Shown piece after piece: positions 1 through 64,000 of a stretch of 64,000 bases of DNA. The notes beneath the pieces were generated by a model. It ran no database searches and was not told the origin of the DNA. It was given only the letters and a program-made list of their open reading frames with translations. How positions within the stretch are numbered: the stretch's first letter is position 1; the number at the start of each line of letters is the position of its first letter. The stretch is from a virus, in IMG/VR virus record IMGVR_UViG_3300025168_000049, positions 1-64,000 of that record; one strand, given 5' to 3'. Made by a program: the position numbers and the translations under genes.

Positions 1-355
1 AGTAGCCTAGACCTTCATTTTGTTCGTATAACAGATCTATATGCTCTGCTACTATATCTAATGAAGCTATATTGTAATAACTTGCATCAAAATTACTATC
101 TTCATATTGAGCACCGTGGCGTTCAATGTAATAGTCTTCAACTTTCTTTTTTCCTCCTAATATTTCTAGTGCTACTTCTTTCTCACGTTGAGAGTCACAT
201 GCATTTGTAACTAACTCTCTAACAGTGGACTGAACCGGCATAGAATATTGTGTGGATTGGAGAATGTCAAATACCATCTTCTCTGCGCCTTTATTGATGC
301 GCTTTGCAATGCCGGTATCACCCCGCATTGGTTTGTCAATTGTTTTTATACTCAT
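1..355 (-). CDS. rIIA-like protein with N-terminal GHKL (HATPase_c) domain; runs off the window start
   Basis: ATG at 355-353; manual translation MSIKTIDKPMRG...QSTVRELVTNACDSQRE contains the GHKL N-box (RELxxNAxD); absent from ORF track because no stop in window. Confidence 0.7.
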   Translation of the reverse strand, partial: MSIKTIDKPMRGDTGIAKRINKGAEKMVFDILQSTQYSMPVQSTVRELVTNACDSQREKEVALEILGGKKKVEDYYIERHGAQYEDSNFDASYYNIASLDIVAEHIDLLYEQNEGLGY

Positions 356-364
356 AATTTATTT

Positions 365-1219
365 TTAAAATATATACCTTATAGTGTTCCAAGGTATAAT
401 TGATTCGTGTAATTGTTTAAATTCACTGATGTATTCAGATTTTAAACCTAGTTTGTATCGTATATTTTCTCCTCCATACTGCGAACGCTTAGTTTCTTGC
501 TTACTTACGACCCATAAATCTATTTCTGTCTTAGGGTTGTTCTGTAAGTTCACAGTATGTTTCTTAATATTGTGTGTAAGGAAAATACATTCGGATAATA
601 CTTGGTTTTTGTTTTCTACATATTCATTCACTATGTTAAATAGATCTTTATAATCTTCTAGCCATCCATCATATACTATAATGGGACTGTAATTAACATG
701 TACATCGTAGCCTGCTTCTATAAATGTATTAATAGCTTTTATTCTATCAATAATTTTAGATGTATTAGGCTCGTGTAAGTCTGACTTATGTTGAGGCATT
801 AAACTAAATCTAATACGTATTTTACCTTGTGGGTTAAATGATAATAGATTTGGATTAACATATTTTGTTGCAAAGCTGCCCATTGCAATAGGATGGTCTC
901 TGAAGAACTCAAAGGTTTTTTCCCATTCATGGTACTTAGCATGCAGAGCAAAATCTTCGTTACAACTAATATCATATGTTGTAAACTCAGGATGTGTTTG
1001 ATTAGGTTTATCTACAGGTGTAAAAAAAGCATGATTGTTTACAGCTGTTAATATATCTCCTGTATTAGTTGCTACATCAAGACCAGTATCTTTATGTCTT
1101 TTCATGTAGCAGTAAGAACAGTTGTATAAACAGCCATAACCAAAGCTTGGACTAATAAAATCTGTAGATCTTCCTGAAGGCCTAATAAGCATAGACTTTC
1201 TAGTGATCTTTTTTATCAT
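365..1219 (-). CDS. Radical SAM enzyme, spore photoproduct lyase (SplB)-like
   Basis: CxxxCxxC motif in GYGCLYNCSYCYM; SPL-like downstream elements (FATK, RIRFSL, RIKAIN..GY.V..NYSPII, IRY near C-terminus). Confidence 0.75.
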   Translation of the reverse strand: MIKKITRKSMLIRPSGRSTDFISPSFGYGCLYNCSYCYMKRHKDTGLDVATNTGDILTAVNNHAFFTPVDKPNQTHPEFTTYDISCNEDFALHAKYHEWEKTFEFFRDHPIAMGSFATKYVNPNLLSFNPQGKIRIRFSLMPQHKSDLHEPNTSKIIDRIKAINTFIEAGYDVHVNYSPIIVYDGWLEDYKDLFNIVNEYVENKNQVLSECIFLTHNIKKHTVNLQNNPKTEIDLWVVSKQETKRSQYGGENIRYKLGLKSEYISEFKQLHESIIPWNTIRYIF

Positions 1220-1470
1220 AGTCCTAACCTTTCTTCGTCCATACGATCTTCTAAAAAAGAATCATGCATTCTATCTGCATACTCATAATCTAGCTCAGGT
1301 TCTTCAAAGAAATCATCACATGTTTCGCACCAGAATCCTTCCGCAGGCTCTGCATGTTCTTTACAATCTGAACAAAGTCCTTGGAGTATTGTAGCGTCGC
1401 AGCAATAGCTAGGACCACTGTCATTATCTGTGTATTCTCCCCCACAGCAAGGGCTTACTAATTCTGCCAT
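1216..1470 (-). CDS. Small Cys-rich (Zn-ribbon-like) hypothetical protein
   Basis: CC, CC, CxxC, CxxC in 84 aa; 4-nt overlap with downstream gene. Confidence 0.6.
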   Translation of the reverse strand: MAELVSPCCGGEYTDNDSGPSYCCDATILQGLCSDCKEHAEPAEGFWCETCDDFFEEPELDYEYADRMHDSFLEDRMDEERLGL

Positions 1471-1562
1471 AATTTTAAGTGTTTGGTTAATAAAAAGGAA
1501 AGAGGGTGGTAGGACCGACCTGGGTATCTACCAGCTTCCAGCGCGCTCAGTCTGCTACCCCT

Positions 1563-1988
1563 CTAACCTATTTGTTTGATTAGTTCTATTGTTTCTAGAA
1601 CTTGTTTTTGATTCTTTGGTAGGAAAAGAGCATAAGTATCTCCGTTTTCCATCAAATGATTTTTAAATAGTTTCCATTTTAAAGGAAATACATCATTAGC
1701 ATATCCTTTAACTTCTACTATCCATTTACCATCAGGATCTACAAAATCAGGAGTATAAGTTATATCCCTAACTTTAGCAGTTATATCCATGTATCCTTTT
1801 TTCTTAGGTTCAACACATCCATTTGTAAAGTGAAATCCAGTCATTAAAACAAATTTCTTTTGTTCATATAATGATTTAATTTTAGCTTTCTCAAATTCTT
1901 TGTAGGTAAATAATTCTAATTTTGAACGGAATTTAATATTCTTATAAACTTTACTTGTTGCATTTCTAATCTTATTATTCTTCTTCAT
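1563..1988 (-). CDS. PD-(D/E)xK endonuclease (T7 endonuclease I/DUF1064-like resolvase)
   Basis: FRSKLE N-terminal motif and YTPDF...IVEVKG catalytic motif. Confidence 0.8.
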   Translation of the reverse strand: MKKNNKIRNATSKVYKNIKFRSKLELFTYKEFEKAKIKSLYEQKKFVLMTGFHFTNGCVEPKKKGYMDITAKVRDITYTPDFVDPDGKWIVEVKGYANDVFPLKWKLFKNHLMENGDTYALFLPKNQKQVLETIELIKQIG

Positions 1989-3000
1989 ATTTTATACATT
2001 TTTTTAATATGTCTTGTGCTATTAAAGATTTAGCAAGTTCTTTATCTCTATAAGTTTTGACAAAATCCGAGATATCTTTAGTCTCAAACTCAGGTTCCAA
2101 AAAGATGTTTTGTACGCTATAAAGAGAACAGATTTTATTGGCCATTGTTTGACCGGTATTTTCTTCTTTGTCAAAATCGTTATCGTAGAATATAATTATA
2201 TTTGCAAATCTACGTTTTAATTCTAATATTATCTCTTCTTTAGGCATTAAAACTTCACTTTGAAAAGCTATTGCAAAGAAGCCTAGTTCATACAAACACA
2301 TCACATCTTTTAGCGATGAGGTAATTATTAAAACATCCCCTGTTGCAGGCAATTGATCCCATCCTTGAATAGAGTCTGTATTTGTATTACTGGCCCATTT
2401 ATACTCTGAATAAGGTGCATAAATCTTATATTTGTCTCCTATTGTATAAACATAAGTCATTTTATCACATTTAAATCGTTGTAAATTAATCCAATAATAA
2501 TCAATAGGTTCTACATCAAATTTTATTAATGTCTTTTTTGTTATAAAATATTTACTCCAAAACTCTTTATCTTCTTTAGCCCACTTACGTCTTCTCTTTC
2601 TTATAATAGTTTCTTGTTTAGGCTGTATTTTTATATTAGATTTATAACCTACATATCCCATTGTGAAATTAATCTCTGACTTACGAGAAGCTAAATTAAG
2701 ATTGAAATCATTATCTATAATCAACAAGGCATCATAAAACCCACATGAATATTTTGCCATAATATATCCAAAGCAGTCAAATGTATGTTCAGGATACCCA
2801 AAGTCTTTATACAACAAAGAACTCTTCCATTCTATAATAGAAGCTGAGGGATTTTTATCTCCTCTTAATTCACTGCAGAACTTTTCTTTAACGTTCTTAA
2901 AAACTGTGCAGTAGTACTTAAAAATGTCATAAGCTGAAATCTTTTCAAGTATTTTTTCAGTGCACAGATGTGCATCACTATCTCTATTAATAATTGGCAT
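1975..3000 (-). CDS. DNA primase (crAss-type, Toprim)
   Basis: LRGDKNPS, YKDFG, IITSSLKDVM, FYDND, KDISD motifs; start placed at ATG 3000 because the track's 25-codon extension runs through an intergenic hairpin. Confidence 0.85.
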   Translation of the reverse strand: MPIINRDSDAHLCTEKILEKISAYDIFKYYCTVFKNVKEKFCSELRGDKNPSASIIEWKSSLLYKDFGYPEHTFDCFGYIMAKYSCGFYDALLIIDNDFNLNLASRKSEINFTMGYVGYKSNIKIQPKQETIIRKRRRKWAKEDKEFWSKYFITKKTLIKFDVEPIDYYWINLQRFKCDKMTYVYTIGDKYKIYAPYSEYKWASNTNTDSIQGWDQLPATGDVLIITSSLKDVMCLYELGFFAIAFQSEVLMPKEEIILELKRRFANIIIFYDNDFDKEENTGQTMANKICSLYSVQNIFLEPEFETKDISDFVKTYRDKELAKSLIAQDILKKCIKYEEE

Positions 3001-3107
3001 ATAGTTAAATTTAAAAAGAAAAGGGGTACAACCCAACCAGCGGACTCCACGTTTTATCTGGCCTTTTGTGTACACAAGCCCATGAGCTTCCCCCCTTTCT
3101 ATATTAA

Positions 3108-3866
3108 TTACCAGTCATCTCCTTCTGATGGTGTATCCGTAAATATACCATTAGAATCTGGATCTGGTGTTGGTACTGCTAGTTGAGGTGTAAATTCTCC
3201 CCATATTAAATCTGAATTGAATTCAGCATTAAAAGTTCCATACTCATCAGATAGCTTCTTTATAAATAAATTATCTCTTTGAGGCTTTACTCTTCCAAAA
3301 TGCTTTGTATATACAGATTGATATTTTCCATCCTTTACTCCTACTAACACTCTTATAGTATTCTTATCTAAAACTTTAGCTAAAGTTTGGATCTCAGTAA
3401 CATTACCTTTAACAATTTCTCCTATAGTTTCAAAGGATACATCATCACCAGATGCTACATTAGCCCACGCTTTTACAAATTCTACTAAAGTCTCTTCTCC
3501 TACATAAGCTTTTCTCTGTCCTTCAGCTTTCCACCAGTCATAACTTGGCTCTTCTGCAGACCAGGTAGCTTGACCAACATTGTTGATCCATTGAAATTTA
3601 CCTGTTTGTGAAGTTCTTTCTTTAGGTTGAGTTAAGATTTCAAATCTAGTAGTAATATCTGAATTCTTTAACCAGAATGTAACTTTAAAATACTCCTCAC
3701 CATTTAATTCTATAAAATAGTTAGGTTCTGTTTTTAAGTTTATTCCTAAATCATGTAATTGTTGTAATGTAGGATTTACAGTCATTACTTCCATGTTTGT
3801 TAAGCCGGAATATAATTTCATTCCTGCTCCTACTACCTCTTGGGTACTATCATTGCTTTTTATCAT
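3108..3866 (-). CDS. Putative single-stranded DNA-binding protein
   Basis: Position between AAA ATPase and primase; acidic C-terminal tail ending EGDDW. Confidence 0.55.
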   Translation of the reverse strand: MIKSNDSTQEVVGAGMKLYSGLTNMEVMTVNPTLQQLHDLGINLKTEPNYFIELNGEEYFKVTFWLKNSDITTRFEILTQPKERTSQTGKFQWINNVGQATWSAEEPSYDWWKAEGQRKAYVGEETLVEFVKAWANVASGDDVSFETIGEIVKGNVTEIQTLAKVLDKNTIRVLVGVKDGKYQSVYTKHFGRVKPQRDNLFIKKLSDEYGTFNAEFNSDLIWGEFTPQLAVPTPDPDSNGIFTDTPSEGDDW

Positions 3867-3883
3867 TGTCTAATTTTTAAGGG

Positions 3884-4237
3884 TTAAAATTCTAAGTTTT
3901 CGTCTTCGTCTTCACCAAACTCTTCAGCTTGTTGCTCTGCTACTAGTTCTAGAGTATCGTCAATAGTAGGTACAGGTATACTAGTTTGATTAGGATCTGC
4001 AGCTGTTTCTGTATCATCTACAAAGTTAAAAGATAATTTTTTAACTCTCTTAGCTTTCTTACCTTTCAGTGCAGGGTGTTGGAATATTTGCGTTACTTCC
4101 CAAGTTTCTAATCCGTACTTTACTTTAATACCATCTCTACCAATACCATTGTCTAAATCTGCTAAGATCATAGTAGTAGTAATTGTTGCGGGAGTTTCTT
4201 GCGCGGCAACTGGCGCATTTGATGTTGCTTCAATCAT
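3884..4237 (-). CDS. Hypothetical protein with acidic tail (replication module)
   Basis: Intact 117-aa ORF in operon, AT-rich initiation region. Confidence 0.6.
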   Translation of the reverse strand: MIEATSNAPVAAQETPATITTTMILADLDNGIGRDGIKVKYGLETWEVTQIFQHPALKGKKAKRVKKLSFNFVDDTETAADPNQTSIPVPTIDDTLELVAEQQAEEFGEDEDENLEF

Positions 4238-4257
4238 TTCTTTTAATTTTTAATTAA

Positions 4258-4959
4258 TTAATCTATAAATATTTCTGGCCATTCTAAAGGCATGACCTTA
4301 CCTTTTAAGTGATTACATCTAGAGCCTGCAGTTACATCATCCATAGAATCAAAAGAAACCATAGTTTCTCCTTCACCTTCTCTATATATATAACCAACTG
4401 CATCAGCGTTAGCGCATGTGATTTGCTTGATCTTACCAGTTAAGTCAAGGTCTTTAACAGCAACCTCTTTACCTTTCTTCTCAAGCATTTTATCCTTTAA
4501 GTGTCCAACTAAGATAACATGGTCTGCCAGTGTATTCAATCTATCTAACCATTTTTTATACGCTATTCTTAAATATAAATAGCCACCGCCATTTGGCAAT
4601 GATAGTATAGACATACCTGGATTCTTTGTTTCAAAGTTTTTACCCATCGGAGTTTTCATATAAATACTCTTTGCTTCTTCTTCACACCATTCCTCTAATT
4701 TAGAGATAGTATCAATAGCTACATATTTATATGGTCTTCCCTGCTTAATAATTTCTCGACCTACATCAGCAAGTTCTTTTAAATTAGATACTTTAATTTT
4801 CAAAGCGTCTAACATGTCTGAACCATCTTCTAGATCAATAATTAGGCAGTTTTCTAATTGGGATAACATAGTAGTCTTACCTATCTTAGGGGGACCATAT
4901 ATTATCATGTTCTTAGGCGATTTACGGCTCGCCTTTACCTTACTAGTTGGTAATTCCAT
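4258..4959 (-). CDS. AAA_24/Sak4-like P-loop ATPase
   Basis: Walker A GPPKIGKT, IIDLEDG, Walker B VAIDT, LVGH. Confidence 0.85.
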   Translation of the reverse strand: MELPTSKVKASRKSPKNMIIYGPPKIGKTTMLSQLENCLIIDLEDGSDMLDALKIKVSNLKELADVGREIIKQGRPYKYVAIDTISKLEEWCEEEAKSIYMKTPMGKNFETKNPGMSILSLPNGGGYLYLRIAYKKWLDRLNTLADHVILVGHLKDKMLEKKGKEVAVKDLDLTGKIKQITCANADAVGYIYREGEGETMVSFDSMDDVTAGSRCNHLKGKVMPLEWPEIFID

Positions 4960-5140
4960 CTTTTTTTGTTAAGTTAAATTTTTCTTTAATTTTATTTCGT
5001 GTACTTACTAGCCTAGAGCGCTTTGCTCTAGGGTGATCAAACATTTTATCATTCTCTGGTCTAATCACATCACGGTTATCCATTTTGTTAATTGTACCTG
5101 TAAGATTATTATAAATCTCTACGGCTTTTCTCTTGCCCAT
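4943..5140 (-). CDS. Small basic hypothetical protein
   Basis: ORF track; probable start MGKRK at 5140. Confidence 0.5.
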   Translation of the reverse strand: MGKRKAVEIYNNLTGTINKMDNRDVIRPENDKMFDHPRAKRSRLVSTRNKIKEKFNLTKKDGITN

Positions 5141-5288
5141 TGTCTTGTTTTTTATCAAAGTCTCTTAAGTTACGTAAAAACTTCTTATGGTTAATATTGC
5201 TATCTACGTGCTCTATAATCTGAGAGGATACATAAAGTCCTAACACAAATCCTACGGCACCTACAGTAATAATTGTTAATGTTATCAT
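5109..5288 (-). CDS. Small membrane protein (59 aa, not in ORF track)
   Basis: Manual translation MITLTIITVGAVGFVLGLYVSSQII...; fills the gap after dnaB; N-terminal hydrophobic helix. Confidence 0.55.
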   Translation of the reverse strand: MITLTIITVGAVGFVLGLYVSSQIIEHVDSNINHKKFLRNLRDFDKKQDNGQEKSRRDL

Positions 5289-5291
5289 ATC

Positions 5292-6227
5292 TTATTTATT
5301 TTTTCTTTCGTTAATTGTAAATGTAGACATTTCTGCTTCAAATGGTATCATACCAAGTAGTCCATCTCTGTTCTTTTCTACATGTATTGCTAACAGTCCC
5401 ATTGGATCTTCATCACAATATAACTCTGTGATTCCATATAGATCATTAGGTCGTTGTAGCATCATTACAACATGAGCATCCTGGCCAATACTATCGCCTC
5501 CAAATAAATCTGTTAGCAGTGGTTGGTACTGTGCTTTAGCACGGTGCTCTTGTTCTATGTTCCTATTAAGCTGAGAGATCAAAATGTTTATAGTGCCCAT
5601 CTTAGCTTGTAACCACATACATCCTTTAGATACATCATTAAGCTTCTGTAGTTCATGTTCTTTCTCACTTAATATAAGCCTAGAGTGATCAAATACATTT
5701 ATAATAGTATGGTCAGGTCGTTTATTAGTTACGTCTATATTAGATTTCTTAATAAACTCCATATCTCTAGGTACATTATTAAAATAGATAGGGTAATGAG
5801 CGTACTTAAGTACTTCTTTCTTAAACTTCTCATACTCTTGTCTTTCTAATTTATGCTCTACAGATAATAATTGACTCACTTCTTTATGAGTTCCTTTTGC
5901 ACCGGCTCTAAGTATCTGTTGATATCCTGGCATTTCAAAGCTCCAATATAATACTAGTAATTTCTTACCTTTATTGTTATCTAACAAGTCAAATATCATC
6001 TGATTGCTAAAAGCTGACTTACCTACGCCGGGCCTACCAGCTATTACATACATCTTACCAGGTTGTAATCCTCCTAATAAATTTTTATTTAATCTCTTCC
6101 ATTTAGTAGGATATACAGACCTTGTACCGTTCATTCCGTCTTGTACCTGATAAAGAGATGCACTAATAGCTTTATTAATACTTTTAAACCCTCTGTCTTT
6201 AAAGGGATCTTGTGATTCTATTTCCAT
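5292..6227 (-). CDS. dnaB: DnaB-like (SF4) replicative helicase
   Basis: AGRPGVGKS, SFEM, VFDH, ISQLNR, IGQDAHVV, EKNRDG; likely start MEIESQ (track extends to 6257). Confidence 0.9.
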   Translation of the reverse strand: MEIESQDPFKDRGFKSINKAISASLYQVQDGMNGTRSVYPTKWKRLNKNLLGGLQPGKMYVIAGRPGVGKSAFSNQMIFDLLDNNKGKKLLVLYWSFEMPGYQQILRAGAKGTHKEVSQLLSVEHKLERQEYEKFKKEVLKYAHYPIYFNNVPRDMEFIKKSNIDVTNKRPDHTIINVFDHSRLILSEKEHELQKLNDVSKGCMWLQAKMGTINILISQLNRNIEQEHRAKAQYQPLLTDLFGGDSIGQDAHVVMMLQRPNDLYGITELYCDEDPMGLLAIHVEKNRDGLLGMIPFEAEMSTFTINERKNK

Positions 6228-6747
6228 TGTCATTTGTGTTTTTGTCAATATCCTCATACTTCTCCCAAGTATGATTATTTAACCAGGTTTCTAAATTTTG
6301 TAAGTATCCTAAGTTATCTCGCTCTACAGTCAATTGAACATCTAACAGTTTCATAATGCGTTTATGTTCATGTACCTGGGTACCAATAAGCTTGCGATAT
6401 TTTGCTTTACTCTTTTGGTTAGCCTTTGATGCGGGATCTTTAGCATGCAGTATTCGTATACCTCTGGCGGGAGAATTTACCTTCATAGGATACGTACTTA
6501 ACAGCTCAGCAAACATGGAGTCAAAGCTACCTGAAAACAAATCAATAAACTCTTGTCTAATGATATTGTTTTCAACAGTTGCTCCAATTTTTACATAGCC
6601 TTTAGCTTGTAAGTCTAACCAATTAGGGTTTAACTTAAGCTCTTTAAAGATAGAATATCCGTTACGATATAATAGATATAAAGAAATGAAATCATCAGCG
6701 CTAATCTGACTGTCTTTCAATAAGTCTAAGTTTACTTCTATCTTCAT
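6199..6747 (-). CDS. Putative replication initiator/helicase-associated protein
   Basis: Directly upstream of dnaB; YP.K and ETWLN..WE motifs typical of phage replication-initiator C-termini. Confidence 0.5.
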   Translation of the reverse strand: MKIEVNLDLLKDSQISADDFISLYLLYRNGYSIFKELKLNPNWLDLQAKGYVKIGATVENNIIRQEFIDLFSGSFDSMFAELLSTYPMKVNSPARGIRILHAKDPASKANQKSKAKYRKLIGTQVHEHKRIMKLLDVQLTVERDNLGYLQNLETWLNNHTWEKYEDIDKNTNDNGNRITRSL

Positions 6748-6953
6748 CTTTGTCTATATGGTATTAATAAAATGACTCTATATAGTTTACTCTCACTATA
6801 TTTTTGCTCGTCATCTTCCATATATATATCAGTTGATTTTTGCATCAGTCTGAGGTACAGACCATCTTTGGTTGATATGAATTGAATAAATTCATTTGTC
6901 ACTGCTAGATAAAACATAACAATGAACATTAAATAGTTTAAAGGAATTTCCAT
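6744..6953 (-). CDS. Hypothetical protein
   Basis: ORF with 4-nt overlap to next gene. Confidence 0.45.
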   Translation of the reverse strand: MEIPLNYLMFIVMFYLAVTNEFIQFISTKDGLYLRLMQKSTDIYMEDDEQKYSESKLYRVILLIPYRQR

Positions 6954-6978
6954 ATTTATAAATTTTAAAGGTTATTAA

Positions 6979-8178
6979 TTAGGCTTTTAGCCAGTTTACA
7001 TTATTCAGATTTTTTACTGCTTTCTTAAGCCACGTCTCTTCTTGACTATCCTCTACATAGAGAATATATATTGTACCGGTTTTACCTTCTTGAAATCTAA
7101 CAAGTCTTCCAACTCGTTGTATCATTGATAACCCTTTACTTGTGATCCCACATATAATACCCATATTAGCGTCAGGTATATCTAAACCTTGGTTTAAAGC
7201 TTTAGTACTACATAGCACATTTATACTGCCTTCTTTAAAAGCATCTAATGCTAATTTTCTTTGCTTGACAGTCTTTCCACTGTGGTATACAACTGCTAAG
7301 GGATCTACAGCTGCACACATTTTATCAGTAAATGCATTAATACCACCAAAAGAGATAATTCTACTATCAGTATTATCAGTTACAAGCTCTTTAAATCTCT
7401 CTAGCTTATTCTCTGCTGAATCTATTATCTTTTTACGCATACGAATAGTTCCAAAGAAGTTAGCGGCATTTGCTTTGTCTTGAGGATCAGCATGTGTATT
7501 ATTTAAGTGTTCTTTAGCTTTGTCAAATGCATCAAACATTCCTAATTCATACTTATAGTATACAAACATCTTGTTTATTTTCTTATACTCTTCACGCTCA
7601 GTGTCTGTTAATTTTATAGGTATACAATTAATCTCATAAGGAGATACTAAACCTAACTTTACACACTCATCTAAAGAGATGTTATAAATTGTAGGAGCTA
7701 ACTTACGTAGTATATGTTTATACTCAAGCTCTTCTGGCTCTGTTGCTGTCATACATAATAGGTTATCATAAGTGTTCATACTGAAGAACTTTCTATGTTC
7801 TTTACTCAAGCCTAAATGTATTTCATCACATACAACTATACTATAGTGCTGTCCTTGCAATTTATATGCAGACTGATAACACATAATATCTACGCTGTCT
7901 AGGCAATGAGAGTACCCCCATTTATGAAACTCATCTTCAAATTGTTCTTGCAATTGAATCGTGGGAACTAAAACCAGTGCTTTAGTAGAAGGATTGCTCC
8001 TAAGAATGTAGTTAATGGCAGCCACACCACATCTTGACTTACCAAAGCCGGTACCAGCAATGAGACTACCAATACCATTATTATCAGCCCACGCATTAAG
8101 CGCTTTCTTCTGTTCATTGTCTTTGGTTTCATTTAATTTCATTTTTATTTTCATCTTTATTTTTATTTTGTCCAACAA
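6979..8178 (-). CDS. Superfamily 2 helicase (DExH)
   Basis: TGFGKS, DEIH, MTAT, GLDIPD, QRVGRLVR motifs; true start may be a few codons downstream. Confidence 0.9.
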   Translation of the reverse strand: MLDKIKIKMKIKMKLNETKDNEQKKALNAWADNNGIGSLIAGTGFGKSRCGVAAINYILRSNPSTKALVLVPTIQLQEQFEDEFHKWGYSHCLDSVDIMCYQSAYKLQGQHYSIVVCDEIHLGLSKEHRKFFSMNTYDNLLCMTATEPEELEYKHILRKLAPTIYNISLDECVKLGLVSPYEINCIPIKLTDTEREEYKKINKMFVYYKYELGMFDAFDKAKEHLNNTHADPQDKANAANFFGTIRMRKKIIDSAENKLERFKELVTDNTDSRIISFGGINAFTDKMCAAVDPLAVVYHSGKTVKQRKLALDAFKEGSINVLCSTKALNQGLDIPDANMGIICGITSKGLSMIQRVGRLVRFQEGKTGTIYILYVEDSQEETWLKKAVKNLNNVNWLKA

Positions 8179-10019
8179 TTATTTACTGTTACTTCAGCTT
8201 CTAATAAGCCATTTGTTACTATCTCTTTAGCAGCTACTTCCATTAAATGTTTCATGTCTTTTGACCATTCTTCTACATAGTCATCTTGACATATAGTGTC
8301 TATCTGATCATGTACAGTCATTACTAGTTTAACAGGTGCATCATTTACATCTATATGCTCACGCATTAGTATTAAAGCTCTCTTAGTCATATCAGCACTA
8401 GCTCCTTGAATAGGTGTGTTCTTACTAGCTCTCTCGATACTACCAAGTTCCATTGTTGACGACTTGTTATCCCATATCTTTGGGTACCAGTTAGTAAACC
8501 ATCTCTTCCTATTATAAGGAGGAAATGTTTTAATATAGCCATATCTCTTACCGTAGTTCCCTAACTTCTCCAGAAAGCCCTTAATAGCAGGAAAAGCTTT
8601 AAAATATTTTTCAATAAGGAGCTTAGCATCGCTAATATTAATATTAAGGGTATCAGCGAGCTTATTAGGACCCATACCATAAGCGAGTCCAAAGTTGATT
8701 GTTTTGACATTTGTTCTAAGTTTTTTATGTGCAGCACAGTTACATTTTTCTTTATTACTCATGTATAAGCAGTCATCTTCTGCACTTGTTATCCATTGGT
8801 TACCATATACTAGCTCAGCACAGGTTGAATGCAAGTCTTGTCCGTCTTCTAAAGCTTTAATCCAAACTGGGTCCTTAGATCCAAAAGCAATTACATTTAA
8901 CTCTTGGCTTGAATAATCAGCACTTACAAAGCTCCATTTATCAGGTGCGATGAAACAGTTCCTAAAACTATTGTTTGCAGGTATCTGTTGCATATTAGGT
9001 TTACTACTACTTATTCTACCTGTATCTAGTATTTGGTGAAAATTAGTATGTATCTTACCATCTCCACTAAAATTCTTAAAGAAGCTCTCTCCATAAGATG
9101 TCCACAATTTCATTGCCTCTTTATATTTTATATATTTATATATGATAGGGAACTTAGATCCATATTTAATAAGCTCTTTACCATTAACATTATCCAATTT
9201 AGGTACAAATGTTTGAAACAATTCAAGCACTTGTTTAGGTGATGTCCATTTAACATCTACAGTTCTTATTTCATCAGTAGGTATAAATAAATCTGCTTGC
9301 ACATATTTATTTACAAATTTAGACAGAGTTATATCAGTTAAAATCAGTTCATCTAATTCTTTTGCTAACTCTATAGCTTTGCGAGAATTGATTTCTTCTA
9401 GTCCTAACCATTTACTTTCGTCTACATCTAACCCATTATATTCTATGTCAGCTAATGCTAACACAGCATCATTTTCAAGAGCAACTGTATTTTCAAGTTC
9501 AAATTGCGCTATTCTATTCTGTTGTAAATCTTTTATTTTACATAGGTGTTTAACATCTTCTGCACCATATTTTATCTGTTCATCTGTAAATTTAGTATCA
9601 GCCATATTTATAAATGATAGTCTAGTAGATTTATCTAGTTCTAGGTTTAAATATCTTTGACATAAATTACCAAGAGAGAATCCTAATTTTGTACCACAAT
9701 AGATTACTTTCTCAGTTAACATTGTATCATAAATGTTATTGCATTTTATATTTGCAGTATGTCTTATAAATTTATAATCAAATTTAGCATTGTGAAATAT
9801 CTTTACAATATCATTACTTTCTAAAAGTTCTTTTAATGGTTCTATACTGGTTACTCTTGTATCTATAATAAACTGATTTTCTTCATCTCCAATTTGAAAC
9901 ATAGTCATTATATTAGTAGTAAAATCTAATCCATTGGTTTCTGTGTCTATTCCTAATGTCTTTTTATCTCTACAATATTCTATTATTTCATCGGTGTTTG
10001 TTACTAATTTGTAAGCCAT
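8163..10019 (-). CDS. polA: DNA polymerase family A with 3'-5' exonuclease
   Basis: DTET, HNAKFD, Y..ED exonuclease motifs; TGR.SS..PN.QQ, DYSSQEL (motif A), KTINFGLAYG (B), VHDQ (C). Confidence 0.95.
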   Translation of the reverse strand: MAYKLVTNTDEIIEYCRDKKTLGIDTETNGLDFTTNIMTMFQIGDEENQFIIDTRVTSIEPLKELLESNDIVKIFHNAKFDYKFIRHTANIKCNNIYDTMLTEKVIYCGTKLGFSLGNLCQRYLNLELDKSTRLSFINMADTKFTDEQIKYGAEDVKHLCKIKDLQQNRIAQFELENTVALENDAVLALADIEYNGLDVDESKWLGLEEINSRKAIELAKELDELILTDITLSKFVNKYVQADLFIPTDEIRTVDVKWTSPKQVLELFQTFVPKLDNVNGKELIKYGSKFPIIYKYIKYKEAMKLWTSYGESFFKNFSGDGKIHTNFHQILDTGRISSSKPNMQQIPANNSFRNCFIAPDKWSFVSADYSSQELNVIAFGSKDPVWIKALEDGQDLHSTCAELVYGNQWITSAEDDCLYMSNKEKCNCAAHKKLRTNVKTINFGLAYGMGPNKLADTLNINISDAKLLIEKYFKAFPAIKGFLEKLGNYGKRYGYIKTFPPYNRKRWFTNWYPKIWDNKSSTMELGSIERASKNTPIQGASADMTKRALILMREHIDVNDAPVKLVMTVHDQIDTICQDDYVEEWSKDMKHLMEVAAKEIVTNGLLEAEVTVNNCWTK

Positions 10020-10115
10020 AAGTGATTGATTTTTAATAACAAAGGGAAGATTTCTCTCCCCTTTGTAGGTTTTTAATTAAAGTTGACTATAAACACATCC
10101 ATTATACTTACGCGG

Positions 10116-10147
10116 CAAATATACAAATATTTTTAATAACCACCAAA
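10116..10147 (-). promoter_or_regulatory. Bacteroidota sigma-A type promoter upstream of polA
   Basis: Minus strand TTTG-N20-TATATTTG matches the -33/-7 (TAnnTTTG) consensus. Confidence 0.7.
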
Positions 10148-10162
10148 TAATATAATAATAAA

Positions 10163-10197
10163 TAATATAGGGGGATGGTCTATGTCCCCCTATATTA
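10163..10197 (-). terminator. Intrinsic terminator hairpin
   Basis: 13-bp perfect inverted repeat TAATATAGGGGGA/TCCCCCTATATTA, T-rich downstream on minus strand. Confidence 0.7.
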
Positions 10198-10226
10198 AAA
10201 CAAAGTGTAAACTATAAAAAATTACT

Positions 10227-10829
10227 TTATAGAATCATATTAGTCTCTCCTACAGCATCTAATTTAGATGTAGTAACAGAGGCTTTTCCTTCAGCTTCTA
10301 TTGTTATAGAATCTGGTTGTAAAAATGTGTGTAGTTCTTTTGTTTCTTCATTTGTCATAACTACATCAGTATTAGAGAATATGTATTTACCTTCATGAGT
10401 AATATAATCTCCATCTTTACCCTTTCTTTTAGCTGCAGTTTCTATATTCTCTTCTTGCCATTCACTAGCAGTAGTAGTTTCATCTACTACAACTCTGAAT
10501 CTGACGTTGTTATAAGCAGGATTTAAAATGTTTAATTCTAACATTTCTCCTTTCTCTGTAACTTCCCAAGCTGCGTCGCTACCAAGATTAATACCTAAAA
10601 CTTCTGTTGCATCAGCTGGTTCAGCTGTTAACCAAGATCTTCTAGCACTTGAACTGAATCGTTCATCTGATTTGTTCAGTAATGTTAATGCGTTCATTGG
10701 TTTTGCATTGATTTGAATAATTTCTGCGAACTCTAAATGAAGTTTACCTCCATTCACTTGTCTTGCGTTTACTAGGAGAGTATCTCCTGCTTTTAGATCT
10801 TCTAAAGATCCACTGTTAATTGTGTTCAT
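10227..10829 (-). CDS. Hypothetical protein (200 aa)
   Basis: Intact ORF followed by terminator. Confidence 0.7.
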   Translation of the reverse strand: MNTINSGSLEDLKAGDTLLVNARQVNGGKLHLEFAEIIQINAKPMNALTLLNKSDERFSSSARRSWLTAEPADATEVLGINLGSDAAWEVTEKGEMLELNILNPAYNNVRFRVVVDETTTASEWQEENIETAAKRKGKDGDYITHEGKYIFSNTDVVMTNEETKELHTFLQPDSITIEAEGKASVTTSKLDAVGETNMIL

Positions 10830-10875
10830 GATTTACATGTTTTGTGTAACCTGATTTCTTTATCAAGGTTACGGG

Positions 10876-11094
10876 TTAATTAAATGTTTTGATTTTACTG
10901 GTTTCTAGTGCAGGTTGTTTGAAGTCGATATCAACTTTCCTGTCAATTATGTGAATTATCATTTCTAATAATTCTCTTTTTGCTTTTTTAGATGTGTAGT
11001 ACTCTGACATACAAACTACTCTTAATTTTAGTAGTTCAGACAGATTTCTAGGCTTATTAATATCTACACAGATGCCTTTTAGTTTGATTTTCAT
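10876..11094 (-). CDS. Hypothetical protein
   Basis: ORF track, co-directional with neighbours. Confidence 0.5.
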   Translation of the reverse strand: MKIKLKGICVDINKPRNLSELLKLRVVCMSEYYTSKKAKRELLEMIIHIIDRKVDIDFKQPALETSKIKTFN

Positions 11095-11156
11095 GTTCTT
11101 ACGTGTTATTTAATTATACGGTTTATAAATGTTTGGGTGTCGTGATACTTGTCTAA

Positions 11157-11330
11157 TTAAATAGAACTTACAGTAGTACCAAGTACTATTAATACTACTG
11201 TAAGTATAATTGATAATAAAACTACTGCAATTCGTAGTAGTTTAATTTCTTTTAAATATATGGAGGTTAACCATTTATAATATTTAAGTTGTTTGAGGTT
11301 ATTTGATGAGAGTTCTAATATTGTTTTCAT
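11157..11330 (-). CDS. Small membrane protein
   Basis: Likely start MKTILE at 11330 (4-nt overlap with upstream small ORF); C-terminal hydrophobic helix. Confidence 0.5.
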   Translation of the reverse strand: MKTILELSSNNLKQLKYYKWLTSIYLKEIKLLRIAVVLLSIILTVVLIVLGTTVSSI

Positions 11331-11467
11331 GTCTTTTGAATTGTTATAAAAAATACGGTTAATATTAGTGTAAACCCTTTGTCCCATGCAAATCCTAATG
11401 CACATACTTTTGTTTCATACCCAAGAGTTAGGATATATTTCTCTTTAAAATACCAAGTCTTGTTCAT
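11327..11467 (-). CDS. Small hypothetical protein (46 aa, not in ORF track)
   Basis: MNKTWYFKEKYILTLGYETKVCALGFAWDKGFTLILTVFFITIQKT; 4-nt start/stop overlaps on both sides. Confidence 0.5.
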   Translation of the reverse strand: MNKTWYFKEKYILTLGYETKVCALGFAWDKGFTLILTVFFITIQKT

Positions 11468-12135
11468 CGTTTCCAATTTGGATTTACGCTTACTGATTCT
11501 TTACCAACAAGAGCTGGTATAAGTTCATAACTTTTTGGATCAGCAGAGAAAGTATTTAATTTAGTTCTTAGATCTACAGGATTTGATTCATCATTTAATC
11601 CACGAATCCATTCTCTAGGACTACAAGTAGCATTTTTAGTTGTTAATCTACCTTTACTTGTAATTACAATATTTTGTTTATCTGGTCCTAAATATGCATT
11701 GTATGAATCATGATCATATTCTTTTTGTAGATTGTCTTTAATATAATCTTGAGAATCCATTGTTTCTACTCCGTGTTCATCAGTTGTAGTAAACACTTTG
11801 GGATCATACCAACAACTCTGTGTAACTGGTTCTCTGTAAGTATAAGATATTTGACTGTCTTCGTATTCTAATGCTTCATATCCTAAGAAGAAACATTCTC
11901 TATTTCTTAGGTAAGATAGTCTATTAAACTTTGGTTCTTTGTATAATCCTAGTATTACTTGTAATGCTACTGGAGGATTAGGTGTTGCGTGTACTACTTT
12001 GAAGACTCCATCAATTTGAGCTTTGTCAAACCCTTTGAATTGTAGTAGTTCTTTCATTAGTGCTCCTGTATTACTCTGATTTAGAGCTTCTAAAAGCACT
12101 TCTTTTGAATTTTTTTTGATGTTTCTTGGATACAT
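11464..12135 (-). CDS. Hypothetical early protein (223 aa)
   Basis: Intact ORF with AAATT-ATG start context. Confidence 0.7.
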   Translation of the reverse strand: MYPRNIKKNSKEVLLEALNQSNTGALMKELLQFKGFDKAQIDGVFKVVHATPNPPVALQVILGLYKEPKFNRLSYLRNRECFFLGYEALEYEDSQISYTYREPVTQSCWYDPKVFTTTDEHGVETMDSQDYIKDNLQKEYDHDSYNAYLGPDKQNIVITSKGRLTTKNATCSPREWIRGLNDESNPVDLRTKLNTFSADPKSYELIPALVGKESVSVNPNWKR

Positions 12136-12181
12136 AATTTAATGATTTTAATGGTTAATTGATTTTAGTTTATAATAAATA

Positions 12182-12867
12182 AAATGGGCTGAGATTACAC
12201 CATTTAATACACATCTTTCGTTGTTTAATTCCCACCCCAAGGCAGGTTAACAACTTATCCACTATTGTCTCCAATAGTATTGTGCAATGACGATTAGTAT
12301 AGCTAATCACTCTTAACGTTATAAATTACTCACAAGATACTTAGACGAGGTGATAGGTTCTAGGGCCCATACCTGCTTTTCTCTTGAAATACATATCAAC
12401 TTGAGGTATCAATGCACCTGAATTCTCTTATTTGAGTCCAGACTTAGTCATCTTTCATTCATAACGGAACAACACTTGTTCTTTTTTAGTTGTTATTATT
12501 ATTGGCGCAAGTAGTGGTTATTCTATAGTTTCGTCGCCTTTTGAGAGACAAAATACTATACTACTCACATATAACTTTTCATCGTTATGGTATTTCAGGT
12601 TATATCTATTCTCTAGATTGCCCATCATACTGATTCATACTCTTCATTAACTCGACAGTTAATTCAGAACTAAATCTACAGTTGTTTCCTATTGCTATCA
12701 CTAGCTCATCTCTCCCACTAAAATAGAAGAAATACACATACCCTCAGTCAGTTGACCCTTGGTGCTGTGTAGTATCCTGCTTGCTTAAATTGACCGTAAT
12801 TGGCAACATAGATTCCAACACTATGTCTTTAGGTATATTACTATACTTATCGGGTTAAGCCCCATTT
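12182..12867 (-). ncRNA. Candidate large structured ncRNA (~690 nt; GOLLD/ROOL size class)
   Basis: ORF-free gap; complementary ends AAAUGGGGCU/AGCCCAUUU; GNRA-capped hairpins on minus strand (GUAA, GUGA, GAGA) and many further stems. Confidence 0.7.
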
Positions 12868-12877
12868 CTTTAAAACA

Positions 12878-13093
12878 CTATTTCTTTAGCATTTTACTCA
12901 TTTTATATCCACCTTCCATATATAATTCTACTTTATCAATACAATCATATATTTGAATGTTATTATTTTTGATCATCCAGAATCTTGCTGCTTTTAAACA
13001 ATCAGCTCTGTATTTCCATCTATCTGCTCTAGGCAGTTTATTTAACTCTTTTTGAGTTAATACTTGAATGTTTGGTAATTTATAATTTGCCAT
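12878..13093 (-). CDS. Hypothetical early protein
   Basis: ORF track; tightly packed small-gene cluster. Confidence 0.6.
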   Translation of the reverse strand: MANYKLPNIQVLTQKELNKLPRADRWKYRADCLKAARFWMIKNNNIQIYDCIDKVELYMEGGYKMSKMLKK

Positions 13094-13095
13094 GA

Positions 13096-13329
13096 TTAAT
13101 ATATTTTTGGTTGTTTATATCTATGTACTTTTATATACTGTTCGTGTAAATCATTACAATTATGGTTCTTATTGTAATTCCATTGAGTTATTAATGCTTT
13201 ACTTTCTTCTACTCTACCACTATATTTAAAGTAATTATCAAATTCAATGTGATTACGTTTATATCTTTCATACCATTCTTGTTCCTCTTTCATTTCTCTT
13301 ACGAAATGCTTCACTAGTTCTTTATTCAT
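13096..13329 (-). CDS. Hypothetical early protein
   Basis: ORF track; 4-nt overlap with upstream gene. Confidence 0.6.
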   Translation of the reverse strand: MNKELVKHFVREMKEEQEWYERYKRNHIEFDNYFKYSGRVEESKALITQWNYNKNHNCNDLHEQYIKVHRYKQPKIY

Positions 13330-13607
13330 AATACAGTATTAACTTTTAATGCTACAACTACTTTGATTAAGTCTTGTATTAACTCATCATGTTTAGCTTT
13401 ATTTATAGTTGTTTTATTACTGTGTTTATATGCAGACTGTAAGTAGTCTAGTGTGCGTTTAAGAGTTTGTAAGTGAAGATGATTATAGTCTGGTCCTGAT
13501 TTGAATTTCTCTTTACTTAGTTTATATTCTAATTCTTCAACTCTGTTCTTTAGTTCATAGATAGTATCATTATTATCTTGTAACATTCCTGCTATTTCTA
13601 AATTCAT
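13326..13607 (-). CDS. Hypothetical coiled-coil early protein
   Basis: ORF track; 4-nt overlap with upstream gene. Confidence 0.6.
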   Translation of the reverse strand: MNLEIAGMLQDNNDTIYELKNRVEELEYKLSKEKFKSGPDYNHLHLQTLKRTLDYLQSAYKHSNKTTINKAKHDELIQDLIKVVVALKVNTVL

Positions 13608-13810
13608 TTGATTTGTTTTTTATAGTATTCTATTATTAAACTATCTCTTGTATAACTATACTCTAGATATGCTTTATCTAATTCATAGTCTATTTGTGTC
13701 TGATGTGGTGTTAATTTAGGTGAACATGATGTAATAATTGATACTATTATTAGTATTAATATAAATATAATTATACGCATCCAATTCACATCACTTAGTT
13801 TATTCTTCAT
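13604..13810 (-). CDS. Putative small lipoprotein
   Basis: Start MKNKL, hydrophobic stretch, lipobox-like ITS-C. Confidence 0.55.
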   Translation of the reverse strand: MKNKLSDVNWMRIIIFILILIIVSIITSCSPKLTPHQTQIDYELDKAYLEYSYTRDSLIIEYYKKQIK

Positions 13811-13829
13811 CTTATTATGTTTTAGATTA

Positions 13830-13904
13830 AACAATATATACTCCACCGTCTACGTTAGCATAAAGCATATTAATAGATCATTTGTCAATGGAGTATATAT
13901 TGTT
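13830..13904. repeat. 16-bp perfect inverted repeat with 43-nt spacer
   Basis: AACAATATATACTCCA (13830-13845) / TGGAGTATATATTGTT (13889-13904). Confidence 0.9.
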
Positions 13905-13908
13905 GTAA

Positions 13909-14178
13909 TTATGACCCTATTGGTCTTCCTCTTGTTTGTCCAGTAGCATATGTATCTTTAGAGAACATTCTATCGTTATTTTTTAGATTGTATTGATAGA
14001 TAGTAACACTCATCTCATTAATAACATCAAAGTGAGTGTTTCTAAATTCTATTTCATCATCAGTCCAGAAGTTTCTATATTGTTTATCATCACTGCCAGG
14101 ATGTGCATCCCAGTTTAATGATTTAGTTATACAATGTAACAGTTTGTCGATAAGACATAAGTCTTTGAATTCATCCAT
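13909..14178 (-). CDS. Hypothetical early protein
   Basis: ORF track; AAATT-ATG start context. Confidence 0.6.
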   Translation of the reverse strand: MDEFKDLCLIDKLLHCITKSLNWDAHPGSDDKQYRNFWTDDEIEFRNTHFDVINEMSVTIYQYNLKNNDRMFSKDTYATGQTRGRPIGS

Positions 14179-14360
14179 AATTTAAATGTGTTTTAATGTG
14201 TCAATTAAGTGTAAGTGTTATATTAATGTAATGTCTGAGAACTGAGCAGTCGTAATACTTGCCTCAAATATGACCCTGAGTGTAGGACAGCACGCTCACA
14301 AGAACAGTGCTAATCCTACCTCTCTAAGGTTAGGTCAAACCTTTTAGTTATGTTTATATT

Positions 14361-14386
14361 AAAAAAAAGGGTTTTATAACCCTTTT
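14361..14386 (-). terminator. Intrinsic terminator overlapping the stop codon of the first leftward gene
   Basis: AAAAGGGTT-TTAT-AACCCTTTT hairpin with T-tract on minus strand. Confidence 0.55.
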
Positions 14387-14631
14387 ATTAGTGTAAGATA
14401 AGAAGCTAACTTCTTCTTTACACGTTTGAGAACAGTAAGATCCTCTTCTTTCTCAAAGAATCCGTCATCGTTGACGGTAAAGACGTCATTCAATTGGAAT
14501 GATGTATCAGTAGACACACTCTGTGTCTTGTTCATTTTGCTATCACGACCAGTGATAGAGATGCAGTCACGTCCAGATTTCTTGGACTTGAATGTGTTAC
14601 TAACCTTAGTAACCAAGAAGTAATTTTCCAT
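14374..14631 (-). CDS. Hypothetical protein, first gene of the leftward arm
   Basis: ORF track. Confidence 0.6.
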   Translation of the reverse strand: MENYFLVTKVSNTFKSKKSGRDCISITGRDSKMNKTQSVSTDTSFQLNDVFTVNDDGFFEKEEDLTVLKRVKKKLASYLTLIKGL

Positions 14632-14776
14632 AGGATAAATTGATTTAAGTTAAACTTTGTTTAATATTATGTGGGGGTACACCCATACGTAAAGGATAAG
14701 GGGGGTGTTGTTTTGAGGACCTTCACACGTTCACAAACCCTCCCAAAAATTATTTTTTTAGTTTTTATTTTTTTTA

Positions 14777-14798
14777 TTGGAAAGTTTTTGTATTTTTG
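14777..14798 (+). promoter_or_regulatory. Bacteroidota-type -7 element upstream of candidate ncRNA
   Basis: TATTTTTG at 14791-14798; nearest TTG only 11 nt upstream, so -33 is atypical. Confidence 0.5.
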
Positions 14799-14802
14799 CA
14801 CC

Positions 14803-15038
14803 GCAACATTATTCATCCCTTGGTAACCAAAAATGGGAAAAGACATCGGATTGTAGTCTTAAATAGAGATAGAGTTTTCTCCGGTAGTTGCAAAAGAACA
14901 AGCGTATAAGTTCTAGTTGGGATACATTTCACATAGGTAGGTGAGGTGAATTAACACTAATTATAGTATCCCTGGGTCCCCTTAAAAGGAGCACTGCTAG
15001 ATCGAAATCCAAGTTTGAAAAAGAAATCCTAGGGGGAG
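14803..15038 (+). ncRNA. Candidate ~235-nt structured RNA
   Basis: GCAAC/GUUGC closing a multi-way junction; GGGAUAC/GUAUCCC; AUUUCAC/GUGAGGU with G-U pairs favouring plus strand; starts just after a TAnnTTTG element. Confidence 0.55.
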
Positions 15039-15081
15039 AGTTATATCCTTTTTAGGATGTTTAAAAGTTTCTTATTATTTA

Positions 15082-15114
15082 TTTGTTTATATAAAATATA
15101 TTTTTATATCTTTG
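15082..15114 (+). promoter_or_regulatory. Bacteroidota sigma-A type promoter of the rightward operon
   Basis: TTTG-N21-TATCTTTG. Confidence 0.75.
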
Positions 15115-15138
15115 CACAAACAAATAAATATAGAAAAT

Positions 15139-15411
15139 ATGAATTTCACACCAAATGGAGTTTGGGTAATCCTCCCAGATCCAACAATCACAGAGACAGA
15201 ATCAGGAATCATTTTAGATGAAACCACTGCTTTAGAAAACTCTAAGAAGTCTAATATATTAGAAGTATTAGCTGCAGGGCCTCAATGTATCTTCGTTAAA
15301 AAAGGAGATACTGTTATGATAGATCCCCGCACAGAAGCGGTTAGAGCTACTATAGAAGGAAAAGAATACTTAATGGTAGGAGAACATCAAGTATTAGGTA
15401 TACTACAATGA
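15139..15411 (+). CDS. groES: Co-chaperonin GroES (Cpn10)
   Basis: P.G..V, TESGIIL mobile loop, V.AAGP, VKKGD.V, EGKEYL.V.E..VLG; ATG at 15139 (track start lies in the promoter). Confidence 0.85.
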   Translation: MNFTPNGVWVILPDPTITETESGIILDETTALENSKKSNILEVLAAGPQCIFVKKGDTVMIDPRTEAVRATIEGKEYLMVGEHQVLGILQ

Positions 15412-15665
15412 AAAATTTAAAGGGGCAAGTAACAATATCTATAGAAGACTTTCAAGCACTATTAGACACAGCTGGAGTAAATATAGAGTTACGAGATAAT
15501 TTAAAGGCATCCGCTAGAGAATTAGAAGTATTCCTGTCTTTTGTATGTGGTAGAGTAGATATGGATAAACACATAGACGAATTTAACAAACAAGCAAATC
15601 ATTCTACTATTAGTATAACTAACGGTAGAGCAAAAATCAATATTAAAAATGAATATAACAATTAA
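15408..15665 (+). CDS. Hypothetical protein
   Basis: ORF with 4-nt overlap. Confidence 0.65.
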   Translation: MKNLKGQVTISIEDFQALLDTAGVNIELRDNLKASARELEVFLSFVCGRVDMDKHIDEFNKQANHSTISITNGRAKINIKNEYNN

Positions 15666-15972
15666 AGCAGATACAACAATTAAGCGACTTCGTATTTGGA
15701 ATGGTATTTTCAACCTAACAGATAAAGAACTTGAGATTTTAGGTCAGTTAATAGATGTAAGTATTAATAACAAAGGCGGTAATTTATGTTCTGTTGAGAA
15801 CAAAAAAAAGGCTGCAAAAGAATTGAAGATAAGTGACTATAATACTTTGAATAATTATGTAAAGAGATTTAAAGATAAAGGCGTAGTAAGCCTTAAAAAT
15901 AAAAAATATATCCTAAACAAATTATTACATTTAAATGTTACCGATGTCAGAATCAGAATTAAACAAGGTTAG
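15649..15972 (+). CDS. Putative winged-helix DNA-binding protein
   Basis: LTDKELEIL...AAKELKIS..TLNNYVKRFKDKG pattern. Confidence 0.6.
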   Translation: MNITIKADTTIKRLRIWNGIFNLTDKELEILGQLIDVSINNKGGNLCSVENKKKAAKELKISDYNTLNNYVKRFKDKGVVSLKNKKYILNKLLHLNVTDVRIRIKQG

Positions 15973-16084
15973 GCTAGAAGGACTAGTTTTTTCTATATTT
16001 TATATAGAGCCGTACAATATACTAATTATACAAAGTCCAGAAGGAACTTTGTTATCACTTAAAATAGAAGAAGATTATGAGTAA
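15944..16084 (+). CDS. Small hypothetical protein (46 aa, not in ORF track)
   Basis: MSESELNKVRLEGLVFSIFYIEPYNILIIQSPEGTLLSLKIEEDYE fills the gap between two genes. Confidence 0.4.
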   Translation: MSESELNKVRLEGLVFSIFYIEPYNILIIQSPEGTLLSLKIEEDYE

Positions 16085-16352
16085 TGAAAATGAAGAACTT
16101 AATGTTACACCCCCAAGTATGTGGGAGATGGCAAAGAATTTCAGTAAAGAGTTAACAACATACATAGCACAGGGGCAACCTAATGTATCTGAAGAAGATT
16201 ATGAAGATCGTTTAGCTGAATGTAATGCATGTCCTTTACTACTGAAGAGAAAAATGAGATGTGGAAAATGTGGATGTCTTATTGAACATAAAGCAAAATG
16301 GAAAACAACAACTTGTCCAGACAATCCACCAAGATGGAAAGAACAAATATGA
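16077..16352 (+). CDS. Small Cys-rich protein
   Basis: R...CxxC...CxxCGC....K......CP...W pattern. Confidence 0.65.
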   Translation: MSNENEELNVTPPSMWEMAKNFSKELTTYIAQGQPNVSEEDYEDRLAECNACPLLLKRKMRCGKCGCLIEHKAKWKTTTCPDNPPRWKEQI

Positions 16353-16355
16353 TAA

Positions 16356-16703
16356 ATGTCTAAAAAAATTGATACTCCAGATTTTGAAATAGTATGGGTT
16401 AGTTTATCTGAATTAGAACTTGCTCCTATAATAGTTAACGATTGGAAAACTTCAGAGAACGAAGGAAAACCAGTATATGATTTTAAACGTTTAAAAAAGG
16501 ATATTCAAGAAAACGGTATAACAGAGCCTATAACAGCAGTGAGAAGAACAGGTACAAAGCATTGGTCAGAATGGGAACTAGAATTAGAGTTTGTTATTAG
16601 AGAAGGACAGCATAGAATTTATGCTCTAAAAGAATTGTATCCAGATGGGATAGTAAAATTAACACTTGTAGAAAGAGGTACTGATACGTACAACATTGGA
16701 TAA
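16356..16703 (+). CDS. Stand-alone ParB/Sulfiredoxin-like domain protein
   Basis: LKKDIQENGITEPI and IREGQHRIYAL resemble the ParB-N GxxR motif. Confidence 0.65.
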   Translation: MSKKIDTPDFEIVWVSLSELELAPIIVNDWKTSENEGKPVYDFKRLKKDIQENGITEPITAVRRTGTKHWSEWELELEFVIREGQHRIYALKELYPDGIVKLTLVERGTDTYNIG

Positions 16704-16914
16704 AAAATTAATCATATATAAACTAGCTAATAAATATGATTTACCTCTCAGTAAAATAGAGAAAATTGTAAATTATCAATTTAAATATTTGGCTGGTATA
16801 ATAAAAGAAGGTAAATTTGACGCCGTTAGGCTACCATATTTTGGAATCTTTTCTGTTAAACAGGGGAGGTTATCACATATAATAAAAAAAACAAATGAGA
16901 AGAATCCTACGTAA
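16696..16914 (+). CDS. HU/IHF-like DNA-binding protein
   Basis: Helical N-terminus plus VRLPYFGIFSV (HU-type motif). Confidence 0.65.
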   Translation: MDKKLIIYKLANKYDLPLSKIEKIVNYQFKYLAGIIKEGKFDAVRLPYFGIFSVKQGRLSHIIKKTNEKNPT

Positions 16915-17032
16915 ATATAAGTGGCTGCATTATTTTGGTATTCATAATGCGGATTGTATGAGACAAGTATTCACAGAAAAAGATAAATGGCTATGTTTAA
17001 TAACAGGTAAGATCTTTAAATATAAAAAATAA
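16895..17032 (+). CDS. Small hypothetical protein (45 aa, not in ORF track)
   Basis: MRRILRKYKWLHYFGIHNADCMRQVFTEKDKWLCLITGKIFKYKK fills the gap. Confidence 0.45.
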   Translation: MRRILRKYKWLHYFGIHNADCMRQVFTEKDKWLCLITGKIFKYKK

Positions 17033-17035
17033 AAT

Positions 17036-17251
17036 ATGAGTTTAAGAATAGCGTTAAAAAAACAAGGAACAGTAAGGGGTAGAAGATGGATAATTAAAAG
17101 AAATCCTGATAACAGTATTAAAGAGGTTAAGTGCATCTTTAAACCTGAAGAATATGAAAAACAAAGACGAGCTAAACCTATGTTTGGAGATAGAAAATTA
17201 ATAATAGAATTAGAAAAGGAATATGAAAGAGTTACTAGTAATAGCAGATAA
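17036..17251 (+). CDS. Basic hypothetical protein
   Basis: ORF track. Confidence 0.55.
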   Translation: MSLRIALKKQGTVRGRRWIIKRNPDNSIKEVKCIFKPEEYEKQRRAKPMFGDRKLIIELEKEYERVTSNSR

Positions 17252-17732
17252 CAAAGCTGTACCCAGTGCATATGCATTATCTATTGTTGAATTTAAGAAA
17301 TTAAAACCTCAAGAGTTAGCATTCATATACTTTATGATTAATCATAACTCTCCTTTTGCAGTTTATGAATGGGATCAAAGAATAAAAGAAATTAAGATTA
17401 GTCTTTATGGAGATAAAGAGTGGACTCCGTCTTCAAAAGTTTTCAGTGGATGTGATAAGTACGAACAATTACTTGAAACATCAGCAGTAAGATTACTTAA
17501 AGCTGCAAGAGGAGCTATTGTTAAATTGGAAAAATATTTTAGAGATATAGATCTTACTATGATGGATGATAATGGTAAACCTATTTATCATGCAAAAGAT
17601 CTGATTAATAATATTGAAAAGATGGGAAAAGTAGTAGATGGTTTAACTAGGTTAGAAGATATAGTTAGAAAAGAAGAACAAGCCGCAAATACAAACAGAG
17701 GCGGAGTTGAAGTTAATAAATATAATATGTAA
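17223..17732 (+). CDS. Packaging-region protein (possible terminase small subunit)
   Basis: Helical 169-aa protein upstream of terL; function inferred from position only. Confidence 0.4.
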   Translation: MKELLVIADNKAVPSAYALSIVEFKKLKPQELAFIYFMINHNSPFAVYEWDQRIKEIKISLYGDKEWTPSSKVFSGCDKYEQLLETSAVRLLKAARGAIVKLEKYFRDIDLTMMDDNGKPIYHAKDLINNIEKMGKVVDGLTRLEDIVRKEEQAANTNRGGVEVNKYNM

Positions 17733-18364
17733 TGGATGATAATTTTATAAAAGTTTATGAGAATGCTATTTCTGATTCAATTTGTGATCAGATGATAGAA
17801 TGTTTTACTACTGAGGAAACATGGAATGGAAGAATACTAAGTGGACACAATCCAAACATAAAACAAAGTACAGATTTAAATCTGTTAAATGTAGACAAAG
17901 AACACATTAAGGAAGAAGTTATTCCTGCCTTACAGAAAAGTGTAGAAGACAATTTACTAAAATATGTAAAACAATATCCTTTGTGGCGTCATGGAGGAAT
18001 TGAAAATGAACCAGATACAGTATTAAAAGATCATTTATTTACTAAATATAGTATTTGGAAATATGATATACTTATGAAAAAGTATAATAAAGGTACTGAT
18101 GGTTTTCATGCATGGCATGAAGATAATGGATTTCAATATCCAGAAAATACTAGAGTATTAGTATGCATGTTTTATTTAAATGATGTAGAGGAAGGGGGAG
18201 AGACAGGTTTTTATTTCCAAAAAATGAAAGTTAAACCTACAAAAGGTACGTTAGTTATTTTTCCAGCTGGATCTACACATTTACATAAAGGACATATCCC
18301 TATAAGTAATGATAAATATATTTGTAATTTTTGGTTAATTAAAGGGCAGGTAGAATATAAATAA
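17732..18364 (+). CDS. 2OG-Fe(II) oxygenase (prolyl-4-hydroxylase-like)
   Basis: WHED (HxD), YLNDVEEGGETGF, FP...THLHKG, KY. Confidence 0.9.
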   Translation: MDDNFIKVYENAISDSICDQMIECFTTEETWNGRILSGHNPNIKQSTDLNLLNVDKEHIKEEVIPALQKSVEDNLLKYVKQYPLWRHGGIENEPDTVLKDHLFTKYSIWKYDILMKKYNKGTDGFHAWHEDNGFQYPENTRVLVCMFYLNDVEEGGETGFYFQKMKVKPTKGTLVIFPAGSTHLHKGHIPISNDKYICNFWLIKGQVEYK

Positions 18365-18374
18365 GTAATTAATA

Positions 18375-18644
18375 ATGGATTTTTTAGAAGACATCGAGAT
18401 GTATGATTTAGCTATGAGAAATGCATATGAATTTGTAACGAGAAAGAAAACAATAGATGATATCTATTATGAATTGGAAGCGGATAATATAGAAAATTAT
18501 CCTTTACCTTTTGATCCTATGGACCAGGGAAGTATAACTGGTGGAGTAGTTGATCTAATAATAGAATACTTTACATCTACTGAAGAATACGAAAAATGTG
18601 CAGACCTTATGAAAGTTAAAAATAGACTTGAGAAAGTTCAATAA
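18375..18644 (+). CDS. Hypothetical protein with UVR-like C-terminal motif
   Basis: EEYEKCA.L motif. Confidence 0.55.
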   Translation: MDFLEDIEMYDLAMRNAYEFVTRKKTIDDIYYELEADNIENYPLPFDPMDQGSITGGVVDLIIEYFTSTEEYEKCADLMKVKNRLEKVQ

Positions 18645-20598
18645 CATAGATAGAATACGCCCTGCTGCGGTGACATTCATTAATCATGGGTATTATACTG
18701 ATGCGCTTCCTGGTACGCGAGAGTATTTTGAATTTTGGGATGAGGAGAAAAAGAGATGTATGTATGGATATACTAAGGATGAATTACATGTAACTGGATT
18801 TCATTACTTTTATTTAAATTACTGTCCTATTGATAGGGCCATTGATGAAACCTTACCAGATGGAACAATACAATCTAAACGTGAGAGAACGTTTCCTGCT
18901 TTTTATGATGGAGATTGGCAATATTTTCAAGAAATAGATAAAGCTAGAGCAGCTAATAAACATATGATAGTCCTAAAAGCAAGACGTAAGGGATATTCTT
19001 ATAAAGCAGGATCTATGCTTGCACGTAACTATTTCTTTATAAAGAACTCTAAGAATTTTGTATTTGCTTCTTCAAAAGAATTCTTAATAGGAGATGGATT
19101 ACTTTCAAAAGCTTGGGAGTTTCTATCTTTTATAGATGATCATACAGCATGGGCTCAGCCACGATTAAGAGACAGAGAAATGAGTAAGATGTCTGGATAT
19201 AAAAAGAAAGTTAATGGTGTAGACATTGAAATGGGAATGAAATCTCAAATTATGGGAGTATCATTAAAAGATGCTCCAGATAAAGTAAGGGGTAAAGCAG
19301 GTGAATTGGTATTTTTTGAAGAGGCAGGATCTTTCCCAGGATTATTAAAAGCGTGGGAAGTAACAATGCCAACAATGAGACAAGGAGCAAAGACATTAGG
19401 ATTAATGGTAGCTTTTGGAACAGGTGGTACAGAAGGATCTGACTTTGAAGCTATGGAGGAAATATTTTATCAACCCGCTGCATACGATTGTATGGAATAT
19501 GAAAATGTGTGGGATGAAGGGGCTATGGGAAGTACATGTGGATATTTTATTCCTATACAAACTAATTTAGATGGATTTATAGATGATAATGGGAACTCAT
19601 TAGATCTAGATGCAGTTGAGTATGAAAAAGGAATGAGGGAAAAGAAAAAGGGTGCTGCGGATGCAAAATCATTAGACCAATATATAGCGGAGCATCCTTT
19701 CTCCCCTCAAGAAGCTACTTTACAAGTGACAGCTAATTTGTTTGATATAGCATCTCTGCAGGAACATTATAACAGATTGAAAGCTAATGATTTGCATTCT
19801 GTAGGGACTTATGGTAACTTATATTATGGGGCAAAAGGAGAAATAAAGTTTACAGTAGATGGAGATGCGAGACCTTTATTAAAATTCCCACATAGAAAAG
19901 ATGATCATATTAAAGGTAATGTTGTAGTGTATGAAGCTCCATATAAAAATAGAGAAATGCAAACTCCACATAATATGTATATAGTATGCCATGACCCCTA
20001 TGGACAAAATCAATCAGCAGATTCTACGTCGTTAGGTGCTGCATATGTAATTAAACGTATTAATAATATATCAAAACCAGATGATCTTATAGTAGCTTCT
20101 TATGTAGGAAGACCAGATACACAAGACGAGTATAACAGAAACTTATTTTTAATGGCTGATTACTTTAATGCTAAGATAGGATTTGAGAATGATAGGGGAG
20201 AGGTTATAGCGTACGCTAAAAGACATAGAAAGTTACATAGATTAGAAGAAGAGTTTGAAATGTTAGATAAAAAGGAATTACAATCCAGAACTGTTAGAAG
20301 ACAATATGGTATGCACATGACTGAGGCAAGAAAGCGTCAGGGAGAATTGTATATTAGAGATTGGTTAAATTCAGTTAGAAGAACTAATGAAGATGGTACT
20401 CAAACTTTAAACCTACATAAAATATATGATCCTGCATTAATAACGGAATTAATTAAATTTAATCACGCAGGTAACTTTGATCGTGTTATGGCGTTTATGA
20501 TAGGTATGTTTCATACGCGAGAGTTATATAACGCGGAAGTTAAAGAAATACTAGAAGATAACTCTGCTAATGATTGGTTTGAAAAAAATTATTATTAG
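18628..20598 (+). CDS. terL: Terminase large subunit
   Basis: KARRKGYS Walker A, FFEEAG Walker B, GTGG, HDPY nuclease motif, GNFDRVMA; directly upstream of portal. Confidence 0.92.
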   Translation: MRKFNNIDRIRPAAVTFINHGYYTDALPGTREYFEFWDEEKKRCMYGYTKDELHVTGFHYFYLNYCPIDRAIDETLPDGTIQSKRERTFPAFYDGDWQYFQEIDKARAANKHMIVLKARRKGYSYKAGSMLARNYFFIKNSKNFVFASSKEFLIGDGLLSKAWEFLSFIDDHTAWAQPRLRDREMSKMSGYKKKVNGVDIEMGMKSQIMGVSLKDAPDKVRGKAGELVFFEEAGSFPGLLKAWEVTMPTMRQGAKTLGLMVAFGTGGTEGSDFEAMEEIFYQPAAYDCMEYENVWDEGAMGSTCGYFIPIQTNLDGFIDDNGNSLDLDAVEYEKGMREKKKGAADAKSLDQYIAEHPFSPQEATLQVTANLFDIASLQEHYNRLKANDLHSVGTYGNLYYGAKGEIKFTVDGDARPLLKFPHRKDDHIKGNVVVYEAPYKNREMQTPHNMYIVCHDPYGQNQSADSTSLGAAYVIKRINNISKPDDLIVASYVGRPDTQDEYNRNLFLMADYFNAKIGFENDRGEVIAYAKRHRKLHRLEEEFEMLDKKELQSRTVRRQYGMHMTEARKRQGELYIRDWLNSVRRTNEDGTQTLNLHKIYDPALITELIKFNHAGNFDRVMAFMIGMFHTRELYNAEVKEILEDNSANDWFEKNYY

Positions 20599-20668
20599 TG
20601 TTATATTATAAAGGATAAATAGAAATATAGAGATAAAGTTGAATATTCAATAAAAATGCTTAATTTTG
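20597..20668 (+). promoter_or_regulatory. Putative late promoter of portal
   Basis: AGTGTTATATTATAA at 20597; TAATTTTG at 20661. Confidence 0.55.
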
Positions 20669-20675
20669 TAAAATT

Positions 20676-23051
20676 ATGGGGCACGAAATAAACAGTAGTT
20701 TACCTAGGCAGAAAATGCCTATAGCTAAAAAAAATAAACAGTGGAGAGAAGATTGTGTAGAAGCATACATTAATCTCTCTAACACTGGACACGCGTATTC
20801 CGCGAGAAAAGATAATCTAAAAAGACTTTATGATTTCTATAACGGTATAATTGATGAGGATGACTATAGATACGTTCTTAAGCCCTACGGCAAAGCTCGT
20901 AAAAATTTTCCATCAGAGATGCGAAACTACCCCATAATAAAACCTATAGTTGACCTCTTACTAGGAGAGAAAGCTAAGAGGCCTCTCAATTTTACTGTAA
21001 GTGTATTAAATGCAGATGCTGTAACCATAAAAGAAGAACAAAAAAACGAACAGTTATATAGAAGTTTACAACAGCAATTTGCTAACAGAGCAGCTGAAGC
21101 TGGTATAGATACAGGAATGGATCCTGCAGAAGTAGAAACCCCAGCATCAATAGAAGAATTATTTGAAACTAGTTATGTAGACAATCGTGCTATAATAGGA
21201 CAAAATTCTATGAATTATATAATGGCCGATCAAGAAGTTAAAGATAAATTTGATAAAGGGTGGTTCCATTTTTTAATATGTGGAGAAGTTTATACTCATA
21301 GAACTGTTAGATCATCAGAAACTTTTTATGAGATTTTAAATCCAGTGGATATAGATTACGATTTAGATCCAGATTTAGAATTTGTAGAAGATGGAGATTG
21401 GGCTTTAATTAGAAAATATGTACATGCTTCTACAGTAGTAGATCATTATTATGATGAATTATCCCAAGAAGAAATATTAGAACTAGAAGAGCCAAGACAT
21501 TCAGAAACAGATATAGGATTTTTATATCCTAATTCTAAAGACAGGCATTCAGGTACTTATAGAAATAGATTATTAGAAGTTATAAATGTATACTGGAAAT
21601 CTCGTAAAAGAATAGGATTTTTATCTTTTATAGATCCAGAAACTGGAGAACCTGTAGAAGAAGAAGTTCAAGATGGATTTAAAATGCCTCCTGAACTAAA
21701 AGAAATAAAAGCAAAAGTAGAATGGTTATGGGTTAATGAAGTATGGCAAGGAACAAGAATAGATGGAAGAATATATATAAATGTTCATCCAGTTGCTAAT
21801 CAACGATTGTCTATTGATAATCCATCCGTATGTAAGTTACCTATTAACGGTAGAAGATATTCTGATATAAATTCAGAGAATATTTCTTTGGTGTCTTTAG
21901 GTATTCCATATCAATTAAATTATAATATATACAAATATAGATTAGAACTAGCTATTGCAAAAAGTAAAGATATAATTGCTTCATTTGATATTAACATGAT
22001 CCCTAAAAAATGGGATATGGATAAATTCATGTATTTTGTAGAAGGTACTGGTATTGCGTGGGTAGATTATAATAAAGAAGGTATACAATTAAATCCACAA
22101 CATCAGTCTGTTATGGATATGTCTATTAAAACAATTGAGCAATATATAGCATTGTTAGAATCTATTATGCAGGAATGGGAAAAATTATCAGGTGTTAATA
22201 GACAACGACAAGGACAAGTAGGTGCATACGAGGGAAAAGCTACTTCTCAACAAGCTATTGTACAATCTTCTCATATTACAGAAGACTTATTCCGTAAGTT
22301 TAATAGATTAGAGCAAAGGGATTTACAAGCATTATTAGATTATTCAAAGGAAGCATGGTTAAACGGTAAAAAAACTTCATATGTAATGCCAGATGGTACT
22401 ATAGAATACTTAAGTGTAGATCCGTGGGAATATTCAGAATCTAATTATGGAATTTATTTATTAGATTCAGGAGAAGAGAAAGAAAAATTAGAGCAAATAA
22501 GAGCTCTTGGACAATCAATGGTACAAAATGGAGTACCAGCTTCTACTATTGCTGAGATGTTAGATGCACAAAGTTTCACACAGGTGAAGAAACACATCAA
22601 GGCTGCTGAGAAACAAATGCAAGAATTACAAGAAGCACAGTCACAAGCTCAGCAAGAACAAGCACAAGCTGCAATGAAGATGGAAGAGATGAAAATGGAG
22701 AATGATAATATGAACCAAGAGAAAGATAGAGAGACTGATATTAAAGTTGCTGAGATTGCAGCTGCAAGTAGAACTGCCACAGATAACTTTAATTTAGAAA
22801 AATCTTTGAAAGAATTAGATATAAAAGATAAAGAGGTTAATATAAAAGATAGGGAAGTTAATGAGAAAGTTAGAAGTAATAAGTCTGGAGAAGGGCAGAG
22901 TAAAACTGAAACTGATGCAAAACGTAAAGAAACTAAACAAACAGGAGCATTAAAAAATAGAGAGTTAGCACAAAAAGCTGAAGAAACTAAGCAGAAAGCT
23001 CAAGAAGCTAAAGCTAAGATCAGTGAGTCTAAGAAATCCAAAGATAAATAA
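20676..23051 (+). CDS. Portal protein
   Basis: 791 aa after terL; NYPII.P..DLL.GE, LSGVNRQRQG, coiled-coil C-terminus as in crAss-like portals. Confidence 0.88.
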   Translation: MGHEINSSLPRQKMPIAKKNKQWREDCVEAYINLSNTGHAYSARKDNLKRLYDFYNGIIDEDDYRYVLKPYGKARKNFPSEMRNYPIIKPIVDLLLGEKAKRPLNFTVSVLNADAVTIKEEQKNEQLYRSLQQQFANRAAEAGIDTGMDPAEVETPASIEELFETSYVDNRAIIGQNSMNYIMADQEVKDKFDKGWFHFLICGEVYTHRTVRSSETFYEILNPVDIDYDLDPDLEFVEDGDWALIRKYVHASTVVDHYYDELSQEEILELEEPRHSETDIGFLYPNSKDRHSGTYRNRLLEVINVYWKSRKRIGFLSFIDPETGEPVEEEVQDGFKMPPELKEIKAKVEWLWVNEVWQGTRIDGRIYINVHPVANQRLSIDNPSVCKLPINGRRYSDINSENISLVSLGIPYQLNYNIYKYRLELAIAKSKDIIASFDINMIPKKWDMDKFMYFVEGTGIAWVDYNKEGIQLNPQHQSVMDMSIKTIEQYIALLESIMQEWEKLSGVNRQRQGQVGAYEGKATSQQAIVQSSHITEDLFRKFNRLEQRDLQALLDYSKEAWLNGKKTSYVMPDGTIEYLSVDPWEYSESNYGIYLLDSGEEKEKLEQIRALGQSMVQNGVPASTIAEMLDAQSFTQVKKHIKAAEKQMQELQEAQSQAQQEQAQAAMKMEEMKMENDNMNQEKDRETDIKVAEIAAASRTATDNFNLEKSLKELDIKDKEVNIKDREVNEKVRSNKSGEGQSKTETDAKRKETKQTGALKNRELAQKAEETKQKAQEAKAKISESKKSKDK

Positions 23052-25780
23052 TGAATAGTGAAGGAGCTTTAAGTTCAGAAGAAGCATTAGCAATTATTAA
23101 GTCTTCAATGTCTGGAGAATTAGAAATTCCTGCGCACAAAGCTATAGAACAAACAGCTTTAAAACAACAGCAAGAATTAGTTGCGCAACAAGAAGAACAA
23201 GAACAGTCTCAACAAGGTCCAATGCATCAGATGCCTGATGGTAGCATGATGCCAGGCGAAACTCATGGTGAAGCCCCACCCCCAGCTTTAGGAAAACTAG
23301 TACCTACATATACGAAAACAGGAGATCTTGTTAATTCAGGGGATTCACTTACACAAGGATTTAGTAATGCAATTGGGACTCAGCGTGGTAATATAATTGG
23401 ACAACAAGGAGAATATGCTCACGGTGGTGAGCATGAAGCTCCAGAGTTAGATGATATTGATTCTATTACATATGAGGATGGAGGAATTTCACCACAAAAT
23501 CAAAAGACAGAGTCTGCTAAGATAGCACGTAATTATGTAAATGTTAAAGGACAGTTATATCCAAATGCAGTAGATGAAGATGGGTTAATAGAAGATAAAT
23601 CTAAATTTCCAGATGATAAGGCTTTTTCTATGTATAAGGAAGCTGTTTTAGAAACAGAAGGAGAAAGATTAACAGGATATTTACCTAATAATAAATTTTC
23701 AGGTGTAACTGTCGGCAGAGGTTTTGATATAGGACAGTTTAGTACAAGGCAGATTAAAACAATGTTTTCTGATGATAAGGTTTTAATGCACAAGTTGCTT
23801 CCATATGCAAATAAAAAGAAACCTGAACTAGACAAATCAAACATAAATGGTAAAAAACTAAAGATATCATCATCAGAATCTGAAAAAATAAATGAAACTT
23901 TATTTAATCAACAATGGTCTTCTATAAAAAGTTATACAAACGGTAAAGGAGCTACTGAAGATAATGTTAAAACATTAATGCAATTAAAACATTGGTCTGG
24001 AGCTTTAGGAAATACATCAGGAAATTTAGCTCCTAAAGGAGAAAATCATATTTGGAAAGAAATCCAAGATGGTGACTTTGATACACAAGAGTTATATAAT
24101 GCAGTTATGTTTACCCGTGAGGATTTAGGTGAAAAAACTAAAGAGAATGAATGGAAATATAATACATTAAAAAAACATCATACTAATTTAGGTAAACAAA
24201 TGAAAGAAGTGCATGGTGAAAATTGGGAAAGTGGATTAGCAGTAACACCGCCTCATCCAGGAGAGTTTCTGATGAATATGTATAAAATGCAATTAAAAAA
24301 TGGAGTATTAGATAGGCGAATAGAGCATAAATATAAAAGGTGGTTACATGAAGACTGGGATAAAGATGGTGATGGAATTCCTTTTAGTATAGACAAAAAT
24401 GATCATCAACATTTTGAAAGAAAATTTGCAGAAGGTGGGGTAAGAAAGTATCATAATGGAGGTGAAGGGCCAGGGCATCCTCATGAAGAGGAAGAAATAA
24501 AGCCTGACGGATATACAACTACCAAAAAGTATAATAGCGGCAGGGTTACAACACATTCAACTTTTAATGATGAAAGTAAAAGAAGTCAGGGATCCGGATA
24601 TGTTAGTGCAATACCGACAGATTCAGAAAATTATATATTAAATGCAGGAATGCTTCCTGAAGTAAATATAAAAGAAAAAGATCCTAGAAGTTGGGTAAAG
24701 AGAAACTACCAAAAGTATATAGCTCCAATAGGACATGGAGTATTAGATGTTGTAGGTATGATACCTGCAGCTGGAGAATTAGCTGATGGTATTAATGCAT
24801 TATGGTATACTGCAGAAGGTAATTATGAGGATGCAGCTTTGTCAAGTGCAGCTATGATTCCATTTGCAGGATGGGCAGCAACTGCAGGTAAATGGGGAAA
24901 GAATACTATTAGAGCCATGGATAAAGTAACACCTGGAGGAGGAGGAATGTATCAACAATTAAGATATTTACAAGACGTAAATCCTAAACTCGCTGGAGAG
25001 TTAGGAATTAAAAATAAGAAGCAGATAAAAAAGATGCTTAAGAATGACCCTGCTGCGGCACAAAAAATAATTGATGATGCAAATGCAGGAAAAGTATTTG
25101 ATGGTGGTAAAAAGACAAAGTATGTAGAACCTACAGTTGATGACTTTGGTAAAAAAGTTAATACTGATGACTTGCGTAGTACGGGTGATGATATTATAGA
25201 TAATAGACTACTTGATACGCAAATTGATCCTGACTTAACATTTAGAAAATCTGCTTTTGATAGAACACATCCTAACAGAGGTGGACATACATTTAGCGAT
25301 ATAGCAGGAGAATATACTTGGTTAGATAACGCATCTAAAATTGATAATCATGTTATTGCACCATTTAATCCAAAGTTTAATAAAGCTGGAGATATGACTT
25401 CTTTTGATTTACAGAAACTTGATGATTATGTGCCTTTTAGTTCACATAAAATGGAATTCCCTAATCTAAATAATACCGGTTTTAAAAATGATTTAACTCA
25501 TACAATGAAAAATTTACAAAATAACGGGTTCCATCATATGGATATGCATGGTGGTAATATACTAGTAAAATCAGATAATTTTGGTAAGATACTAGATTAT
25601 AAAATTATTGATCCAGTAGGATACACTCATGACTTCCAAAAGTCAGAAATGTTTTTAAGGAATAATCCAGAATTTCAAGATTGGGATGGAATACTTAAGA
25701 ATAGAAGTAGAGTTAATGATGATATATTTAGAATCCAAAATGAGATGAAACATGGTGGACTAAGAAGAAAACGAAAATAA
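23051..25780 (+). CDS. Modular putative virion effector: pesticin-type muramidase + PT-TG + protein-kinase-like domain
   Basis: EG...GYLP....SGVTVGRGFDIGQ; LDVVGMIP..GE.ADGINALWY..EG; HMDMHGGNILV...IIDP. Confidence 0.7.
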   Translation: MNSEGALSSEEALAIIKSSMSGELEIPAHKAIEQTALKQQQELVAQQEEQEQSQQGPMHQMPDGSMMPGETHGEAPPPALGKLVPTYTKTGDLVNSGDSLTQGFSNAIGTQRGNIIGQQGEYAHGGEHEAPELDDIDSITYEDGGISPQNQKTESAKIARNYVNVKGQLYPNAVDEDGLIEDKSKFPDDKAFSMYKEAVLETEGERLTGYLPNNKFSGVTVGRGFDIGQFSTRQIKTMFSDDKVLMHKLLPYANKKKPELDKSNINGKKLKISSSESEKINETLFNQQWSSIKSYTNGKGATEDNVKTLMQLKHWSGALGNTSGNLAPKGENHIWKEIQDGDFDTQELYNAVMFTREDLGEKTKENEWKYNTLKKHHTNLGKQMKEVHGENWESGLAVTPPHPGEFLMNMYKMQLKNGVLDRRIEHKYKRWLHEDWDKDGDGIPFSIDKNDHQHFERKFAEGGVRKYHNGGEGPGHPHEEEEIKPDGYTTTKKYNSGRVTTHSTFNDESKRSQGSGYVSAIPTDSENYILNAGMLPEVNIKEKDPRSWVKRNYQKYIAPIGHGVLDVVGMIPAAGELADGINALWYTAEGNYEDAALSSAAMIPFAGWAATAGKWGKNTIRAMDKVTPGGGGMYQQLRYLQDVNPKLAGELGIKNKKQIKKMLKNDPAAAQKIIDDANAGKVFDGGKKTKYVEPTVDDFGKKVNTDDLRSTGDDIIDNRLLDTQIDPDLTFRKSAFDRTHPNRGGHTFSDIAGEYTWLDNASKIDNHVIAPFNPKFNKAGDMTSFDLQKLDDYVPFSSHKMEFPNLNNTGFKNDLTHTMKNLQNNGFHHMDMHGGNILVKSDNFGKILDYKIIDPVGYTHDFQKSEMFLRNNPEFQDWDGILKNRSRVNDDIFRIQNEMKHGGLRRKRK

Positions 25781-25851
25781 GTGTTATATAATAATAGAAA
25801 CCTTAAAACAACAGAAGAGTATAAAAAATATGAATATATTTCGTACTTTTG
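25780..25851 (+). promoter_or_regulatory. Putative late promoter of the scaffold/capsid operon
   Basis: AGTGTTATATAATAA at 25780; TACTTTTG at 25844. Confidence 0.55.
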
Positions 25852-25879
25852 TAACCTAAACCAATAAATATATATAGAC

Positions 25880-27001
25880 ATGAATGAACCAAATGAAAAA
25901 ATCCAGCTGGATGACATCACCTTTGATGATGTTATTGGCGGTGACGGAGTCGAGACTGTAGACACTCCCAAAGAAGAATTAGAAGTAGTAGAAAATGAAC
26001 TTGAGGAATTAGAATTAGAAGATCCTAAAGACGAAGATCTTGAGGATGATGATGAGTACGAGGATGAAGATGAAGATGACAATGATGAATATGAAGATGA
26101 GGAAGAAGATGAAGATGAATATGAATCAGAGTATGACGATAGTGATGACCCTGCTGAGCAACCAACTGTTATTAATGAAATTTTAGACTCATTAGGATAT
26201 GATGCTAATGATTCTTACGATGATACTGCAGAAGGTTTAACTAAGATGACTAAAGATATAGCATCTAAAATGGCAGACGATAGAATTGATGATGTGTTAG
26301 CATCTTTTCCTTTAGTAAAACAACATTTAGAATATGTTTTACATGGAGGAGAATCTAAGGAGTTTATGTCAGCACATGATCCTGCAATAGATTATGGTGC
26401 ATTTACAGTAGGAGAAGAAGATTCTAGAAGTCAACGAATGATTTTATCTAATTACTTAAAGTTAAAAGGGCATGATAAAGAATTTTCTGACGAACTATTA
26501 GAAGATTATGAAGATAGTGGTAAATTATATCAGAAATCTTTAGCAGCGCAAAAGGCTTTAACAAGCTATCAAGAAAAAGAAAGAGAGCAAATGATTACGA
26601 ATCAACGAGCTAGTCAAGAAAAAAGCAACCAAAGCCAAAGAGAATTCTGGAATGGTATTGCAGATAAGATAGATGATTCTGATGAATTTGCTGGAGTTAG
26701 GTTAGCAGAGAGTGAGAAAAATGGTTTTTTTAATTACCTTTCTCAACCTGTTGATAAGAATGGAAGTACACAAAGAGATGTAGACCACCGTGATGCTGAT
26801 ATGGATGTTAAATTAGCTATTGATTATCTAATGTATAAAGGATTTGATTTAGAGAGTTTAGTAAACACAAGAGCTAAAACGGCAGGTGCTAGATCCCTGA
26901 GAGATAAGATATCTAGAAGTGAGGCTAGTGTTAAAAGTGCACGTAAAGCTTCACGAAGAAACAAGAAGTTCGATATAGATGATTTAGATCTTAGTATTTA
27001 A
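25880..27001 (+). CDS. Acidic capsid assembly/scaffold-like protein
   Basis: Very D/E-rich N-terminus, helical remainder, immediately upstream of major capsid gene. Confidence 0.65.
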   Translation: MNEPNEKIQLDDITFDDVIGGDGVETVDTPKEELEVVENELEELELEDPKDEDLEDDDEYEDEDEDDNDEYEDEEEDEDEYESEYDDSDDPAEQPTVINEILDSLGYDANDSYDDTAEGLTKMTKDIASKMADDRIDDVLASFPLVKQHLEYVLHGGESKEFMSAHDPAIDYGAFTVGEEDSRSQRMILSNYLKLKGHDKEFSDELLEDYEDSGKLYQKSLAAQKALTSYQEKEREQMITNQRASQEKSNQSQREFWNGIADKIDDSDEFAGVRLAESEKNGFFNYLSQPVDKNGSTQRDVDHRDADMDVKLAIDYLMYKGFDLESLVNTRAKTAGARSLRDKISRSEASVKSARKASRRNKKFDIDDLDLSI

Positions 27002-27085
27002 GAAGGCAATTTATACTTGCAATAGTATTTTTACTATAATTACCCCCTGAACTGGGAGATAGGGGCCCATTAAAATTTTAATGAA

Positions 27086-28534
27086 ATGGCAATAAGCGGA
27101 ACTAACATAAGCGTTCAGAAAGCCTACTATAATGACAGTCAAATGACTGACATGAATAGTTTGGCTAATGCACTCTTATCTAAACCAACCGAGTTGTCAC
27201 CTATAATCACGCACCTTTCAGGAAAAGATGATAAACGTTTTCCTCTTTCGTTCTTAACAGAGGGGGTAGGAAACGTAAAATCTATTGATAGATTGGAGTA
27301 TGAATATAGAGTGAAAACTCACACTTTAAAAACAAGACCTGTAGCAGTAACAAATAGTGGTATTACTGCAAACACAACTTTTGGAGGAACATTTGAACTG
27401 GTATTTCCAGACAAATGGTTTATCTTCCCATACGTATTGATTAATGCGGCGGGAGAACAGGCAAGAATCATGGCAGAACCAGTACAATCTGCTGGAGGAC
27501 AATGGAAATACTCTATGCAATTAGTAGATCCATCACCAACATCTTCACTTTCTACTGGATTTACAAATGGAGATCTTTGGGCTCAATTATATGCACCTGT
27601 AGGAGTAGACTTCTCTAGAGGGAATGCAGCTAACTGGGAAACTCCAGGGAAAGTAAGAAACAAAATTGGTACTGTTAGAAAATCTTACCACATGTCTGGG
27701 CATGCTAAAGACTTTGTGGCAGAATTTGCTCTACCTACTAAAGGTGGAAAAAGTACTAAACTTTGGATGGACTACGAAGAATATAATCACATGTTAAACT
27801 TCAAAGAAGAGTGTGAAATGTTTTACTGGTACGGACAAAAAACTTACGATTCAAACGGTCAAAACGCTATGCGTGATGAAAATGGCCAACCTGTAATCGT
27901 AGGTCCTGGTCTTTTGGAACAAATCATCAATACGGATACATATTCTACGATGACTGAAACAAAGATCAAAAATATTATTGGCGATTTATTCTATGGAATG
28001 ACTGATGCTAATAAAAAGCAAGTTACCCTATATACGGGAACTGGAGGAGCGCGTGAATTTGATGAAGCTCTTAAAAATCACTTTTCTGGAACTGCAGGAG
28101 GATGGAAAGTTGGTGGAGAGAATAGATTCATCACAGGATCTGGAAGATCATTAGGTATGAGTGGTTACTTTACTTCGTATGAGCATGTAGATGGCCATAC
28201 TGTAAATGTAGTTAAATTACCTTTATTTGATCACGGTCCAGTAGCACAAGCTCGTACAAAGCACCCTGTTACAGGTTATTCACTTGAGTCTTACAGAATG
28301 GTATTTGTTGATCAATCAAATTATGATGGTCAGGCAAACCTACAAATGATCTCTAAGAAAGGTCGTGAGATGATGAGATGGTGTGTAGCTGGTTCAGTAG
28401 TACCTAGAGGATTTGATTCATCTTCTTCTAGAGCGTCTGATGTTGACGGTGCTAGCGTTCACATGTTAAAAACTGCAGGTATTGTATTAAGAAGATTTGA
28501 TACTTCACTTGACATTACATGTATCGCTGAATAA
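27086..28534 (+). CDS. Major capsid protein (crAss-type HK97 fold)
   Basis: 482 aa, synteny, G.GLLEQI and TG.GG..EF motifs typical of crAss-like capsid proteins; strong hairpin downstream. Confidence 0.85.
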   Translation: MAISGTNISVQKAYYNDSQMTDMNSLANALLSKPTELSPIITHLSGKDDKRFPLSFLTEGVGNVKSIDRLEYEYRVKTHTLKTRPVAVTNSGITANTTFGGTFELVFPDKWFIFPYVLINAAGEQARIMAEPVQSAGGQWKYSMQLVDPSPTSSLSTGFTNGDLWAQLYAPVGVDFSRGNAANWETPGKVRNKIGTVRKSYHMSGHAKDFVAEFALPTKGGKSTKLWMDYEEYNHMLNFKEECEMFYWYGQKTYDSNGQNAMRDENGQPVIVGPGLLEQIINTDTYSTMTETKIKNIIGDLFYGMTDANKKQVTLYTGTGGAREFDEALKNHFSGTAGGWKVGGENRFITGSGRSLGMSGYFTSYEHVDGHTVNVVKLPLFDHGPVAQARTKHPVTGYSLESYRMVFVDQSNYDGQANLQMISKKGREMMRWCVAGSVVPRGFDSSSSRASDVDGASVHMLKTAGIVLRRFDTSLDITCIAE

Positions 28535-28570
28535 AGGAAGGCATTAATTTGCGTCTATATATATTGGTTT

Positions 28571-28614
28571 TTAATTAAGGTTGTGGGGGAGCAATCCCTC
28601 ACGGCTTTGATTAA
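28571..28614 (+). terminator. Long GCAA-tetraloop hairpin after capsid gene (terminator or stabiliser)
   Basis: ~20-bp stem with G-U pairs on plus strand; no clear U-tract. Confidence 0.6.
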
Positions 28615-28675
28615 ATAATTATACGGAGAGTTATACTTTACATCCACTTAATTTAAACTTTAAAAGTACTATATT

Positions 28676-29485
28676 ATGAGTAAGAAAATTTTTTTAAGAA
28701 GGAAAGAGGTAATGAACCATTTACCTAAAGAAGTACGCGCTGAAGCAACAGTAAAATTAAGCAGTGTGTATGTAAATCGCCAACCATTAAAAGCTTTTGA
28801 TCCTAAAGAGGAAGCAAAATATTTAAATGGTATTTTAGATGTTGCACCCGATCATCAAGATTGGCCTAAACATTCTAAAACATACTGGGCAGAAATGTCT
28901 ATCCCTGTAGGTTTTACAGGAGTAGAACTTGAAATTGGTACTGATGATGATGATAACCCATTGCAGATTATAGATTTTATAAAATATAGGTTTGCAATTA
29001 AACATCCTCATGTAGCACTAACTAAAGAAGAAGCAGATGGAAACTCAATGAAACGTTTTTACATCTGGGATACTAAAAGAGATGATGTCGTTAAAAATAA
29101 GGACATACAATTAAAGAAAGATGCCTCTAGAGTATTTATTAAGTTGTCTGATGATTTAAAGTCAATGCGAAGAGTATTACGTATTATGTCTGATGTAAAT
29201 CCGGACCTTTTAAGTAGAGAACAAGTAGAGAATGCTTTATATTCTTACATGGAGAAGACTCCAGCAAAATTTATAAAGATTGCTACAGACTCAAACTTAG
29301 GAGTAAAAGCAGAAATAGAAGAAATGGTTTCTGCAGGAGTGTTACGAAAGATAGGTAATCAAATTATTTTCATTGATGAAGTAATTGGAGAAACTATGGA
29401 GAATGCAGTAGTTTATTTAAAAAACAAAAAGAACTCAGGAACATTAACTATTCTTAGAGCTAAATTGAAGGAAATAGCGATTTAA
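28676..29485 (+). CDS. crAss-like conserved protein downstream of capsid gene
   Basis: Synteny; intact 269-aa ORF. Confidence 0.65.
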   Translation: MSKKIFLRRKEVMNHLPKEVRAEATVKLSSVYVNRQPLKAFDPKEEAKYLNGILDVAPDHQDWPKHSKTYWAEMSIPVGFTGVELEIGTDDDDNPLQIIDFIKYRFAIKHPHVALTKEEADGNSMKRFYIWDTKRDDVVKNKDIQLKKDASRVFIKLSDDLKSMRRVLRIMSDVNPDLLSREQVENALYSYMEKTPAKFIKIATDSNLGVKAEIEEMVSAGVLRKIGNQIIFIDEVIGETMENAVVYLKNKKNSGTLTILRAKLKEIAI

Positions 29486-30634
29486 ATGAATATAACAAAT
29501 ATGCATATAGCAATTCAGCAAGGAGTGGATAAAATCAATTCACTCCAAGCTGATATGCTTTTACCTCAAGAGATAGATATGGAAATTAATAAAGCTCAAA
29601 TGAAATTTATTAATTCTAAATACGGTAAGAACAATGTTTATAGGAAAGGTTTTGAGATGAACCAAAAAAGAATTGATGATCTCAGAACATTAGTAACTGA
29701 TCATGTTGGAAATTGTACTTATAAAGGACAAGTTTTACAAGGGATGAATCAGACTTTTCATGCAGACACTGTACAATTACCTACTGATTATATGTATTTA
29801 GTTAGTCAGCAGTCTCATGTATGGTTAAATAATTGCTTAACAATGTCGTCCTATATGATTTATCCGGATCCATTATATTATTTTAGAGTTAGCTTACAAG
29901 ATTTTATATGTGATGAAGGTACTTATATTGTAGATGATATAAAATTATATCAAGATGCAGGAGATGGTACTAATCTTAATATAGAAACATTATGGACTAA
30001 TCCTGGTTATGTTATTAGTGTAGCCGGTGATATTGAAATAGCTAGAACATCCTTTAATGGAGTATCTACAGCAGCACAAACAACTTGGTGGGAAGAATAT
30101 TCTCCATCTGCATTAGCACATCCAGGAGAATTTATTGTAGTAGTTAATCCTACAAATCTACCATGGACGTTTAATGCTGATCCTGACGCAGGAGTTGTTA
30201 CAACTTTAGTAGGACGTAATGGAAGTACACATGTATCTGCCGCAAGGCCATTAGTTTTAGGAACAAACTATGATGAAAAAAGATACCCTGCAGCGTTTAG
30301 TAATCAGTTAGTAGTAAATAATACTTTTGTCCAGCACGATGATATATTTGCTATGTTACCTGATCCATTTAATACGACTGCATATACAGACCCTCTTACA
30401 ACAATGAGAGATAAATATTTAGATATATATACAGATGACACTTTTATAATAGACAAAGTTAATATTACGTATATAAGAGAACCAGCAGAAATTTCACTAC
30501 CTTTGCTGCAGAGCTGTGAGTTGCCAGAACATACACATCTAGAAATTGTAGATATGGCAATAAGTAGCATACTTGAGGGACTTAGTGACCCTCGTTATAA
30601 AACTCAACAATTAGAGTTGGGTAAGAATGAATAA
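29486..30634 (+). CDS. Head-tail connector/ring protein with internal insertion
   Basis: EID..IN.AQ..F, GFE..QKRIDDLR.L, LP.DY, Y.R.P, CELPEH.H.EIVD.A. Confidence 0.7.
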   Translation: MNITNMHIAIQQGVDKINSLQADMLLPQEIDMEINKAQMKFINSKYGKNNVYRKGFEMNQKRIDDLRTLVTDHVGNCTYKGQVLQGMNQTFHADTVQLPTDYMYLVSQQSHVWLNNCLTMSSYMIYPDPLYYFRVSLQDFICDEGTYIVDDIKLYQDAGDGTNLNIETLWTNPGYVISVAGDIEIARTSFNGVSTAAQTTWWEEYSPSALAHPGEFIVVVNPTNLPWTFNADPDAGVVTTLVGRNGSTHVSAARPLVLGTNYDEKRYPAAFSNQLVVNNTFVQHDDIFAMLPDPFNTTAYTDPLTTMRDKYLDIYTDDTFIIDKVNITYIREPAEISLPLLQSCELPEHTHLEIVDMAISSILEGLSDPRYKTQQLELGKNE

Positions 30635-30658
30635 TTATTAATATAAAAATTAGAAAAG

Positions 30659-31597
30659 ATGAGACAAGTTTTAATCGGAGACGATGTGCTATCAACTGCC
30701 GCAGGAGGTGTAGAAGCACAAGTAATTAACCCTGCAACTGGACTAGCTATTCCAATGGCTGCTTCTATGGTTTATGGAACAAATGGTACTGCTAATACAC
30801 ACCAATTTATAAGATTTATCAGACAAGGTGCTGCTGGTGTTGCTGATATAGTAACTCCATGGATTGATGGTGCACATATCAATTATTATGATGGTGTATC
30901 AGGTACAATTGATGTTGCACAAGCAATGACATTAACGTATACTGCTGCAACTACTGCTGGAGATATTACTACAAAGTTAATTGATACTAGTTCTGGTACT
31001 GAGCCTTTCACAAGATATAGTTGTGAGGTTGCTTCTGGTGCTTCTGGTACTACAGCTGCTGCTAATACTGCTGCACAAATGACTGCTGATATTACTTCAG
31101 GTAAGTTAAAAGGCGTAGCAACTGCTGCTAATGTTGGTGCTACTCTTACAGTAACAGGATTATTATACACTGGATCAGGTGAAGCAAAAGTTGCACCTGC
31201 TAAGTTTGTAAGTGCTTTTGAAGACAGTGGTCTAACAGGAGTTACATGTACTGAAGCTGGTACACAATACGTAAAAAATTCAGGAGCTGGGAATTATATC
31301 CTAGATCTAGAAAAAGAAGTACAAGGAATGAGCTACGGATACTACAATAGAATCTCAATGCCTAATGTTCCAGATACTTTTGCTGCTGTGGGTACAATTT
31401 ATGATGTATACACATTAACATGGGGTAACACTTCAGCTGGACAAATAAGAGGGGTAGATAATTTAAGAGACCTTAAAATTTGTACACCTGCTGGAGCTGG
31501 TACTTGGGCACAAACTGCTGGATTTGAAGCTTTCCTTGACAATTGGTTAGCAACAGTTCCTGCACTTAATTACACTGCTGGACAAGTAGCATTATAA
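30659..31597 (+). CDS. Putative auxiliary capsid/decoration protein
   Basis: A/G/T-rich structural composition, synteny, own terminator. Confidence 0.5.
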   Translation: MRQVLIGDDVLSTAAGGVEAQVINPATGLAIPMAASMVYGTNGTANTHQFIRFIRQGAAGVADIVTPWIDGAHINYYDGVSGTIDVAQAMTLTYTAATTAGDITTKLIDTSSGTEPFTRYSCEVASGASGTTAAANTAAQMTADITSGKLKGVATAANVGATLTVTGLLYTGSGEAKVAPAKFVSAFEDSGLTGVTCTEAGTQYVKNSGAGNYILDLEKEVQGMSYGYYNRISMPNVPDTFAAVGTIYDVYTLTWGNTSAGQIRGVDNLRDLKICTPAGAGTWAQTAGFEAFLDNWLATVPALNYTAGQVAL

Positions 31598-31613
31598 TAG
31601 TATTACTAATAAC

Positions 31614-31649
31614 GGTTATGAGGGGGTCAAACCCTTCATAACCTTTTTT
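31614..31649 (+). terminator. Intrinsic terminator
   Basis: GGTTATGAGGGG/CCCTTCATAACC stem followed by T6. Confidence 0.8.
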
Positions 31650-31663
31650 AAAAAATTTAATAT

Positions 31664-32164
31664 ATGTCAATAATATCAACTGTAGCTGACGATTGCGCTT
31701 ATGTGCAAACGGATATAACTATGGTCTCTGTAAATGCAGGTCAAATTCAAGTCATTGATTATTCAGGAACTTTTGTGCAAAGTAATACAGCGCATACTCC
31801 TTCAGGAATCAGTGTTACAGATACTAAATATGTAACTTTGCCTGGGAATGGCGTTTATACAGTACAATTTTATGATACAGTCACAAGTACAGTTACTGCA
31901 TCCTCTTCAATAGTTGTAGCCTGTGATATAGATTGCTGTATTGCCAAACAAGTAAATGAATTAATTGATTGTGCATGTGAATGCCACAGATGTTCTAAAG
32001 CTCTTGCTAAGGCACAAGAAGTATATTTACTTTTATACTCTGCTAAAACAGCAGCCGGTAAGGTAGATATCTCAACAGCAGCTGGAGGTTATCAACAGGA
32101 CGCTTACAACAAATATAAAAAAGCAAAAGAATTGTGTGATCTGACATGTGGGTGTAACTGTTAA
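31664..32164 (+). CDS. Structural protein with Cys-rich C-terminus
   Basis: Beta-rich N-terminus; CDIDCC, CACECHRC, CDLTCGCNC. Confidence 0.6.
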   Translation: MSIISTVADDCAYVQTDITMVSVNAGQIQVIDYSGTFVQSNTAHTPSGISVTDTKYVTLPGNGVYTVQFYDTVTSTVTASSSIVVACDIDCCIAKQVNELIDCACECHRCSKALAKAQEVYLLLYSAKTAAGKVDISTAAGGYQQDAYNKYKKAKELCDLTCGCNC

Positions 32165-32173
32165 AAGTAAATT

Positions 32174-35100
32174 ATGGCGGCAGATTTAAAAATTCTTTTT
32201 GAAACCATAATTACCAAGGCTAACGTTACGGCGCCGGGTGATGGGGATAATCAAGCACAACTAACAGTTAGTGTTTCTGGTTGTTCTACTATGAGGCTTG
32301 TTTCAATACAAGATATCACTTCTGCTGTTGTTCTTTGTGAAACCGGTGAAAATGTAATTGCAACAGCTCCTACTTATGGATCCCATTCTAATTCTGATAC
32401 TGATTGGGGTATAATAAAGTATGAGGATTTCATGATAGGAGATTGTCTAAACTGTGCCTGGAGTAGAACAATACGAGTTAATATCCAGGATCCACTAGGT
32501 TTTTATCCAGATGAATTCATTGACAGACAAATTTGGTTTGCTCCCGCTTATTATAATTATGCAGCGGTAAATACAACTCATGCTGACTATAATACTAGTG
32601 TTACCTGTGGAAATCTACAATTACATAATGATCTACCTTATTGTCCTACTGGTCTTCAACCAACATCTTGTGTAAGTCCTTTTGCTGACGGTACTTGGTA
32701 TGGATCAAATGTAGACTGTAGAGGATCTGCTGATTGTCCTGCAGCTAGTACTTGTGATCCAACTACTGTTAATAATCATTTTACTTTTAGATACGCTAAA
32801 GCTGTAACAGACCCTTTTGGTGCGATAGCTGGGTTAGTAACTAGTAAAGTAGTTAATGTTTCAAATACTTATAGAGTCGATACTGCCATACAAGAAAGTG
32901 TGCTAAACGACGCGTTTGGATCTGGAACAGAAGAGTTTGAAACATGGACTATTTCTGGAGGAGAAAGTATATATTGGTGGAATAGTGGTTTAACAAATGC
33001 GGCTGTAACAACAGCTGGAGCTGGTGGATCAGCCACTAGTTTTACTTGGGATGATCTTTTACAAACTTTCCATTGGCATTGTTATGGTAATTCTGCTAAT
33101 CCATGTGTAAGCCCTCCGTGTGTTCCGTCTAATGCTTTAGATATTAAGAGGGAGGGAGACGCTTTAGTTCAATACAATTTAGTTATTTCGAGGTACTACA
33201 ATGTCAGTTGTAATAACACTGGTAGTAAATGTAGTAATATGTTACAATGGTCTGAAATATGTGATCCAGATACACCACCTAATATAAATGTTTCGTTGGG
33301 ACCTCATCAGGATCTGAATAATGTTACAGTTACAGCAACTACAGGAATAGCTGCACCTGTTATTACTAATCTTACTCCTATTTGTGGGCCAGTTAATAAT
33401 CCAACTTTAGTTTATACTGGTCTTCCTGGTACAATTCTTGAGGCTACTGGAGAATGTTCATATACCCAAACAGATTTTACTCCTCCTTGTACTATGCCGT
33501 GTACATTTACACCTCCAACTTGGGGTGTAGCTAATTGTGGGGGAGGAGCTATAACACCGGCAACTGATATTTATGCTTGGTATGATATGACATCTTGGAC
33601 CTCTTTGGAAGTTGTCAGTACATTTCTTACTTTAACAGAATATTGTTTTGGGCCTGGTGGATTACAATCTAATGGATGGACTGGTAAATTACATAATATA
33701 TTAGGATCTACTGAAAGATTTGTAAACTGGGCAACATACCCAATGGATGGTACATTAAACAATGCGCAACCACTACCCGCTGGACATTATCCAGTGTCAA
33801 TAGCTGCTAACTACGGTCCTGCCTCTAAAATATTAAGAGTAGCTTCGTGGGTTGTATATCATGATCCTACCAGCGGTAATCCTCAAAATAATTGGTACAC
33901 ACAAACTACCGCAACTAATAATAGTACTGCTACTTTATTAGATATTAGAATGGATGCGGGGGGTAATTTGTTACCAATGTCTAGTTGGACATATCTTGAT
34001 GCAGATCAATTAGATTATGCAATGGTATCAGGTGCGCCTGCGCCTGCGTCAGCATATTTGGCTCCAGGATTTGGATGGCAGGGAGGTTCTGTTATACCCT
34101 TACCGGGTACACTACCATCAAATGGAGTGGGATTAAATCTTATCTTTTTAGATGAGGCAGCGTCAGGTACACAACCTTATCAATATGCTAATCAAACAAG
34201 TGCTAGAGGACCTTACTTTTTTAATACTGTATATAATTCAACTACAACTACGACAAGTTGGTTGGCTCCTAAACCTGCATATATGGCGGATTATGATCTT
34301 TTTGTAAGTTTATATGAAGCTTTTAGAGCAGGGGGAGGACAAATATACTCTTTTGTATATCCTAGTAAGGCGAGTTCTAATGCCGCTTTAAATCAGACAG
34401 CAGGTTTTCCAAATTTTTGTACTGCCGCTATTTTTAGTGGAAATAGAGATACAGATGCTAAAAATAATCCAGCATATACAGATGCAGCTCTAAACGAAGG
34501 AGTAGGTGGAGTAGGAACAGGTCTTAAAGATGGGCATTGGGAATTTGGTACTGTTGATGCTATACACCCTAATGGAAATCCTGTATTTCAACCTCCACAT
34601 CAATATGTATTTGAACCTGAATGGACTATTGGTTCTGCTATGTGGCTAGCTGGGAATGCTGTAAATCCAACTGACTATCCGATTATTGGTATTGCTAGTA
34701 CTTTAGGAGTTCATATGGCAAATCCTATGAGAAGAAATGTTCTTTGGGACGCACCAAATACAACTACCGTTGCTACAACTTATGGAGGATCAACAGGTAC
34801 ACGAGCATGGAGGCCTGGAGAGCATGATTATGGATATGGAGGTTTAGATAACTATCAATGGGATGCAAATGTAGCTTGTGCGCCTTTTACCCTATCTACA
34901 TTTGATGAAGACCTTACACAATATATAGAGAATGAATTTGGATCAGGAGGTCCATGTAGTGGTGCACATTGTATAACAATAGAAGTAACTGATGATGCTG
35001 GAATACCAATACCAAATTATCCTATTACACATAATTTAGATTCAGCTGGTGTTGTACCTGTAGGAACTACAAATGCTTTAGGAATCTTTCAATATAGTTT

Positions 35101-38100
35101 AGGACCTGGAGCAATCCCTACTACTAGTTGTGTAATCAACAGCTGTATGGATATAATGATTAATAATGCTGCTAATGGAGGATCTGCACCTAGTGGAGGA
35201 ACCATGGGTGATTGTAAACAAACTAGAATACAGATATTTTTAGCTAAAAGTACTTTTGTAGTTGGTGCAAATATAACTGCTCCGTGTTGTCCTACTATAG
35301 GATGTATGGATCCGTTAGCATGTAACTATGACTCTTCTGCGTGTGTGCCTTGTGATTCTACCCCACCAGATGGCACGGGTGCAAGTACAGTACCTGGATC
35401 TTTAGGTGAATGTTGTATATATACTGCAGGATGTACTGACCCTAATGCTAATAATTATGATGCTACTGCTACGAATGATTGTGGTTGTAATATTCTAGAT
35501 ACAACTCCTGGCTCAGCTTATATGGTTGCAGGAACACCGCAATCAGGTCAAACTAATTATGGAGATACATCTTGTTGTTTATATTCAGGTTGTTTAGATC
35601 CAAGTTCAGTAAGTTATAATCCGGTTAGCGCTCATATAGGTTGTAATAGTACAACTGGAGTCCCTACTTTATATCCTGTACCAAGTATTCCAGGAATTGT
35701 TTCTGTAGCTACTTCGTACCCTGACTGCTGTCCAAGTACAAAAATGAATTGTTGTAATCCTAAATTTATATTAAATGGGTCTTCAGTAAATCCTCCAGGT
35801 ATGAGTGGATGTGACTTTTCTTACATATTCGATCCTTCATGCCAAGGTTTAAATACTCCTGGTTTAACAACTGTTACAAATTGGGATTATACATTAGAAA
35901 TATGGGATCCAATAGGAATGTGGTGGTTGCAAGTAGGCGCAACAACTAATGTTGTTGGTAACACTTTTACTCCTGTAGAATTTCAATATGCATGTGCTAC
36001 TGTTAATAGTTTTGGATCAGTAGCGGTAGATGATTTTACTGCTGGTGATGGTTATTATAGAGTAGTACTGAATGTTTGGTTTAGTGATGGAACATCTTGT
36101 CAAGAAGCGACGGATGCTCTTTGGAACACAGCAGATAATATAACTTTTGGTACATGTGGATGTACAAATCCTTTAGCTACTAATTACAATGCAGCAGCAA
36201 CTTGTCCTTGTAATGATGCAGGAGTTCCTAATGATTGTTGTCTAGGTGTTTCTGGGTGTACATCATATGGATGTATAGATACAGCAGCTGGTCCAAATCC
36301 AGATGTAAATGGACTTGATAGTACTCTTACTGCTTGTACTTATCCTTGTGCAAATGGTTATGCTGCTTTAAATTATGACCCTGCTATAGCAGTAGGATGT
36401 CCTTGTGATGCTGCAGGAACAGCACTAGGGACTGCTCCAGGACAATGTTGTACATATTGTGTGTATGGATGTAATGATCCTTCAGCTGCTAATTACAATC
36501 CACTTGCTACATGTGATGCAGTTAAAACATGTAATGCGGCAGGTACTGGATGTTGTATATGGTGGCATGTCTGGGAAAACTGTTCTACTGGAGAGAAGAT
36601 ATCTATTGGAGATACTACAGTAGGACCTACAATGGATGTGTACGATAATAATACAGCGCATGCTAATATAGAAGCAGCTTACGGAGGGTCAATTCCTGTT
36701 GGGCAAGCAGCTAAGTTTGATTATGTTGATCCAATATCTGGAGTAATAACTACTAAAGATTGTTGGCAGTATAATGGGCAGTTTAGTGTTTTTGAAAATT
36801 ATTTAAACCCAGGAAATATAACTACACACGCAAGTTTCTATGTAGATACAACAATTGTGGGAGGATCAAGTGGAGGAGATTGTAGTGCATGTGCTAGCCC
36901 TTGTCCACTAGGACAAATAGAAGTTGAGCTTCTTATGACTGATGATAATCTATCAGGATCAGGACTAGGCTGGGATGGTTGGGAAGTGACGTTTACAGGA
37001 CAAAATACTGGAGCTGTCTATGGGCCATTTACTATTAATTCAGGATCAGCTGGATTCCAACGTTTATGTATGAAAGAAGATTGTTACACTAATACTGTAG
37101 TAGATACAACTAGTAGTAGCGTAGGAAATACTGATCTTATGCAGTTTGAAATTGTAGATACAGCATCAGGTGTAAGTTTAACAGGTCCACATGGTATAGG
37201 TATAGTTCAATTTCAACTAGGCTCAGCATACACTTGTTGTATATACGGTTGTATGAATTCTCTTAATAATTTCTATGACCCATCAGCTACTTGTCATTGT
37301 GATGATACAGATCCACAAGCTTTACTTTTAGGTCCAGCATGTGTAGGAAGTCAAAGTGGTCCTGATTGTTGTTGTGAAGAGTGTGTTTTTGGATGCACAG
37401 ATCCGAGCGCACATAATTTTGATCCTTTAGCTACTTGTGATTGTGATATTTCAGGAACAGCTCAAGGTAATAATGAGTGCTGTTGTTTTGATGATGGATG
37501 TCCAGATAATTATACTGTTCATGGATATAGTAATCCTACAGGTGCTTGTAACTATAATCCTTTAGCATGCGCAGATTGTAATGCTAATGTAGGAGGAAGT
37601 GATACAAGCTGTTGTCATTATCCAGGTTGTACAGATCCATCAGCTACAAACTACGATTCATCAGCTACATGCCCATGTAATGGAACTACTGGGATTCCAG
37701 GTGTAGATAATGATTGTTGTACTTATTGTGTTTATGGTTGTATGAATCCAGGAGCGGCTAACTATGATCCGTTAGCTACTTGTCCATGTGACGCAACAAA
37801 TGTAGGATGTACTACAAGTGGAGTACCTACAGCTTGTTCAGGTCCAGGAGTAGGGTGGGGACAATGTTGTGATATAGGTATTGCAGGATGTATGGATGGA
37901 GGACTTACAGGATATACAGCAGCTTTAGGATTTGGTTCTGCAGATGATGGAATCACTGCTTTAAACTATAATGCTTTAGCTACTGTTGATGATGGTTCTT
38001 GTGTATATTGTACATATGGATGTACAAATTCATCTTTTACTAACTATGATCCATCAGCAGGATGTGCTTGTGACGATGCTGATCCTAATTCTTTAATATT

Positions 38101-40279
38101 ATCACCTTGTGTAAATGATTTAAGTGGAACTATGCAAACTGGAATAGATTGTTGTTGTACAGATTGTATTTATGGATGTACTGATCCTACTGTTTCTAAT
38201 TATAATCCTTTAGCAACTTGTGACGATGGATCATGTTGTGTTGACGGATGTACAGATCCAACTCAATGTGTTTATGATCCAGCAGCAACTTGTGATAATG
38301 GTTCTTGCTCTCCTTGTACAACTGGATGTGCAGACGCAACAGCATTAAATTATGACCCATTAATAGCTACTAATGATCCTGATGCTTGTTTTTATTGTAA
38401 TCTTGCTACAGGACAATTAGACAACAGTTTTTCAGGAAGTCATCCAATTGTTAGTCCTGCATCTATAGTTTGGGGATCTGTTGAGACTAATACTACTATA
38501 CTCACAGGTACTTTTACAGGTGCTGCTGATGGTCAAATACAATTTTTAGGAACAGATAATATTGCTAATACCACAATGTCTACGAATGCTGCATATTTAG
38601 GGATGACATGGAAGTTAGAACTATATAAAACAAATGCATATTGTGACGCTTGGGATGCAGCCGGATCTGTTTTAACAGCTACACAAACAGGATTAACAAA
38701 TCCTGTACATACTTTTACTGGTCTAGGTTATGGATACTACACTGTAAAAGCAATGCTTGATGATGGTATTGGAGGAGTAGTTGGATGGGAAGAATGTTGG
38801 CAAACAGCATGTGGAACTGTAATGGGAGAAGTATGTTGTACATACAATGCTACAAACTTCTGCACTGTAAATTGTCCTCCTGTTTATCTGCAAAGTTGTA
38901 ACTCATCAAGTTGTATTGGTATACCTGGTTGTACTTGTGGCGGATGGGGAGGTGAAATTTGGCTTCCTACAGGTAGTCTATGCTCTAATATGGGAACATT
39001 ATGTTTTCAGATGGTATGCGGTGATTATATGTTCGACGTTGCATGGGCTGTAACAAACTCTGCTGGAACTGTAGTTGGATCTGCAACAGTTATTAATACT
39101 ACAGGATTCATTAATGAAACTCCGTGTATCTCTAATTTACCTGTAGATGTATATACTATTACTATAACTGAATTAAGTTCTCCTCAATATATTTGCCCTC
39201 CTGTTACTCTAACACTTTCTCCACCTGCAGTTATCTGTGATTGTACAGATGCTACAAATGCAGGTTATAATCCTAGTGCTACACATAATTGTGATGGTAC
39301 TAATTTAGGAACAACGTTAGCAGGATGGGACGATTGTTGTACTGGATGTGCAGATTTTGGGTGTACAGATCCAAATGCTTTAAATTATGATGCTTCTATA
39401 TTACCGGGATGTGAATGTTGTTGTACGTATGATATTCCTGGATGTATGGACCCTGACGCTCAGAACTATAATATAGGTGCTACTGTTCCATGTGATTTAA
39501 TTAACTATAGTACAGATTGTTGTGAGTATTGTCCAGTACCTACTTGGTCATGTCTTCCTAATCCTGCTACCGTTACAGATGATTGTGGATTAACAGGAAC
39601 ACCACCTTCAAGTGGATGGCTTGACTATGAAGGACATAATCCTAATAATGGCTCTGTTCCTGCAGGACCATCAGTAGCTATGGAAGCAGCAGGACTACAA
39701 GCAAGTGGAGCTGCGCTTTCTTATACCCATTTTGTTAATGCAGAAATGGCTGTTAATGGTATTGTTGTGACACATGGGATAGATGCAGACTTTACAAACT
39801 ATCCTGTACGAACTAATAAAACATGTCCACCAGGGTTAGAGGATACTTGTTGTAGTGAAATTGTTCCTGGGGTACATCCTGTGCCATTAATGATTATGAA
39901 AGTTCATTATATAACCCATACCTCATTAAGTGCTCAGTATACTACTTGGAGAACTTATATTGATGCAGCTATATTATTAGGAGGTTCTGCAGCACAAGCT
40001 GTTTTAATATCTAATGCAGCAGTAGCTCCTCCAGGGTTTGTTACAGATCCTACTAATGCTTATGGTACTCCAACTCATTACTTAGCTAATATGTCTGAAA
40101 GTGCATCAACTGCTTGGGGTAGCCCAGTATCTACACTACTTATAGGAGGTGGCTCCTCAATCAACGCTAATAGAACTAATTGGTCATCATGTTGTACAGG
40201 TCCATGTTCATGTATAGAAGATACATTTGGAACATATGGAAATATCTGGTCTTGTCAAGATGACCCTAATCATATTTAA
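32174..40279 (+). CDS. Giant Cys-rich fibre/adhesin-like protein (2701 aa)
   Basis: About 19 GC[TM]DPxAxNY[DN]PxA repeats; SprB-like segments; located in structural module. Confidence 0.7.
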   Translation: MAADLKILFETIITKANVTAPGDGDNQAQLTVSVSGCSTMRLVSIQDITSAVVLCETGENVIATAPTYGSHSNSDTDWGIIKYEDFMIGDCLNCAWSRTIRVNIQDPLGFYPDEFIDRQIWFAPAYYNYAAVNTTHADYNTSVTCGNLQLHNDLPYCPTGLQPTSCVSPFADGTWYGSNVDCRGSADCPAASTCDPTTVNNHFTFRYAKAVTDPFGAIAGLVTSKVVNVSNTYRVDTAIQESVLNDAFGSGTEEFETWTISGGESIYWWNSGLTNAAVTTAGAGGSATSFTWDDLLQTFHWHCYGNSANPCVSPPCVPSNALDIKREGDALVQYNLVISRYYNVSCNNTGSKCSNMLQWSEICDPDTPPNINVSLGPHQDLNNVTVTATTGIAAPVITNLTPICGPVNNPTLVYTGLPGTILEATGECSYTQTDFTPPCTMPCTFTPPTWGVANCGGGAITPATDIYAWYDMTSWTSLEVVSTFLTLTEYCFGPGGLQSNGWTGKLHNILGSTERFVNWATYPMDGTLNNAQPLPAGHYPVSIAANYGPASKILRVASWVVYHDPTSGNPQNNWYTQTTATNNSTATLLDIRMDAGGNLLPMSSWTYLDADQLDYAMVSGAPAPASAYLAPGFGWQGGSVIPLPGTLPSNGVGLNLIFLDEAASGTQPYQYANQTSARGPYFFNTVYNSTTTTTSWLAPKPAYMADYDLFVSLYEAFRAGGGQIYSFVYPSKASSNAALNQTAGFPNFCTAAIFSGNRDTDAKNNPAYTDAALNEGVGGVGTGLKDGHWEFGTVDAIHPNGNPVFQPPHQYVFEPEWTIGSAMWLAGNAVNPTDYPIIGIASTLGVHMANPMRRNVLWDAPNTTTVATTYGGSTGTRAWRPGEHDYGYGGLDNYQWDANVACAPFTLSTFDEDLTQYIENEFGSGGPCSGAHCITIEVTDDAGIPIPNYPITHNLDSAGVVPVGTTNALGIFQYSLGPGAIPTTSCVINSCMDIMINNAANGGSAPSGGTMGDCKQTRIQIFLAKSTFVVGANITAPCCPTIGCMDPLACNYDSSACVPCDSTPPDGTGASTVPGSLGECCIYTAGCTDPNANNYDATATNDCGCNILDTTPGSAYMVAGTPQSGQTNYGDTSCCLYSGCLDPSSVSYNPVSAHIGCNSTTGVPTLYPVPSIPGIVSVATSYPDCCPSTKMNCCNPKFILNGSSVNPPGMSGCDFSYIFDPSCQGLNTPGLTTVTNWDYTLEIWDPIGMWWLQVGATTNVVGNTFTPVEFQYACATVNSFGSVAVDDFTAGDGYYRVVLNVWFSDGTSCQEATDALWNTADNITFGTCGCTNPLATNYNAAATCPCNDAGVPNDCCLGVSGCTSYGCIDTAAGPNPDVNGLDSTLTACTYPCANGYAALNYDPAIAVGCPCDAAGTALGTAPGQCCTYCVYGCNDPSAANYNPLATCDAVKTCNAAGTGCCIWWHVWENCSTGEKISIGDTTVGPTMDVYDNNTAHANIEAAYGGSIPVGQAAKFDYVDPISGVITTKDCWQYNGQFSVFENYLNPGNITTHASFYVDTTIVGGSSGGDCSACASPCPLGQIEVELLMTDDNLSGSGLGWDGWEVTFTGQNTGAVYGPFTINSGSAGFQRLCMKEDCYTNTVVDTTSSSVGNTDLMQFEIVDTASGVSLTGPHGIGIVQFQLGSAYTCCIYGCMNSLNNFYDPSATCHCDDTDPQALLLGPACVGSQSGPDCCCEECVFGCTDPSAHNFDPLATCDCDISGTAQGNNECCCFDDGCPDNYTVHGYSNPTGACNYNPLACADCNANVGGSDTSCCHYPGCTDPSATNYDSSATCPCNGTTGIPGVDNDCCTYCVYGCMNPGAANYDPLATCPCDATNVGCTTSGVPTACSGPGVGWGQCCDIGIAGCMDGGLTGYTAALGFGSADDGITALNYNALATVDDGSCVYCTYGCTNSSFTNYDPSAGCACDDADPNSLILSPCVNDLSGTMQTGIDCCCTDCIYGCTDPTVSNYNPLATCDDGSCCVDGCTDPTQCVYDPAATCDNGSCSPCTTGCADATALNYDPLIATNDPDACFYCNLATGQLDNSFSGSHPIVSPASIVWGSVETNTTILTGTFTGAADGQIQFLGTDNIANTTMSTNAAYLGMTWKLELYKTNAYCDAWDAAGSVLTATQTGLTNPVHTFTGLGYGYYTVKAMLDDGIGGVVGWEECWQTACGTVMGEVCCTYNATNFCTVNCPPVYLQSCNSSSCIGIPGCTCGGWGGEIWLPTGSLCSNMGTLCFQMVCGDYMFDVAWAVTNSAGTVVGSATVINTTGFINETPCISNLPVDVYTITITELSSPQYICPPVTLTLSPPAVICDCTDATNAGYNPSATHNCDGTNLGTTLAGWDDCCTGCADFGCTDPNALNYDASILPGCECCCTYDIPGCMDPDAQNYNIGATVPCDLINYSTDCCEYCPVPTWSCLPNPATVTDDCGLTGTPPSSGWLDYEGHNPNNGSVPAGPSVAMEAAGLQASGAALSYTHFVNAEMAVNGIVVTHGIDADFTNYPVRTNKTCPPGLEDTCCSEIVPGVHPVPLMIMKVHYITHTSLSAQYTTWRTYIDAAILLGGSAAQAVLISNAAVAPPGFVTDPTNAYGTPTHYLANMSESASTAWGSPVSTLLIGGGSSINANRTNWSSCCTGPCSCIEDTFGTYGNIWSCQDDPNHI

Positions 40280-40289
40280 AAAATAAATT

Positions 40290-40601
40290 ATGGCAACAAC
40301 ACCTCAATATGTACAAGATATCATCCTACCTATGGTAAGAGAATGCATTATTAGAAAAGGAGGAAGTGTATTATTAAAACAACAAGTGGGATTACGAGAT
40401 ACCTGTTCAACTATGCATACTTGGACATTAATATTAATAGATTATTTACTGTCAAAAGAAGACTTATCTTGCATGTATTCATGTGCTTCAGAGAGTTATC
40501 TTACAAATAGTGATGAATATTTAAATAAATTTGTTAACTTTGCAAACAAATATTGTGAGGAATGTAAATCTACGGTAAAGACGCCGTATCCTCCAAATTA
40601 A
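40290..40601 (+). CDS. Hypothetical Cys-containing protein
   Basis: ORF track; AAATT-ATG start context. Confidence 0.6.
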   Translation: MATTPQYVQDIILPMVRECIIRKGGSVLLKQQVGLRDTCSTMHTWTLILIDYLLSKEDLSCMYSCASESYLTNSDEYLNKFVNFANKYCEECKSTVKTPYPPN

Positions 40602-40626
40602 ACCTAACCAATATAAAATTAAAAAA

Positions 40627-41043
40627 ATGACAACAATTACTGCAACAAAAGGAGAATTCGTAAATTTAGTAAACGGGCTATATTCTATACGAACTCTTAA
40701 GGGAAAAGAATTTGGATTTAAAGTTTTAAATAACTTAGAACTTCTTCAAACGTCTTTAAAAGACCTAGAAGATTTAGGACGTCCATCAGATGAATTTTTA
40801 AAAGTAGCGGAGCAAATGAATTCTATTGCTAATAGAAACTCTCCAGAAGGAGTAGCTGAAACTAAAGTTATAGAAGAAGAGAACAAGGAGCTAATTGATG
40901 TTCGTAAAGCACAGTTAGATGAAGTTAAGGTAGTTATGGAAGAAGAAACATCTATAGAATTAGAACTTATAGAAAAGGCTTTAGTTCCAGAAGAAATCTC
41001 TATAGAAGATTTAATGAATATTAAAAAAATAATACAAGACTAA
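40627..41043 (+). CDS. Hypothetical acidic helical protein
   Basis: ORF track. Confidence 0.65.
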   Translation: MTTITATKGEFVNLVNGLYSIRTLKGKEFGFKVLNNLELLQTSLKDLEDLGRPSDEFLKVAEQMNSIANRNSPEGVAETKVIEEENKELIDVRKAQLDEVKVVMEEETSIELELIEKALVPEEISIEDLMNIKKIIQD

Positions 41044-41045
41044 TT

Positions 41046-41534
41046 ATGGCAAAAGCAAGAAATACAGAGGAAATCCTCTTACAACAAACACGAGATAAAT
41101 CAGTAGAACTAAAAGGTGATGTTATATTAGATGATGCTAATATAGCAATTACTGCTGCACAAACTACAATCTCAGCTACTCAGAATACAACTTCAGCATC
41201 ACAAAATACAATCTCAGCAGCACAAAATACAACTTCAGCTACTAAGGCTACAGCTATAGCAGCGACTGCTGAAACATCGTTAGATAGATCTATTGGAAGA
41301 AAAGGATGTGAGATGCGGACATCAGCTTCAGATGCACTAGAAGAAATTGAGGCAGATACATATTACGCTATACAAATGATAAATGATACTACTTTTGACC
41401 TTTTAACTGGACTAAACTGTACTGGAACTTTTACAGGCATCGTATATCCAGCTGGCAGTGTTATTTATCTGAATGTATCTATGTTTAGTATATCTGTAGG
41501 AGGACCTGCAATATTATATAAAGCACAAGCATAG
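41046..41534 (+). CDS. Putative structural protein with 7-aa tandem repeat
   Basis: AQTTISA-TQNTTSA-SQNTISA-AQNTTSA. Confidence 0.6.
   Translation: MAKARNTEEILLQQTRDKSVELKGDVILDDANIAITAAQTTISATQNTTSASQNTISAAQNTTSATKATAIAATAETSLDRSIGRKGCEMRTSASDALEEIEADTYYAIQMINDTTFDLLTGLNCTGTFTGIVYPAGSVIYLNVSMFSISVGGPAILYKAQA
41157..41240 (+). repeat. 21-bp tandem repeat x4 (alternating, 42-bp period)
   Basis: gcacaaactacaatctcagct/actcagaatacaacttcagca/tcacaaaatacaatctcagca/gcacaaaatacaacttcagct. Confidence 0.85.
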
Positions 41535-42289
41535 TGGCATTTTCGGTGAACATATCTAATAGTCTAAATAAATACAAACGAGCATTTGCTCCAAGTAGAC
41601 TACCAGAGGTGTTTTTGTGGCTACATTTAAATGATTCTAGTCAATATGTTTTAGATTCAGGTACAATAGCAGAATGGAAAAATGCAGTAGATTCTGATAA
41701 TGACTACACTAATGGTAGTGTAACTAGATCTCCTACATTAGTAGGAGGTCCATTAACAGCTTTAAAAGATAAATCTTTATCTTTTGATGGAGGAGATTAT
41801 TTAGTAGGAGCTGTTCCAAAAGCTATTGGTGGCCCAACTGCAGGCACTTTTGCAATAGTTTATACAAACGCTAATTGGGCTGCGGCATCTGCTCAAGTAA
41901 TTATAGGAGATGATAATACAAACAATAGCTTTGTTCGTTCATCAAGTGCTACGAATTTTACTTTTAAAGCGTATGATGGAAGTACTACATCTTCTAAAGG
42001 CTTGGCTACTGATGTGACTTTAGTAAATGGTCAATTTTATGTTTTTATAGTAACAGTATCACTAATAGGAAACGTTAAAATGTATATTGATGGTGTTCTT
42101 CAAAGTAATAGTCCAACTTTTAATCCTGCAGAGTCTCAACTTATAATCCAAGAAATAGGAGCTAAGAATGGCCCTTCACAACCATTAACTGGGTCGGTTA
42201 AAGAAGTAGTAGCTACAACGGCAGTCTTAACAGACTCTGAAAGAATAAAATTAAATAGTTATCTAGGACACAGACACGGAATACTCTAA
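41534..42289 (+). CDS. LamG/concanavalin-A-like lectin domain protein
   Basis: LWL...D, FDG.DYL, MYIDG, IG......G.VKEV....L...E...L..YL pattern. Confidence 0.7.
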   Translation: MAFSVNISNSLNKYKRAFAPSRLPEVFLWLHLNDSSQYVLDSGTIAEWKNAVDSDNDYTNGSVTRSPTLVGGPLTALKDKSLSFDGGDYLVGAVPKAIGGPTAGTFAIVYTNANWAAASAQVIIGDDNTNNSFVRSSSATNFTFKAYDGSTTSSKGLATDVTLVNGQFYVFIVTVSLIGNVKMYIDGVLQSNSPTFNPAESQLIIQEIGAKNGPSQPLTGSVKEVVATTAVLTDSERIKLNSYLGHRHGIL

Positions 42290-42293
42290 AATT

Positions 42294-42605
42294 ATGGCAA
42301 CAACAAAACAAGAAATAGCACTAATGAAAAAGGATATAGAAACTTTGAGCGGAGATATAAAACAATTAAATAAAAAGATAGATACTTTAATGATTAAACT
42401 GCTCGACCCAGATGAAGGAATAGTAATTAGAGTTAATAAAAATACTGCTCGTTTAGATGAAAGAGATCAAAACATGGACAAGTGGTTAAAAGACATTGAA
42501 GATTTCCATCATATGAAAAAATGGAAATTAGGAGTTAATAAAGCATTATGGGTTGTATACGCAGCTATTATAGGATTCATAATTAGAGTATTATTTTGGG
42601 AATAA
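42294..42605 (+). CDS. Coiled-coil protein with C-terminal TM helix (lysis-associated?)
   Basis: Heptad N-terminus; ALWVVYAAIIGFIIRVLFW. Confidence 0.55.
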   Translation: MATTKQEIALMKKDIETLSGDIKQLNKKIDTLMIKLLDPDEGIVIRVNKNTARLDERDQNMDKWLKDIEDFHHMKKWKLGVNKALWVVYAAIIGFIIRVLFWE

Positions 42606-42694
42606 TAAAAAACATAGATCCTATTTGGAAGGTATTTTTATCTTACCTTTTAATGCTAGGATTGATAATATTAATAAATTAAAAAAACAAAGAT

Positions 42695-43105
42695 ATGGCA
42701 ATGACAATCGCACCTACATTAAAAATTACTAGTACTAGTGTATCAGTAAAAGAAACGTTTAGTTTAAATCTAACGGACATTTTAACAGTAGACACCCCTT
42801 TAACTAATATAACTAAAGTGGCAACAGTAGTATCTCCAGGAGTACAATTAATCGGACCAATAGGAGGAGCAGAAGCAACGCCTTCAACAAAAGTAATGCA
42901 TATGTATGTTTATAATACAGATACTACAGATAGTATATTTATTACTTACGATACAGCTGCTGCAACCCCAGACCCGGAGAGTGTAACTGTAATAGGCCCA
43001 GGAGAATTTTCTTTTTGGAATATTCCTATTGGAGTTAGCACAGTATTTGCTTTCTCTTCTGCTAATACGCCGGTTTTAGAATATGGTTTTTGGACTAAAG
43101 GATAA
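42695..43105 (+). CDS. Putative small beta-rich structural protein
   Basis: T/V/S-rich, YVYNTD, IGPGEF. Confidence 0.55.
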   Translation: MAMTIAPTLKITSTSVSVKETFSLNLTDILTVDTPLTNITKVATVVSPGVQLIGPIGGAEATPSTKVMHMYVYNTDTTDSIFITYDTAAATPDPESVTVIGPGEFSFWNIPIGVSTVFAFSSANTPVLEYGFWTKG

Positions 43106-43123
43106 ATTAAAAAAAAATAAATT

Positions 43124-43294
43124 ATGAATTGGATAAATAGTTGGAAAAGCGGTAATAAAAAATTAAAGTATAACATTCAGATAAGGTTAGGAAAAATAAC
43201 TTTATTAGAACTTAGTGCGTGTTTATTTTGTGAAGTAGGATGCACTTCAAAAAGAGTTAGATTTATAATTCTGAACGTTGGCTTTGAAGCATGA
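43124..43294 (+). CDS. Small hypothetical protein (56 aa, not in ORF track)
   Basis: MNWINSWKSGNKKLKYNIQIRLGKITLLEL...; AAATT-ATG start, 4-nt overlap with next gene. Confidence 0.6.
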   Translation: MNWINSWKSGNKKLKYNIQIRLGKITLLELSACLFCEVGCTSKRVRFIILNVGFEA

Positions 43295-43515
43295 TGAAAA
43301 ACTTTACATTAAATCTAGGAAATATAATTTGGATTATAGGTATAATATTTACTATGGGTATTGCTTATAGTCAAATAAACCAGCTTGGAGTTGATATAAC
43401 TGTTTTAGAAAAAAGACTTGAAAAAAAGATTAAGATTATTAATGAGAATGAAGATCGTATTGTAGAGTTAGAGAAAGATATAGCTCAATTAACTGGATGC
43501 AAACATATTAAATAA
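43291..43515 (+). CDS. N-terminal TM plus coiled-coil protein (spanin/holin-like)
   Basis: Hydrophobic helix then heptads, directly upstream of endolysin. Confidence 0.5.
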   Translation: MMKNFTLNLGNIIWIIGIIFTMGIAYSQINQLGVDITVLEKRLEKKIKIINENEDRIVELEKDIAQLTGCKHIK

Positions 43516-44129
43516 TGAAATACTGCAGAGAAGATATTCAGAAAGTGATGCTAGAAAAAGGTTATAAATACTTTACTGGCGATAATTATGATGTTAATAT
43601 TATAGGTATTAGAAATTCTGATACAGATGGTAAGGTTACAAATAAGTTTGATGATATAATGACTATATCTTATAAAGATGAGAATAGTAAATGGCAGTAT
43701 CATGAATTTAAGTGTACTACAGATCCAGGAGATGACTGGATGGACAATCCAATGTCTCCTAAAAAAGGGTGTGCAGTATTAAAACCAGGACAATATAGAG
43801 GAAGCCACAAGATAAGATTACACGGTGGAAAATATATTGCATTAGGACAAAAGAAACCTTTGACAGTCTACAGAGATAATAATAGAAATGACAAGTATGA
43901 GTTTGATGAGTCAACTTGTGATACAGGTGTATTTGGTATAAATATACACAGAGCAACTCCATACGCAGGTAAAGAGTCCACCAGAGTAAATAAGTGGAGT
44001 GCTGGATGTCAAGTAATAACAGCAAATGATGATTGGCATGCATTTTTAGATATATGCCAAACAGCTAGAGAAGTATGGGGAAATTCATTTTCTTACACCC
44101 TTTTAGAGAGTAAGGATATTATAATATAA
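43515..44129 (+). CDS. Putative endolysin, L,D-transpeptidase (YkuD)-like His/Cys peptidase
   Basis: GINIH...WSAGCQV motif; flanked by membrane proteins. Confidence 0.7.
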   Translation: MKYCREDIQKVMLEKGYKYFTGDNYDVNIIGIRNSDTDGKVTNKFDDIMTISYKDENSKWQYHEFKCTTDPGDDWMDNPMSPKKGCAVLKPGQYRGSHKIRLHGGKYIALGQKKPLTVYRDNNRNDKYEFDESTCDTGVFGINIHRATPYAGKESTRVNKWSAGCQVITANDDWHAFLDICQTAREVWGNSFSYTLLESKDIII

Positions 44130-44140
44130 AAAATAAAGTT

Positions 44141-44536
44141 ATGAATATATTAGGAAAAATATTTAGTGGCGGTGCAAAAGATCTTGTTGAAGGTGTAGGT
44201 GGAGTTATAGATGACTTACATACATCTGGCGAAGAGAAGCTTGCAGCAGAACAAAAAGTAAAAGAACTAATTGCTAACTATGAAATTGAGATGGAGAAAC
44301 AAGTTACATCTCGATGGGAAGCAGATATGAATTCTGATTCCTGGTTAAGTAAAAACGTTAGACCATTAGTTTTAATATTTTTAGTTGTATCTACAGTATT
44401 AATGATATTTATTGATGCTGGTACAATTAAATTTTTAGTTGAAGAAAAATGGACGGACTTATTACAGATAGTATTGATTACTGTAATAGGCGCTTATTTT
44501 GGAGGTAGGAGTTTAGAGAAGGTAAAAAAACAGTAA
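44141..44536 (+). CDS. Holin (GTA 3TM-type)
   Basis: RW.ADM.SDSWLSKNVRP, two TM helices, AYFGGRS.EK. Confidence 0.8.
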   Translation: MNILGKIFSGGAKDLVEGVGGVIDDLHTSGEEKLAAEQKVKELIANYEIEMEKQVTSRWEADMNSDSWLSKNVRPLVLIFLVVSTVLMIFIDAGTIKFLVEEKWTDLLQIVLITVIGAYFGGRSLEKVKKQ

Positions 44537-44552
44537 CCAATTAACTATATAT

Positions 44553-45686
44553 ATGACCAAAGACCAGATTAAGGCCTTTTTGAAAGACAGGCCTGGCTAC
44601 CTTAAAGAAGGTGCTGAACGTCTTTCTGAACGCTTAGACTGCAGTGTTGAAGCATGTGGACACGCACTAAGAGAAGGTAGGATAGAAGCAAAAGGAAATG
44701 ATTTTGATTTAGATAATATAAGTAAGTCTGAAATCAATGAGTTTAAAGAGTTCTTAGACAGTAACGGTATAGCAGAAGACGATGTAAAGTCTGTAAAGTT
44801 TTGGCAGACAATAAAAGGAGATAATAGATTTTCTGTAGTTACAAAAGGAGAGGATAATATAATGAAGGAGGCAAAAGAAGAAATGCTTAAGTCTCTTAAA
44901 GAGTATAGTCCTAAAGTTGAGAAGGAGTATGAGGCAGTAGTAGATCCAGTAGTGTATGAAGTTTCTTTACCAGATATTCATTATGGTAAAATAGACGGTC
45001 AGACATTAAATGAAGCAGAGGAGTCTTATATGAATACAGTTAAAGACCTTATGAATAAAGCGTCAGGTTTGAATATAGAGAGAATACTTTTACCTATAGG
45101 TAACGATGGTATGAACTCTGAGGGATATTCTAGAGCAACTACTAAAGGAACTCCTCAACACGATGGTGCAGAGTGGCAAGAAACATTTGTTGGATACTGT
45201 AATTTAATGGTACGAGCAATAAATTTTTTATCAGATACAGCGCCTGTAGATGTGGTTGTAATACAAGGTAACCACGACTATGAAAGAATGTTTTATTCAG
45301 GAGAGTTTTTAAGAGCTTTCTTTTTAGGACATGACGGAGTAGAAGTTGATAACAACTATAACTCTAGAAAGTATTATGAGTATGGAAAAAATATGATTAT
45401 GTTTACACATGGAGACAAAGAAAAACCTGCTGAGATGCCACTTATAATGGCAACAGAAGAGCCTATGATGTTTGCAAGGACTACAAACAGAGAAGTACAT
45501 TGTGGGCATAAGCATAAAGAAATGGTTAATGAGTACCGTGGAATAAAAGTAAGATTTATCCCGTCTATCTGCGGTAATGATGCATGGCACAAAATGATGG
45601 GATACGAAGCAAAAAGAACCGGACAAGCACATATATGGAGTAAATTAAGAGGGTATGAAGGATATTTACAAACTAATTTACAATAA
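44553..45686 (+). CDS. Calcineurin-like metallophosphoesterase
   Basis: DIHYG, GND, GNHD, HGD, GHKH motifs. Confidence 0.85.
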   Translation: MTKDQIKAFLKDRPGYLKEGAERLSERLDCSVEACGHALREGRIEAKGNDFDLDNISKSEINEFKEFLDSNGIAEDDVKSVKFWQTIKGDNRFSVVTKGEDNIMKEAKEEMLKSLKEYSPKVEKEYEAVVDPVVYEVSLPDIHYGKIDGQTLNEAEESYMNTVKDLMNKASGLNIERILLPIGNDGMNSEGYSRATTKGTPQHDGAEWQETFVGYCNLMVRAINFLSDTAPVDVVVIQGNHDYERMFYSGEFLRAFFLGHDGVEVDNNYNSRKYYEYGKNMIMFTHGDKEKPAEMPLIMATEEPMMFARTTNREVHCGHKHKEMVNEYRGIKVRFIPSICGNDAWHKMMGYEAKRTGQAHIWSKLRGYEGYLQTNLQ

Positions 45687-45691
45687 AAATA

Positions 45692-46399
45692 ATGACATTA
45701 AATGAAATAGCATACAACTTATTAAACCTAATTAGAGGAGGTAGATCTAATCACGATGAACATCTATCTTTAGATCAGATTAAGTTTAATATTAAGCATT
45801 ATCGAGCAATGTTCTTGCGTAGAGATTTTGCTAGAAATGGATTAACAACAAGACATGTAGAACAAGATTTAGGATGTTTAGAAGTAGCTCCTGTAGACGC
45901 TTCTAGGTGTTGTAACTTGCCTATAGGATGTACAATTTATAAAACAAAATTGGAAGTTCCTAAAACTGTTAGATTTAATTTCAGAGATGCTATTACATAT
46001 ATTGGTGATGTAACTGGTTTAGGAACTATTCCTATGGTGGAGCCACATATTGTGCAATGGTTACCATATGATAAATATACAAATAAAAAAATGAAAGCAT
46101 TTATGATAGATAATTTTATATATATACATAATGCTAAAGGTTTAGAGTACATAAATGTAAGAGGAGTCTTTGAAGACCCCGAAGATTTAAGGCTTTATAA
46201 TTGTGGTACTGACGTCTGTTATGACGATAGTGCTACAAATTTTCCAATACCTATGGATATGATTCAAGCAATCAATTCAGGTATTATATCTGGTGAATTA
46301 GGACTGCTTACTGGTTCATTTAGTGATTTAGAAAATGATAGGATGCAAGACGATAGAACTGTTAAAGGTATTGCACCTCAACAAAATAAGCAACAATAA
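45692..46399 (+). CDS. Tail ring protein (crAss-like)
   Basis: TLNEIAY, RA..L, VRGVFEDP, FPIP motifs; synteny. Confidence 0.6.
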   Translation: MTLNEIAYNLLNLIRGGRSNHDEHLSLDQIKFNIKHYRAMFLRRDFARNGLTTRHVEQDLGCLEVAPVDASRCCNLPIGCTIYKTKLEVPKTVRFNFRDAITYIGDVTGLGTIPMVEPHIVQWLPYDKYTNKKMKAFMIDNFIYIHNAKGLEYINVRGVFEDPEDLRLYNCGTDVCYDDSATNFPIPMDMIQAINSGIISGELGLLTGSFSDLENDRMQDDRTVKGIAPQQNKQQ

Positions 46400-46427
46400 T
46401 AATAATTAATTAAATAAATTTAAGACA

Positions 46428-47213
46428 ATGGCAAAAGATGAATTTTACGGGAAAGGCTCTAAGCGCATAAGTGGCGACTTTTTGGAACCTAGTACCCCTG
46501 TTTTGTTTGAGGATGGCGGCGCCTCTGAAGATGAGACACGTAAGGAAATGCGAAGACGACAAAGAGAGGAGCGCAAAACCGCAAGGAAAAAAAGAAGATC
46601 TACTAGGAAAACAAGACGTCTAACAAAGAAAATAAACAGACGTAAGGAAAAAACTAAAAAGATTGAAGGTAAGTTAGAAACTCATACTGAGAAGACTCTA
46701 ACAAAGAAAAAAGAGTATGCTCCAACTACAGAAGGAGATAAAAATACTCCACCTAAATCGGCTACAGAAACACCAGATGTTAAAAAGGATAAAAAGAATT
46801 CTAAAAGTATAGATAATATGTCTTTTAGTGAGGCTTACAGAACTCAAAGAGATGCTAATAAAAAAGCAGGTATAAAGCATTACGGAGATGATTCAGGGCA
46901 TTTTACTTGGAGAGGTAAGGAATATAGTACGGAGTCAAAATCTGAGCAAGATAAAAGAAAAGGAAAAACTAAGAAAAAAGTAGTTAAAAAGAAAGAAGAG
47001 ACACCGGTAGTAAAAGAAACAACTCCTAAGAAGAAACAAACTGTAAATCCAAAGCATGATCAAGACGGTAATGGTGTTCCAGATTTAGTTCAAAAACCTA
47101 AGACTCATGATGCAGATAACGACGGAATTCCAGATTTGATCCAAAGACGTGAGACAACAAAGATCAAGAAGAAGAAAGGTGGAATAAAGTACAAAAGAGG
47201 AGGAAGAAGATAG
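46428..47213 (+). CDS. Lys/Arg-rich putative internal virion protein
   Basis: Basic composition, SFSEAY...FTWRGKEYST, two DxDxxG.PD motifs, terminal GG motifs. Confidence 0.55.
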   Translation: MAKDEFYGKGSKRISGDFLEPSTPVLFEDGGASEDETRKEMRRRQREERKTARKKRRSTRKTRRLTKKINRRKEKTKKIEGKLETHTEKTLTKKKEYAPTTEGDKNTPPKSATETPDVKKDKKNSKSIDNMSFSEAYRTQRDANKKAGIKHYGDDSGHFTWRGKEYSTESKSEQDKRKGKTKKKVVKKKEETPVVKETTPKKKQTVNPKHDQDGNGVPDLVQKPKTHDADNDGIPDLIQRRETTKIKKKKGGIKYKRGGRR

Positions 47214-47696
47214 ATGTTACATACTTTAAAGGCAATCTATGACGATTATCAGATAAAGTATGACGATAGCATTGATGCAAAAACTTTTAGAGACATTTGC
47301 TCTGACTATAATATGATAGTCATGAGCAATGTCTTAGAAGGTAAAACATTCAATATGGGCTATAACTTATCTTCTATATATATAGTTAGAGTAAGAAGAG
47401 ATCCTAGGACTCCAAGAATAGATTGGGGAGAGAGTAATAAGTATAGAGATGAACTTATTAAAAAAGGTTTGCCTTTGTATGATAATATTACAGAGAAAGG
47501 TAGAAAATGGTATATATATTATACAGATGATTTTTATTGTAAATACCATTGGAACAAAGGTAAATGTAAGATCCCAAATAAGTCTGTTTATAGATTTGAT
47601 GCTACACGAGGGGTTAAAGGAAATAAGGGAAAATTAATAACTTTGTTGCGTAAAGATGATTTAGCGTATTTAAAGTTTAAAAAATATAAATTATGA
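47214..47696 (+). CDS. crAss-like conserved protein (IHF-like) preceding tail tube gene
   Basis: Synteny; basic; IDW.ES, Y.F...RG. Confidence 0.5.
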   Translation: MLHTLKAIYDDYQIKYDDSIDAKTFRDICSDYNMIVMSNVLEGKTFNMGYNLSSIYIVRVRRDPRTPRIDWGESNKYRDELIKKGLPLYDNITEKGRKWYIYYTDDFYCKYHWNKGKCKIPNKSVYRFDATRGVKGNKGKLITLLRKDDLAYLKFKKYKL

Positions 47697-48571
47697 TTTA
47701 TAAAACTATATCTAGCAAGACAATTATTAGAAAGGTTTTTAGAGATTTAAAACCTAATGATGATAATTGGATAGATGATGCTATTGAGTGGATAGGAGAG
47801 GCATTAGAGCATATAGGTTCTGCACCACAACTGTGTACTAAACAATGTGTCTTAACTGTAAAAGATCATAAAGTATGTTTACCTGCTGACCTATATTATA
47901 TCAATCAAGTCGCAGTTAATAATACAGTATCTCCTACTACATCTGAAGAGTTAGATACTTTATTAACTCAAGTTAAAACATTATCTGCATCTGTTGTTGC
48001 AGCTACGGCTGCAGGGCAAGATTATAGTGATACAGGAAAAGTCCTTAATGAAATAAATGCTAGAATTGTTGTTTTAGAAAATGTTTTCTTTTCTGATGAA
48101 CATAAACTAAGAGCATTACAATATGGTGCAAGTACATTTCATAAAAGCATGCATTGTACAGGATGTGTAAACGAATTATCAGAGTATAAGGATAGTTATA
48201 TAGTAGATTGTGGGTATATTAAAACCTCATTTCAAACAGGAAAAATCTGTATAAGTTATATGGCTTTTCCTCTAGATGAAGATTGCTTTCCATTAGTACC
48301 AGATGATATAAGTTTTAAAGAAGCAATGTTTTGGTATATATTTAAAAAATTATTATTATCAGGTTATGATAAACCTACTAAGATAGACTATGCTTTTGCA
48401 GAAGAGAGATGGATGAATTATTGTACACAAGCTAGAAATGCAGCTAACTATCCAGATATTGCAAAGTATGAATCGTTTATGAATCAATGGGTAAGATTAG
48501 TTCCAAATATAAATAGACACTCGACGTTATTTGAAGATTTAAATGACAGAGAACAATTAGATAGAGGATAA
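47693..48571 (+). CDS. Tail tubular/ring protein
   Basis: EWIGEAL..IG, LP.DL, I.TSF..G.I.ISY, P.VPD; directly before the tail stabilisation gene. Confidence 0.75.
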   Translation: MIYKTISSKTIIRKVFRDLKPNDDNWIDDAIEWIGEALEHIGSAPQLCTKQCVLTVKDHKVCLPADLYYINQVAVNNTVSPTTSEELDTLLTQVKTLSASVVAATAAGQDYSDTGKVLNEINARIVVLENVFFSDEHKLRALQYGASTFHKSMHCTGCVNELSEYKDSYIVDCGYIKTSFQTGKICISYMAFPLDEDCFPLVPDDISFKEAMFWYIFKKLLLSGYDKPTKIDYAFAEERWMNYCTQARNAANYPDIAKYESFMNQWVRLVPNINRHSTLFEDLNDREQLDRG

Positions 48572-51500
48572 TGGCCAATAAAAGATTTTTAAAAGGATTA
48601 TTCAAAGATACTAGTCATCAAGACCAGCCTAAAGATTCTTGGAGATATGCAAAAAATGCTACTATAAATAATATAGAAGGCTCTATTTCTAACGAATCTG
48701 GTACTACTGCACACGGGCATCTTGGAACAAATTTAACCTGGGGTGCTCAAGAAGATAGAATCTTGGGAACTGTAGAAGTTGATAATGATAGAGTAGTTAT
48801 ATTTACTAAGAATCAACTTAACTTAAGAAGCGAGATTGGTATATGGGATCCTAATACAAGCGTAGGTAATCCATACTCAGCTTTATATAATCCTAACATA
48901 ACTAGTTATGTAACACACGATTTAAATTTTCAGTTTACCAATTTAATAGAAGGAACTTATAAGATTGATGCTAAAGGAGATTTAGTTGTTTATTTTACAG
49001 ATGATTTAAATCCACCTAGGGCAATTAACATAGACCGTCAAATGCGAGGGATAGCATTATCTAATATTACTTGGTTATATAACATTAATCCTGCTAGTTC
49101 ACATTCAAAACATTTAGAATTATTAAATTTATTTCCAGCATCTGGTCCTGTTCCTCATATTTATCTTTCTGACCAGTGGTGGTTTCCTAAACCATATCAG
49201 ACGTCTGTTGTTGAAGGGGGTGGATTAAAAACAGCAGTATACTATTTAGCTTTAGCTTATGTAGATGAAGACTTAGTTGCGACTAATTTTTTAACTGTTT
49301 CTAATCCTGTTTCAATTGTAGATGAGTATGATCACACTAGGCCTACTAGTAAAAAAGACGGTGCTAAAGAGGGTACTCAAACATCTAAAGCTATATCATG
49401 GAGAGTTAGTAATCTGAATACAGATTATAAGTTTATGCGACCTGTAGTTGTTAGGCGTATGGGAGATTCGACTGAGGCTTTTAAATTAAATGATATACAA
49501 ATAAATCCTAATACTTCAAATCCTCCATTTCAAACTGTAGTATTTAGTGGTATAGAAGGTAGTAGCGGACTAGCTATTGAAAAAGTTATTATAGATACTA
49601 CATCTTATGATACTGCAAAAACTATTGATCAGTTAGATGGTATTTTATATTTAGGAAATACAACTAGTAATAAGGATTTAGGATATCAAAAATATGCTAA
49701 TGCAATTAAAACATTTTCTGTTGTTAGGGATATACCAAAATTTGATGAGCATTGGATGACCATGGATAGTCTAACTACAGGGAATGCTTTTTTCCCAGTT
49801 GATGATGGTAATTATGTAGATGATTCTAAATCATATAGACATCATCCAAATATTGTAGATCATAAAGGATATCAAAGAGATGAGGCTTATGCCTTTTATA
49901 TTGCATTTATTATGAATGATGGTAGTATGTCTTATGCATATCATATACCTGGACGAGAAAAAAATATATCTACTGACCCAGCTTTTCATACTGAAGGAGA
50001 TGCTGTTTCTTCTGCATCAGTAGGGAATACTCAAATTTTTTCAGATTTAGCGGACTTAAGTAAAGGTCACGCTCAAAACTTTCATTTCTTTGATTACAGT
50101 CAATACGCAGGAAATAGAAATATGAACTTTTGGGAAAATGCTACAGAGACTTATCCAGATACAGATAACTATGAAGTGTGGGATGAAAATGGTTATACAG
50201 GAACTGACATTAAAAATGAAAGGGTTCGTCACCACCATTTTCCTGGTAATGATAATGACAACAGATCCTCAATTAGTGATGACACATGCACGTCGCAGGA
50301 GTCTGATGGTGTAGGATCAAATAACACACCTTGGAATGGTACTGTTGAATTTAGACATAATGATGATGGGTGTGAAATGCATTGGAATGAAGGATCTTGG
50401 AGATATGCAAATATGGGTAATTATGTAAATATATCTGATCCTGATGGTACTAACGCTCAGATGTTACAGGCTCTATTTAGAAGCAAATCTGATACAGGAG
50501 GATTTGGTTCAGGATGTAATAACACTGGTGGTACTTGGAATGGTAATTATATAGTAGCAGATCAAAAAATGACAGTAAGAAGTTGGGCTATGATTAATCA
50601 TAGAAGACTAAGTAATGGTGGTTCTGCTCCACTTACTACTACTAAGTATAGTACTAATTCTGTTGCTAGCCCTGTAGCTGAAGGGGCAGCAGGTACTAGT
50701 CCAGGATGTCCTGCAACTTCCTGTGATTCAATAGGTGATTATGGGGGTTGTGGTGGTAGTGGGACGCTTGATTATACAGCTATGTCTTTACCAGCTACTG
50801 TTTTAGAGCCAGGCGAGTGGATACGAATGAGAAATTGTGGAGATGGTTGGTGTAATGTAGGTGGTCAATCAGGAGGAACGGATTGTAGATTTAGACAGGC
50901 TAGAGGAAGTAGTGAGCAAATAGATGCGTGTGACGCAGGGTGTTCTAGTCCTAGCAGTGCTCCATGGAGTTGCAATGATTACCAGTTTATTAGATGGGAA
51001 ATTGTATCAGCTAATTCTGTTGCGCCTGGCTTTGTAAAATATGATGCAAAGATATCACATACTGTTAGAAGACTAGGATTTACTCTAGAGGATATAAAGG
51101 TACCTAAATCTATAGCAGATAAAGTTCAAGGATTTAGAATTTATTATGCTAAGCGTGGGCAATCTAATAAAACAATTATTGGACAAGATTCAATAATACC
51201 TATGACACGAAAACTTGTTCAAATGGGTATCTGCCTAGAAACAGGTGGCACAGCAGAAGCATATCAAGTTATGGGTACGTTGCAAAACTTCCCTGAAACA
51301 TTCTGGCAATGCGAGTCTATGGCTTATGCATCGTGGCATCCAGGATATCCTATATATACTTATGGAATATACCAAAACTCTACTACACTAGCTACTGGAG
51401 AAGCTGCATATAAAAACTTTACTTTTCACGATTTTAATTTGTTGAGAACAAAAAATAGTTTAGCAGGTGCAACACATATTAAACCACAATGGAGAGTTAG

Positions 51501-54255
51501 AAATTTAGTATGGAATGGTCCTACAGTTAATCAAGATAAACGAATGAATACTAGATTAACTAGCGCTCCAGGAGCAGGAACAGATCCTATTGAAATAAGA
51601 GAAGAATGGGGATGGGAAACAGACTTTAATTGCTATCCAAGAGATGTAGCCTCTTCTATTCATGCAGGTGCAGACTATGCTAATTATAGTAGATATGGAG
51701 GTAGCTACCTTCCTCCAAGAGTACTAGGACAAAAAGCTAAATCGTACTTAATGGGCGATACTATTTTTAGAGGAGCATCTTTAGGTTTTGGAGGTAAAGT
51801 ATTTAATGAGTTTGGTGAAAGTTGTATGATCTTTTCTTTAATGGATAGACACGAGTTTCGTGCAGTTGATTTAACTAACAGGCCTACATCCTCAGCTGGT
51901 TGGAATTCAGGATACGCAGCACCTAATAACTCTGCTGCGGTTGAAGGATTTGGAAATATTGAAAGAGTTAATCCTGGAGACAATGGTCCAATACTTGTAA
52001 ACCCTTTACCTTGGGGATCTTATGATGGAACTGGTGGATATAATCAATTATCACATGACAGTAGCGGATCTAGAAGTCAAAGTATGATAGTTAATTTACA
52101 TGCTTTTAAAACTGATGTTTATAAATCTATTGACAGTAATAAATTAGTATGGACAGGATTTGAAGTATTGGGACAGCAGTTTAAGAATTTCATTTTCTGG
52201 GATGATGCTAATCACCCTGAAGCACCAACAGGTACTATTGCAGGAGATCCTATGGTTGCTACTATAAAAGAATTGTTACCACCATATACTCCAGTTAGTA
52301 ATACAGCAAATTACTCTGTAGCTGATTTACAGTCTACGTTATATCAAGGAACTTCAAACCATATAAAGTCTGGTATATATGGAGGAGACACCTATATATG
52401 CAGATATGGTAAAGCATTAGCTGTTAAACCTAGTAACATAGATGAGAGTTCATTACCTAAAAGATCTATCCATTATCAAATAGTAGAAAGTTGTGATAAT
52501 ATTAACTTTAGACATACTGACTCTGATAAAAATTTATACTATCCAGGATCTATAGCAAAAGAAATTATACGATATGTTGGTAGTGAAGATGGAGATTTTA
52601 CACATTTTGATAACATGAGGTATAACGATAACTATTCTGCAGTTAATGACATCAGACCAGCTTTTCCATTACCTTTAGAAGAAAACAATCAAACAGATTT
52701 TCCAACTAGAACGCATAGAAGTGCTAAGTCAGATAATACTAGTTTGATAGATAATTATAGAATCTTTTTAGGAAATCAATTTAAAGACCTTCCTAGAGAT
52801 AAAGGAGATTTATGGAAGCTATCTACTTTTAATAATTTATTATACTTCCACATGGAAGATACTTTATATGTAACTAAAGGTAAACAAAAGATGCAGCTCT
52901 CTGGTGGATCAGATGCTTTTGTAGGAAGTGGAGATATTTTTGAACAGGCTCCAGAAGAGATTGTGCACACTAAAGATGGATATGGAGGAACTCAATCAAT
53001 TAGAGCAGCACTTGTTACACGTAGTGGGTATTTCTTTGTAGATGCTGCCGCTCGTAAAGTGTTCTTAATGAAGGAAAATTTAGTCGAGTTGAATGATGTA
53101 GGTATGGAACAATGGTTTAAAGATAATATTAAATTTGCTCTAGAAGACTTTGGTTTAAGTACTGTTGCTGATAATCCTCTTATGGGATTTGGATTTCATT
53201 CTGTATATGATCCTAAATTTAAAAGAATATTATTAACTAAAAGAGAGTATGTACCTACACAACTTTTTATAGATGGGTTCAATTCGATTGCCTCTATCCC
53301 TCCAAGTTATGGAACAGTAAGATTTAACGTTAATTCACAAATGTTTGAGCAGTTTGCAGCTTGTGCCTGCGGTACTTTTCCAAGTTGTTACGATTGTTGG
53401 GCTACTATAGAGTGGGAGAATGAATCTTATTTCTACAAAGGTGGTTGGACAATATCTTATTTTCCTGAATTAAATATCTGGGTTAGCTTCCATGATTATG
53501 TACCTTATCATTATTTTAATACTACTTTTAATTTTTATTCAATAACAGATCAGTATCCAAATTTAATTGGTGGTCTTGGTGGTCTTGTTACTACTTTGGG
53601 AAGCTCTGCTATATGGAAACATCACAGCGGTTTAAAAGGATTATACTACCAAGAAAATGATATAGGAACTATACCTAACTGGGCAGATAATATAACTATA
53701 TCTCCTTTTGAGATTGAGTATATAGAAAATGAATTAAGAGAAGCTGATGGATTATATTCCAGTATAACATATAATGCAGAAGTCTGGAATGACACTGCAA
53801 CAGATCTAAATATACAAGGAGTTAATGTACTAGAACATGGATTTACTAGTTTCTTTGTATACAATACACATCAAATATCTGGGACTGAAACATCAAGTCC
53901 ATTAGAATATTTGATAAATACAAGGCGTGTAGGTACTGATTGGAAGATAAATCAATTTAGAGACTTAGCAGCAATAGGTGTTTCAACTGCAGCATACTAT
54001 ACTGCTACCGGGGTCAATGTAACTGGAGGAACAAATGTTGGAACTGTAACAACAAGTGCTATAACTCCTATGTTTGTAGTAGACGGTATGAGTGAACTAC
54101 CAAACGCAAATTATATAAATTTAAACAAAATATGGCAAGAACAGAAGAAATTTATAGACAAATGGTTAGGAATTCGTTTAATATATGATAATATAACAAA
54201 TAATTCCGTACATTTGTACACTAGTTCTGTGGCTGTAAGAAAATTCTATAGATAA
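48571..54255 (+). CDS. Tail stabilisation/muzzle protein (P22 gp10-like position) with Cys-rich insertion
   Basis: 1894 aa; YFTD..NPPR.IN, LYLGN, YQRDE.Y.F.I, GGDTYI, WT.SY....W.SFHDY motifs typical of crAss-like tails. Confidence 0.8.
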   Translation: MANKRFLKGLFKDTSHQDQPKDSWRYAKNATINNIEGSISNESGTTAHGHLGTNLTWGAQEDRILGTVEVDNDRVVIFTKNQLNLRSEIGIWDPNTSVGNPYSALYNPNITSYVTHDLNFQFTNLIEGTYKIDAKGDLVVYFTDDLNPPRAINIDRQMRGIALSNITWLYNINPASSHSKHLELLNLFPASGPVPHIYLSDQWWFPKPYQTSVVEGGGLKTAVYYLALAYVDEDLVATNFLTVSNPVSIVDEYDHTRPTSKKDGAKEGTQTSKAISWRVSNLNTDYKFMRPVVVRRMGDSTEAFKLNDIQINPNTSNPPFQTVVFSGIEGSSGLAIEKVIIDTTSYDTAKTIDQLDGILYLGNTTSNKDLGYQKYANAIKTFSVVRDIPKFDEHWMTMDSLTTGNAFFPVDDGNYVDDSKSYRHHPNIVDHKGYQRDEAYAFYIAFIMNDGSMSYAYHIPGREKNISTDPAFHTEGDAVSSASVGNTQIFSDLADLSKGHAQNFHFFDYSQYAGNRNMNFWENATETYPDTDNYEVWDENGYTGTDIKNERVRHHHFPGNDNDNRSSISDDTCTSQESDGVGSNNTPWNGTVEFRHNDDGCEMHWNEGSWRYANMGNYVNISDPDGTNAQMLQALFRSKSDTGGFGSGCNNTGGTWNGNYIVADQKMTVRSWAMINHRRLSNGGSAPLTTTKYSTNSVASPVAEGAAGTSPGCPATSCDSIGDYGGCGGSGTLDYTAMSLPATVLEPGEWIRMRNCGDGWCNVGGQSGGTDCRFRQARGSSEQIDACDAGCSSPSSAPWSCNDYQFIRWEIVSANSVAPGFVKYDAKISHTVRRLGFTLEDIKVPKSIADKVQGFRIYYAKRGQSNKTIIGQDSIIPMTRKLVQMGICLETGGTAEAYQVMGTLQNFPETFWQCESMAYASWHPGYPIYTYGIYQNSTTLATGEAAYKNFTFHDFNLLRTKNSLAGATHIKPQWRVRNLVWNGPTVNQDKRMNTRLTSAPGAGTDPIEIREEWGWETDFNCYPRDVASSIHAGADYANYSRYGGSYLPPRVLGQKAKSYLMGDTIFRGASLGFGGKVFNEFGESCMIFSLMDRHEFRAVDLTNRPTSSAGWNSGYAAPNNSAAVEGFGNIERVNPGDNGPILVNPLPWGSYDGTGGYNQLSHDSSGSRSQSMIVNLHAFKTDVYKSIDSNKLVWTGFEVLGQQFKNFIFWDDANHPEAPTGTIAGDPMVATIKELLPPYTPVSNTANYSVADLQSTLYQGTSNHIKSGIYGGDTYICRYGKALAVKPSNIDESSLPKRSIHYQIVESCDNINFRHTDSDKNLYYPGSIAKEIIRYVGSEDGDFTHFDNMRYNDNYSAVNDIRPAFPLPLEENNQTDFPTRTHRSAKSDNTSLIDNYRIFLGNQFKDLPRDKGDLWKLSTFNNLLYFHMEDTLYVTKGKQKMQLSGGSDAFVGSGDIFEQAPEEIVHTKDGYGGTQSIRAALVTRSGYFFVDAAARKVFLMKENLVELNDVGMEQWFKDNIKFALEDFGLSTVADNPLMGFGFHSVYDPKFKRILLTKREYVPTQLFIDGFNSIASIPPSYGTVRFNVNSQMFEQFAACACGTFPSCYDCWATIEWENESYFYKGGWTISYFPELNIWVSFHDYVPYHYFNTTFNFYSITDQYPNLIGGLGGLVTTLGSSAIWKHHSGLKGLYYQENDIGTIPNWADNITISPFEIEYIENELREADGLYSSITYNAEVWNDTATDLNIQGVNVLEHGFTSFFVYNTHQISGTETSSPLEYLINTRRVGTDWKINQFRDLAAIGVSTAAYYTATGVNVTGGTNVGTVTTSAITPMFVVDGMSELPNANYINLNKIWQEQKKFIDKWLGIRLIYDNITNNSVHLYTSSVAVRKFYR

Positions 54256-54259
54256 AATT

Positions 54260-55630
54260 ATGACAAAAATAAAAAAATTAAAGACCGCTGTTGCGTATAA
54301 AAGTAAGTATGCCCTAGGAGGCAAGTTAGAGAAACCAAAAATGAAAAAGAGCAAACGTAAGTTTGTGGCAGGTGGATCTCAATACGATCAAAACACTATT
54401 AGTGCTTTTCAGAACCCTAACTATACAGGGAATATAGTAGCTCAAGGTACTCAAGAATCTGCAGATGCGGCTTCAGAACATTTTGATTCAGAGGCTGAAA
54501 AACTAAAAACTTCATCAGAGACAATGGTTAACGAGATGAAAAATGAAGATGAGCAAACTAAACAAAGACTTATACAAGAGGATGCAGCCAACAAACAAAA
54601 ACAAAATGCAGTTGAAAGCACTGCACAAACGGCTGCACAAACTATAACTGAAGGATATAAAAAGTTTGCTCCTAACAGTGCTACTGCAAAAGAAACAAAA
54701 GGAGATGGTATTGGTGGACTAGTTGGTTCTATTGGACAGGCTAGAAATCAATGGAAAGCTATAGGAGATGCTAAAAAGGCTGCTAAATTTGCAAAAGGTT
54801 TTAATGAAACTAAAACTGCCTTTGATGTTGGACAAAGATTATCAATGGGAGAGGATGCATATAAGCTGTCTCAAAGCATGAAGAATGTATCAAATATGAA
54901 AACTACTCTAGATCAAACTAAAGTAGGAATGAATATGTTTGATAAAGGTAGTAAAGGTTTAGATATGTTAAATAAAGGTAAGGATGCTGGTGATGTATTT
55001 AAAAAAGGAACAGAACTCGCTAGTACAATGGATAAAACAACGGGACTTTTAAAACTAGGAGAAAAAACACAAAAATTAAGCACGATGAGTAAAGTTGGTA
55101 CAGCTGCTAAAACAGTAGGGGCTGGTGTCAAATCTTTTGCTACTTCGGCTTCAGGGCTAGGTCTTATAGCAAATTATGCAGGAAAAGGAATAAGCAAGTT
55201 ATCTGATGATGGGGATCCTACTAAATCTAACTTTGGAGAATATGCTGGAGCTGCTTTATCTACTGCAGGATCTTGGGCAGGGACAGGAGCAATGATTGGA
55301 TCAGTAATACCTGGTATTGGAAATGCTGTTGGAGGAGCTGTTGGGGCAGTTGCAGGAGCTCTCTATGGTGTAGGAAAAACATTTTTTGGTACTAGAAAAG
55401 CTAAACGTGCTAAGGCAAAAGCAGATCAGCAAAGAGCTGAGAAAGTGGGTGCGTATAATGAAAAATTAAAAGGAAGATTTGGACATGCTGCACAATCAGC
55501 TAGAGCTATGGAGATTAAATCAAAAACAACCTCTGGACAAGATTTAGGGTGGGATACAACAAGATCTAGATATGGAGGAATTAGAAAAGAATATGGGGGG
55601 CAACGACAAATACCAGCATACGCTGCATAA
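54260..55630 (+). CDS. Internal virion (ejection/cargo) protein with glycine zipper
   Basis: GA.IGS.IPGIG.AVG.AVG.V.G hydrophobic Gly zipper; follows tail genes. Confidence 0.65.
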   Translation: MTKIKKLKTAVAYKSKYALGGKLEKPKMKKSKRKFVAGGSQYDQNTISAFQNPNYTGNIVAQGTQESADAASEHFDSEAEKLKTSSETMVNEMKNEDEQTKQRLIQEDAANKQKQNAVESTAQTAAQTITEGYKKFAPNSATAKETKGDGIGGLVGSIGQARNQWKAIGDAKKAAKFAKGFNETKTAFDVGQRLSMGEDAYKLSQSMKNVSNMKTTLDQTKVGMNMFDKGSKGLDMLNKGKDAGDVFKKGTELASTMDKTTGLLKLGEKTQKLSTMSKVGTAAKTVGAGVKSFATSASGLGLIANYAGKGISKLSDDGDPTKSNFGEYAGAALSTAGSWAGTGAMIGSVIPGIGNAVGGAVGAVAGALYGVGKTFFGTRKAKRAKAKADQQRAEKVGAYNEKLKGRFGHAAQSARAMEIKSKTTSGQDLGWDTTRSRYGGIRKEYGGQRQIPAYAA

Positions 55631-55642
55631 AATACTACGACT

Positions 55643-58600
55643 ATGAATAGAAGATTTATAAATAAACTAAGAAATAAATATGCTACAGGAGGAGAACTAA
55701 TGACTAACTCTATGGATCCAGCTCCAATGGGACAACTAGAAGAATCTAGCACAGTTCCTTATGGGTCAGTACCTACTTATGAAGCACAAGGAAATAATGT
55801 TCCTAAACCACCATCTACAACAATGGCACCAGTTACGGGTGGAACAGATCCTAAAGTGTTAAAAGCAGAGAGAGATAAGTTAGCTCTTATGGATGAAGCA
55901 ACACTTCGTGCATATTATACAGAGATGTATACTAATCAAGTAACACCTGTAATACCTTTTGGTCAAACTAGATTTAGTAATGATCCAGGATATGGCCAAG
56001 GGAGTACTAGATTTAACTATTCCCACACACAAGATAAGAGTGCATTTAATAATATTTATACTTTGACAGATTATGATCCGACAAATGAAGGAGAGCAAGA
56101 TGTTAATGTAAGGAATATAGATGCTGCAAATTATATATATGGTAATACAACTGATGGGTTAATAGCTACTACTACTAAATTTGAGGAAGACAGAACGACA
56201 CAGAACGCTGCTAATGCTTTATTAGACGGAGATGAAAAAGAAGCTGACCGTATTACTACTAATCAGGTTAACAGGACTATAATTAATGATCTAATAAATC
56301 AGAAAGGCTCGTATTACGAGGAAGGTTGGACTATAGGAGATGGAGGTAAGCCTGTACCACCTGTAAATCAAGGTCAGTTTAACAGAGACCTTATGCGTGA
56401 AGAAGCTGAATCTTGGGAGAAAGAAAAAAATCGTCTTATAGAGGCAGGTATAATGGGAGACGGATCACAGCCTGTAGTTATAGAAGACGATGCTAAGTTT
56501 AATGTAGCGGCACTACCAATGGTTGTAGCATCAGGTGTATTTGCCGCAGGGCAGTGGGGTCTGAATCCTGCAGCTGACGCCCTGTTTTTAGAATCTTTAG
56601 TTTTGGCAGGAATATCAACTATAACTTATAAAGAGTTGCAGGGGATGTATAAAAATTATCAAGAAGGTGCGACAATGCAGAGGACTATAGATGCTCATGG
56701 TAAACAAATGGAAATTGATTTTGGGGCATCAGCTTCTACTGCTACTTCTGCAGCAGGAAGTCATCCTAATGGACCTGAATATGACCCAAAGAAAGATCCG
56801 GATAAAAGTAGAGCTGCTAAATTTGCTGAAGCTGTAAAAAAGTGGGGAAAGAATGCTGGTAAGCTAGTTTGGAATAAATATACTAGGAAATTTGGGATTT
56901 ATGTTATAGTTGGGGGTACAGGAAGGTTTATATATGAAGTAATTAAACATGGCGGAATAGGTAATACACCTGATGGTCAAAATAGAAATGATAAAAAGAA
57001 AGAGAAAACTCTAGATAATGATGAATGGATAGCAAATCCAGCGGACCCATCTGGATGGACATTAATGAATCCTGCAACAGGTGATATATACGATAAACGT
57101 ACTGGGAACCATTTCACTAAAGATGGAGAACCTATAAAGAATAGAGGACAGAACTATGAATTTGGCGGGTCTAGAAATACTCTAGATAGAATGCGTCAAT
57201 ACTCAAGAGGAGGCGAGGCTTTACCAGGAGGTATGATGGAATCAATACCAGGTTCTGATGCTGTAAAATTTAATGGTCAAACTCATGAAGAAGGAGGAAT
57301 AGAATTAGATTCTAGAACAGAAGTAGAAGACGGGGAAACTATGGATAAAGTTAATATGAGTAAGGGAGGTCCTTCAGACTATTTCTTTTCTAAAAAATTA
57401 GGATTCGCTGATAAGCATGAGAGACTACTAGCTAATGGAGGTAGTCAAACTGATATCAATTACTTAGCTAAAATGCAAGAAAAAGCTGCTGGGAGAAATC
57501 CAAGTAAAATTGCCGCAGAATATGGGGGAGTTAGAAAATTTGAAGAGGGAGGAGCAAATAGAAAAACAGATAGACAATATGCATACGGAGAAGATTATAC
57601 AGAGAATGTAGGAGGAGCACATGGAGAGGCAGGATACACAGGACTGGGATCTGACGGATCTTATACTCCAACTGATCCAGGAGAAGAAGGATACGCTAAT
57701 ACACAATCTTCAATAGGAAAAAAAGGAAATAACTATTGGGGAGATAAACATATTATGTCTGATGAAGGACGTAAAGATTTCTACAATAGAAATAAAAATA
57801 TTTTAAATGGTATGGATATTAATAGTTGGGAAGATTACGACCCAGCTAAACATGCAGGAGATTTCCAAAAAGCATTTAACACAGATTTAAAAGAACGTTA
57901 TAATAAAGACGAGAACTTACGAAACAGTTTAAAAAGTAGAGGGATTAATAGTGTTGAGGACTTTACACAACAGGCTGGATTTCATAATAAAGGTCATAAA
58001 TCTAAACGATTAGATAATGCTCATGGAGAATACACATGGAGTAGAACCTCTGCATATAATGAGCCAGAAGATAAAGAAATAATCCCACCAACAGACGACG
58101 GAGGAGGGGACGAGGAAATTACTACAACAGATTTAAAGGTTCAAAATCAAAAAAAAGGCTTTAATTTGTTAGGGGCCGCACAATTAATACCTGCAGCTAT
58201 GGCATTTATGGATAAACCTGATTACATGGAATCTCCTGATTTAGTTGCTCCTGGTATTGTTGTTCCTGAACGAATATCTAAAACACATTTAGAAAGAGTA
58301 AATTATAATAATCAAAGAGATAAAGAAGATAGAAACTACCAGGGACTAAGACAAGATATCAATACAAGTGGTATAGGAGGAGGTAGTGCGATGTCTAACA
58401 GATTAGCGGCATATGCAATGTCAGAAGCAAACCAAAGAAAAATTGATGCTGATGAATCTAATGTAAATGTACAAATTGGGAATCAAGAAGGTACTATGGA
58501 CCAACAAAGAAAAGGAGAAAATGCTAGTAACATGTTATCAGCTAGTACTACTAATGCTAGTAACTACTTAGATGCAGACAAAACTAATGCTAAGAATGCT

Positions 58601-59038
58601 ATGTATGTAGATGAATTTAATTCTGCAGCAGATGCAGCTACATTTGATAGAAAATTAGATGCTGTACAATCTGGTGTACAAGGTGTAGCAGGTATGTGGA
58701 ATGACCAACAAAATAGAAATACACAAGAGCGTATAGCTTTTGCTGAAGCAGGTAATAGAGGAACCTATGAGAGAGAAAGAGCTAAGTGGGACTCTAAAAA
58801 TGAGAGTGAAAGATTAACCGCTTCTAATAGTAGTACTTCAGAAAGCAGTACTTCAACTACTAAACGTACTTTTGTAACAGGAGCAGATGGCACTAAATAT
58901 TGGAGTGACGGAACTTCAGAGAAACCTGGCAGCGCAGAAACAGGCGGGCCAAGGTATAATACAGAGTTTAAAAAACGTTTAGCTCGTAAAGGAGGTGTTC
59001 ATGAAGGTTCTGCTTCGTGGAAAAGAATGTTTGGATAA
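55643..59038 (+). CDS. Internal virion cargo protein (mosaic)
   Basis: G.THEEGGI...EVEDGE...FS.KLG core, hydrophobic segments, Q/N-rich helical C-terminus. Confidence 0.65.
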   Translation: MNRRFINKLRNKYATGGELMTNSMDPAPMGQLEESSTVPYGSVPTYEAQGNNVPKPPSTTMAPVTGGTDPKVLKAERDKLALMDEATLRAYYTEMYTNQVTPVIPFGQTRFSNDPGYGQGSTRFNYSHTQDKSAFNNIYTLTDYDPTNEGEQDVNVRNIDAANYIYGNTTDGLIATTTKFEEDRTTQNAANALLDGDEKEADRITTNQVNRTIINDLINQKGSYYEEGWTIGDGGKPVPPVNQGQFNRDLMREEAESWEKEKNRLIEAGIMGDGSQPVVIEDDAKFNVAALPMVVASGVFAAGQWGLNPAADALFLESLVLAGISTITYKELQGMYKNYQEGATMQRTIDAHGKQMEIDFGASASTATSAAGSHPNGPEYDPKKDPDKSRAAKFAEAVKKWGKNAGKLVWNKYTRKFGIYVIVGGTGRFIYEVIKHGGIGNTPDGQNRNDKKKEKTLDNDEWIANPADPSGWTLMNPATGDIYDKRTGNHFTKDGEPIKNRGQNYEFGGSRNTLDRMRQYSRGGEALPGGMMESIPGSDAVKFNGQTHEEGGIELDSRTEVEDGETMDKVNMSKGGPSDYFFSKKLGFADKHERLLANGGSQTDINYLAKMQEKAAGRNPSKIAAEYGGVRKFEEGGANRKTDRQYAYGEDYTENVGGAHGEAGYTGLGSDGSYTPTDPGEEGYANTQSSIGKKGNNYWGDKHIMSDEGRKDFYNRNKNILNGMDINSWEDYDPAKHAGDFQKAFNTDLKERYNKDENLRNSLKSRGINSVEDFTQQAGFHNKGHKSKRLDNAHGEYTWSRTSAYNEPEDKEIIPPTDDGGGDEEITTTDLKVQNQKKGFNLLGAAQLIPAAMAFMDKPDYMESPDLVAPGIVVPERISKTHLERVNYNNQRDKEDRNYQGLRQDINTSGIGGGSAMSNRLAAYAMSEANQRKIDADESNVNVQIGNQEGTMDQQRKGENASNMLSASTTNASNYLDADKTNAKNAMYVDEFNSAADAATFDRKLDAVQSGVQGVAGMWNDQQNRNTQERIAFAEAGNRGTYERERAKWDSKNESERLTASNSSTSESSTSTTKRTFVTGADGTKYWSDGTSEKPGSAETGGPRYNTEFKKRLARKGGVHEGSASWKRMFG

Positions 59039-59049
59039 AATATAATAAT

Positions 59050-61704
59050 ATGGCAAATAAATATAGTAAGTATGCATTAAAACCTTATGTAAGTACTTAT
59101 GTAGATCCTGGATCTGTGAAAGTTAATCAGATTCTAGCAGAGCGTTACGACAAAAATAAAGAAAAGAAAGACTTAGTTGATAGAACATTAGGCTCTTTTA
59201 ATGCTTTACAGGGGGACCAGTATTTGGTTCAAGAAGCAAAGAATGAGGTTAGGAGCTCATTAAAAGGTATTGTACAAAATGGTAATTATGAAGATGCTGG
59301 GCTGTTAATTGATGAAGCTATTGTCAGAATGGATACTGATAGAGGACTATTAGCTGCTAAAAAATCATATGATAATAGAGCTCAAGAATTAGAATGGATT
59401 AAAAAAGCTACTTTTGAAGGACAACAAGTTTTAGATTTTGGAAGAGGTAGAGCGGAGAATCATAATTCTTATACTACAAACTCTGAGTCTGGAGCCCTGG
59501 AAGAAAATATATACCAACCTTTATCTGAAGCACAGTTAGATTATAATGGAGCAATGTCTAAACTTGTAAAAGGAATTAAAGGTGGTACCTATGGTGTAAG
59601 TCAAGGACACGCCAATAATATAGCTAAAGGTTTATATCTTAATTACATAAGAAGTAACGAGGGTAAGCAAGATTTTAGACGTTTAATGGAATTAGAGTTA
59701 CCTCAAACATTGTCTTATGATGAAAGAGAGACATTGGCTGCACAAGATATTATGAAACGTCTTAAATCGTTTACAAATCAATATGTTCATCAATTGGTTC
59801 CTAAAAATAAAAAGGATAAAAACATAAATGGAAGGACGGAGAAAGAGCAGCAGATAGTTACTAACACCATGAATAAGATTAAAGGTAATAATGATTGGGC
59901 GACTAGTAATGGTTATAAGGCTACTGATGTAGCTAGTATAGAAGATGAAACTTGGTTTAATGAAAAACTATTAAATTTAAATAATAAAGCTATTACCCAG
60001 TATATGCTAAAAACTGATGAAGGCACACAAAAGGGTAATGAGTATATGCAGATGAAGCAGGATCAGATTATCACTATGTCTCAAATTCCTACAAATCAAG
60101 GAGGATATACGGATGTAGAAGCTAGAAAATTTAAGTATCAAATGGTTGACCAGTTTTTGACTGAAGAGAAAATGCTGACTTTTACAGAATGGCAGGCACA
60201 AAATCCTACTTTATTAGTAGATCAAGACAGTAAACCTCTTCCTACGGGACAACAAGTCTCTAAATATAGAGAGTATAAAGAACAAGATAAATTTAGAACT
60301 AATCCTGATCTAGTTAAATTTGGTTCATATATCAATTATGTTACTGATGAATCTTGGTCTATAGCAAGTTTACTCCAGCCTGAATATGAGAATATAGATG
60401 CGGGTGATGCAACAATAGGATTAGGTGCGGATATTACAAAGAAAGCTATTGGATATGGATTAGACAAAGTATTTAAAACCGGTTTAAGTAAATTTGCTGG
60501 TGGCTGGATGTTCACAGGCCTTGGGCTAGGCTCGGATATAGGAGAGCTTACATATGAATGGGCAAATAATGCATTGGATCCAAATGATAATGTAAGACAA
60601 TCGAATAGACAACAAGGTGGAGGTGAAGATAATTTGTGGACACAGATGGGCACCATGAATGAGTTAGACCGATTATTAGAAAATATTACTCATATTAAAC
60701 GTCTAAATAATCAACTAGGAACACACTTTACAGAAGAGGATATACCAATGCTACAAGAAAAAGCAGAGAACGTTTATAGATTCCAAACAGGAGCAGATGG
60801 TGCAAATGACGATCCTAATGTACGTACTGGAGATGAGTTAACAGATATATTTAATGACTATGATGGAGAAGTTTATGAAGGTAAATACTTTAAACCTAAT
60901 ATTGCTTCTAATGCGGGTCTAGACGCAGCAAAGAAAGCTAATGAAGGACTTTCTTTTTATGCTCCTAGTGACTTTAATGTTTGGGGTGTTACTGAAGGTA
61001 GTGATCCTTGGAAGGAGATTTTCAGTGATGGTATAGGAGCATTAAAAATAGAAGGTGTAATTGCACCCTCTTTAATGACTTCTACACAAACTAAATTTGT
61101 ATTGCAAAAACCTGGGAAAGGAGATAAGAAAACAAAACGATATTTGGCTAATATGAAAGAGGGTGAAGGTATGGATAAGATGGGACTAGAGAATCCAAAC
61201 AACGCAGCATCAGCAAGATTAGGGCATTATAACTTTGTTGTAATGAATGATGCTATTATGCAACTAGAAGGAGATCACTCAGTAACACTACTTGAACTTA
61301 GCACAGCTATAAATAACTCTTTAGTAGGTCCTCAAGGAAATGGAGGTTTACGACAGGATTTAATGACATTTGATAAGGATGAGGTTGTTCTTGGCCAACA
61401 GGAGATTAATGAGGCTTATATGGAAACTATGTTAATGTTCCTTGAGCAGAGTCCTGAAGGATTGGCCATTGTTATGGATACTCAAGATCAAATAGAAAGT
61501 GTATTAGATGCAGAGTATGGACTTAAAAGAGATGAGAGTGGAAAAGTAACGGAAGCTCCAGAAGGGTTTGATCCTTCTGTTTATGAAAAGGTATATAATC
61601 AAACTTTTCAAAAAATGATGTTTTGGGGAGATAATGCTTTCTGTACTAATGATAAATTTATTATTAGAGATTCATATGGAGGCTACAGCAAAACTATAAA
61701 TTAA
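59050..61704 (+). CDS. Internal virion cargo protein
   Basis: Start MANKYS; PYVSTYV motif; helical; synteny. Confidence 0.6.
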   Translation: MANKYSKYALKPYVSTYVDPGSVKVNQILAERYDKNKEKKDLVDRTLGSFNALQGDQYLVQEAKNEVRSSLKGIVQNGNYEDAGLLIDEAIVRMDTDRGLLAAKKSYDNRAQELEWIKKATFEGQQVLDFGRGRAENHNSYTTNSESGALEENIYQPLSEAQLDYNGAMSKLVKGIKGGTYGVSQGHANNIAKGLYLNYIRSNEGKQDFRRLMELELPQTLSYDERETLAAQDIMKRLKSFTNQYVHQLVPKNKKDKNINGRTEKEQQIVTNTMNKIKGNNDWATSNGYKATDVASIEDETWFNEKLLNLNNKAITQYMLKTDEGTQKGNEYMQMKQDQIITMSQIPTNQGGYTDVEARKFKYQMVDQFLTEEKMLTFTEWQAQNPTLLVDQDSKPLPTGQQVSKYREYKEQDKFRTNPDLVKFGSYINYVTDESWSIASLLQPEYENIDAGDATIGLGADITKKAIGYGLDKVFKTGLSKFAGGWMFTGLGLGSDIGELTYEWANNALDPNDNVRQSNRQQGGGEDNLWTQMGTMNELDRLLENITHIKRLNNQLGTHFTEEDIPMLQEKAENVYRFQTGADGANDDPNVRTGDELTDIFNDYDGEVYEGKYFKPNIASNAGLDAAKKANEGLSFYAPSDFNVWGVTEGSDPWKEIFSDGIGALKIEGVIAPSLMTSTQTKFVLQKPGKGDKKTKRYLANMKEGEGMDKMGLENPNNAASARLGHYNFVVMNDAIMQLEGDHSVTLLELSTAINNSLVGPQGNGGLRQDLMTFDKDEVVLGQQEINEAYMETMLMFLEQSPEGLAIVMDTQDQIESVLDAEYGLKRDESGKVTEAPEGFDPSVYEKVYNQTFQKMMFWGDNAFCTNDKFIIRDSYGGYSKTIN

Positions 61705-61707
61705 AAC

Positions 61708-64000
61708 ATGGCCAAGAAAAAATTTGAAGTGACTGGAGAAGGGAGCTTATTAGATGCTCCAATATTAGCAGCTCCTGAAGACGGAGTTAACACTGTTACA
61801 GCTCCTGGAGTACCAGAGGTCGAGGAAGAAATTCCATTATCTCAAACTGCTTTAGAAGGAATAAGTAAAGTTGAAGCTAATATTCAAGATAGAATTTCTC
61901 AAGGGGGAATGTATACAGAGACCCCAACAGCTATGCAAAAACCTCTTTATGGCGAGCTGCTTCACGATAAGTCAGTTGAAGACTATGCTGATTATATTGA
62001 CAGACCTTTTTCTTTTATTACTGATGATGCTGATGACTTAAGAGCATACGGACAAACTACTGGTGAAAAGTGGAAATACGCTTTACCTAAACTTGTTACA
62101 CGTGTAGGTACAAACATTTTAGGATCTACAGTAGGACTAGTTTATGGAGGAGGCCAATTCTTATCAGAGTTAGGTACAGAAAATAGTGCCACACATGCGT
62201 TTTTTGATAATGACTTTCAACGATCTTTAGATGGTATAAATGACTATATGGATGGAGCTCTTCCACACTATTATACTAAAGAAGAGCAAAATTATAATTT
62301 CTGGCAATCTGCAGGTACAGCAAACTTTTGGGCTAATGATTTTAGTCAAGGACTTTCTTTTGTAATTGGAGCTGTTCTTTCTGAATACTTATCTGCTGGT
62401 TTAGGTACTGCTATGGTGAATACTAAAGCAGCTACATTATTTAAAAGATTGGGTAAACCTGCTAAGTACAGTAAGGCAGATGATGCTGCATCGAGCGTCA
62501 CTTCTAAAATGAAAAATAATATTGTTGCGCCTCAACGAGTTAGAAACGTGGCAACTACTGCAAGACAGTTAGGTACAGGTGCTATGTATGAGGCTGGGGT
62601 AGAAGCAAGACACCACTATGATGCAACTTTAGAAAATTTAATGGCATCTTATAAAGAAGAGCACAATTTAAAACAAAATGATGTAATTCCTGCAGACGAT
62701 TTAAAAGGGTTGATTGATATAACAACTATGAGTTCTAACGCTGTATTTGCTTCTAATGTAGCATTAGTAGGATATGGTAACTACATGATGTTCCCTAAGA
62801 TATTTGGTAAAGGCTATAATTCAACTAGAGGAACATTGTCTAAAAAAATAAAAAGCGAACTAACTAATAAAGGTAGAGCGTACAAAGAGTTATTTAAAGA
62901 TATAGGTAAGACAGAATCTTTGATGAGGAATTCTTGGAAGGTTCTTAAAGTACCTTTATATGAAGGATTTGTAGAGGAAGGAGGTCAAAAATTAATGGAC
63001 CTTACTGGACAAGGCGCTGCAGAGAATTTTTATGCGTCTAAACGTGATCCAAGTATGACTGGCATGGTTAGTGAAATGGTGTTAAACATTAATGATAAAT
63101 TTGGAGAAACTTACGGTAGTAAAGAGGGCCAGAAAGAAATTGGTATAGGATTTATCTTAGGAGCTTTAGGATTACCAGGTAAGTCACGATCATCGTCTAC
63201 TAGTGAGAAAGGCGGATGGAGTATGCAGGGTGGTGTATGGGATACATTTAGAGATATGAAATCACAAAAAACTGCTATTTCTGCTCTAAAAGCTAACTTG
63301 GAGAAATCAACCTCAATGAAAGAAGCATTTGAGCGTAATTTTGATGCTTTAGTTAGAGCAAATGTAATACAAGATAGTAAAGATTTTGCTATGATTATTG
63401 ATAGTCCCTTTATGTACAAGAATGCAGAAGAGGACGAAATATTCAATTATATCAATTCTCGATTACAAGCTGGGTTTGAATCAGAGATATTAGATAATAT
63501 TGATCATATTAGAAATATGAGTAATGAGGAGTTTAGAGATAGTTTCTTATACAATGAGAAAAATGATCTAAGTGATGAAGCTTTACAAAAAAGAAAAAAT
63601 GCAATCGCAGATATGATGCTAGATCGGGTTACCAAGATAAAGCAAACTACCGATATGATAGATAGAACATTTATCAATTGGGGACAAGACCAAAAAACTG
63701 CAGTTATACATGCGCTATCTATTGCAGATAATGCAGATATAAGAGAGAGTGGTATTATAGAAGCAATAGAAGCAGCAACAGGGATGACCTTAGAAGGAGA
63801 AGCAGTTGAATCTATTGCAGAAAGAGATAAAAGAGAAGATAACAATTCTAGAGTTAGGGCAAGGACTATTTGGGGTAGACTTTCGCAAAAAAGAAAAGAT
63901 GAGATTAATAACATGCCTATTACGAGAGAGTTAAAACGTAAGTTAGGTATTAGAGAATTTACAGATCCTACGCATTTAGAAGAATTGATGCACACTTTAC
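61708..64000 (+). CDS. Very large internal virion protein, N-terminal part (possibly virion RNA polymerase-associated); runs off the window end
   Basis: ATG 61708 (MAKKKFEV...), apparently open to window end; RA..Q, P.YYT..E, NFW..D...G..F motifs; no RNAP catalytic motif within the window. Confidence 0.65.
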   Translation, partial: MAKKKFEVTGEGSLLDAPILAAPEDGVNTVTAPGVPEVEEEIPLSQTALEGISKVEANIQDRISQGGMYTETPTAMQKPLYGELLHDKSVEDYADYIDRPFSFITDDADDLRAYGQTTGEKWKYALPKLVTRVGTNILGSTVGLVYGGGQFLSELGTENSATHAFFDNDFQRSLDGINDYMDGALPHYYTKEEQNYNFWQSAGTANFWANDFSQGLSFVIGAVLSEYLSAGLGTAMVNTKAATLFKRLGKPAKYSKADDAASSVTSKMKNNIVAPQRVRNVATTARQLGTGAMYEAGVEARHHYDATLENLMASYKEEHNLKQNDVIPADDLKGLIDITTMSSNAVFASNVALVGYGNYMMFPKIFGKGYNSTRGTLSKKIKSELTNKGRAYKELFKDIGKTESLMRNSWKVLKVPLYEGFVEEGGQKLMDLTGQGAAENFYASKRDPSMTGMVSEMVLNINDKFGETYGSKEGQKEIGIGFILGALGLPGKSRSSSTSEKGGWSMQGGVWDTFRDMKSQKTAISALKANLEKSTSMKEAFERNFDALVRANVIQDSKDFAMIIDSPFMYKNAEEDEIFNYINSRLQAGFESEILDNIDHIRNMSNEEFRDSFLYNEKNDLSDEALQKRKNAIADMMLDRVTKIKQTTDMIDRTFINWGQDQKTAVIHALSIADNADIRESGIIEAIEAATGMTLEGEAVESIAERDKREDNNSRVRARTIWGRLSQKRKDEINNMPITRELKRKLGIREFTDPTHLEELMHTL

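What the first reader, a model, noticed from the sequence alone, without database searches (positions are those of the whole stretch)
12182..12867. ~690-nt end-paired, GNRA-rich candidate large ncRNA among the early genes
This is the longest ORF-free gap in an otherwise densely coded window. On the minus strand the 5' end AAAUGGGGCU (12867-12858) pairs with the 3' end AGCCCAUUU (12190-12182). Inside are GNRA-capped hairpins GUAUA-GUAA-UAUAC (12846-12833), GCUA-GUGA-UAGC (12705-12694) and ACUAUUG-GAGA-CAAUAGU (12278-12261). Further stems include GACAUAG/CUAUGUU, AUUAAC/GUUAAU, GAACAA/UUGUUC and GAUUAG/CUAAUC. Size and phage setting recall the ornate GOLLD/ROOL RNAs, but no tRNA was seen next to it. 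It is either a divergent member in a crAss-like phage or a new class; function unknown.
Basis: partly seen in the sequence, partly recalled or inferred. Interest (0 to 1): 0.85.

Follow-up and report, generated by a model that had tools for sequence, protein, structure and literature searches.

The report
GOLLD RNA in marine crAss-like phage
The gene-free stretch encodes a compact (~680-nt) member of the known GOLLD family of giant folded phage RNAs, which build RNA-only cages; it sits in a marine crAss-like phage with no tRNA genes, so it is a real RNA but not a new class.

Summary
Window 12182-12863 (minus strand) is a GOLLD RNA. Rfam RF02032 matches 12186-12568 end to end at 212 bits (cut-off 150). 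This is the conserved 3' domain. The upstream 295 nt form a structured, lineage-specific 5' domain.

Twenty-one further IMG/VR contigs carry the same two-domain RNA (664-727 nt). Most that can be placed are marine crAss-like relatives with it in the same variable interval. On 19 sequences, 95% of cells pair and 109 of 165 pairs show compensatory changes.

Two proposed pairings are not the conserved ones: the 5'/3' end pairing and GAACAA/UUGUUC. The 3' tail pairs locally to extend P27.

- **Differences from textbook GOLLD:** no tRNA anywhere in the 86.8-kb genome, shorter length, no L21b hairpin, and a 4-nt palindrome in L21a that switches between CUAG, GAUC, AGCU and GGCC.
- **Distribution:** present in some close relatives and absent in others, and discordant with the terminase gene.
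- **Expression hint:** marine metatranscriptome contigs cover only the RNA (weak evidence).

The function of GOLLD is unknown. Assembly into a cage is inferred, not shown. This scan has already noted GOLLDs in crAss-like phages on other DNA. Verdict: a new member of a known kind, of moderate interest.

The parts
12182..12863 (-). Whole GOLLD RNA core, 682 nt. Homology with relatives starts at about 12863-12867 and stops at about 12182.
   Evidence: nhmmer and MAFFT boundaries against 21 homologous loci, with flanks diverging at these points. RNA-library contigs cover 12187-12853 only.
12569..12863 (-). 5' domain, 295 nt, specific to this lineage and outside the Rfam model. It holds 16 helices.
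   Evidence: Helices 1-16; 42 of their 67 pairs show compensatory changes. A profile of this domain finds nothing in the GOLLD loci of Acinetobacter phage AM24 or Caulobacter phage phiCbK.
12182..12568 (-). Conserved GOLLD 3' domain.
   Evidence: Rfam RF02032 at 12186-12568, model positions 1-416 of 416, 212.3 bits against a cut-off of 150, E 1e-58. Helices 17-36.
12852..12863 (-). 5'-terminal hairpin: GGG (12863-12861) pairs with CCC (12854-12852). Its whole 6-nt loop, GCUUAA 12860-12855, pairs with UUAAGC 12788-12783.
   Evidence: Column 13:24 is GC in 14 and AU in 5 sequences. Helix 16-21:128-133 has compensatory changes in 4 of 6 pairs and is 100% paired.
12833..12846 (-). GNRA hairpin GUAUA-GUAA-UAUAC.
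   Evidence: All 5 pairs show compensatory changes; 100% paired (helix 4).
12694..12705 (-). GNRA hairpin GCUA-GUGA-UAGC.
   Evidence: 3 of 4 pairs show compensatory changes (helix 11).
12507..12568 (-). First stem-loop of the 3' domain (Rfam model positions 1-62), with the invariant loop UCAAAAG. Its internal loop GAAUAAC (12523-12517) pairs at long range with GUUGUUC (12473-12467).
   Evidence: alignment; helices 17-21. It corresponds to env-38 pairs 467-471:555-559 in Supplementary Table 3 of PMC12286853.
12474..12506 (-). A-rich variable linker between the first stem-loop and the rest of the 3' domain.
   Evidence: Gappy, unpaired columns in alignment A2. The Rfam consensus has a longer linker here.
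12447..12451 (-). AUGAC of the invariant GAAAGAUGACUAA motif, pseudoknotted with GUCAU 12291-12287.
   Evidence: Helix 23: 100% paired, with 559:733 AU in 13, GC in 5 and GU in 1. It corresponds to env-38 pairs 576-580:743-747.
12355..12368 (-). Hairpin equivalent to L21a of env-38. Loop CCCUAGAA carries the palindrome CUAG at 12363-12360. The neighbouring L21b hairpin of the Rfam consensus is absent.
   Evidence: A palindromic tetramer (CUAG, GAUC/UCGA, AGCU or GGCC) is present in 15 of 19 homologues. The window lacks 17 model positions. Mapping rests on the env-38 P21 pairs, including 653:661.
12261..12278 (-). Hairpin ACUAUUG-GAGA-CAAUAGU.
   Evidence: Helix 34; 4 of 8 pairs show compensatory changes.
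12182..12205 (-). 3'-terminal hairpin P27, extended: AAAU-GGU / GCC-(C)-AUUU. It carries the invariant loop GUAAUCUCA at 12198-12190.
   Evidence: Pairs 827-829:839-841 are standard in 19 of 19 sequences, with GC, CG and UA types. Every homologue folds this hairpin on its own.

Best explanation
The stretch is a gene for a GOLLD RNA (Rfam RF02032) on the minus strand of a marine crAss-like phage. It has the same orientation as the flanking small genes of the leftward replication/early arm.

**Shown here**
- It has the canonical GOLLD 3' domain, including both long-range pairings and the invariant L27 loop.
- It has a 295-nt, covariation-supported 5' domain.
- It is a discrete module whose homology ends exactly at the RNA ends.

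**Inferred**
- Like the solved GOLLD env-38 (a 14-mer cage), the folded RNA assembles with copies of itself.
- One contact would be a symmetric kissing loop at L21a. Here that loop carries a 4-nt palindrome that changes only from one palindrome to another among homologues.
- The RNA is probably made within a longer leftward transcript and trimmed to its structured core. No promoter, terminator, tRNA or ribozyme is recognisable at its ends in this window.
- In relatives the same RNA is flanked by a Pistol ribozyme or by tRNA-like elements, which fits an RNA that is cut out.

**Unknown**
- What the assembly does is unknown for the whole family. The published guess is encapsulation or scaffolding during infection.
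For: **Family and structure**
- Rfam GOLLD full-length match, 212.3 bits against a cut-off of 150.
- All 21 homologous loci also pass the cut-off, at 193-226 bits.
- On 19 sequences, 95.0% of cells pair against 36-42% when partners are slid; 109 of 165 pairs show compensatory changes; 0 of 500 shuffles reach this.
- The equivalents of env-38 pairs 467-471:555-559 and 576-580:743-747 are kept, with covariation.

**Self-assembly**
- L21a palindromes CUAG, GAUC, AGCU and GGCC occur in 15 of 19 sequences.
- PMC12286853 uses the same kind of palindrome-to-palindrome covariation as evidence for symmetric intermolecular kissing loops.

**Discrete module**
- Flanks diverge at the RNA ends.
- Neighbouring genes differ between loci.
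- RNA identity is discordant with TerL identity: L083 has TerL 78% and RNA 57%; L099 has TerL 37% and RNA 75%.

**Expression (weak)**
- 22 of the 24 best-holding public runs are marine metatranscriptomes.
- Their contigs cover 12187-12853 and bridge the domain junction, but never enter the flanking ORFs.

**Processing in relatives**
- A Pistol ribozyme lies 44 nt upstream in L086, L101 and L103.
- tRNA-like elements abut the RNA in L083, L088 and L097.
Against: - No experiment shows a transcript, its ends or a multimer for this RNA.
- Contigs cannot show ends or strand, and DNA carry-over in RNA libraries is not excluded (caveats).
- The L21b hairpin, which makes a second half-shell contact in env-38, is absent.
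- The 5' domain that forms the cage cap in env-38 is about 125 nt shorter here and not alignable to two GenBank GOLLDs. A 14-mer cage is therefore an extrapolation.
- Four of 19 homologues lack an L21a palindrome of 4 nt.
- No processing signal, sigma-70-type or Bacteroidota-type promoter, or terminator is seen at the ends in the window.
Confidence: 0.85

Rival explanations
1. It belongs to the GOLLD family, but this compact lineage does not build the env-38-type 14-mer cage. With no L21b and a smaller 5' domain, it would act as a monomer, a dimer through L21a, or a cage of different stoichiometry.
For: - All 19 homologues lack the L21b hairpin.
- They are 664-727 nt long against 833 nt for env-38.
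- The 5' domain is 295 nt, against 420 nt in env-38, and is unrelated in sequence to two other GOLLDs.
Against: - The 3' domain, which forms the ring and the contacts between half-shells in env-38, is otherwise complete and highly conserved.
- The L21a palindrome is strengthened rather than lost.
Confidence: 0.25
2. It is a cis-acting structured leader or intergenic element of the polycistronic mRNA that regulates the downstream gene 11464-12135, not a free-standing RNA.
For: - It lies 10 nt after the stop of ORF 12878-13093 and 46 nt before the ATG at 12135, on the same strand.
- No promoter or terminator is seen at its ends.
Against: - The flanking genes are different in homologous loci, while the RNA is conserved and its homology stops at its ends.
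- Relatives flank it with a self-cleaving ribozyme or tRNA-like elements.
- RNA contigs do not extend into the ORFs.
Confidence: 0.05
3. It is a new class of large non-coding RNA, a ROOL relative, or a group I/II intron, rather than GOLLD.
For: The 5' 295 nt have no Rfam match and no similarity to the 5' domains of two GenBank GOLLDs.
Against: - The 3' 383 nt match the GOLLD model over all 416 positions, far above the cut-off. No ROOL or intron model reaches E <= 1.
- RNA contigs bridge the two domains (records 12, 16 and 23).
- A variable 5' region is a stated property of GOLLD (PMC12286853).
Confidence: 0.01
4. It is protein-coding: the small ORFs inside it (12170-12310, 12518-12628, 12606-12737) are real genes.
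For: ORFs of 36-46 aa exist on the minus strand.
Against: - Substitutions among homologues are compensatory in stems (109 pairs).
- Indels are not in multiples of three.
- The region matches an RNA family.
Confidence: 0.01

Closest known systems
GOLLD RNA, Rfam RF02032. Solved example: env-38, an 833-nt marine-metagenome RNA, PDB 9MEE (Kretsch et al., Nature 2025, PMC12286853).
   Same: - Full-length match to the family model.
- Same 3'-domain helices, the same two long-range pairings and the invariant L27 loop GUAAUCUCA.
- L21a loop with palindrome-preserving covariation.
- Two-domain layout, with a variable 5' half and a variable linker.
- Phage-borne and from a marine source.
   Different: - 682 nt rather than 833 nt, with a 5' domain of 295 nt rather than 420 nt.
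- The L21b hairpin (contact B9 in env-38) is absent.
- The L21a self-complementary core is 4 nt, where the paper describes a GC/CG dinucleotide.
- env-38 lies downstream of a tRNA-Met, whereas this genome has no tRNA at all.
GOLLDs embedded in phage tRNA arrays: Acinetobacter phage AM24 (KY000079) and Caulobacter phage phiCbK (JX163858).
   Same: The 3'-domain profile built from the crAss-lineage RNAs finds the AM24 3' domain at E 4.6e-23.
   Different: - AM24 has tRNA-Asn upstream and tRNA-Asp starting 10 nt after its GOLLD. phiCbK has tRNA-Gly inside its GOLLD.
- Here there are no tRNAs.
- The 5'-domain profile finds nothing in either phage.
- They are different phage groups with Proteobacteria as hosts.
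ROOL RNA (rumen-originating, ornate, large).
   Same: A large ornate phage RNA that forms an RNA-only cage. Also often lies near tRNAs.
   Different: No Rfam ROOL match here. Sequence and fold are unrelated.
GOLLD RNAs noted earlier by this scan in other crAss-like phages (e1-5997252, e1-6015086, e1-6016069).
   Same: GOLLD-family RNA in the early or variable region of uncultured crAss-like phages, without the usual tRNA neighbours. One is flanked by self-cleaving ribozymes.
   Different: - Those were described as divergent and below the Rfam cut-off, at 735-910 nt. This one passes the cut-off and is shorter.
- No look-alike stretch of this RNA was on record.
- Here the ribozyme (Pistol) is seen only in relatives, not in the window.

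Membership tests
GOLLD (RF02032) | Covariance-model score at or above Rfam's gathering score, over the whole model. | tested here: met
   212.3 bits against 150, model positions 1-416 of 416, E 1e-58.
GOLLD (RF02032) | 3'-domain helices supported by compensatory changes. | tested here: met
   Helices 17-36. Most pairs show changes on both sides, and 84-100% of cells pair in each helix.
GOLLD (RF02032) | Long-range pairings of the 3' domain (env-38 467-471:555-559 and 576-580:743-747). | tested here: met
   Window 12523-12517 with 12473-12467, and 12451-12447 with 12291-12287. Covariation is in helices 20, 21 and 23; the mapping comes.
GOLLD (RF02032) | Conserved L27 loop that organises the 3' domain. 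| tested here: met
   UAAUCUCAG is invariant in 19 of 19 sequences, closed by a covarying P27.
GOLLD (RF02032) | A large structured 5' region contiguous with the 3' domain, with variable sequence. | tested here: met
   295 nt in 16 helices with covariation. RNA contigs bridge the junction. It is shorter than the 420 nt of env-38.
GOLLD (RF02032) | Symmetric kissing loop L21a (contact B8). | tested here: met
   The loop carries CUAG. Homologues switch among the palindromes CUAG, GAUC, AGCU and GGCC, in 15 of 19 sequences.
GOLLD (RF02032) | Second symmetric kissing loop L21b (contact B9). | tested here: not met
   17 consensus positions are deleted in the window. No second hairpin is present in any of the 19 homologues. 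This is a feature of env-38 and the consensus, not of the family definition.
GOLLD (RF02032) | Location in a phage or prophage. | tested here: met
   86.8-kb virus record with 127-bp terminal repeats and crAss-like terminase, portal, major head protein and DNA polymerase genes.
GOLLD (RF02032) | Neighbouring tRNA genes (frequent, not obligatory). | tested here: not met
   ARAGORN finds none in the window, the whole genome, or the 21 homologous loci.
GOLLD (RF02032) | Assembly into a closed homo-14-mer cage. | not testable with these tools
   Only indirect sequence evidence is available, from the L21a palindromes. It needs mass photometry or cryo-EM.
ROOL | Match to the Rfam ROOL covariance model. 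| tested here: not met
   No match at the gathering score in the window, and none at E <= 1 in 11500-13500.
Group I / group II introns | Match to the Rfam intron models. | tested here: not met
   No match at E <= 1.

The most novel reading that the evidence does not exclude
This is a distinct, compact GOLLD lineage that moves horizontally among marine crAss-like phages and is not tied to tRNAs. Having lost L21b and enlarged the L21a self-pairing, it would build an assembly of different geometry or stoichiometry from env-38. It would be released from early transcripts by interchangeable end-processing modules: a Pistol ribozyme, tRNA-like mini-helices, an unknown conserved upstream element, or, in this window, host nucleases alone.
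Probability: 0.25. Interest if true: 0.6.

Novelty: new member of a known kind. Interest (0 to 1): 0.38.

Why it matters
GOLLD is one of very few natural RNAs known to build a closed RNA-only cage, and its function is unknown.

- **Wider range.** A well-populated lineage in marine crAss-like phages, which probably infect Bacteroidota, extends the family to a major and mostly uncultured phage order. In the paper library searched, no text mentions GOLLD together with crAss phages.
- **Link to tRNAs is not obligatory.** This lineage shows that GOLLD does not need neighbouring tRNAs.
- **Natural deletion variants.** The members are about 680 nt, lack L21b and carry a 4-nt L21a palindrome. They could test which contacts the cage needs.
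- **Practical annotation.** This 'gap' should be annotated as a GOLLD gene.

Tried and rejected
- **blastn against GenBank phages.** The RNA gave no match, so that collection yielded no homologues.
- **TerL-anchored loci.** Only 1 of 80 held the RNA. Four near-complete relatives and seven further loci have no GOLLD. This shows patchiness and is not a search failure.
- **Known RNA families at the window's RNA ends.** Nothing reached E <= 1 in 11500-13500.
- **Promoters, terminators and T-loops.**
  - Sigma-70-type promoter hits are no more frequent than in shuffles, and none sits at the 5' end. No terminator-like site sits at the 3' end.
  - There is no Bacteroidota-type TAnnTTTG box on the minus strand between 10124 and 15200.
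  - There is no tRNA T-loop motif near the RNA.
- **Upstream elements in relatives.** The conserved upstream element of L089, L090, L094, L098 and L085, and the CUGAUGA-containing flank of L092, matched no Rfam family at E <= 0.5. They fold no better than shuffles.
- **Exact motif pattern in 185,579 prokaryote genomes.** No match. The pattern is strict, so this says nothing about GOLLD in general.
- **Uncovered flanks in RNA contigs.** Lack of cover is not evidence of absence. Only the positive cover of the RNA and the bridging of the two domains are used.
- **Direct comparison with env-38.** Mapping of L21a and the pseudoknots rests on the paper's numbered pair table.
- **Literature searches.**
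  - GOLLD with crAss as a word start returned only false positives, from author names and 'crassulacean'.
  - A six-term search was uninformative.
  - GOLLD with Crassvirales, crAssphage or crAss-like returned no papers.

Full report
**What is there**

The minus strand of window 12136-12877 is the longest stretch without an ORF of 50 aa or more, at 742 nt. The 686-nt stretch folds better than dinucleotide shuffles, with z = -4.26.

A scan of the whole window against Rfam 15 gave one match above a gathering score. It is GOLLD (RF02032) at 12186-12568 on the minus strand, covering model positions 1-416 of 416, at 212.3 bits against a cut-off of 150 and E 1e-58. A permissive scan of 11500-13500 found nothing else at E <= 1: no ROOL, intron, ribozyme or tRNA. 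The Rfam model covers only the conserved 3' half of GOLLD. The remaining 295 nt (12569-12863) are the variable 5' half.

**The genome**

The window is the first 64 kb of an 86,774-bp IMG/VR virus record rated 100% complete, with 127-bp direct terminal repeats and 33.8% G+C.

Its DNA polymerase, large terminase, portal and major head protein match phage families. The terminase is 39-41% identical to those of gut crAss-like phages. Weaker matches come from Bacteroides, Flavobacterium and Cellulophaga phages. The runs that hold the sequence are marine. ARAGORN finds no tRNA or tmRNA in the window or in the whole genome.

The RNA lies on the same strand as the leftward block that includes the DNA polymerase. 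It starts about 10-14 nt after the stop of ORF 12878-13093 and ends 46 nt before the ATG of ORF 11464-12135. None of ten neighbouring small ORFs matches a PHROG family.

**Homologues**

- blastn against GenBank phages found nothing.
- A terminase-anchored search of IMG/VR gave 80 loci of close relatives (TerL 79-84% identical). Only one of them holds the RNA.
- Four near-complete relatives and seven other loci spanning the syntenic interval have no GOLLD.
- A pattern built from three invariant 3'-domain motifs retrieved 21 IMG/VR loci.
  - All 21 contain both the 3' domain and a 5' domain homologous to the window's.
  - All 21 pass the Rfam GOLLD cut-off, at 193-226 bits.
  - None has a tRNA.
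  - Seventeen of them share genes with the window. Where both flanks are on the contig, the RNA sits in the same interval, between the homologue of 10227-10829 and the homologue of 15139-15411.
- That interval is 1.5-5.6 kb long and variable in relatives that lack the RNA.
- The 19 full-length, distinct RNAs that were aligned are 664-727 nt long.
- Similarity of the RNA is discordant with that of the terminase. L083 has TerL 78% and RNA 57%. L099 has TerL 37% and RNA 75%.
- Homology with the closest relative begins and ends at the RNA's ends.

I read this as an accessory module that is exchanged among marine crAss-like phages.

**Structure**

On the 19-sequence alignment A2, the RNAalifold consensus was combined with three added long-range pairings, giving 165 pairs.

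- 95.0% of cells form standard pairs.
- This compares with 79% when partners are shuffled and 36-42% when partners are slid.
- 109 pairs show changes on both sides.
- None of 500 shuffles reaches any of the measures.

The 5' domain is as well supported as the 3' domain.

1. **The closing helix between the two ends.**
   - Its column pairs are standard in only 4-16 of 19 sequences.
   - The duplex is strong only in the window, L085 and L096.
   - The 3' tail instead extends the local P27 hairpin in every homologue: AAAU-GGU, loop GUAAUCUCA, GCC-C-AUUU.
   - At the 5' end, GGG 12863-12861 pairs with CCC 12854-12852. Column 13:24 is GC in 14 sequences and AU in 5.
   - The enclosed six-base loop GCUUAA pairs with UUAAGC at 12788-12783, with 4 of 6 pairs covarying.
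   - A hairpin loop that is fully paired to a distant strand is the geometry of a kissing contact. Covariation cannot tell whether this contact is within one chain or between chains.
2. **GAACAA/UUGUUC.** It is standard in 10-17 of 19 sequences. GUUGUUC pairs better with GAAUAAC at 12523-12517, which carries more compensatory changes.

**Comparison with the solved GOLLD**

Kretsch et al. (PMC12286853) solved env-38, an 833-nt marine GOLLD, as a closed 14-mer. The 5' region (1-420) forms the caps and the 3' region (421-833) forms the rings. The two half-shells are held together by two symmetric kissing loops, L21a (B8) and L21b (B9), and one A-minor contact. Their pair table lets me map three elements.

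- Pairs 467-471:555-559 correspond to window 12523-12517 with 12473-12467.
- Pairs 576-580:743-747 correspond to 12451-12447 with 12291-12287. Here A:U occurs in 13 sequences, G:C in 5 and G:U in 1.
- The P21 inner hairpin 653:661 (L21a) corresponds to the hairpin at 12368-12355.

In this lineage the L21a loop carries a palindromic tetramer in 15 of 19 sequences. The tetramer switches among CUAG (the window), GAUC/UCGA, AGCU and GGCC. The paper uses this kind of covariation as evidence for symmetric intermolecular pairing. It reports tetranucleotide palindromes for OLE and a GC/CG dinucleotide for GOLLD L21a.

The second hairpin, L21b, is missing. Seventeen consensus positions are deleted in the window, and no homologue has it. 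One stronger self-contact may have replaced two weaker ones; that is my inference.

The 5'-domain profile of this lineage finds nothing in the GOLLD loci of Acinetobacter phage AM24 or Caulobacter phage phiCbK, whereas the 3'-domain profile finds AM24 at E 4.6e-23. Both of those GOLLDs sit inside tRNA arrays, which is the classical context and is absent here.

**Expression and ends**

Of the 24 public runs that best hold the stretch, 22 are marine metatranscriptomes. Contigs of four of them were laid on 11300-13800.

- They cover 12187-12853 only.
- Some are identical to the window.
- Three bridge the junction between the two domains.
- None enters the flanking ORFs.

Contigs cannot show ends, strand or level, and DNA in RNA libraries is not excluded, so this is a weak hint of a discrete and abundant RNA.

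In the window I find no promoter of sigma-70 or Bacteroidota type, no terminator, no ribozyme and no tRNA-like element at the ends.

Relatives do carry processing devices.

- A Pistol ribozyme (69 bits against a cut-off of 34.5) ends 44 nt upstream of the RNA in L086, L101 and L103.
- An acceptor-plus-T-arm mini-helix lies about 13 nt downstream in L083 and L088.
- A degenerate tRNA-like element abuts the 5' end in L097.
- Five loci share a conserved upstream element of about 110 nt that has no Rfam match.

This variety fits an RNA that works as an excised molecule. How the window's copy is released remains open.

**Mechanism**

- **Shown:** family membership, fold, modularity and conservation of the elements above.
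- **Inferred from the family's solved structure and from the L21a covariation:** the RNA self-assembles into a multimer, probably a cage.
- **Unknown for the whole family:** what the assembly does.

I put about 0.97 on 'GOLLD RNA gene', about 0.6 on 'forms a closed homo-oligomer like env-38', and about 0.25 on a different assembly state.

**Novelty**

The family is known and the Rfam cut-off is passed, so standard annotation would find this RNA. Three things go beyond the literature I could search:

- the carrier, marine crAss-like phages;
- the complete absence of tRNAs;
- the compact form without L21b and with a 4-nt palindrome.

This scan had already noted GOLLD-family RNAs in other crAss-like phages (e1-5997252, e1-6015086, e1-6016069). 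No look-alike of this particular RNA was on record.

Verdict: a new member of a known kind, of moderate interest.

Noticed in passing
L086:837-912 (-), L101:11396-11471 (-), L103:8127-8202 (-): A Pistol self-cleaving ribozyme (Rfam RF02679, 69.4 bits against a cut-off of 34.5) ends 44 nt upstream of the GOLLD 5' end in three marine crAss-like contigs. It is a likely 5'-processing device. I know of no report linking Pistol with GOLLD.
   Followed up: partly
L083 and L088, about 13-57 nt downstream of the GOLLD 3' end; L097, the 4-100 nt upstream of the GOLLD 5' end: tRNA-like elements that ARAGORN and Rfam do not call. L083 and L088 have a 7-bp acceptor stem plus a T-arm with GUUCGAUUC. L097 has a degenerate tRNA-like fold abutting the RNA. 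They are possible RNase P or RNase Z processing signals, in the manner of mascRNA.
   Followed up: partly
L089:6859-6970 (-) and the equivalent flanks of L090, L094, L098 and L085: A conserved element of about 110 nt lies directly upstream of GOLLD in five loci, with a covarying 7-bp stem (CUCCAUU/AAUGGAG against CUGCAUC/GAUGUGG). It has no Rfam match at E <= 0.5 and folds no better than shuffles. It could be an unrecognised processing element.
   Followed up: partly
L099:10790-11201 (+), L101:8287-8713 (-), L103:5018-5444 (-); short matches at L091:1188-1270 and L093:7716-7798: tmRNA genes (Rfam 71-75 bits; ARAGORN gives a tag peptide in L099) lie 1.7-1.9 kb from the GOLLD in distant marine crAss-like contigs. 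83-nt tmRNA-like matches lie upstream of the GOLLD in L091 and L093.
   Followed up: no
L099, L101, L095, L083: L21a loop (alignment A2 columns 654-661): These four homologues have non-palindromic L21a loops (UUUAGCGG and UUCGCUAC). That cannot apply here, because L21b is absent, so their partner is unknown.
   Followed up: no
window 12870-12906 (-): A 10-bp hairpin, UAAAAUGCUA/UAGUGUUUUA, spans the stop codon of ORF 12878-13093 and ends just upstream of the GOLLD 5' end. It has no U-run and is not conserved in relatives.
   Followed up: no
window 14365-14386 (-) and 11166-11205 (-): The only terminator-like sites on the minus strand near the RNA. They would bracket a leftward transcription unit of about 3.2 kb that contains the GOLLD and seven small ORFs.
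   Followed up: no

Follow-up and report, generated by a model that had tools for sequence, protein, structure and literature searches.

The gene that follows the portal gene in a marine crAss-like phage raises the question of what a protein with several effector-type modules is doing within the head-assembly block, and whether it is carried in the virion and delivered to the host. The window analysed here is a stretch of 64,000 nucleotides (positions 1 to 64,000) of the IMG/VR record IMGVR_UViG_3300025168_000049, an 86.8-kb record with direct terminal repeats, in which TerL, portal, Crass_capsid major capsid protein (MCP), ring 1/2/3-4, and muzzle proteins were detected, identifying the phage as a crassvirus. 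We favor, with a probability of roughly 0.6, the reading that the gene product, P0001, is this phage's form of a polyvalent virion protein that is hypervariable and specific to its clade of marine crAss-like phages, and that would be packaged and injected.

The slot between the portal and the scaffold-like gene

The portal gene (positions 20676..23051, + strand) matches phrog_6547 with an E value of 8.7e-128, and its TAA stop codon overlaps the ATG of the P0001 open reading frame (23051..25780, +, 909 aa) in the junction TAATG. An earlier note had described this ORF as a portal-adjacent, modular multi-effector protein in a position like that of MuF toxins. The ORF is real, the motifs quoted from it lie where they were reported, each above chance expectation, and the overlap with the portal gene agrees with the MuF-like position. 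The note had seen no MuF domain, and the Pfam profiles PF04233/PF06152 indeed have no match in P0001 (E<=0.1) or in 46 proteins from the same slot (E<=1e-3).

Downstream of P0001, a gene-free gap of 100 nt is followed by a gene for an acidic protein of 373 aa (25880..27001, +) and then by the MCP gene (27086..28534, +; Pfam Crass_capsid, E 5e-81). The 373-aa protein fits its earlier description as a scaffold by position, size, and composition only; it directly precedes the MCP, as do crAss001 gp31 and phi14:2 g092, and since it has no sequence similarity to either of these, the label is kept as a positional one. This arrangement, which recurs in the relatives, contains no small immunity ORF downstream of P0001, in line with the earlier claim. 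Three antisense ORFs (23533-23844, 24344-24556, and 25675-26082, - strand) were weighed as possible hidden immunity genes but discounted because the late block is strictly one-directional and shows a strong strand skew. No + strand terminators are predicted between 20000 and 29000, a consensus promoter scan did not rise above shuffles, and none of the RNA runs searched contains the stretch, for which a marine metagenome, possibly its source, is the sole full match. Deposited phages gave no match to P0001 (tblastn), to the region 20000-29000 (megablast), or to the leader and DUF192 of a relative (tblastn), and IMG/VR scans with P0001, P0007, and the kinase alignment returned nothing or a single locus, L047.

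Both flanks are kept in 50 portal-relative loci, and every one of these has the slot filled, 47 by one gene encoding 328-1553 aa and the other 3 by two ORFs. The 48 slot proteins are built from 33 module families in 37 architectures, and the sole part common to them is the N-terminal leader (module family 0), which is present in 44. Even phages with 99-100% identical portals carry slot proteins that differ by 20-39% in content, so that comparing the locus across relatives supports the earlier suggestion of swappable modules. The Pfam domains recognised in 46 slot proteins (E<=1e-3) include DUF192 in 21, SLT in 6, PG_binding_1 in 3, and ART-PolyVal in 1. A recognised glycosidase domain occurs in only 7 of the 46 (6 SLT, 1 Pesticin), so that not every slot protein would serve to cut the cell wall. 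In five relatives, the slot protein matches PHROG 342, "internal virion protein with endolysin domain", which P0001 does not, and some relatives match the PHROG "lytic tail protein". The slot of L024/L025 is split into two genes, the second of which starts with a basic ...RKPRMY-type stretch that forms the end of the L067 slot protein after its last GG motif. As the slot is empty in phi14:2 and holds head-fibre, tailspike, and lysis genes in crAss001, its position alone is no proof of cargo.

Modules of P0001

The leader of P0001 (residues 1-126; 23051..23428, +), common to nearly all relatives' slot proteins, consists of a conserved helix of about 30 aa, a Q/P-rich linker, and the first, nearly invariant YxxGG (Y122, G125, G126). 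The protein ends in a GG motif with a basic tail, MKHGGLRRKRK (25745..25777, +), and most of the relatives' slot proteins finish in a comparable tail. The three modules that the earlier note had recognised in the chain are of the kinds it named, being represented by a Pfam Pesticin match, a pre-toxin family, and a kinase fold.

The predicted Pesticin/T4-lysozyme-like muramidase core (residues 201-294; 23651..23932, +) lies within a motif-bounded segment of residues 146-463. It matches the Pfam Pesticin family (Pfam ID PF16754) over profile positions 9-107 of 156 at 45.5 bits (cut-off 25.8; E 1e-11), and also phrog_24780 (E 1.2e-9). The stretches EGERLTGYLP (residues 203-212; 23657-23686) and SGVTVGRGFDIGQ (residues 217-229; 23699-23737) provide the candidate catalytic residues E203, T220, and D226 in Glu-Thr-Asp order with a Thr-to-Asp spacing of 6, which we take to correspond to E178/T201/D207 of pesticin and E11/T26 of T4 lysozyme. 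A single-sequence AF2 prediction of the region was unusable (pLDDT 38.7) and a word-based search found no close relatives, so that these residues are read from the sequence only; PDB sequences gave no match to the region either. A scan of 251 Bacteroidota genomes with PF16754 was uninformative, the control being unmatched as well.

A conserved pre-toxin cassette follows (residues 510-680; 24578..25090, +), after which the phage relatives carry different C-termini. Its core is a module of about 70 aa (residues 557-627; 24719-24931, +), and 3' of this core lies a helical bundle (residues 628-682) for which AF2 gives pLDDT values of 87-96, compared with 46-73 for the core. The core module includes LDVVGMIPAAGELADGINALWYTAEG (residues 565-590; 24743-24820) and the two most hydrophobic 19-mers of P0001 (Kyte-Doolittle 1.35 and 1.15), and its family comprises 2687 representatives at E<=1e-3 and spans at least 7 bacterial phyla. 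The 120 bacterial carriers scanned contain PT-HINT (7), Tox-PAAR-like (5), Hcp (3), WXG100 (3), RHS, and PAAR domains, together with the toxin domains GH-E, Ntox28/30/33, Tox-ART-HYD1, EndoU, WHH, LHH, and nucleases. In many unrelated toxins the module stands after the trafficking domains and before a variable C-terminal toxin domain, which places it in the pre-toxin functional class.

The earlier note had called this region a PT-TG-like helix pair, of which the pre-toxin module stands and the membership in Pfam PT-TG is ruled out at the HMM level. The PT-TG profile (Pfam ID PF14449) has no match at E<=10 in the excised region or the six-frame genome, and it left the module loci of five bacterial genomes unmatched, though other proteins there were matched. 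An hhalign comparison of 146 module copies with 14 PT-TG segments from Bacilli genomes gave a probability of 17% (E 1.4e-3) over 58 columns in a plausible register, and language-model features place P0001 residues 545-640 near a PT-TG cluster (score 0.93, rank 4). Both start with an LD-h-h-P-x-x-G-like stretch, and PT-TG is likewise a short helical/loop module with trafficking domains (WXG/LXG, RHS, PAAR) before it and toxins after it (Zhang et al. 2011/2012; PMC13483458). The conserved residues of PT-TG are Gly, Asp, Arg, and TG, whereas those of the P0001 module are L, D, G, P, G, E, A, D, N...A, L, S...P, and G...K, with no conserved Arg. We read it as a pre-toxin module distinct from PT-TG that fills an equivalent place in toxin architectures.

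The C-terminal domain (residues 713-871; 25187..25663, +) is predicted by AF2, Foldseek, and VIA to be a minimal protein-kinase-like domain. The structure check that had been proposed for each module recovered a kinase-like fold here, with AF2 pLDDT values of 85-97 (model residues 256-414). The top 50 Foldseek matches in the PDB are all kinases, the BFVD list is dominated by kinases, and the top 50 VIA matches are all kinase-like with Z scores of 7.7-10.3, among them BRAF (10.3), Rio1 (10.2), Ark1 (9.3), and HopBF1 (8.2). The catalytic loop HMDMHGGN (residues 829-836; 25535-25558) aligns with HRDLAARN of CSK and is followed by IIDP (residues 852-855; 25604-25615). K733 (strand 3), E754 (helix C), H828/D830/N836, and D854 are kept in nearly all of 11 aligned homologues, P0065 being the sole one to depart, at some of these positions. 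Most of the C-lobe is missing, with only about 55 residues after D854 (a "minimal kinase" state), and there is no GxGxxG glycine-rich loop upstream of K733. Two relatives, P0023 (230 aa) and P0025 (345 aa), are stand-alone versions of the kinase-like domain.

The domain resembles the small kinase-like cores of Rio1/Rio2, Bud32, Ark1, HopBF1, and NleH1, which comprise about 160-250 residues with a reduced C-lobe; Z scores against such minimal or atypical kinases are 7.7-10.2 over 107-139 aligned residues at an identity of merely 10-18%, and P0001 differs from them by a conserved RTHPxRGG loop between strand 3 and helix C. Judged from the model, its likeness to small-molecule and RNA kinases (APH, WaaP, Ark1) equals that to protein kinases. 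We therefore describe the fold as protein-kinase-like, and kinase activity on a protein substrate as putative. The gp0.7 protein of phage T7 is a functional precedent for a kinase effector.

A linker motif and the proposed fate of the protein

Module borders in the slot proteins carry the motif [YF]xxGG, which was counted 120 times, compared with 24.1 +/- 4.6 in shuffles. A copy is no more than 10 aa away from 43% of BLAST segment ends, compared with 7% at random. A tandem form, FAEGGVRKYHNGG (residues 459-471; 24425..24463, +), marks the point at which the alignments of the homologues P0010 and P0011 to P0001 start exactly, and a genome-wide count gave 3 instances of the tandem pattern, compared with 0.014 in shuffles. 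A very basic protein of 261 aa (46428..47213, +) ends in the tandem motif GGIKYKRGG. The motif is also found in the two proteins encoded directly after the muzzle gene of this genome, at the position of the crAss001 cargo genes gp45/gp46 (54260-55630, +, and 55643-59038, +, the latter with a tandem copy included), and in g069/g070 of phi14:2. In crAss001, gp45 has 3 copies, and the portal, scaffold, muzzle, and gp46 proteins have none. A copy 8-21 residues from the N-terminus is shared by the post-muzzle proteins, crAss001 gp45, and the carriers P0006, P0007, P0012, and P0015.

We tentatively suggest that [YF]xxGG, often in the tandem form GG-h-[RK]-K-[YF]-x-x-GG, might be a crassvirus-wide signature of cargo proteins, acting as a cleavage site for an unrecognised protease or as a packaging or ejection signal, with the slot encoding a plug-and-play cargo polyprotein. 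If so, any module bounded by the motif, including whole pre-toxin-plus-effector cassettes from bacterial polymorphic toxins, could be dropped into the slot and delivered to the host, and injected proteins could be recognised from their sequence throughout the Crassvirales. The proposed link between P0001 and the known crassvirus cargo proteins rests on this short motif and on synteny logic, homology to them being undetectable.

In the mechanism that we infer, which covers packaging and injection, muramidase and kinase activity, the choice of substrate, and what the motif does, P0001 would be made together with the portal from the late operon and probably be taken into the procapsid by its conserved N-terminal leader. 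By analogy with crassvirus cargo proteins, it would leave the virion at infection, and its parts would then act in turn: the pesticin-type lysozyme may cut peptidoglycan during entry, and the pre-toxin cassette, with its two Gly/Ala-rich hydrophobic helices and helical bundle, may present the next domain or help to transfer it. This next domain, here the minimal kinase, would phosphorylate a host target early in infection. Recombination at the short [YF]xxGG linkers would produce new combinations of modules.

A possible, if doubtful, refinement of this explanation, which does not exclude it, is that P0001 is a polyprotein cut at [YF]xxGG by a phage or host protease during head maturation, yielding the leader and independent lysozyme and pre-toxin-kinase units, each to be packaged or ejected on its own. 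Adenain, ASFV pS273R, and bacteriocin leader peptidases act at GG-type sites; in phiKZ and T4, internal head proteins undergo processing, and T4 releases its capsid-targeting sequences. The placement of the motifs at module borders, often in tandem, would suit such cutting; the copies close to the N-termini of the post-muzzle proteins, gp45, and the four carriers would fit the removal of a short propeptide, and the two-gene form of the slot in L024/L025 begins its second gene where L067 continues after its GG motif. However, a search of 33 late proteins of this genome found no protease family (Pfam E<=1e-3), and DUF192, frequent in the relatives' slot proteins, is missing from this genome; the literature on DUF192 offered no functional lead. 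Motifs 5-10 residues from the C-terminus would, moreover, free only tiny peptides, and the text of the crAss001 structural paper contains neither "proteoly" nor "cleav" (PMC10172136).

It appears rather improbable that P0001 is virion associated as a structural part, that is, a lysin attached to the portal or tail in the manner of T7 gp16 or a tail lysin, with its helices in a trans-envelope channel and a kinase-like domain that is degenerate or serves for binding. The PHROG annotations of the relatives as lytic tail and internal virion proteins speak for it, as do crAss001 gp45, which is thought to form a channel (PMC10172136), and the two most hydrophobic segments of P0001, which lie in the pre-toxin module. 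These segments, however, stay under the usual transmembrane level, the modules vary more than would suit a fixed structural part, and the conservation of the kinase K, E, HxD..N, and D in nearly all homologues argues for an active enzyme. We give still less credence, and in fact very little, to an unpackaged P0001 that is made late, freed at lysis, and directed against neighbouring bacteria as a polymorphic toxin with a pesticin-like lysozyme and a kinase carried by the pre-toxin module. The module is otherwise typical of secreted bacterial toxins, pesticin is an imported bacteriocin according to its Pfam family description, and an immunity gene would be unnecessary since the producing cell dies anyway. 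Yet a receptor-binding or translocation domain of the bacteriocin type was not found, translation of the gene is coupled to that of the portal within the head-assembly block, the conserved part is the leader common to slot proteins rather than a targeting domain, and [YF]xxGG is shared with cargo proteins. We retain a packaged and injected polyvalent protein as the best explanation.

Relation to known systems

Crassviruses are among the most abundant phages known, and they inject their RNA polymerase as well as DNA. The marine clade described here keeps a dedicated, fast-changing slot beside the portal for effector modules. Among these are predicted wall hydrolases and a predicted ADP-ribosyltransferase, together with a minimal kinase and with cassettes that also occur in bacterial polymorphic toxins. 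The still unnamed pre-toxin module, with its thousands of relatives, ties phage polyvalent proteins to bacterial polymorphic toxins, and a simple motif may single out cargo proteins. Should injection hold true, the modules would represent a natural library of enzymes for early host takeover or counter-defence.

MuF toxins share with P0001 the location directly 3' of the portal gene, a conserved N-terminal part with variable C-terminal effectors, and a presumed location in the head, and 89% of their genes have a small downstream ORF (Jamet et al. 2017; PMC5576092). P0001 lacks both this ORF and the MuF domain, has several effector modules instead of one, and is encoded by a crAss-like podovirus that is not a known temperate phage, unlike the phages with MuF toxins. 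The internal virion proteins of the T7 gp16 type are likewise ejected and carry a peptidoglycan hydrolase (a lytic transglycosylase domain), both ejection and hydrolase being putative for P0001, whose hydrolase is of the pesticin/T4-lysozyme type rather than SLT and is joined by a kinase.

Within the crassviruses, gp45 and gp46 of crAss001 are large cargo proteins that are kept in the capsid and tail and are ejected ahead of the DNA (Bayfield et al. 2023; PMC10172136), and both mass spectrometry and cryo-EM showed gp45 to be present in virions (PMC10172136). Two of the three motif copies of gp45 flank resolved segments, and its N-terminal copy is placed as in the post-muzzle proteins of the present phage. 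In contrast to P0001, gp45/gp46 are encoded after the muzzle gene and not the portal gene, have no reported enzymatic domains, and show no sequence homology to it.

The closest description is that of the polyvalent proteins of phages and conjugative elements, in which two to fifteen effector-type domains are found in one polypeptide (Iyer et al. 2017; PMC5512222). They are described as capsid packaged and delivered with the DNA, their lysozymes are proposed to breach the wall at entry, and a kinase without the C-terminal subdomain occurs mainly in phages of Bacteroidetes and Verrucomicrobia, with stand-alone copies (PMC5512222). Multidomain injected proteins with lysozymes and C-lobe-less kinases are thus already known from Bacteroidetes phages, and the earlier note overstated the novelty of P0001; the string "crass" has no occurrence in the text of that paper (PMC5512222). 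P0001, with its lysozyme, pre-toxin cassette, and kinase in one chain beside virion genes, has the domain organisation of a polyvalent protein, and it shares with these proteins the neighbourhood of portal/terminase genes, the C-lobe-less kinase with stand-alone copies, the cassette-like recombinational variability, and, in the slot protein of one relative, ART-PolyVal. The kinase clade of Iyer et al. is reported to have a signature Glu/Gln and to carry an insert that separates the catalytic His from the Asp (PMC5512222), whereas P0001 has H-M-D without an insert, suggesting that its kinase may represent another clade. P0001 further differs in being anchored by an N-terminal helix of about 30 aa and a linker instead of a MuF, zincin-like metallopeptidase, or RNA polymerase domain, in having a bacterial pre-toxin module in the chain, and in having its module borders marked by [YF]xxGG.

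The portal-adjacent gene and its setting

The virus record from which the window is taken (86,774 bp with direct terminal repeats, the window being its first 64 kb) comes from a marine metagenome. Its gene content indicates a crAss-like phage, since TerL (18628-20598; phrog_6681, E value 1e-130), the portal (20676-23051; phrog_6547, E value 9e-128), a Crass_capsid major capsid protein (MCP; 27086-28534; E value 5e-81 in Pfam) and, downstream of the MCP, the crAss ring 1, ring 2, ring 3/4, and muzzle proteins are all present. The portal is only about 30% identical to those of the nearest deposited phages, and the phage therefore belongs to a clade without a cultured member in the collections searched. 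Other late-strand genes (plus-strand ORFs at 15112-61704 of the window and 61708-80312 of the genome) encode a Cpn10/GroES-like protein, a 2OG-Fe(II) oxygenase, a Metallophos_2 phosphoesterase, a Laminin_G_3 domain protein, and a holin with three transmembrane segments. No recognisable protease family was found among 33 late proteins of the phage genome.

The protein under study, P0001, is encoded by an ORF of 909 residues (23051-25780, plus strand), whose ATG overlaps the TAA of the portal gene (TAATG). The ORF was confirmed, and all the motifs that the earlier note had quoted from it were found in place. A terminator scan of 20000-29000 gave no terminator on the plus strand. On the 3' side, 100 nt separate P0001 from a gene for an acidic protein of 373 residues directly upstream of the MCP, a protein that resembles a scaffold only in its position, size, and composition. 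An antisense ORF of 135 residues (25675-26082, minus strand) extends over the end of P0001 and the beginning of the scaffold-like gene and, because the late block is one-directional, is probably spurious. The exact P0001 protein is recorded on two contigs, the longer of which has 303,891 bp, against 86,774 bp for the virus record with terminal repeats, and this contig could be a concatemer, a mis-assembly, or a larger replicon.

Three modules of P0001

The identities of the P0001 modules are secure. The lysozyme module belongs to the pesticin family, with a match to the Pfam Pesticin domain (PF16754) at residues 201-294 (45.5 bits against a cut-off of 25.8, E value 1e-11) and a match of phrog_24780 to the same stretch. 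The candidate catalytic residues E203, T220, and D226 have the order and spacing that we take to be those of pesticin and T4 lysozyme, and the module would act as a muramidase. We found no close relatives of this module and no PDB sequence match, and AlphaFold run on the single sequence gave too poor a model to use (pLDDT 38.7).

With residues 458-909 as the query, an exhaustive HMMER search retrieved 2687 representative proteins at an E value of 1e-3 or below. Their lengths range from 86 to 3099 residues, and nearly all of them match only residues ~557-627, at 45-65% identity. The 120 carriers that we scanned for accompanying domains combine the module with trafficking parts (PT-HINT, Tox-PAAR-like, Hcp, WXG100, RHS, and PAAR) and with toxin domains (GH-E, Ntox28/30/33, Tox-ART-HYD1, EndoU, WHH, LHH, and non-specific nucleases). 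Since the carriers bear these hallmarks of polymorphic toxins, residues ~557-627 are a true pre-toxin module, which is present in Bacteroidota, Actinomycetota, Chloroflexota, Bacillota, Pseudomonadota, Verrucomicrobiota, and Planctomycetota. It also holds the two segments of P0001 with the highest hydrophobicity, although these stay below transmembrane level.

The earlier note had called this helical stretch PT-TG-like. At the HMM level we rejected membership of the Pfam family, as the PT-TG HMM (PF14449) gave no match in the excised region or in the genome at E values up to 10, nor in five bacterial genomes at the loci that encode the module. An hhalign comparison with 14 genuine PT-TG segments from Bacilli genomes reached a probability of only 17%. 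A distant kinship may still exist, because a protein-language-model search places the module near a PT-TG cluster (score 0.93, rank 4).

A larger cassette (residues 510-680), composed of the module and a helical bundle modelled at a pLDDT of 87-96, moves as a unit among the phage relatives, where differing C-termini follow it. Three metagenomic proteins (P0006, P0007, and P0012) have the cassette and the kinase, and a fourth (P0015) has the cassette only. Their start, M-N-T-Y-K-x-K-Y-Q-x-G-G, differs from that of P0001, carries a [YF]xxGG motif at residues 8-12, and resembles the start of the proteins at the post-muzzle cargo position, which suggests that they may be a second kind of cassette carrier.

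The C-terminal domain is, according to its model, a minimal kinase in which most of the C-lobe is missing. AlphaFold2 with a 47-sequence alignment modelled residues ~727-857 at a pLDDT of 85-97, and the top Foldseek matches in the PDB are all kinases, as are the viral structural matches. An independent all-against-all structural search gave BRAF (Z 10.3), Rio1 (10.2), Ark1 (9.3), HopBF1 (8.2), and NleH1 (7.7), and every one of its 50 best matches has a kinase-like fold. Residues K733, E754, H828-x-D830...N836, and D854 are kept almost throughout the 11 homologues aligned, among them two stand-alone proteins (230 and 345 residues), and P0065 is the one exception, at some of these positions. A glycine-rich loop is missing from the P0001 domain, and the chain ends about 55 residues after the metal-binding Asp. 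Aminoglycoside, LPS, and RNA kinases score on par with protein kinases, so the substrate may be a protein, a small molecule, or RNA.

Variable content of the portal-scaffold slot and the [YF]xxGG motif

We fetched 80 IMG/VR loci with portals 63-70% identical to that of the window. The slot between the portal and scaffold genes is filled in all 50 loci that keep both flanks, by one gene in 47 and by two ORFs in three, the main slot genes encoding 328 to 1553 residues. Most slot proteins have only the N-terminal leader in common with P0001, a ~30-residue helix followed by a Q/P-rich linker and the first, nearly invariant YxxGG. A few loci have the pre-toxin module, and only one relative (L047) shares the cassette together with the kinase. 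When the 48 slot proteins were cut at the motif, the 135 resulting segments fell into 33 families, and the proteins showed 37 distinct architectures. Where portals are 99-100% identical, 20-39% of the slot protein nevertheless differs, and one pair with portals 93% identical has slot proteins with nothing in common at 60% identity or above. An invariant locus, which the earlier note had named as grounds for refutation, was thus not what relatives show, and the result clearly favours module swapping.

The domains recognised in relatives are DUF192 (PF02643) in 21 of 46 slot proteins, SLT in 6, PG_binding_1 in 3, and ART-PolyVal (PF18760, E value 3e-14), the ADP-ribosyltransferase that defines polyvalent proteins, in 1; five match the PHROG annotation "internal virion protein with endolysin domain". 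DUF192 lies right after the N-terminal helix, before the first YxxGG, and is absent from the window's own genome. As the earlier note had claimed for P0001, Pfam shows no MuF domain there (E values up to 0.1), nor does it in 46 slot proteins of relatives (up to 1e-3), and no immunity-sized ORF is present at the P0001 locus or in the relatives' slots.

A few relatives have further ORF arrangements. L005 has an extra ORF of 180 residues (4981-5523) between the portal and the slot gene. The slot of L024 and L025 is split into ORFs of 929 and 533 residues, the second starting with a basic ...RKPRMY-type stretch; a stretch of the same kind ends the L067 slot protein, just past its last GG motif. 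Outside the clade, the slot is empty in phage phi14:2 (L196, 13568-17172) and occupied by head-fibre, tailspike, and lysis genes in crAss001 (L082, 1644-18271). Crassvirales thus have a general insertion point at this junction, and the polyvalent slot gene is specific to the window's marine clade.

The 48 slot proteins contain 120 copies of [YF]xxGG, against 24.1 +/- 4.6 in shuffles, although the sequences are related and the counts not independent. The motif is commonly followed by a hydrophobic and then a basic residue, is often in tandem, and lies within 10 residues of 43% of the ends of BLAST segments between slot proteins, against 7% at random. The tandem form GG-h-[RK]-K-[YF]-x-x-GG has three copies in the phage genome (0.014 expected), located in P0001, at the C-terminus of a very basic protein of 261 residues (46428-47213), and in a protein of 1131 residues two genes after the muzzle (55643-59038). 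The latter and its neighbour (54260-55630) both have the motif near the N-terminus and occupy the position of the crAss001 cargo proteins gp45 and gp46, of which gp45 has been detected in virions with mass spectrometry and cryo-EM (PMC10172136). The motif is found three times in gp45 and not in the portal, scaffold, muzzle, or gp46 of crAss001; in phi14:2 (L197) it occurs twice in g070 and once in g069, both encoded next to the muzzle and both detected in virions by proteomics. It is missing from the portal, scaffold-like, MCP, and muzzle proteins. The shared motif is the best link, if an indirect one, between P0001 and the cargo class, and it may serve for cleavage, for packaging, or only as a hinge.

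Relation to polyvalent proteins and MuF toxins

We consider it somewhat probable (about 60%) that P0001 is a polyvalent multi-effector with recombining modules, which would be packaged in the head and injected; its packaging, enzyme activities, and targets are what we infer here. The outline of the earlier interpretation stands, without PT-TG membership and with less novelty, as polyvalent proteins are already known (PMC5512222). Two features deserve most attention, namely the pre-toxin module that P0001 has in common with bacterial toxins and [YF]xxGG as a cargo motif. Our literature search found no paper linking Crassvirales with polyvalent proteins or polymorphic toxins.

MuF toxins (PMC5576092) resemble P0001 in position and logic only, given the results for the MuF domain and the immunity ORF. 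P0001 fits the polyvalent class of Iyer et al. (2017), phage and plasmid polypeptides with 2-15 effector domains, which in phages are encoded beside portal or terminase genes and thought to be packaged (PMC5512222). The class covers lysozymes as well as a distinctive clade of kinases that lack the C-terminal subdomain and occur in phages of Bacteroidetes and Verrucomicrobia, also as stand-alone copies (PMC5512222). Whereas the described members are anchored by MuF, MPTase, or RNAP, P0001 has a short leader in this role, and it further differs from them in sitting in a crassvirus, in embedding a bacterial pre-toxin cassette, and in having borders marked by the [YF]xxGG motif.

Follow-up and report, generated by a model that had tools for sequence, protein, structure and literature searches.

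A short peptide motif recurs in four proteins of an uncultured marine crAss-like phage whose genome is complete, circular, 86.7 kb long and contains 75 ORFs. The window analysed here is a stretch of 64,000 nucleotides of this genome. In its core form, the motif comprises basic residues followed by [YF]-x-x-[GA]-G, and it is often doubled with an 8-residue period. Its sites fall in disordered linkers, both at the N- and C-ends and between modules that fold independently. The pattern is genuine and extends across the family: its presence, conservation and position, and its specificity for cargo-type proteins, were established in the genome and in related contigs, and the decisive support is its conservation in relatives. 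The four carriers, of 909, 261, 456 and 1131 aa, are most likely located inside the phage particle. Our tentative interpretation is that the motif serves the particle-borne cargo proteins of this marine crAss-like clade as a joint that is not cut and as a docking handle, a reading that we hold at a little under even chances. We found no published description of the motif.

Occurrence of the motif in the phage genome

The peptides listed in the original prediction were all found at their positions (Table 1). The four proteins contain 12 copies of [YF]xxGG as compared to 1.85 expected from shuffled sequences, and none of 2000 shuffles reached 12. By contrast, the genome's other proteins contain 6 copies as compared to 6.4 expected, which corresponds to chance, and no other carrier with such a motif context was found among the 75 ORFs of the whole genome. 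The doubled form, GG-x-[KR]-K-[YF]-x-x-GG, is present in one copy in each of the four proteins and is absent elsewhere in the genome. The paired pattern GG-x(2-4)-[YF]-x(0-2)-GG likewise occurs exactly once per protein (4 copies versus 0.67 expected), and the whole genome has no copy outside these proteins. The four proteins were chosen post hoc, and the top-4 shuffle statistic alone is not extreme (observed, 14; shuffles, mean 7.2 and maximum 16).

Table 1. Coordinates of the motif-bearing proteins, their motifs and neighbouring features in the window
Feature	Position	Strand	Context
909-aa protein: N-terminal region, lysozyme (pesticin-like), PT-TG helical block, kinase-like domain	23051..25780	+	portal-adjacent
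YAHGG (23414-23428), YEDGG (23471-23485)	23414..23485	+	before lysozyme module; AF2 disordered, pLDDT about 26; acidic context
KFAEGGVRKYHNGG	24422..24463	+	doubled joint, lysozyme/PT-TG border
MKHGG and basic tail LRRKRK	25745..25780	+	C-terminus of 909-aa protein
373-aa scaffold-like protein, highly acidic, helical	25880..27001	+	between 909-aa gene and MCP gene
261-aa very basic protein	46428..47213	+	between ring-2 and p160/ring-1 genes
FEDGG	46506-46520	+	261-aa protein
KKKGGIKYKRGG	47169-47204	+	261-aa protein; followed by RR and stop
Muzzle protein	48571..54255	+	Pfam crAss_MUZ, E 3e-34; negative control, motif at chance
456-aa protein	54260..55630	+	family HMM match to crAss001 gp45
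KYALGG; KFVAGG	54305-54322; 54359-54376	+	456-aa protein
Gly-rich hydrophobic segment and RKAKRAKAK	about 55247-55414	+	456-aa protein
RYGGIRKEYGG and tail QRQIPAYAA	55568-55600 (motif)	+	456-aa protein
1131-aa protein, probable C1 core	55643..59038	+	structure match to gp45
Leader MNRRFINKLRNKYATGG	55643-55693	+	1131-aa protein
YEFGG; YSRGG	57155-57169; 57200-57214	+	1131-aa protein, before portal-binding domain
Portal-binding domain	57215-57517	+	1131-aa protein
EYGGVRKFEEGG	57518-57553	+	after portal-binding domain; C-terminal helical region follows
RKGG	58985-58996	+	1131-aa protein

The flanks of the motif had been described as basic. This applies mainly to the N-terminal side, with a net charge of +1.6 upstream; downstream, the net charge is about 0. 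More specifically, YAHGG, YEDGG and FEDGG have acidic surroundings.

The Gly-Gly codons of the 14 copies in the window differ (GGT GGT, GGA GGA, GGC GGC, GGT GGG and others), as do the codons of the flanks. The variation in synonymous Gly codons indicates that selection acts at the protein level. A DNA-level recombination seam, in which a conserved nucleotide stretch promotes module exchange, would fit the shuffling of modules at the motif. However, it is contradicted by this codon variety and by the lack of a common nucleotide word among the 14 copies, and is very improbable.

Conservation and placement in related viruses

To follow the motif in relatives, we used 70 IMG/VR loci from related viral contigs. 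Two cargo families contained 212 copies as compared to about 52 expected: 183 versus 43.6 in the C1-core proteins and 29 versus 7.9 in the 456-aa family. In the control proteins, the counts were 93 versus 83 for 67 homologues of the muzzle, 41 versus 34 for the giant polymerase-block protein, and 0 versus 5.7 for ring1, ring2 and p160. The predicted enrichment of the motif in cargo over other proteins was thus borne out in the relatives as in the genome, with the other families at or below chance. Homologues of three of the four proteins kept the motif at the same positions. The motif is sparse in the cultured relatives FpV4, crAss001 and cr10_1, and is absent from bacterial proteins that contain the same modules, such as PT-TG toxins.

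Among the C1-core and 456-aa family proteins, 60% had [YF]xx[GA]G within the first 35 residues and 73% had GG within the last 25. Both values were 0% for the muzzle (0/67) and the ring/p160 proteins (0/106). The N-terminal motif was found in 0/34 p895 proteins and 0/21 giant proteins, and the C-terminal GG in 1/34 (3%) and 3/21 (14%), respectively. The proposed location of the motif, at the ends of proteins that are otherwise unrelated and where their modules meet, is supported.

In the sequence logo, the aromatic position is Tyr in 83% and Phe in 17%, three residues ahead of GG (−5), with Lys or Arg at −6 to −8. Counted from the aromatic residue, Gly occurs at −5 and −4 in 41% and 31% of sites, respectively, and the commonest GG–GG spacing is 8. 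The amphipathicity of the upstream segment was barely above random (0.314 versus 0.293, p 0.04). Sequence beyond the GG is also conserved, as a tail, NRLQMP[KR]YA, and a leader, M[FY]RKKFIDKLRxKY.

A modular lysozyme protein, its acidic neighbour and a small basic protein

Two proteins are encoded in the slot between the portal and MCP genes: the 909-aa protein and a scaffold-like protein of acidic composition. Residues 201-294 of the former matched Pfam Pesticin (E 1e-11), and the kinase matches were weak. Each module has a separate set of homologues and different partners in relatives, and the motif is present at every module border. According to the AF2 model, residues 545-685 and 720-900 are confidently predicted, whereas the motif-bearing stretches 79-169 and 426-541 have a pLDDT below 50. 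Helix 449-461 terminates at the first GG of KFAEGGVRKYHNGG, and the block of homology with relatives P0040 and P0041 begins at this doubled joint (residue 458/459). Similarly, helix 890-901 terminates at the GG of MKHGG, a position at which relatives have FKHGG or FRRGG. In P0040 and P0041, the PT-TG block is fused to a C1-type portal-binding domain. The proposal that the carriers are modular cargo agrees with these data: the modules are exchangeable and the carriers are cargo-type, as judged from this fusion and from the C1 matches described below.

The 373-aa neighbour contains 29% Asp + Glu, residues about 30-95 being nearly pure D/E/Y, and had no peptidase match. In crAss001, the same slot encodes gp31, one of the most acidic proteins in the tally, with a net charge of −41 over 389 aa. 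The 373-aa protein is a candidate partner for the basic tags, a role suggested by its charge.

The 261-aa protein is presumably cargo as well. In relatives, the same slot encodes small proteins with 20-32% Lys + Arg, and KKKMMYGG-type repeats are present in most of these. Residues 228-259 of the 261-aa protein are similar to a stretch of the 909-aa protein (residues 437-471), the likeness comprising DxDGDGIP and the doubled motif (E 0.075).

A probable split form of cargo protein C1

The 456- and 1131-aa proteins were compared with C1 (gp45) of crAss001 (Bayfield et al. 2023, PMC10172136; PDB 7QOG chain M). Judged by profile matching, the 456-aa protein is a separately encoded N-terminal part of C1. 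The HMM of its family matched gp45 residues 116-179 with an E value of 8.6e-6 in a search of 101 ORFs, in which the next ORF scored 0.76. The family shares a basic leader with KYxxGG and the C-end ARYGGNRLQMPKYA. Its gene directly follows the muzzle gene here and in the majority of the 28 related loci that head the list; a detectable homologue is present in 21 loci overall. The order muzzle, 456-aa, 1131-aa is the same in the related loci examined.

Structural modelling identifies the 1131-aa protein as the probable core of C1. Residues about 523-625 were predicted with a pLDDT above 90. A search of 48,161 PDB chains with the AF2 model of residues 486-652 returned 7qog_M as the top match (gp45 residues 426-546; Z 7.6; RMSD of 2.2 Å over 78 aligned residues; 31% identity); the runner-up had a Z of 4.2. 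The family HMM matched gp45 residues 679-808 (E 1.7e-4). BLASTP against gp45 was not significant, a profile search of PDB sequences gave no match, and the core-domain HMM missed gp45. The leader of the 1131-aa protein is conserved in relatives, indicating that the start at 55643 is real. MSKGG, originally listed among the joints, is not one: it occupies residues 572-576, inside the folded, conserved portal-binding domain (pLDDT >90).

As in crAss001, C1 is encoded directly downstream of the muzzle and has the portal-bound domain fold. It also shares with gp45 a Gly-rich membrane segment with a basic stretch behind it, and the C-terminal regions of the two are related. By contrast with gp45, the present C1 is split over two genes and has extra modules. 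The motif, which is undescribed in Bayfield et al. 2023 (PMC10172136), is also far denser and more regular here than in gp45, where it occurs as FDTGG (residues 17-21), FAEGG (260), FAYGG (559) and the C-end EYTGGTKKAKGG. In relatives with a fused C1, the sequence ...AKYGGY-YQMGG-VQLPGG lies precisely where the split forms stop and resume.

Cleavage at the Gly-Gly sites

The motifs could be cleavage sites at which tagged precursors or polyproteins are cut after Gly-Gly by a host protease or one of novel fold, during head maturation or after injection, removing basic leaders and tails and freeing modules. We consider this unlikely. The sites do occupy disordered linkers, either at a terminus or where two modules meet. 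A cut after GG would give identical mature ends in fused and split C1, and the C-ends consist of GG plus 2-12 mostly basic residues, as in precursors of GG-ended modifiers. In the 2018 crAss001 gel data, gp45 has no full-size band. By our own peptide-mass reading of the published spectra, the 12-copy portal appears at about 100 kDa, but the 12-copy, 90.8-kDa gp45 is in none of bands 1-10 (about 58 to >300 kDa); its absence is negative evidence only and covers these bands. A host protease also has a precedent in Prp, which acts on Staphylococcus phage 80alpha.

Several data argue against cleavage. Pfam searches that covered almost every ORF from about 100 aa upwards in the 86.7-kb genome detected no peptidase family, and neither did searches of 48 diverse related cargo proteins. 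More specifically, C5, C63 and C48 were absent from both sets, and C39 and the prohead protease families S77, S78, U35 and ClpP-like were absent from the genome. The first reading of the DNA had reported no matching protease in the window, and this now extends to the complete genome. Such an absence in Pfam is compatible with a host or novel protease. Directly after GG, Pro is enriched 2.3-fold (9.4% of 212 sites versus 4.2% background) and Gly, Ala and Ser are depleted. Fixed 8-residue doublets would yield octapeptides, the leader and tail sequences beyond the GG are conserved, and the aromatic residue would be at P5 rather than at P4 as in adenain or ubiquitin-like sites. Finally, the crAss001 structural study mentions neither cleavage nor a protease, and gp45 was modelled as a single chain through the portal (PMC10172136). 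Proteolytic release, as first proposed, is not supported: a peptidase family was not found, Pro is enriched and the sequence beyond the GG is conserved.

A two-step code would combine docking with cleavage: basic-aromatic tags would dock plug-in effector modules in the procapsid, on its acidic scaffold or its portal, and an unrecognised protease, encoded by the host or of new fold, would then cut after Gly-Gly. We regard this as distinctly unlikely. If true, the same short peptide would serve both to bring any module into the crAss particle and to release it for injection.

Proposed role of the motif

In the reading that we favour, the motif would be a flexible hinge and docking handle that most likely stays uncut. 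The modules so joined include the membrane part and the portal-binding domain of C1, the lysozyme, PT-TG and the kinase-like domain. While the particle assembles, the basic-aromatic stretch may bind a partner that is acidic or repetitive; the acidic scaffold-like protein, the portal or ring interior and DNA are candidates. The Gly-Gly may let each module load, thread through the portal and tail, and refold separately. Where C1 is split, a copy of the joint is retained on both halves, and each also gains a conserved tail or leader, which may keep the two chains ordered although they are not covalently linked.

The giant polymerase-block cargo proteins lack the motif and are packed nonetheless, an observation that weighs against a docking handle. 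Because they lack it, a universal packaging tag is also unlikely. In the crAss001 maps, gp45 is resolved only at residues 214-245 and 425-552 (PMC10172136). FAYGG (559-563) is just outside this model, and no ordered, symmetric docking of the motif is therefore seen in the mature particle.

The motif might instead be a passive element, a helix stop and flexible hinge with neither specific partner nor cleavage, selected through module-wise unfolding and refolding and charge balance with the packed DNA. Consistent with this, as with the reading that we favour, AF2 helices end at or just before GG in three cases, and the motifs occupy disordered, low-pLDDT linkers beside confident domains. A passive element also fits the Gly-rich composition of the cargo proteins, the lack of resolved density for the motif in the crAss001 maps and the replacement of GG by AG that is tolerated in some relatives. 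However, a passive element does not explain the invariant aromatic residue three positions before GG, the fixed 8-residue doublet or the strict placement near the ends, nor why the motif recurs in unrelated families yet is lacking in the muzzle and giant multi-domain virion proteins. We judge this alternative improbable, to about the same degree as the two-step code.

Comparison with known systems

The internal proteins of phage T4 share a short N-terminal capsid targeting sequence and are packed in the head and injected. As here, a short peptide is common to unrelated internal proteins. The T4 tag, which occurs solely at the N-terminus, binds to the scaffolding core, and the phage prohead protease gp21 cuts it off at L/I-x-E. 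By contrast, the present peptide is found at internal and C-terminal positions as well, it terminates in Gly-Gly, and no prohead protease is encoded.

In other systems, too, several proteins of the virion or for export contain a short, recognisable peptide that terminates in Gly-Gly. Adenain sites are (M/I/L)-x-G-G with a hydrophobic residue at P4 and are cut by a virus-encoded cysteine protease, whose ASFV counterpart is pS273R. C39 double-glycine leaders are N-terminal, have hydrophobic residues at −4/−7/−12 and are encoded alongside their peptidase. In contrast to these, the sites described here have an aromatic P5, common Pro at P1' and fixed doublets; unlike C39 leaders, they are also internal and C-terminal, and a cognate C39 peptidase was not found. 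In Staphylococcus phage 80alpha, host Prp cuts a motif shared by capsid and scaffold proteins; this motif, a mimic of ribosomal protein L27, is confined to the N-terminus, and the cut falls after Phe-Phe. The likeness is a short motif common to several virion proteins with a protease that is not phage-encoded, but nothing ties the present motif to a host substrate.

Polyvalent proteins are multi-module proteins of high mosaicism, delivered with the DNA, that contain lysozyme and other effector domains (Iyer et al. 2017, PMC5512222). Similarly, mosaic architectures with at least two unrelated effector domains are seen in the 909-aa protein and its relatives. Processing of polyvalent proteins by embedded zincin or papain-like peptidase domains has been predicted (PMC5512222), but neither an embedded zincin MPTase nor a papain-like peptidase was found in the four proteins or the 48 related cargo proteins. 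The relative cr10_1 encodes a zincin HEISH protein in the same slot. The words 'linker' and 'glycine' have 0 occurrences in Iyer et al. 2017 (PMC5512222).

Significance

Crassvirales are among the most abundant known phages, and structures of crassvirus ejection proteins are still needed, according to a recent review of ejection machinery (PMC13434306). A peptide that marks ends and module borders provides a concrete handle on how these phages choose, pack and inject their megadalton internal protein load. It predicts where modules start and stop, flags new cargo genes in metagenomic contigs and is a mutable target for studying loading, ordering and release. If sufficient for loading, the motif could be used to pack foreign proteins into phage particles.

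Genomic setting and occurrence of the motif

The window comprises the initial 64 kb of a circular contig that is complete at 86.7 kb and has a 127-bp terminal overlap. The phage is a distant crAss-like phage: its terminase, portal and major capsid protein (MCP) matched crass PHROGs, the MCP having ∼33% identity to those of gut crassviruses. Homologues of the proteins studied came from marine metagenomes. The phage also encodes a GroES-like Cpn10, a 2OG-Fe(II) oxygenase, a spore-photoproduct-lyase-like radical SAM enzyme and a SET-domain protein. The GTG start of the 895-aa gene is probably wrong: relatives start MANKYSKY..., which corresponds to Met12, and moving the start to this residue removes the overlap with the 1131-aa gene.

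Features of the phage genome and of a relative (window numbering unless stated)
Feature	Coordinates	Remark
Radical SAM enzyme	365-1219	
Cpn10	15112-15411	
2OG-Fe(II) oxygenase	17732-18364	
Portal	20676-23051	
909-aa protein	23051-25780 (+)	
DxDGDGIP and doubled motif	24359-24463	in 909-aa protein
373-aa protein	25880-27001	between 909-aa and MCP genes
Ring protein 2	45692-46399	Pfam
261-aa protein	46428-47213 (+)	
Second motif	46428-46520	in 261-aa protein
DxDGDGIP and doubled motif	47040-47204	in 261-aa protein
Ring protein 1	47693-48571	Pfam
Muzzle protein	48571-54255	Pfam
456-aa protein	54260-55630 (+)	
1131-aa protein	55643-59038 (+)	
895-aa gene start	59017 (GTG)	probable start 59050
Giant downstream proteins	59017-64000; genome 61708-80312	loci L002, L003
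SET-domain protein	genome 80672-81004	
cr10_1 432-aa protein	46035-47333 of NC_055875	locus L077

All of the motif peptides listed in the original prediction were found in the sequence. The four proteins contain 12 copies of [YF]xxGG against 1.85 expected from shuffles, a count reached in 0 of 2000, and the window's remaining proteins contain 6 against 6.4, as expected by chance. Among all 75 ORFs, the sole further protein with multiple matches is a 2701-aa fibre-like protein, in which FGPGG and YGYGG sit in Gly-run contexts and are of a different kind. The doubled form is confined to the four proteins, with a single copy in each (GGVRKYHNGG, GGIKYKRGG, GGIRKEYGG and GGVRKFEEGG; 4 versus 0.67 expected). 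Because the four proteins were chosen after the fact, these counts are only suggestive, and it is conservation that decides whether the motif is real.

The motif is conserved in cargo-type proteins of relatives

A scan of IMG/VR using the 1131-aa protein alone found no close relatives. An alignment-guided scan yielded 71 loci, of which 70 were analyzed together with at most 10 kb of flanking sequence per side, their ORFs being sorted into classes by BLAST to the window's proteins. The motif was enriched over expectation in the C1-core and 456-aa families.

Occurrences of [YF]xxGG by protein class in 70 loci
Class	Observed	Expected
C1-core family	183	43.6
456-aa family	29	7.9
Unassigned ORFs	74	30.9
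Muzzle	93	83
Giant 2090-aa family	41	34
895-aa family	6	14
ring1/ring2/p160	0	5.7

The motif occurs at matching places in homologues of the 1131-aa, 909-aa and 456-aa proteins. These homologues have a basic N-terminal leader followed by K-Y-x-x-G-G at residues 5-25, copies on both sides of the conserved core domain, and C-termini of the form ...RYGG plus a short tail. The sequence logo reads GG-x-[KR]-K-[Y 83%, F 17%]-Q/x-x-G-G, with Gly at −5 in 41% and at −4 in 31% of sites, and the most frequent GG-to-GG spacing is 8. In cargo-family proteins, [YF]xx[GA]G lies within the first 35 residues in 60% and GG within the last 25 in 73%. On both measures the muzzle (0/67) and ring/p160 proteins (0/106) scored zero; the respective values were 0/34 and 1/34 for the 895-aa family and 0/21 and 3/21 for the giant 2090-aa family. 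Finally, the Gly codons and flanks vary among the window's 14 motif copies, indicating that selection acts on the peptide and not on the DNA. A DNA recombination seam was rejected on the basis of this variation.

Cargo protein C1 is encoded by two genes

We identify the 1131-aa protein as the core of C1, a cargo protein known as gp45 in crAss001, the nearest cultured system. In its conserved block (residues ∼523-625), positions with G, H, D, E, Y, F and S are invariant, and the fold is predicted with pLDDT above 90. In an all-against-all VIA search of 48,161 solved chains, the top match of this block was the portal-bound domain of gp45 (7qog_M; Z 7.6, RMSD 2.2 Å, 31% identity), the runner-up having a Z of 4.2. 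The C-terminal region matched gp45 residues 679-808 by profile (E = 1.7e-4). Only the VIA search recovered 7qog_M: Foldseek gave nothing below E 0.5 against the PDB, the whole C1 alignment profile did not match PDB sequences, and the core-domain HMM did not recover gp45. The portal-binding domain had no tblastn match among GenBank phages.

The N-terminal part of C1 is the 456-aa protein, whose family profile matched gp45 residues 116-179, a Gly-rich membrane segment and basic stretch (E = 8.6e-6). C1 is therefore encoded by two genes, both in this phage and at most of the related loci that were examined. A fused form occurs in some relatives; there, the end of the N-terminal part, a doubled motif and the portal-binding domain follow one another (...AKYGGY-YQMGG-VQLPGG). 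In the split form, ...ARYGG-NRLQMP[KR]YA closes the product of the upstream gene, M[FY]RKKFIDKLRxKYQxGG opens that of the downstream gene, and extra modules often precede the portal-binding domain. In the present phage, the tail covers residues 437-456 of the 456-aa protein and the leader residues 1-17 of the 1131-aa protein. Each half thus has its own joint copy plus an additional conserved tail or leader, an arrangement compatible with a handle that each chain needs separately. The joint copies on both halves also fit cleavage, as a cut after GG would yield the same mature ends from both forms.

Within the 1131-aa protein, YSRGG ends a helix immediately before the portal-binding domain, and the doublet (residues 626-637) follows this domain in a low-confidence stretch. 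MSKGG, listed in the original prediction, falls within the folded portal-binding domain itself and is no joint.

The 909-aa and 261-aa proteins

The 909-aa protein, which is portal-adjacent, combines a pesticin-like lysozyme (Pfam E = 1e-11) with a PT-TG helical block and a kinase-like domain, strung together as modules. Each module has a separate set of homologues and differing neighbours in relatives. The same PT-TG block, at 60-64% identity, recurs in the relatives' proteins P0040 and P0041, where a portal-binding domain of C1 type is fused to it; this supports the cargo status of the 909-aa protein. Its homology blocks begin or finish adjoining motifs. In the AF2 model, residues 545-685 and 720-900 are confident, the motifs fall in regions with pLDDT below 50 (79-169 and 426-541), and helices 449-461 and 890-901 stop at GG. 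In the gut crassvirus cr10_1, the same slot holds a protein with a PT-TG-like helix pair and a HEISH zincin motif, annotated as a peptidase; the slot is thus a variable effector slot that holds a peptidase in some crassviruses.

The 261-aa protein is very basic and lies between the ring genes. In most relatives, this slot encodes a small protein with 20-32% Lys+Arg, mostly with KKKMMYGG-type repeats. The 261-aa protein is itself putative cargo. A second short motif, GGF[LI]EPxxPx[LF][DE]D, closes relatives' small basic proteins (loci L005, L007, L015, L022, L024 and L047, upstream of p160); in the 261-aa protein it is N-terminal (DFLEPSTPVLFEDGG), as if permuted. In the 261-aa and 909-aa proteins, a calcium-loop-like DxDGDGIP (Excalibur or thrombospondin type 3) stands ∼12 residues ahead of the doubled motif; the relatives' version is DYLDMDGDG.

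Together, these data show that a conserved peptide specific to cargo-type proteins lies in disordered linkers where chains end and where modules meet, in agreement with the predicted placement at termini or domain borders.

Evidence for and against cleavage

Cleavage of the chains after Gly-Gly is favoured by the position of the sites, their disorder and the C-termini consisting of GG and a short basic tail, but we consider it the less likely reading. Pfam scans covering almost every ORF of ∼100 aa and longer across the complete genome detected no peptidase family, extending the earlier finding of no matching protease in the window, and PHROGs added none. Nor was a peptidase family detected in 48 diverse C1-type proteins, which have LysM, glucosaminidase, MORN and Gly-zipper modules instead. 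Pro directly follows GG in 9.4% of 212 sites versus a background of 4.2%, and this position is enriched in V, M and L and depleted in G, A and S. The aromatic residue occupies P5 and not P4, and the fixed doublets and conserved sequence past GG suggest that the unit is read in its entirety. The crAss001 structural study (PMC10172136) reported no processing and modelled gp45 as one chain from tail barrel to capsid. Residues F426-G427-G428 of gp45, although part of the modelled chain, were rejected as proof of an uncut motif: structural alignment identified them as the invariant LPGG of the fold and not the joint motif.

We also matched MALDI peak lists from the 2018 crAss001 virion gel (PMC6235969, supplementary file 14) to theoretical tryptic masses. 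Bands 1-9 were accounted for by gp44, gp50+gp47, gp49+gp44, gp20, gp26+gp22, gp22+gp25, gp25 and gp23. In bands 1-10 (∼58 kDa and above), gp45 (90.8 kDa, about 12 copies, like the portal) did not appear, a negative result that at most hints at cleavage. Semi-tryptic matches at GG in the bands compared were at noise level. The muzzle protein gp44 (155 kDa) accounted for the fingerprints of both bands above 300 kDa and contributed to that of the 150-kDa band, suggesting a multimer resistant to SDS.

A possible hinge and docking handle

Copies of the motif are dense in the marine clade of the present phage. The motif is weaker in crAss001 gp45 (FDTGG, FAEGG and FAYGG, ending at residues 21, 264 and 563, and the C-terminal EYTGGTKKAKGG), and two cultured relatives, cr10_1 and Flavobacterium phage FpV4, have just sparse or degenerate copies. 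Neither the paper on the crAss001 structure nor that on polyvalent proteins (PMC5512222) describes it, and a literature search for the motif or for cargo processing in crAss-like phages found no description.

The giant polymerase-block proteins lack the motif, which is therefore not a universal packaging tag. Cys is nearly absent from the giant proteins encoded downstream except at facing termini (only residue 2089 of the 2090-aa, 5 and 2471 of the 2472-aa, 3 of the 1637-aa and 876 of the 895-aa protein), and is absent from all four Gly-Gly proteins.

Our preferred but tentative reading is that the motif acts as an uncut hinge and docking handle. The segment upstream carries a net charge of +1.6 versus +0.1 in random windows. 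An amphipathic helix before GG was dropped as a main argument, its hydrophobic moment being marginally above random (p = 0.04). Asp+Glu make up 29% of the extremely acidic 373-aa protein in the scaffold slot, whose residues ∼30-95 are nearly pure D/E/Y and whose C-terminus is basic and helical; it resembles a scaffold protein. The protein at this position in crAss001, gp31, likewise has a strong acidic charge (net −41 over 389 aa). Given the basic flank and the acidic 373-aa protein, it is plausible that the motif-bearing proteins would dock electrostatically during procapsid assembly.
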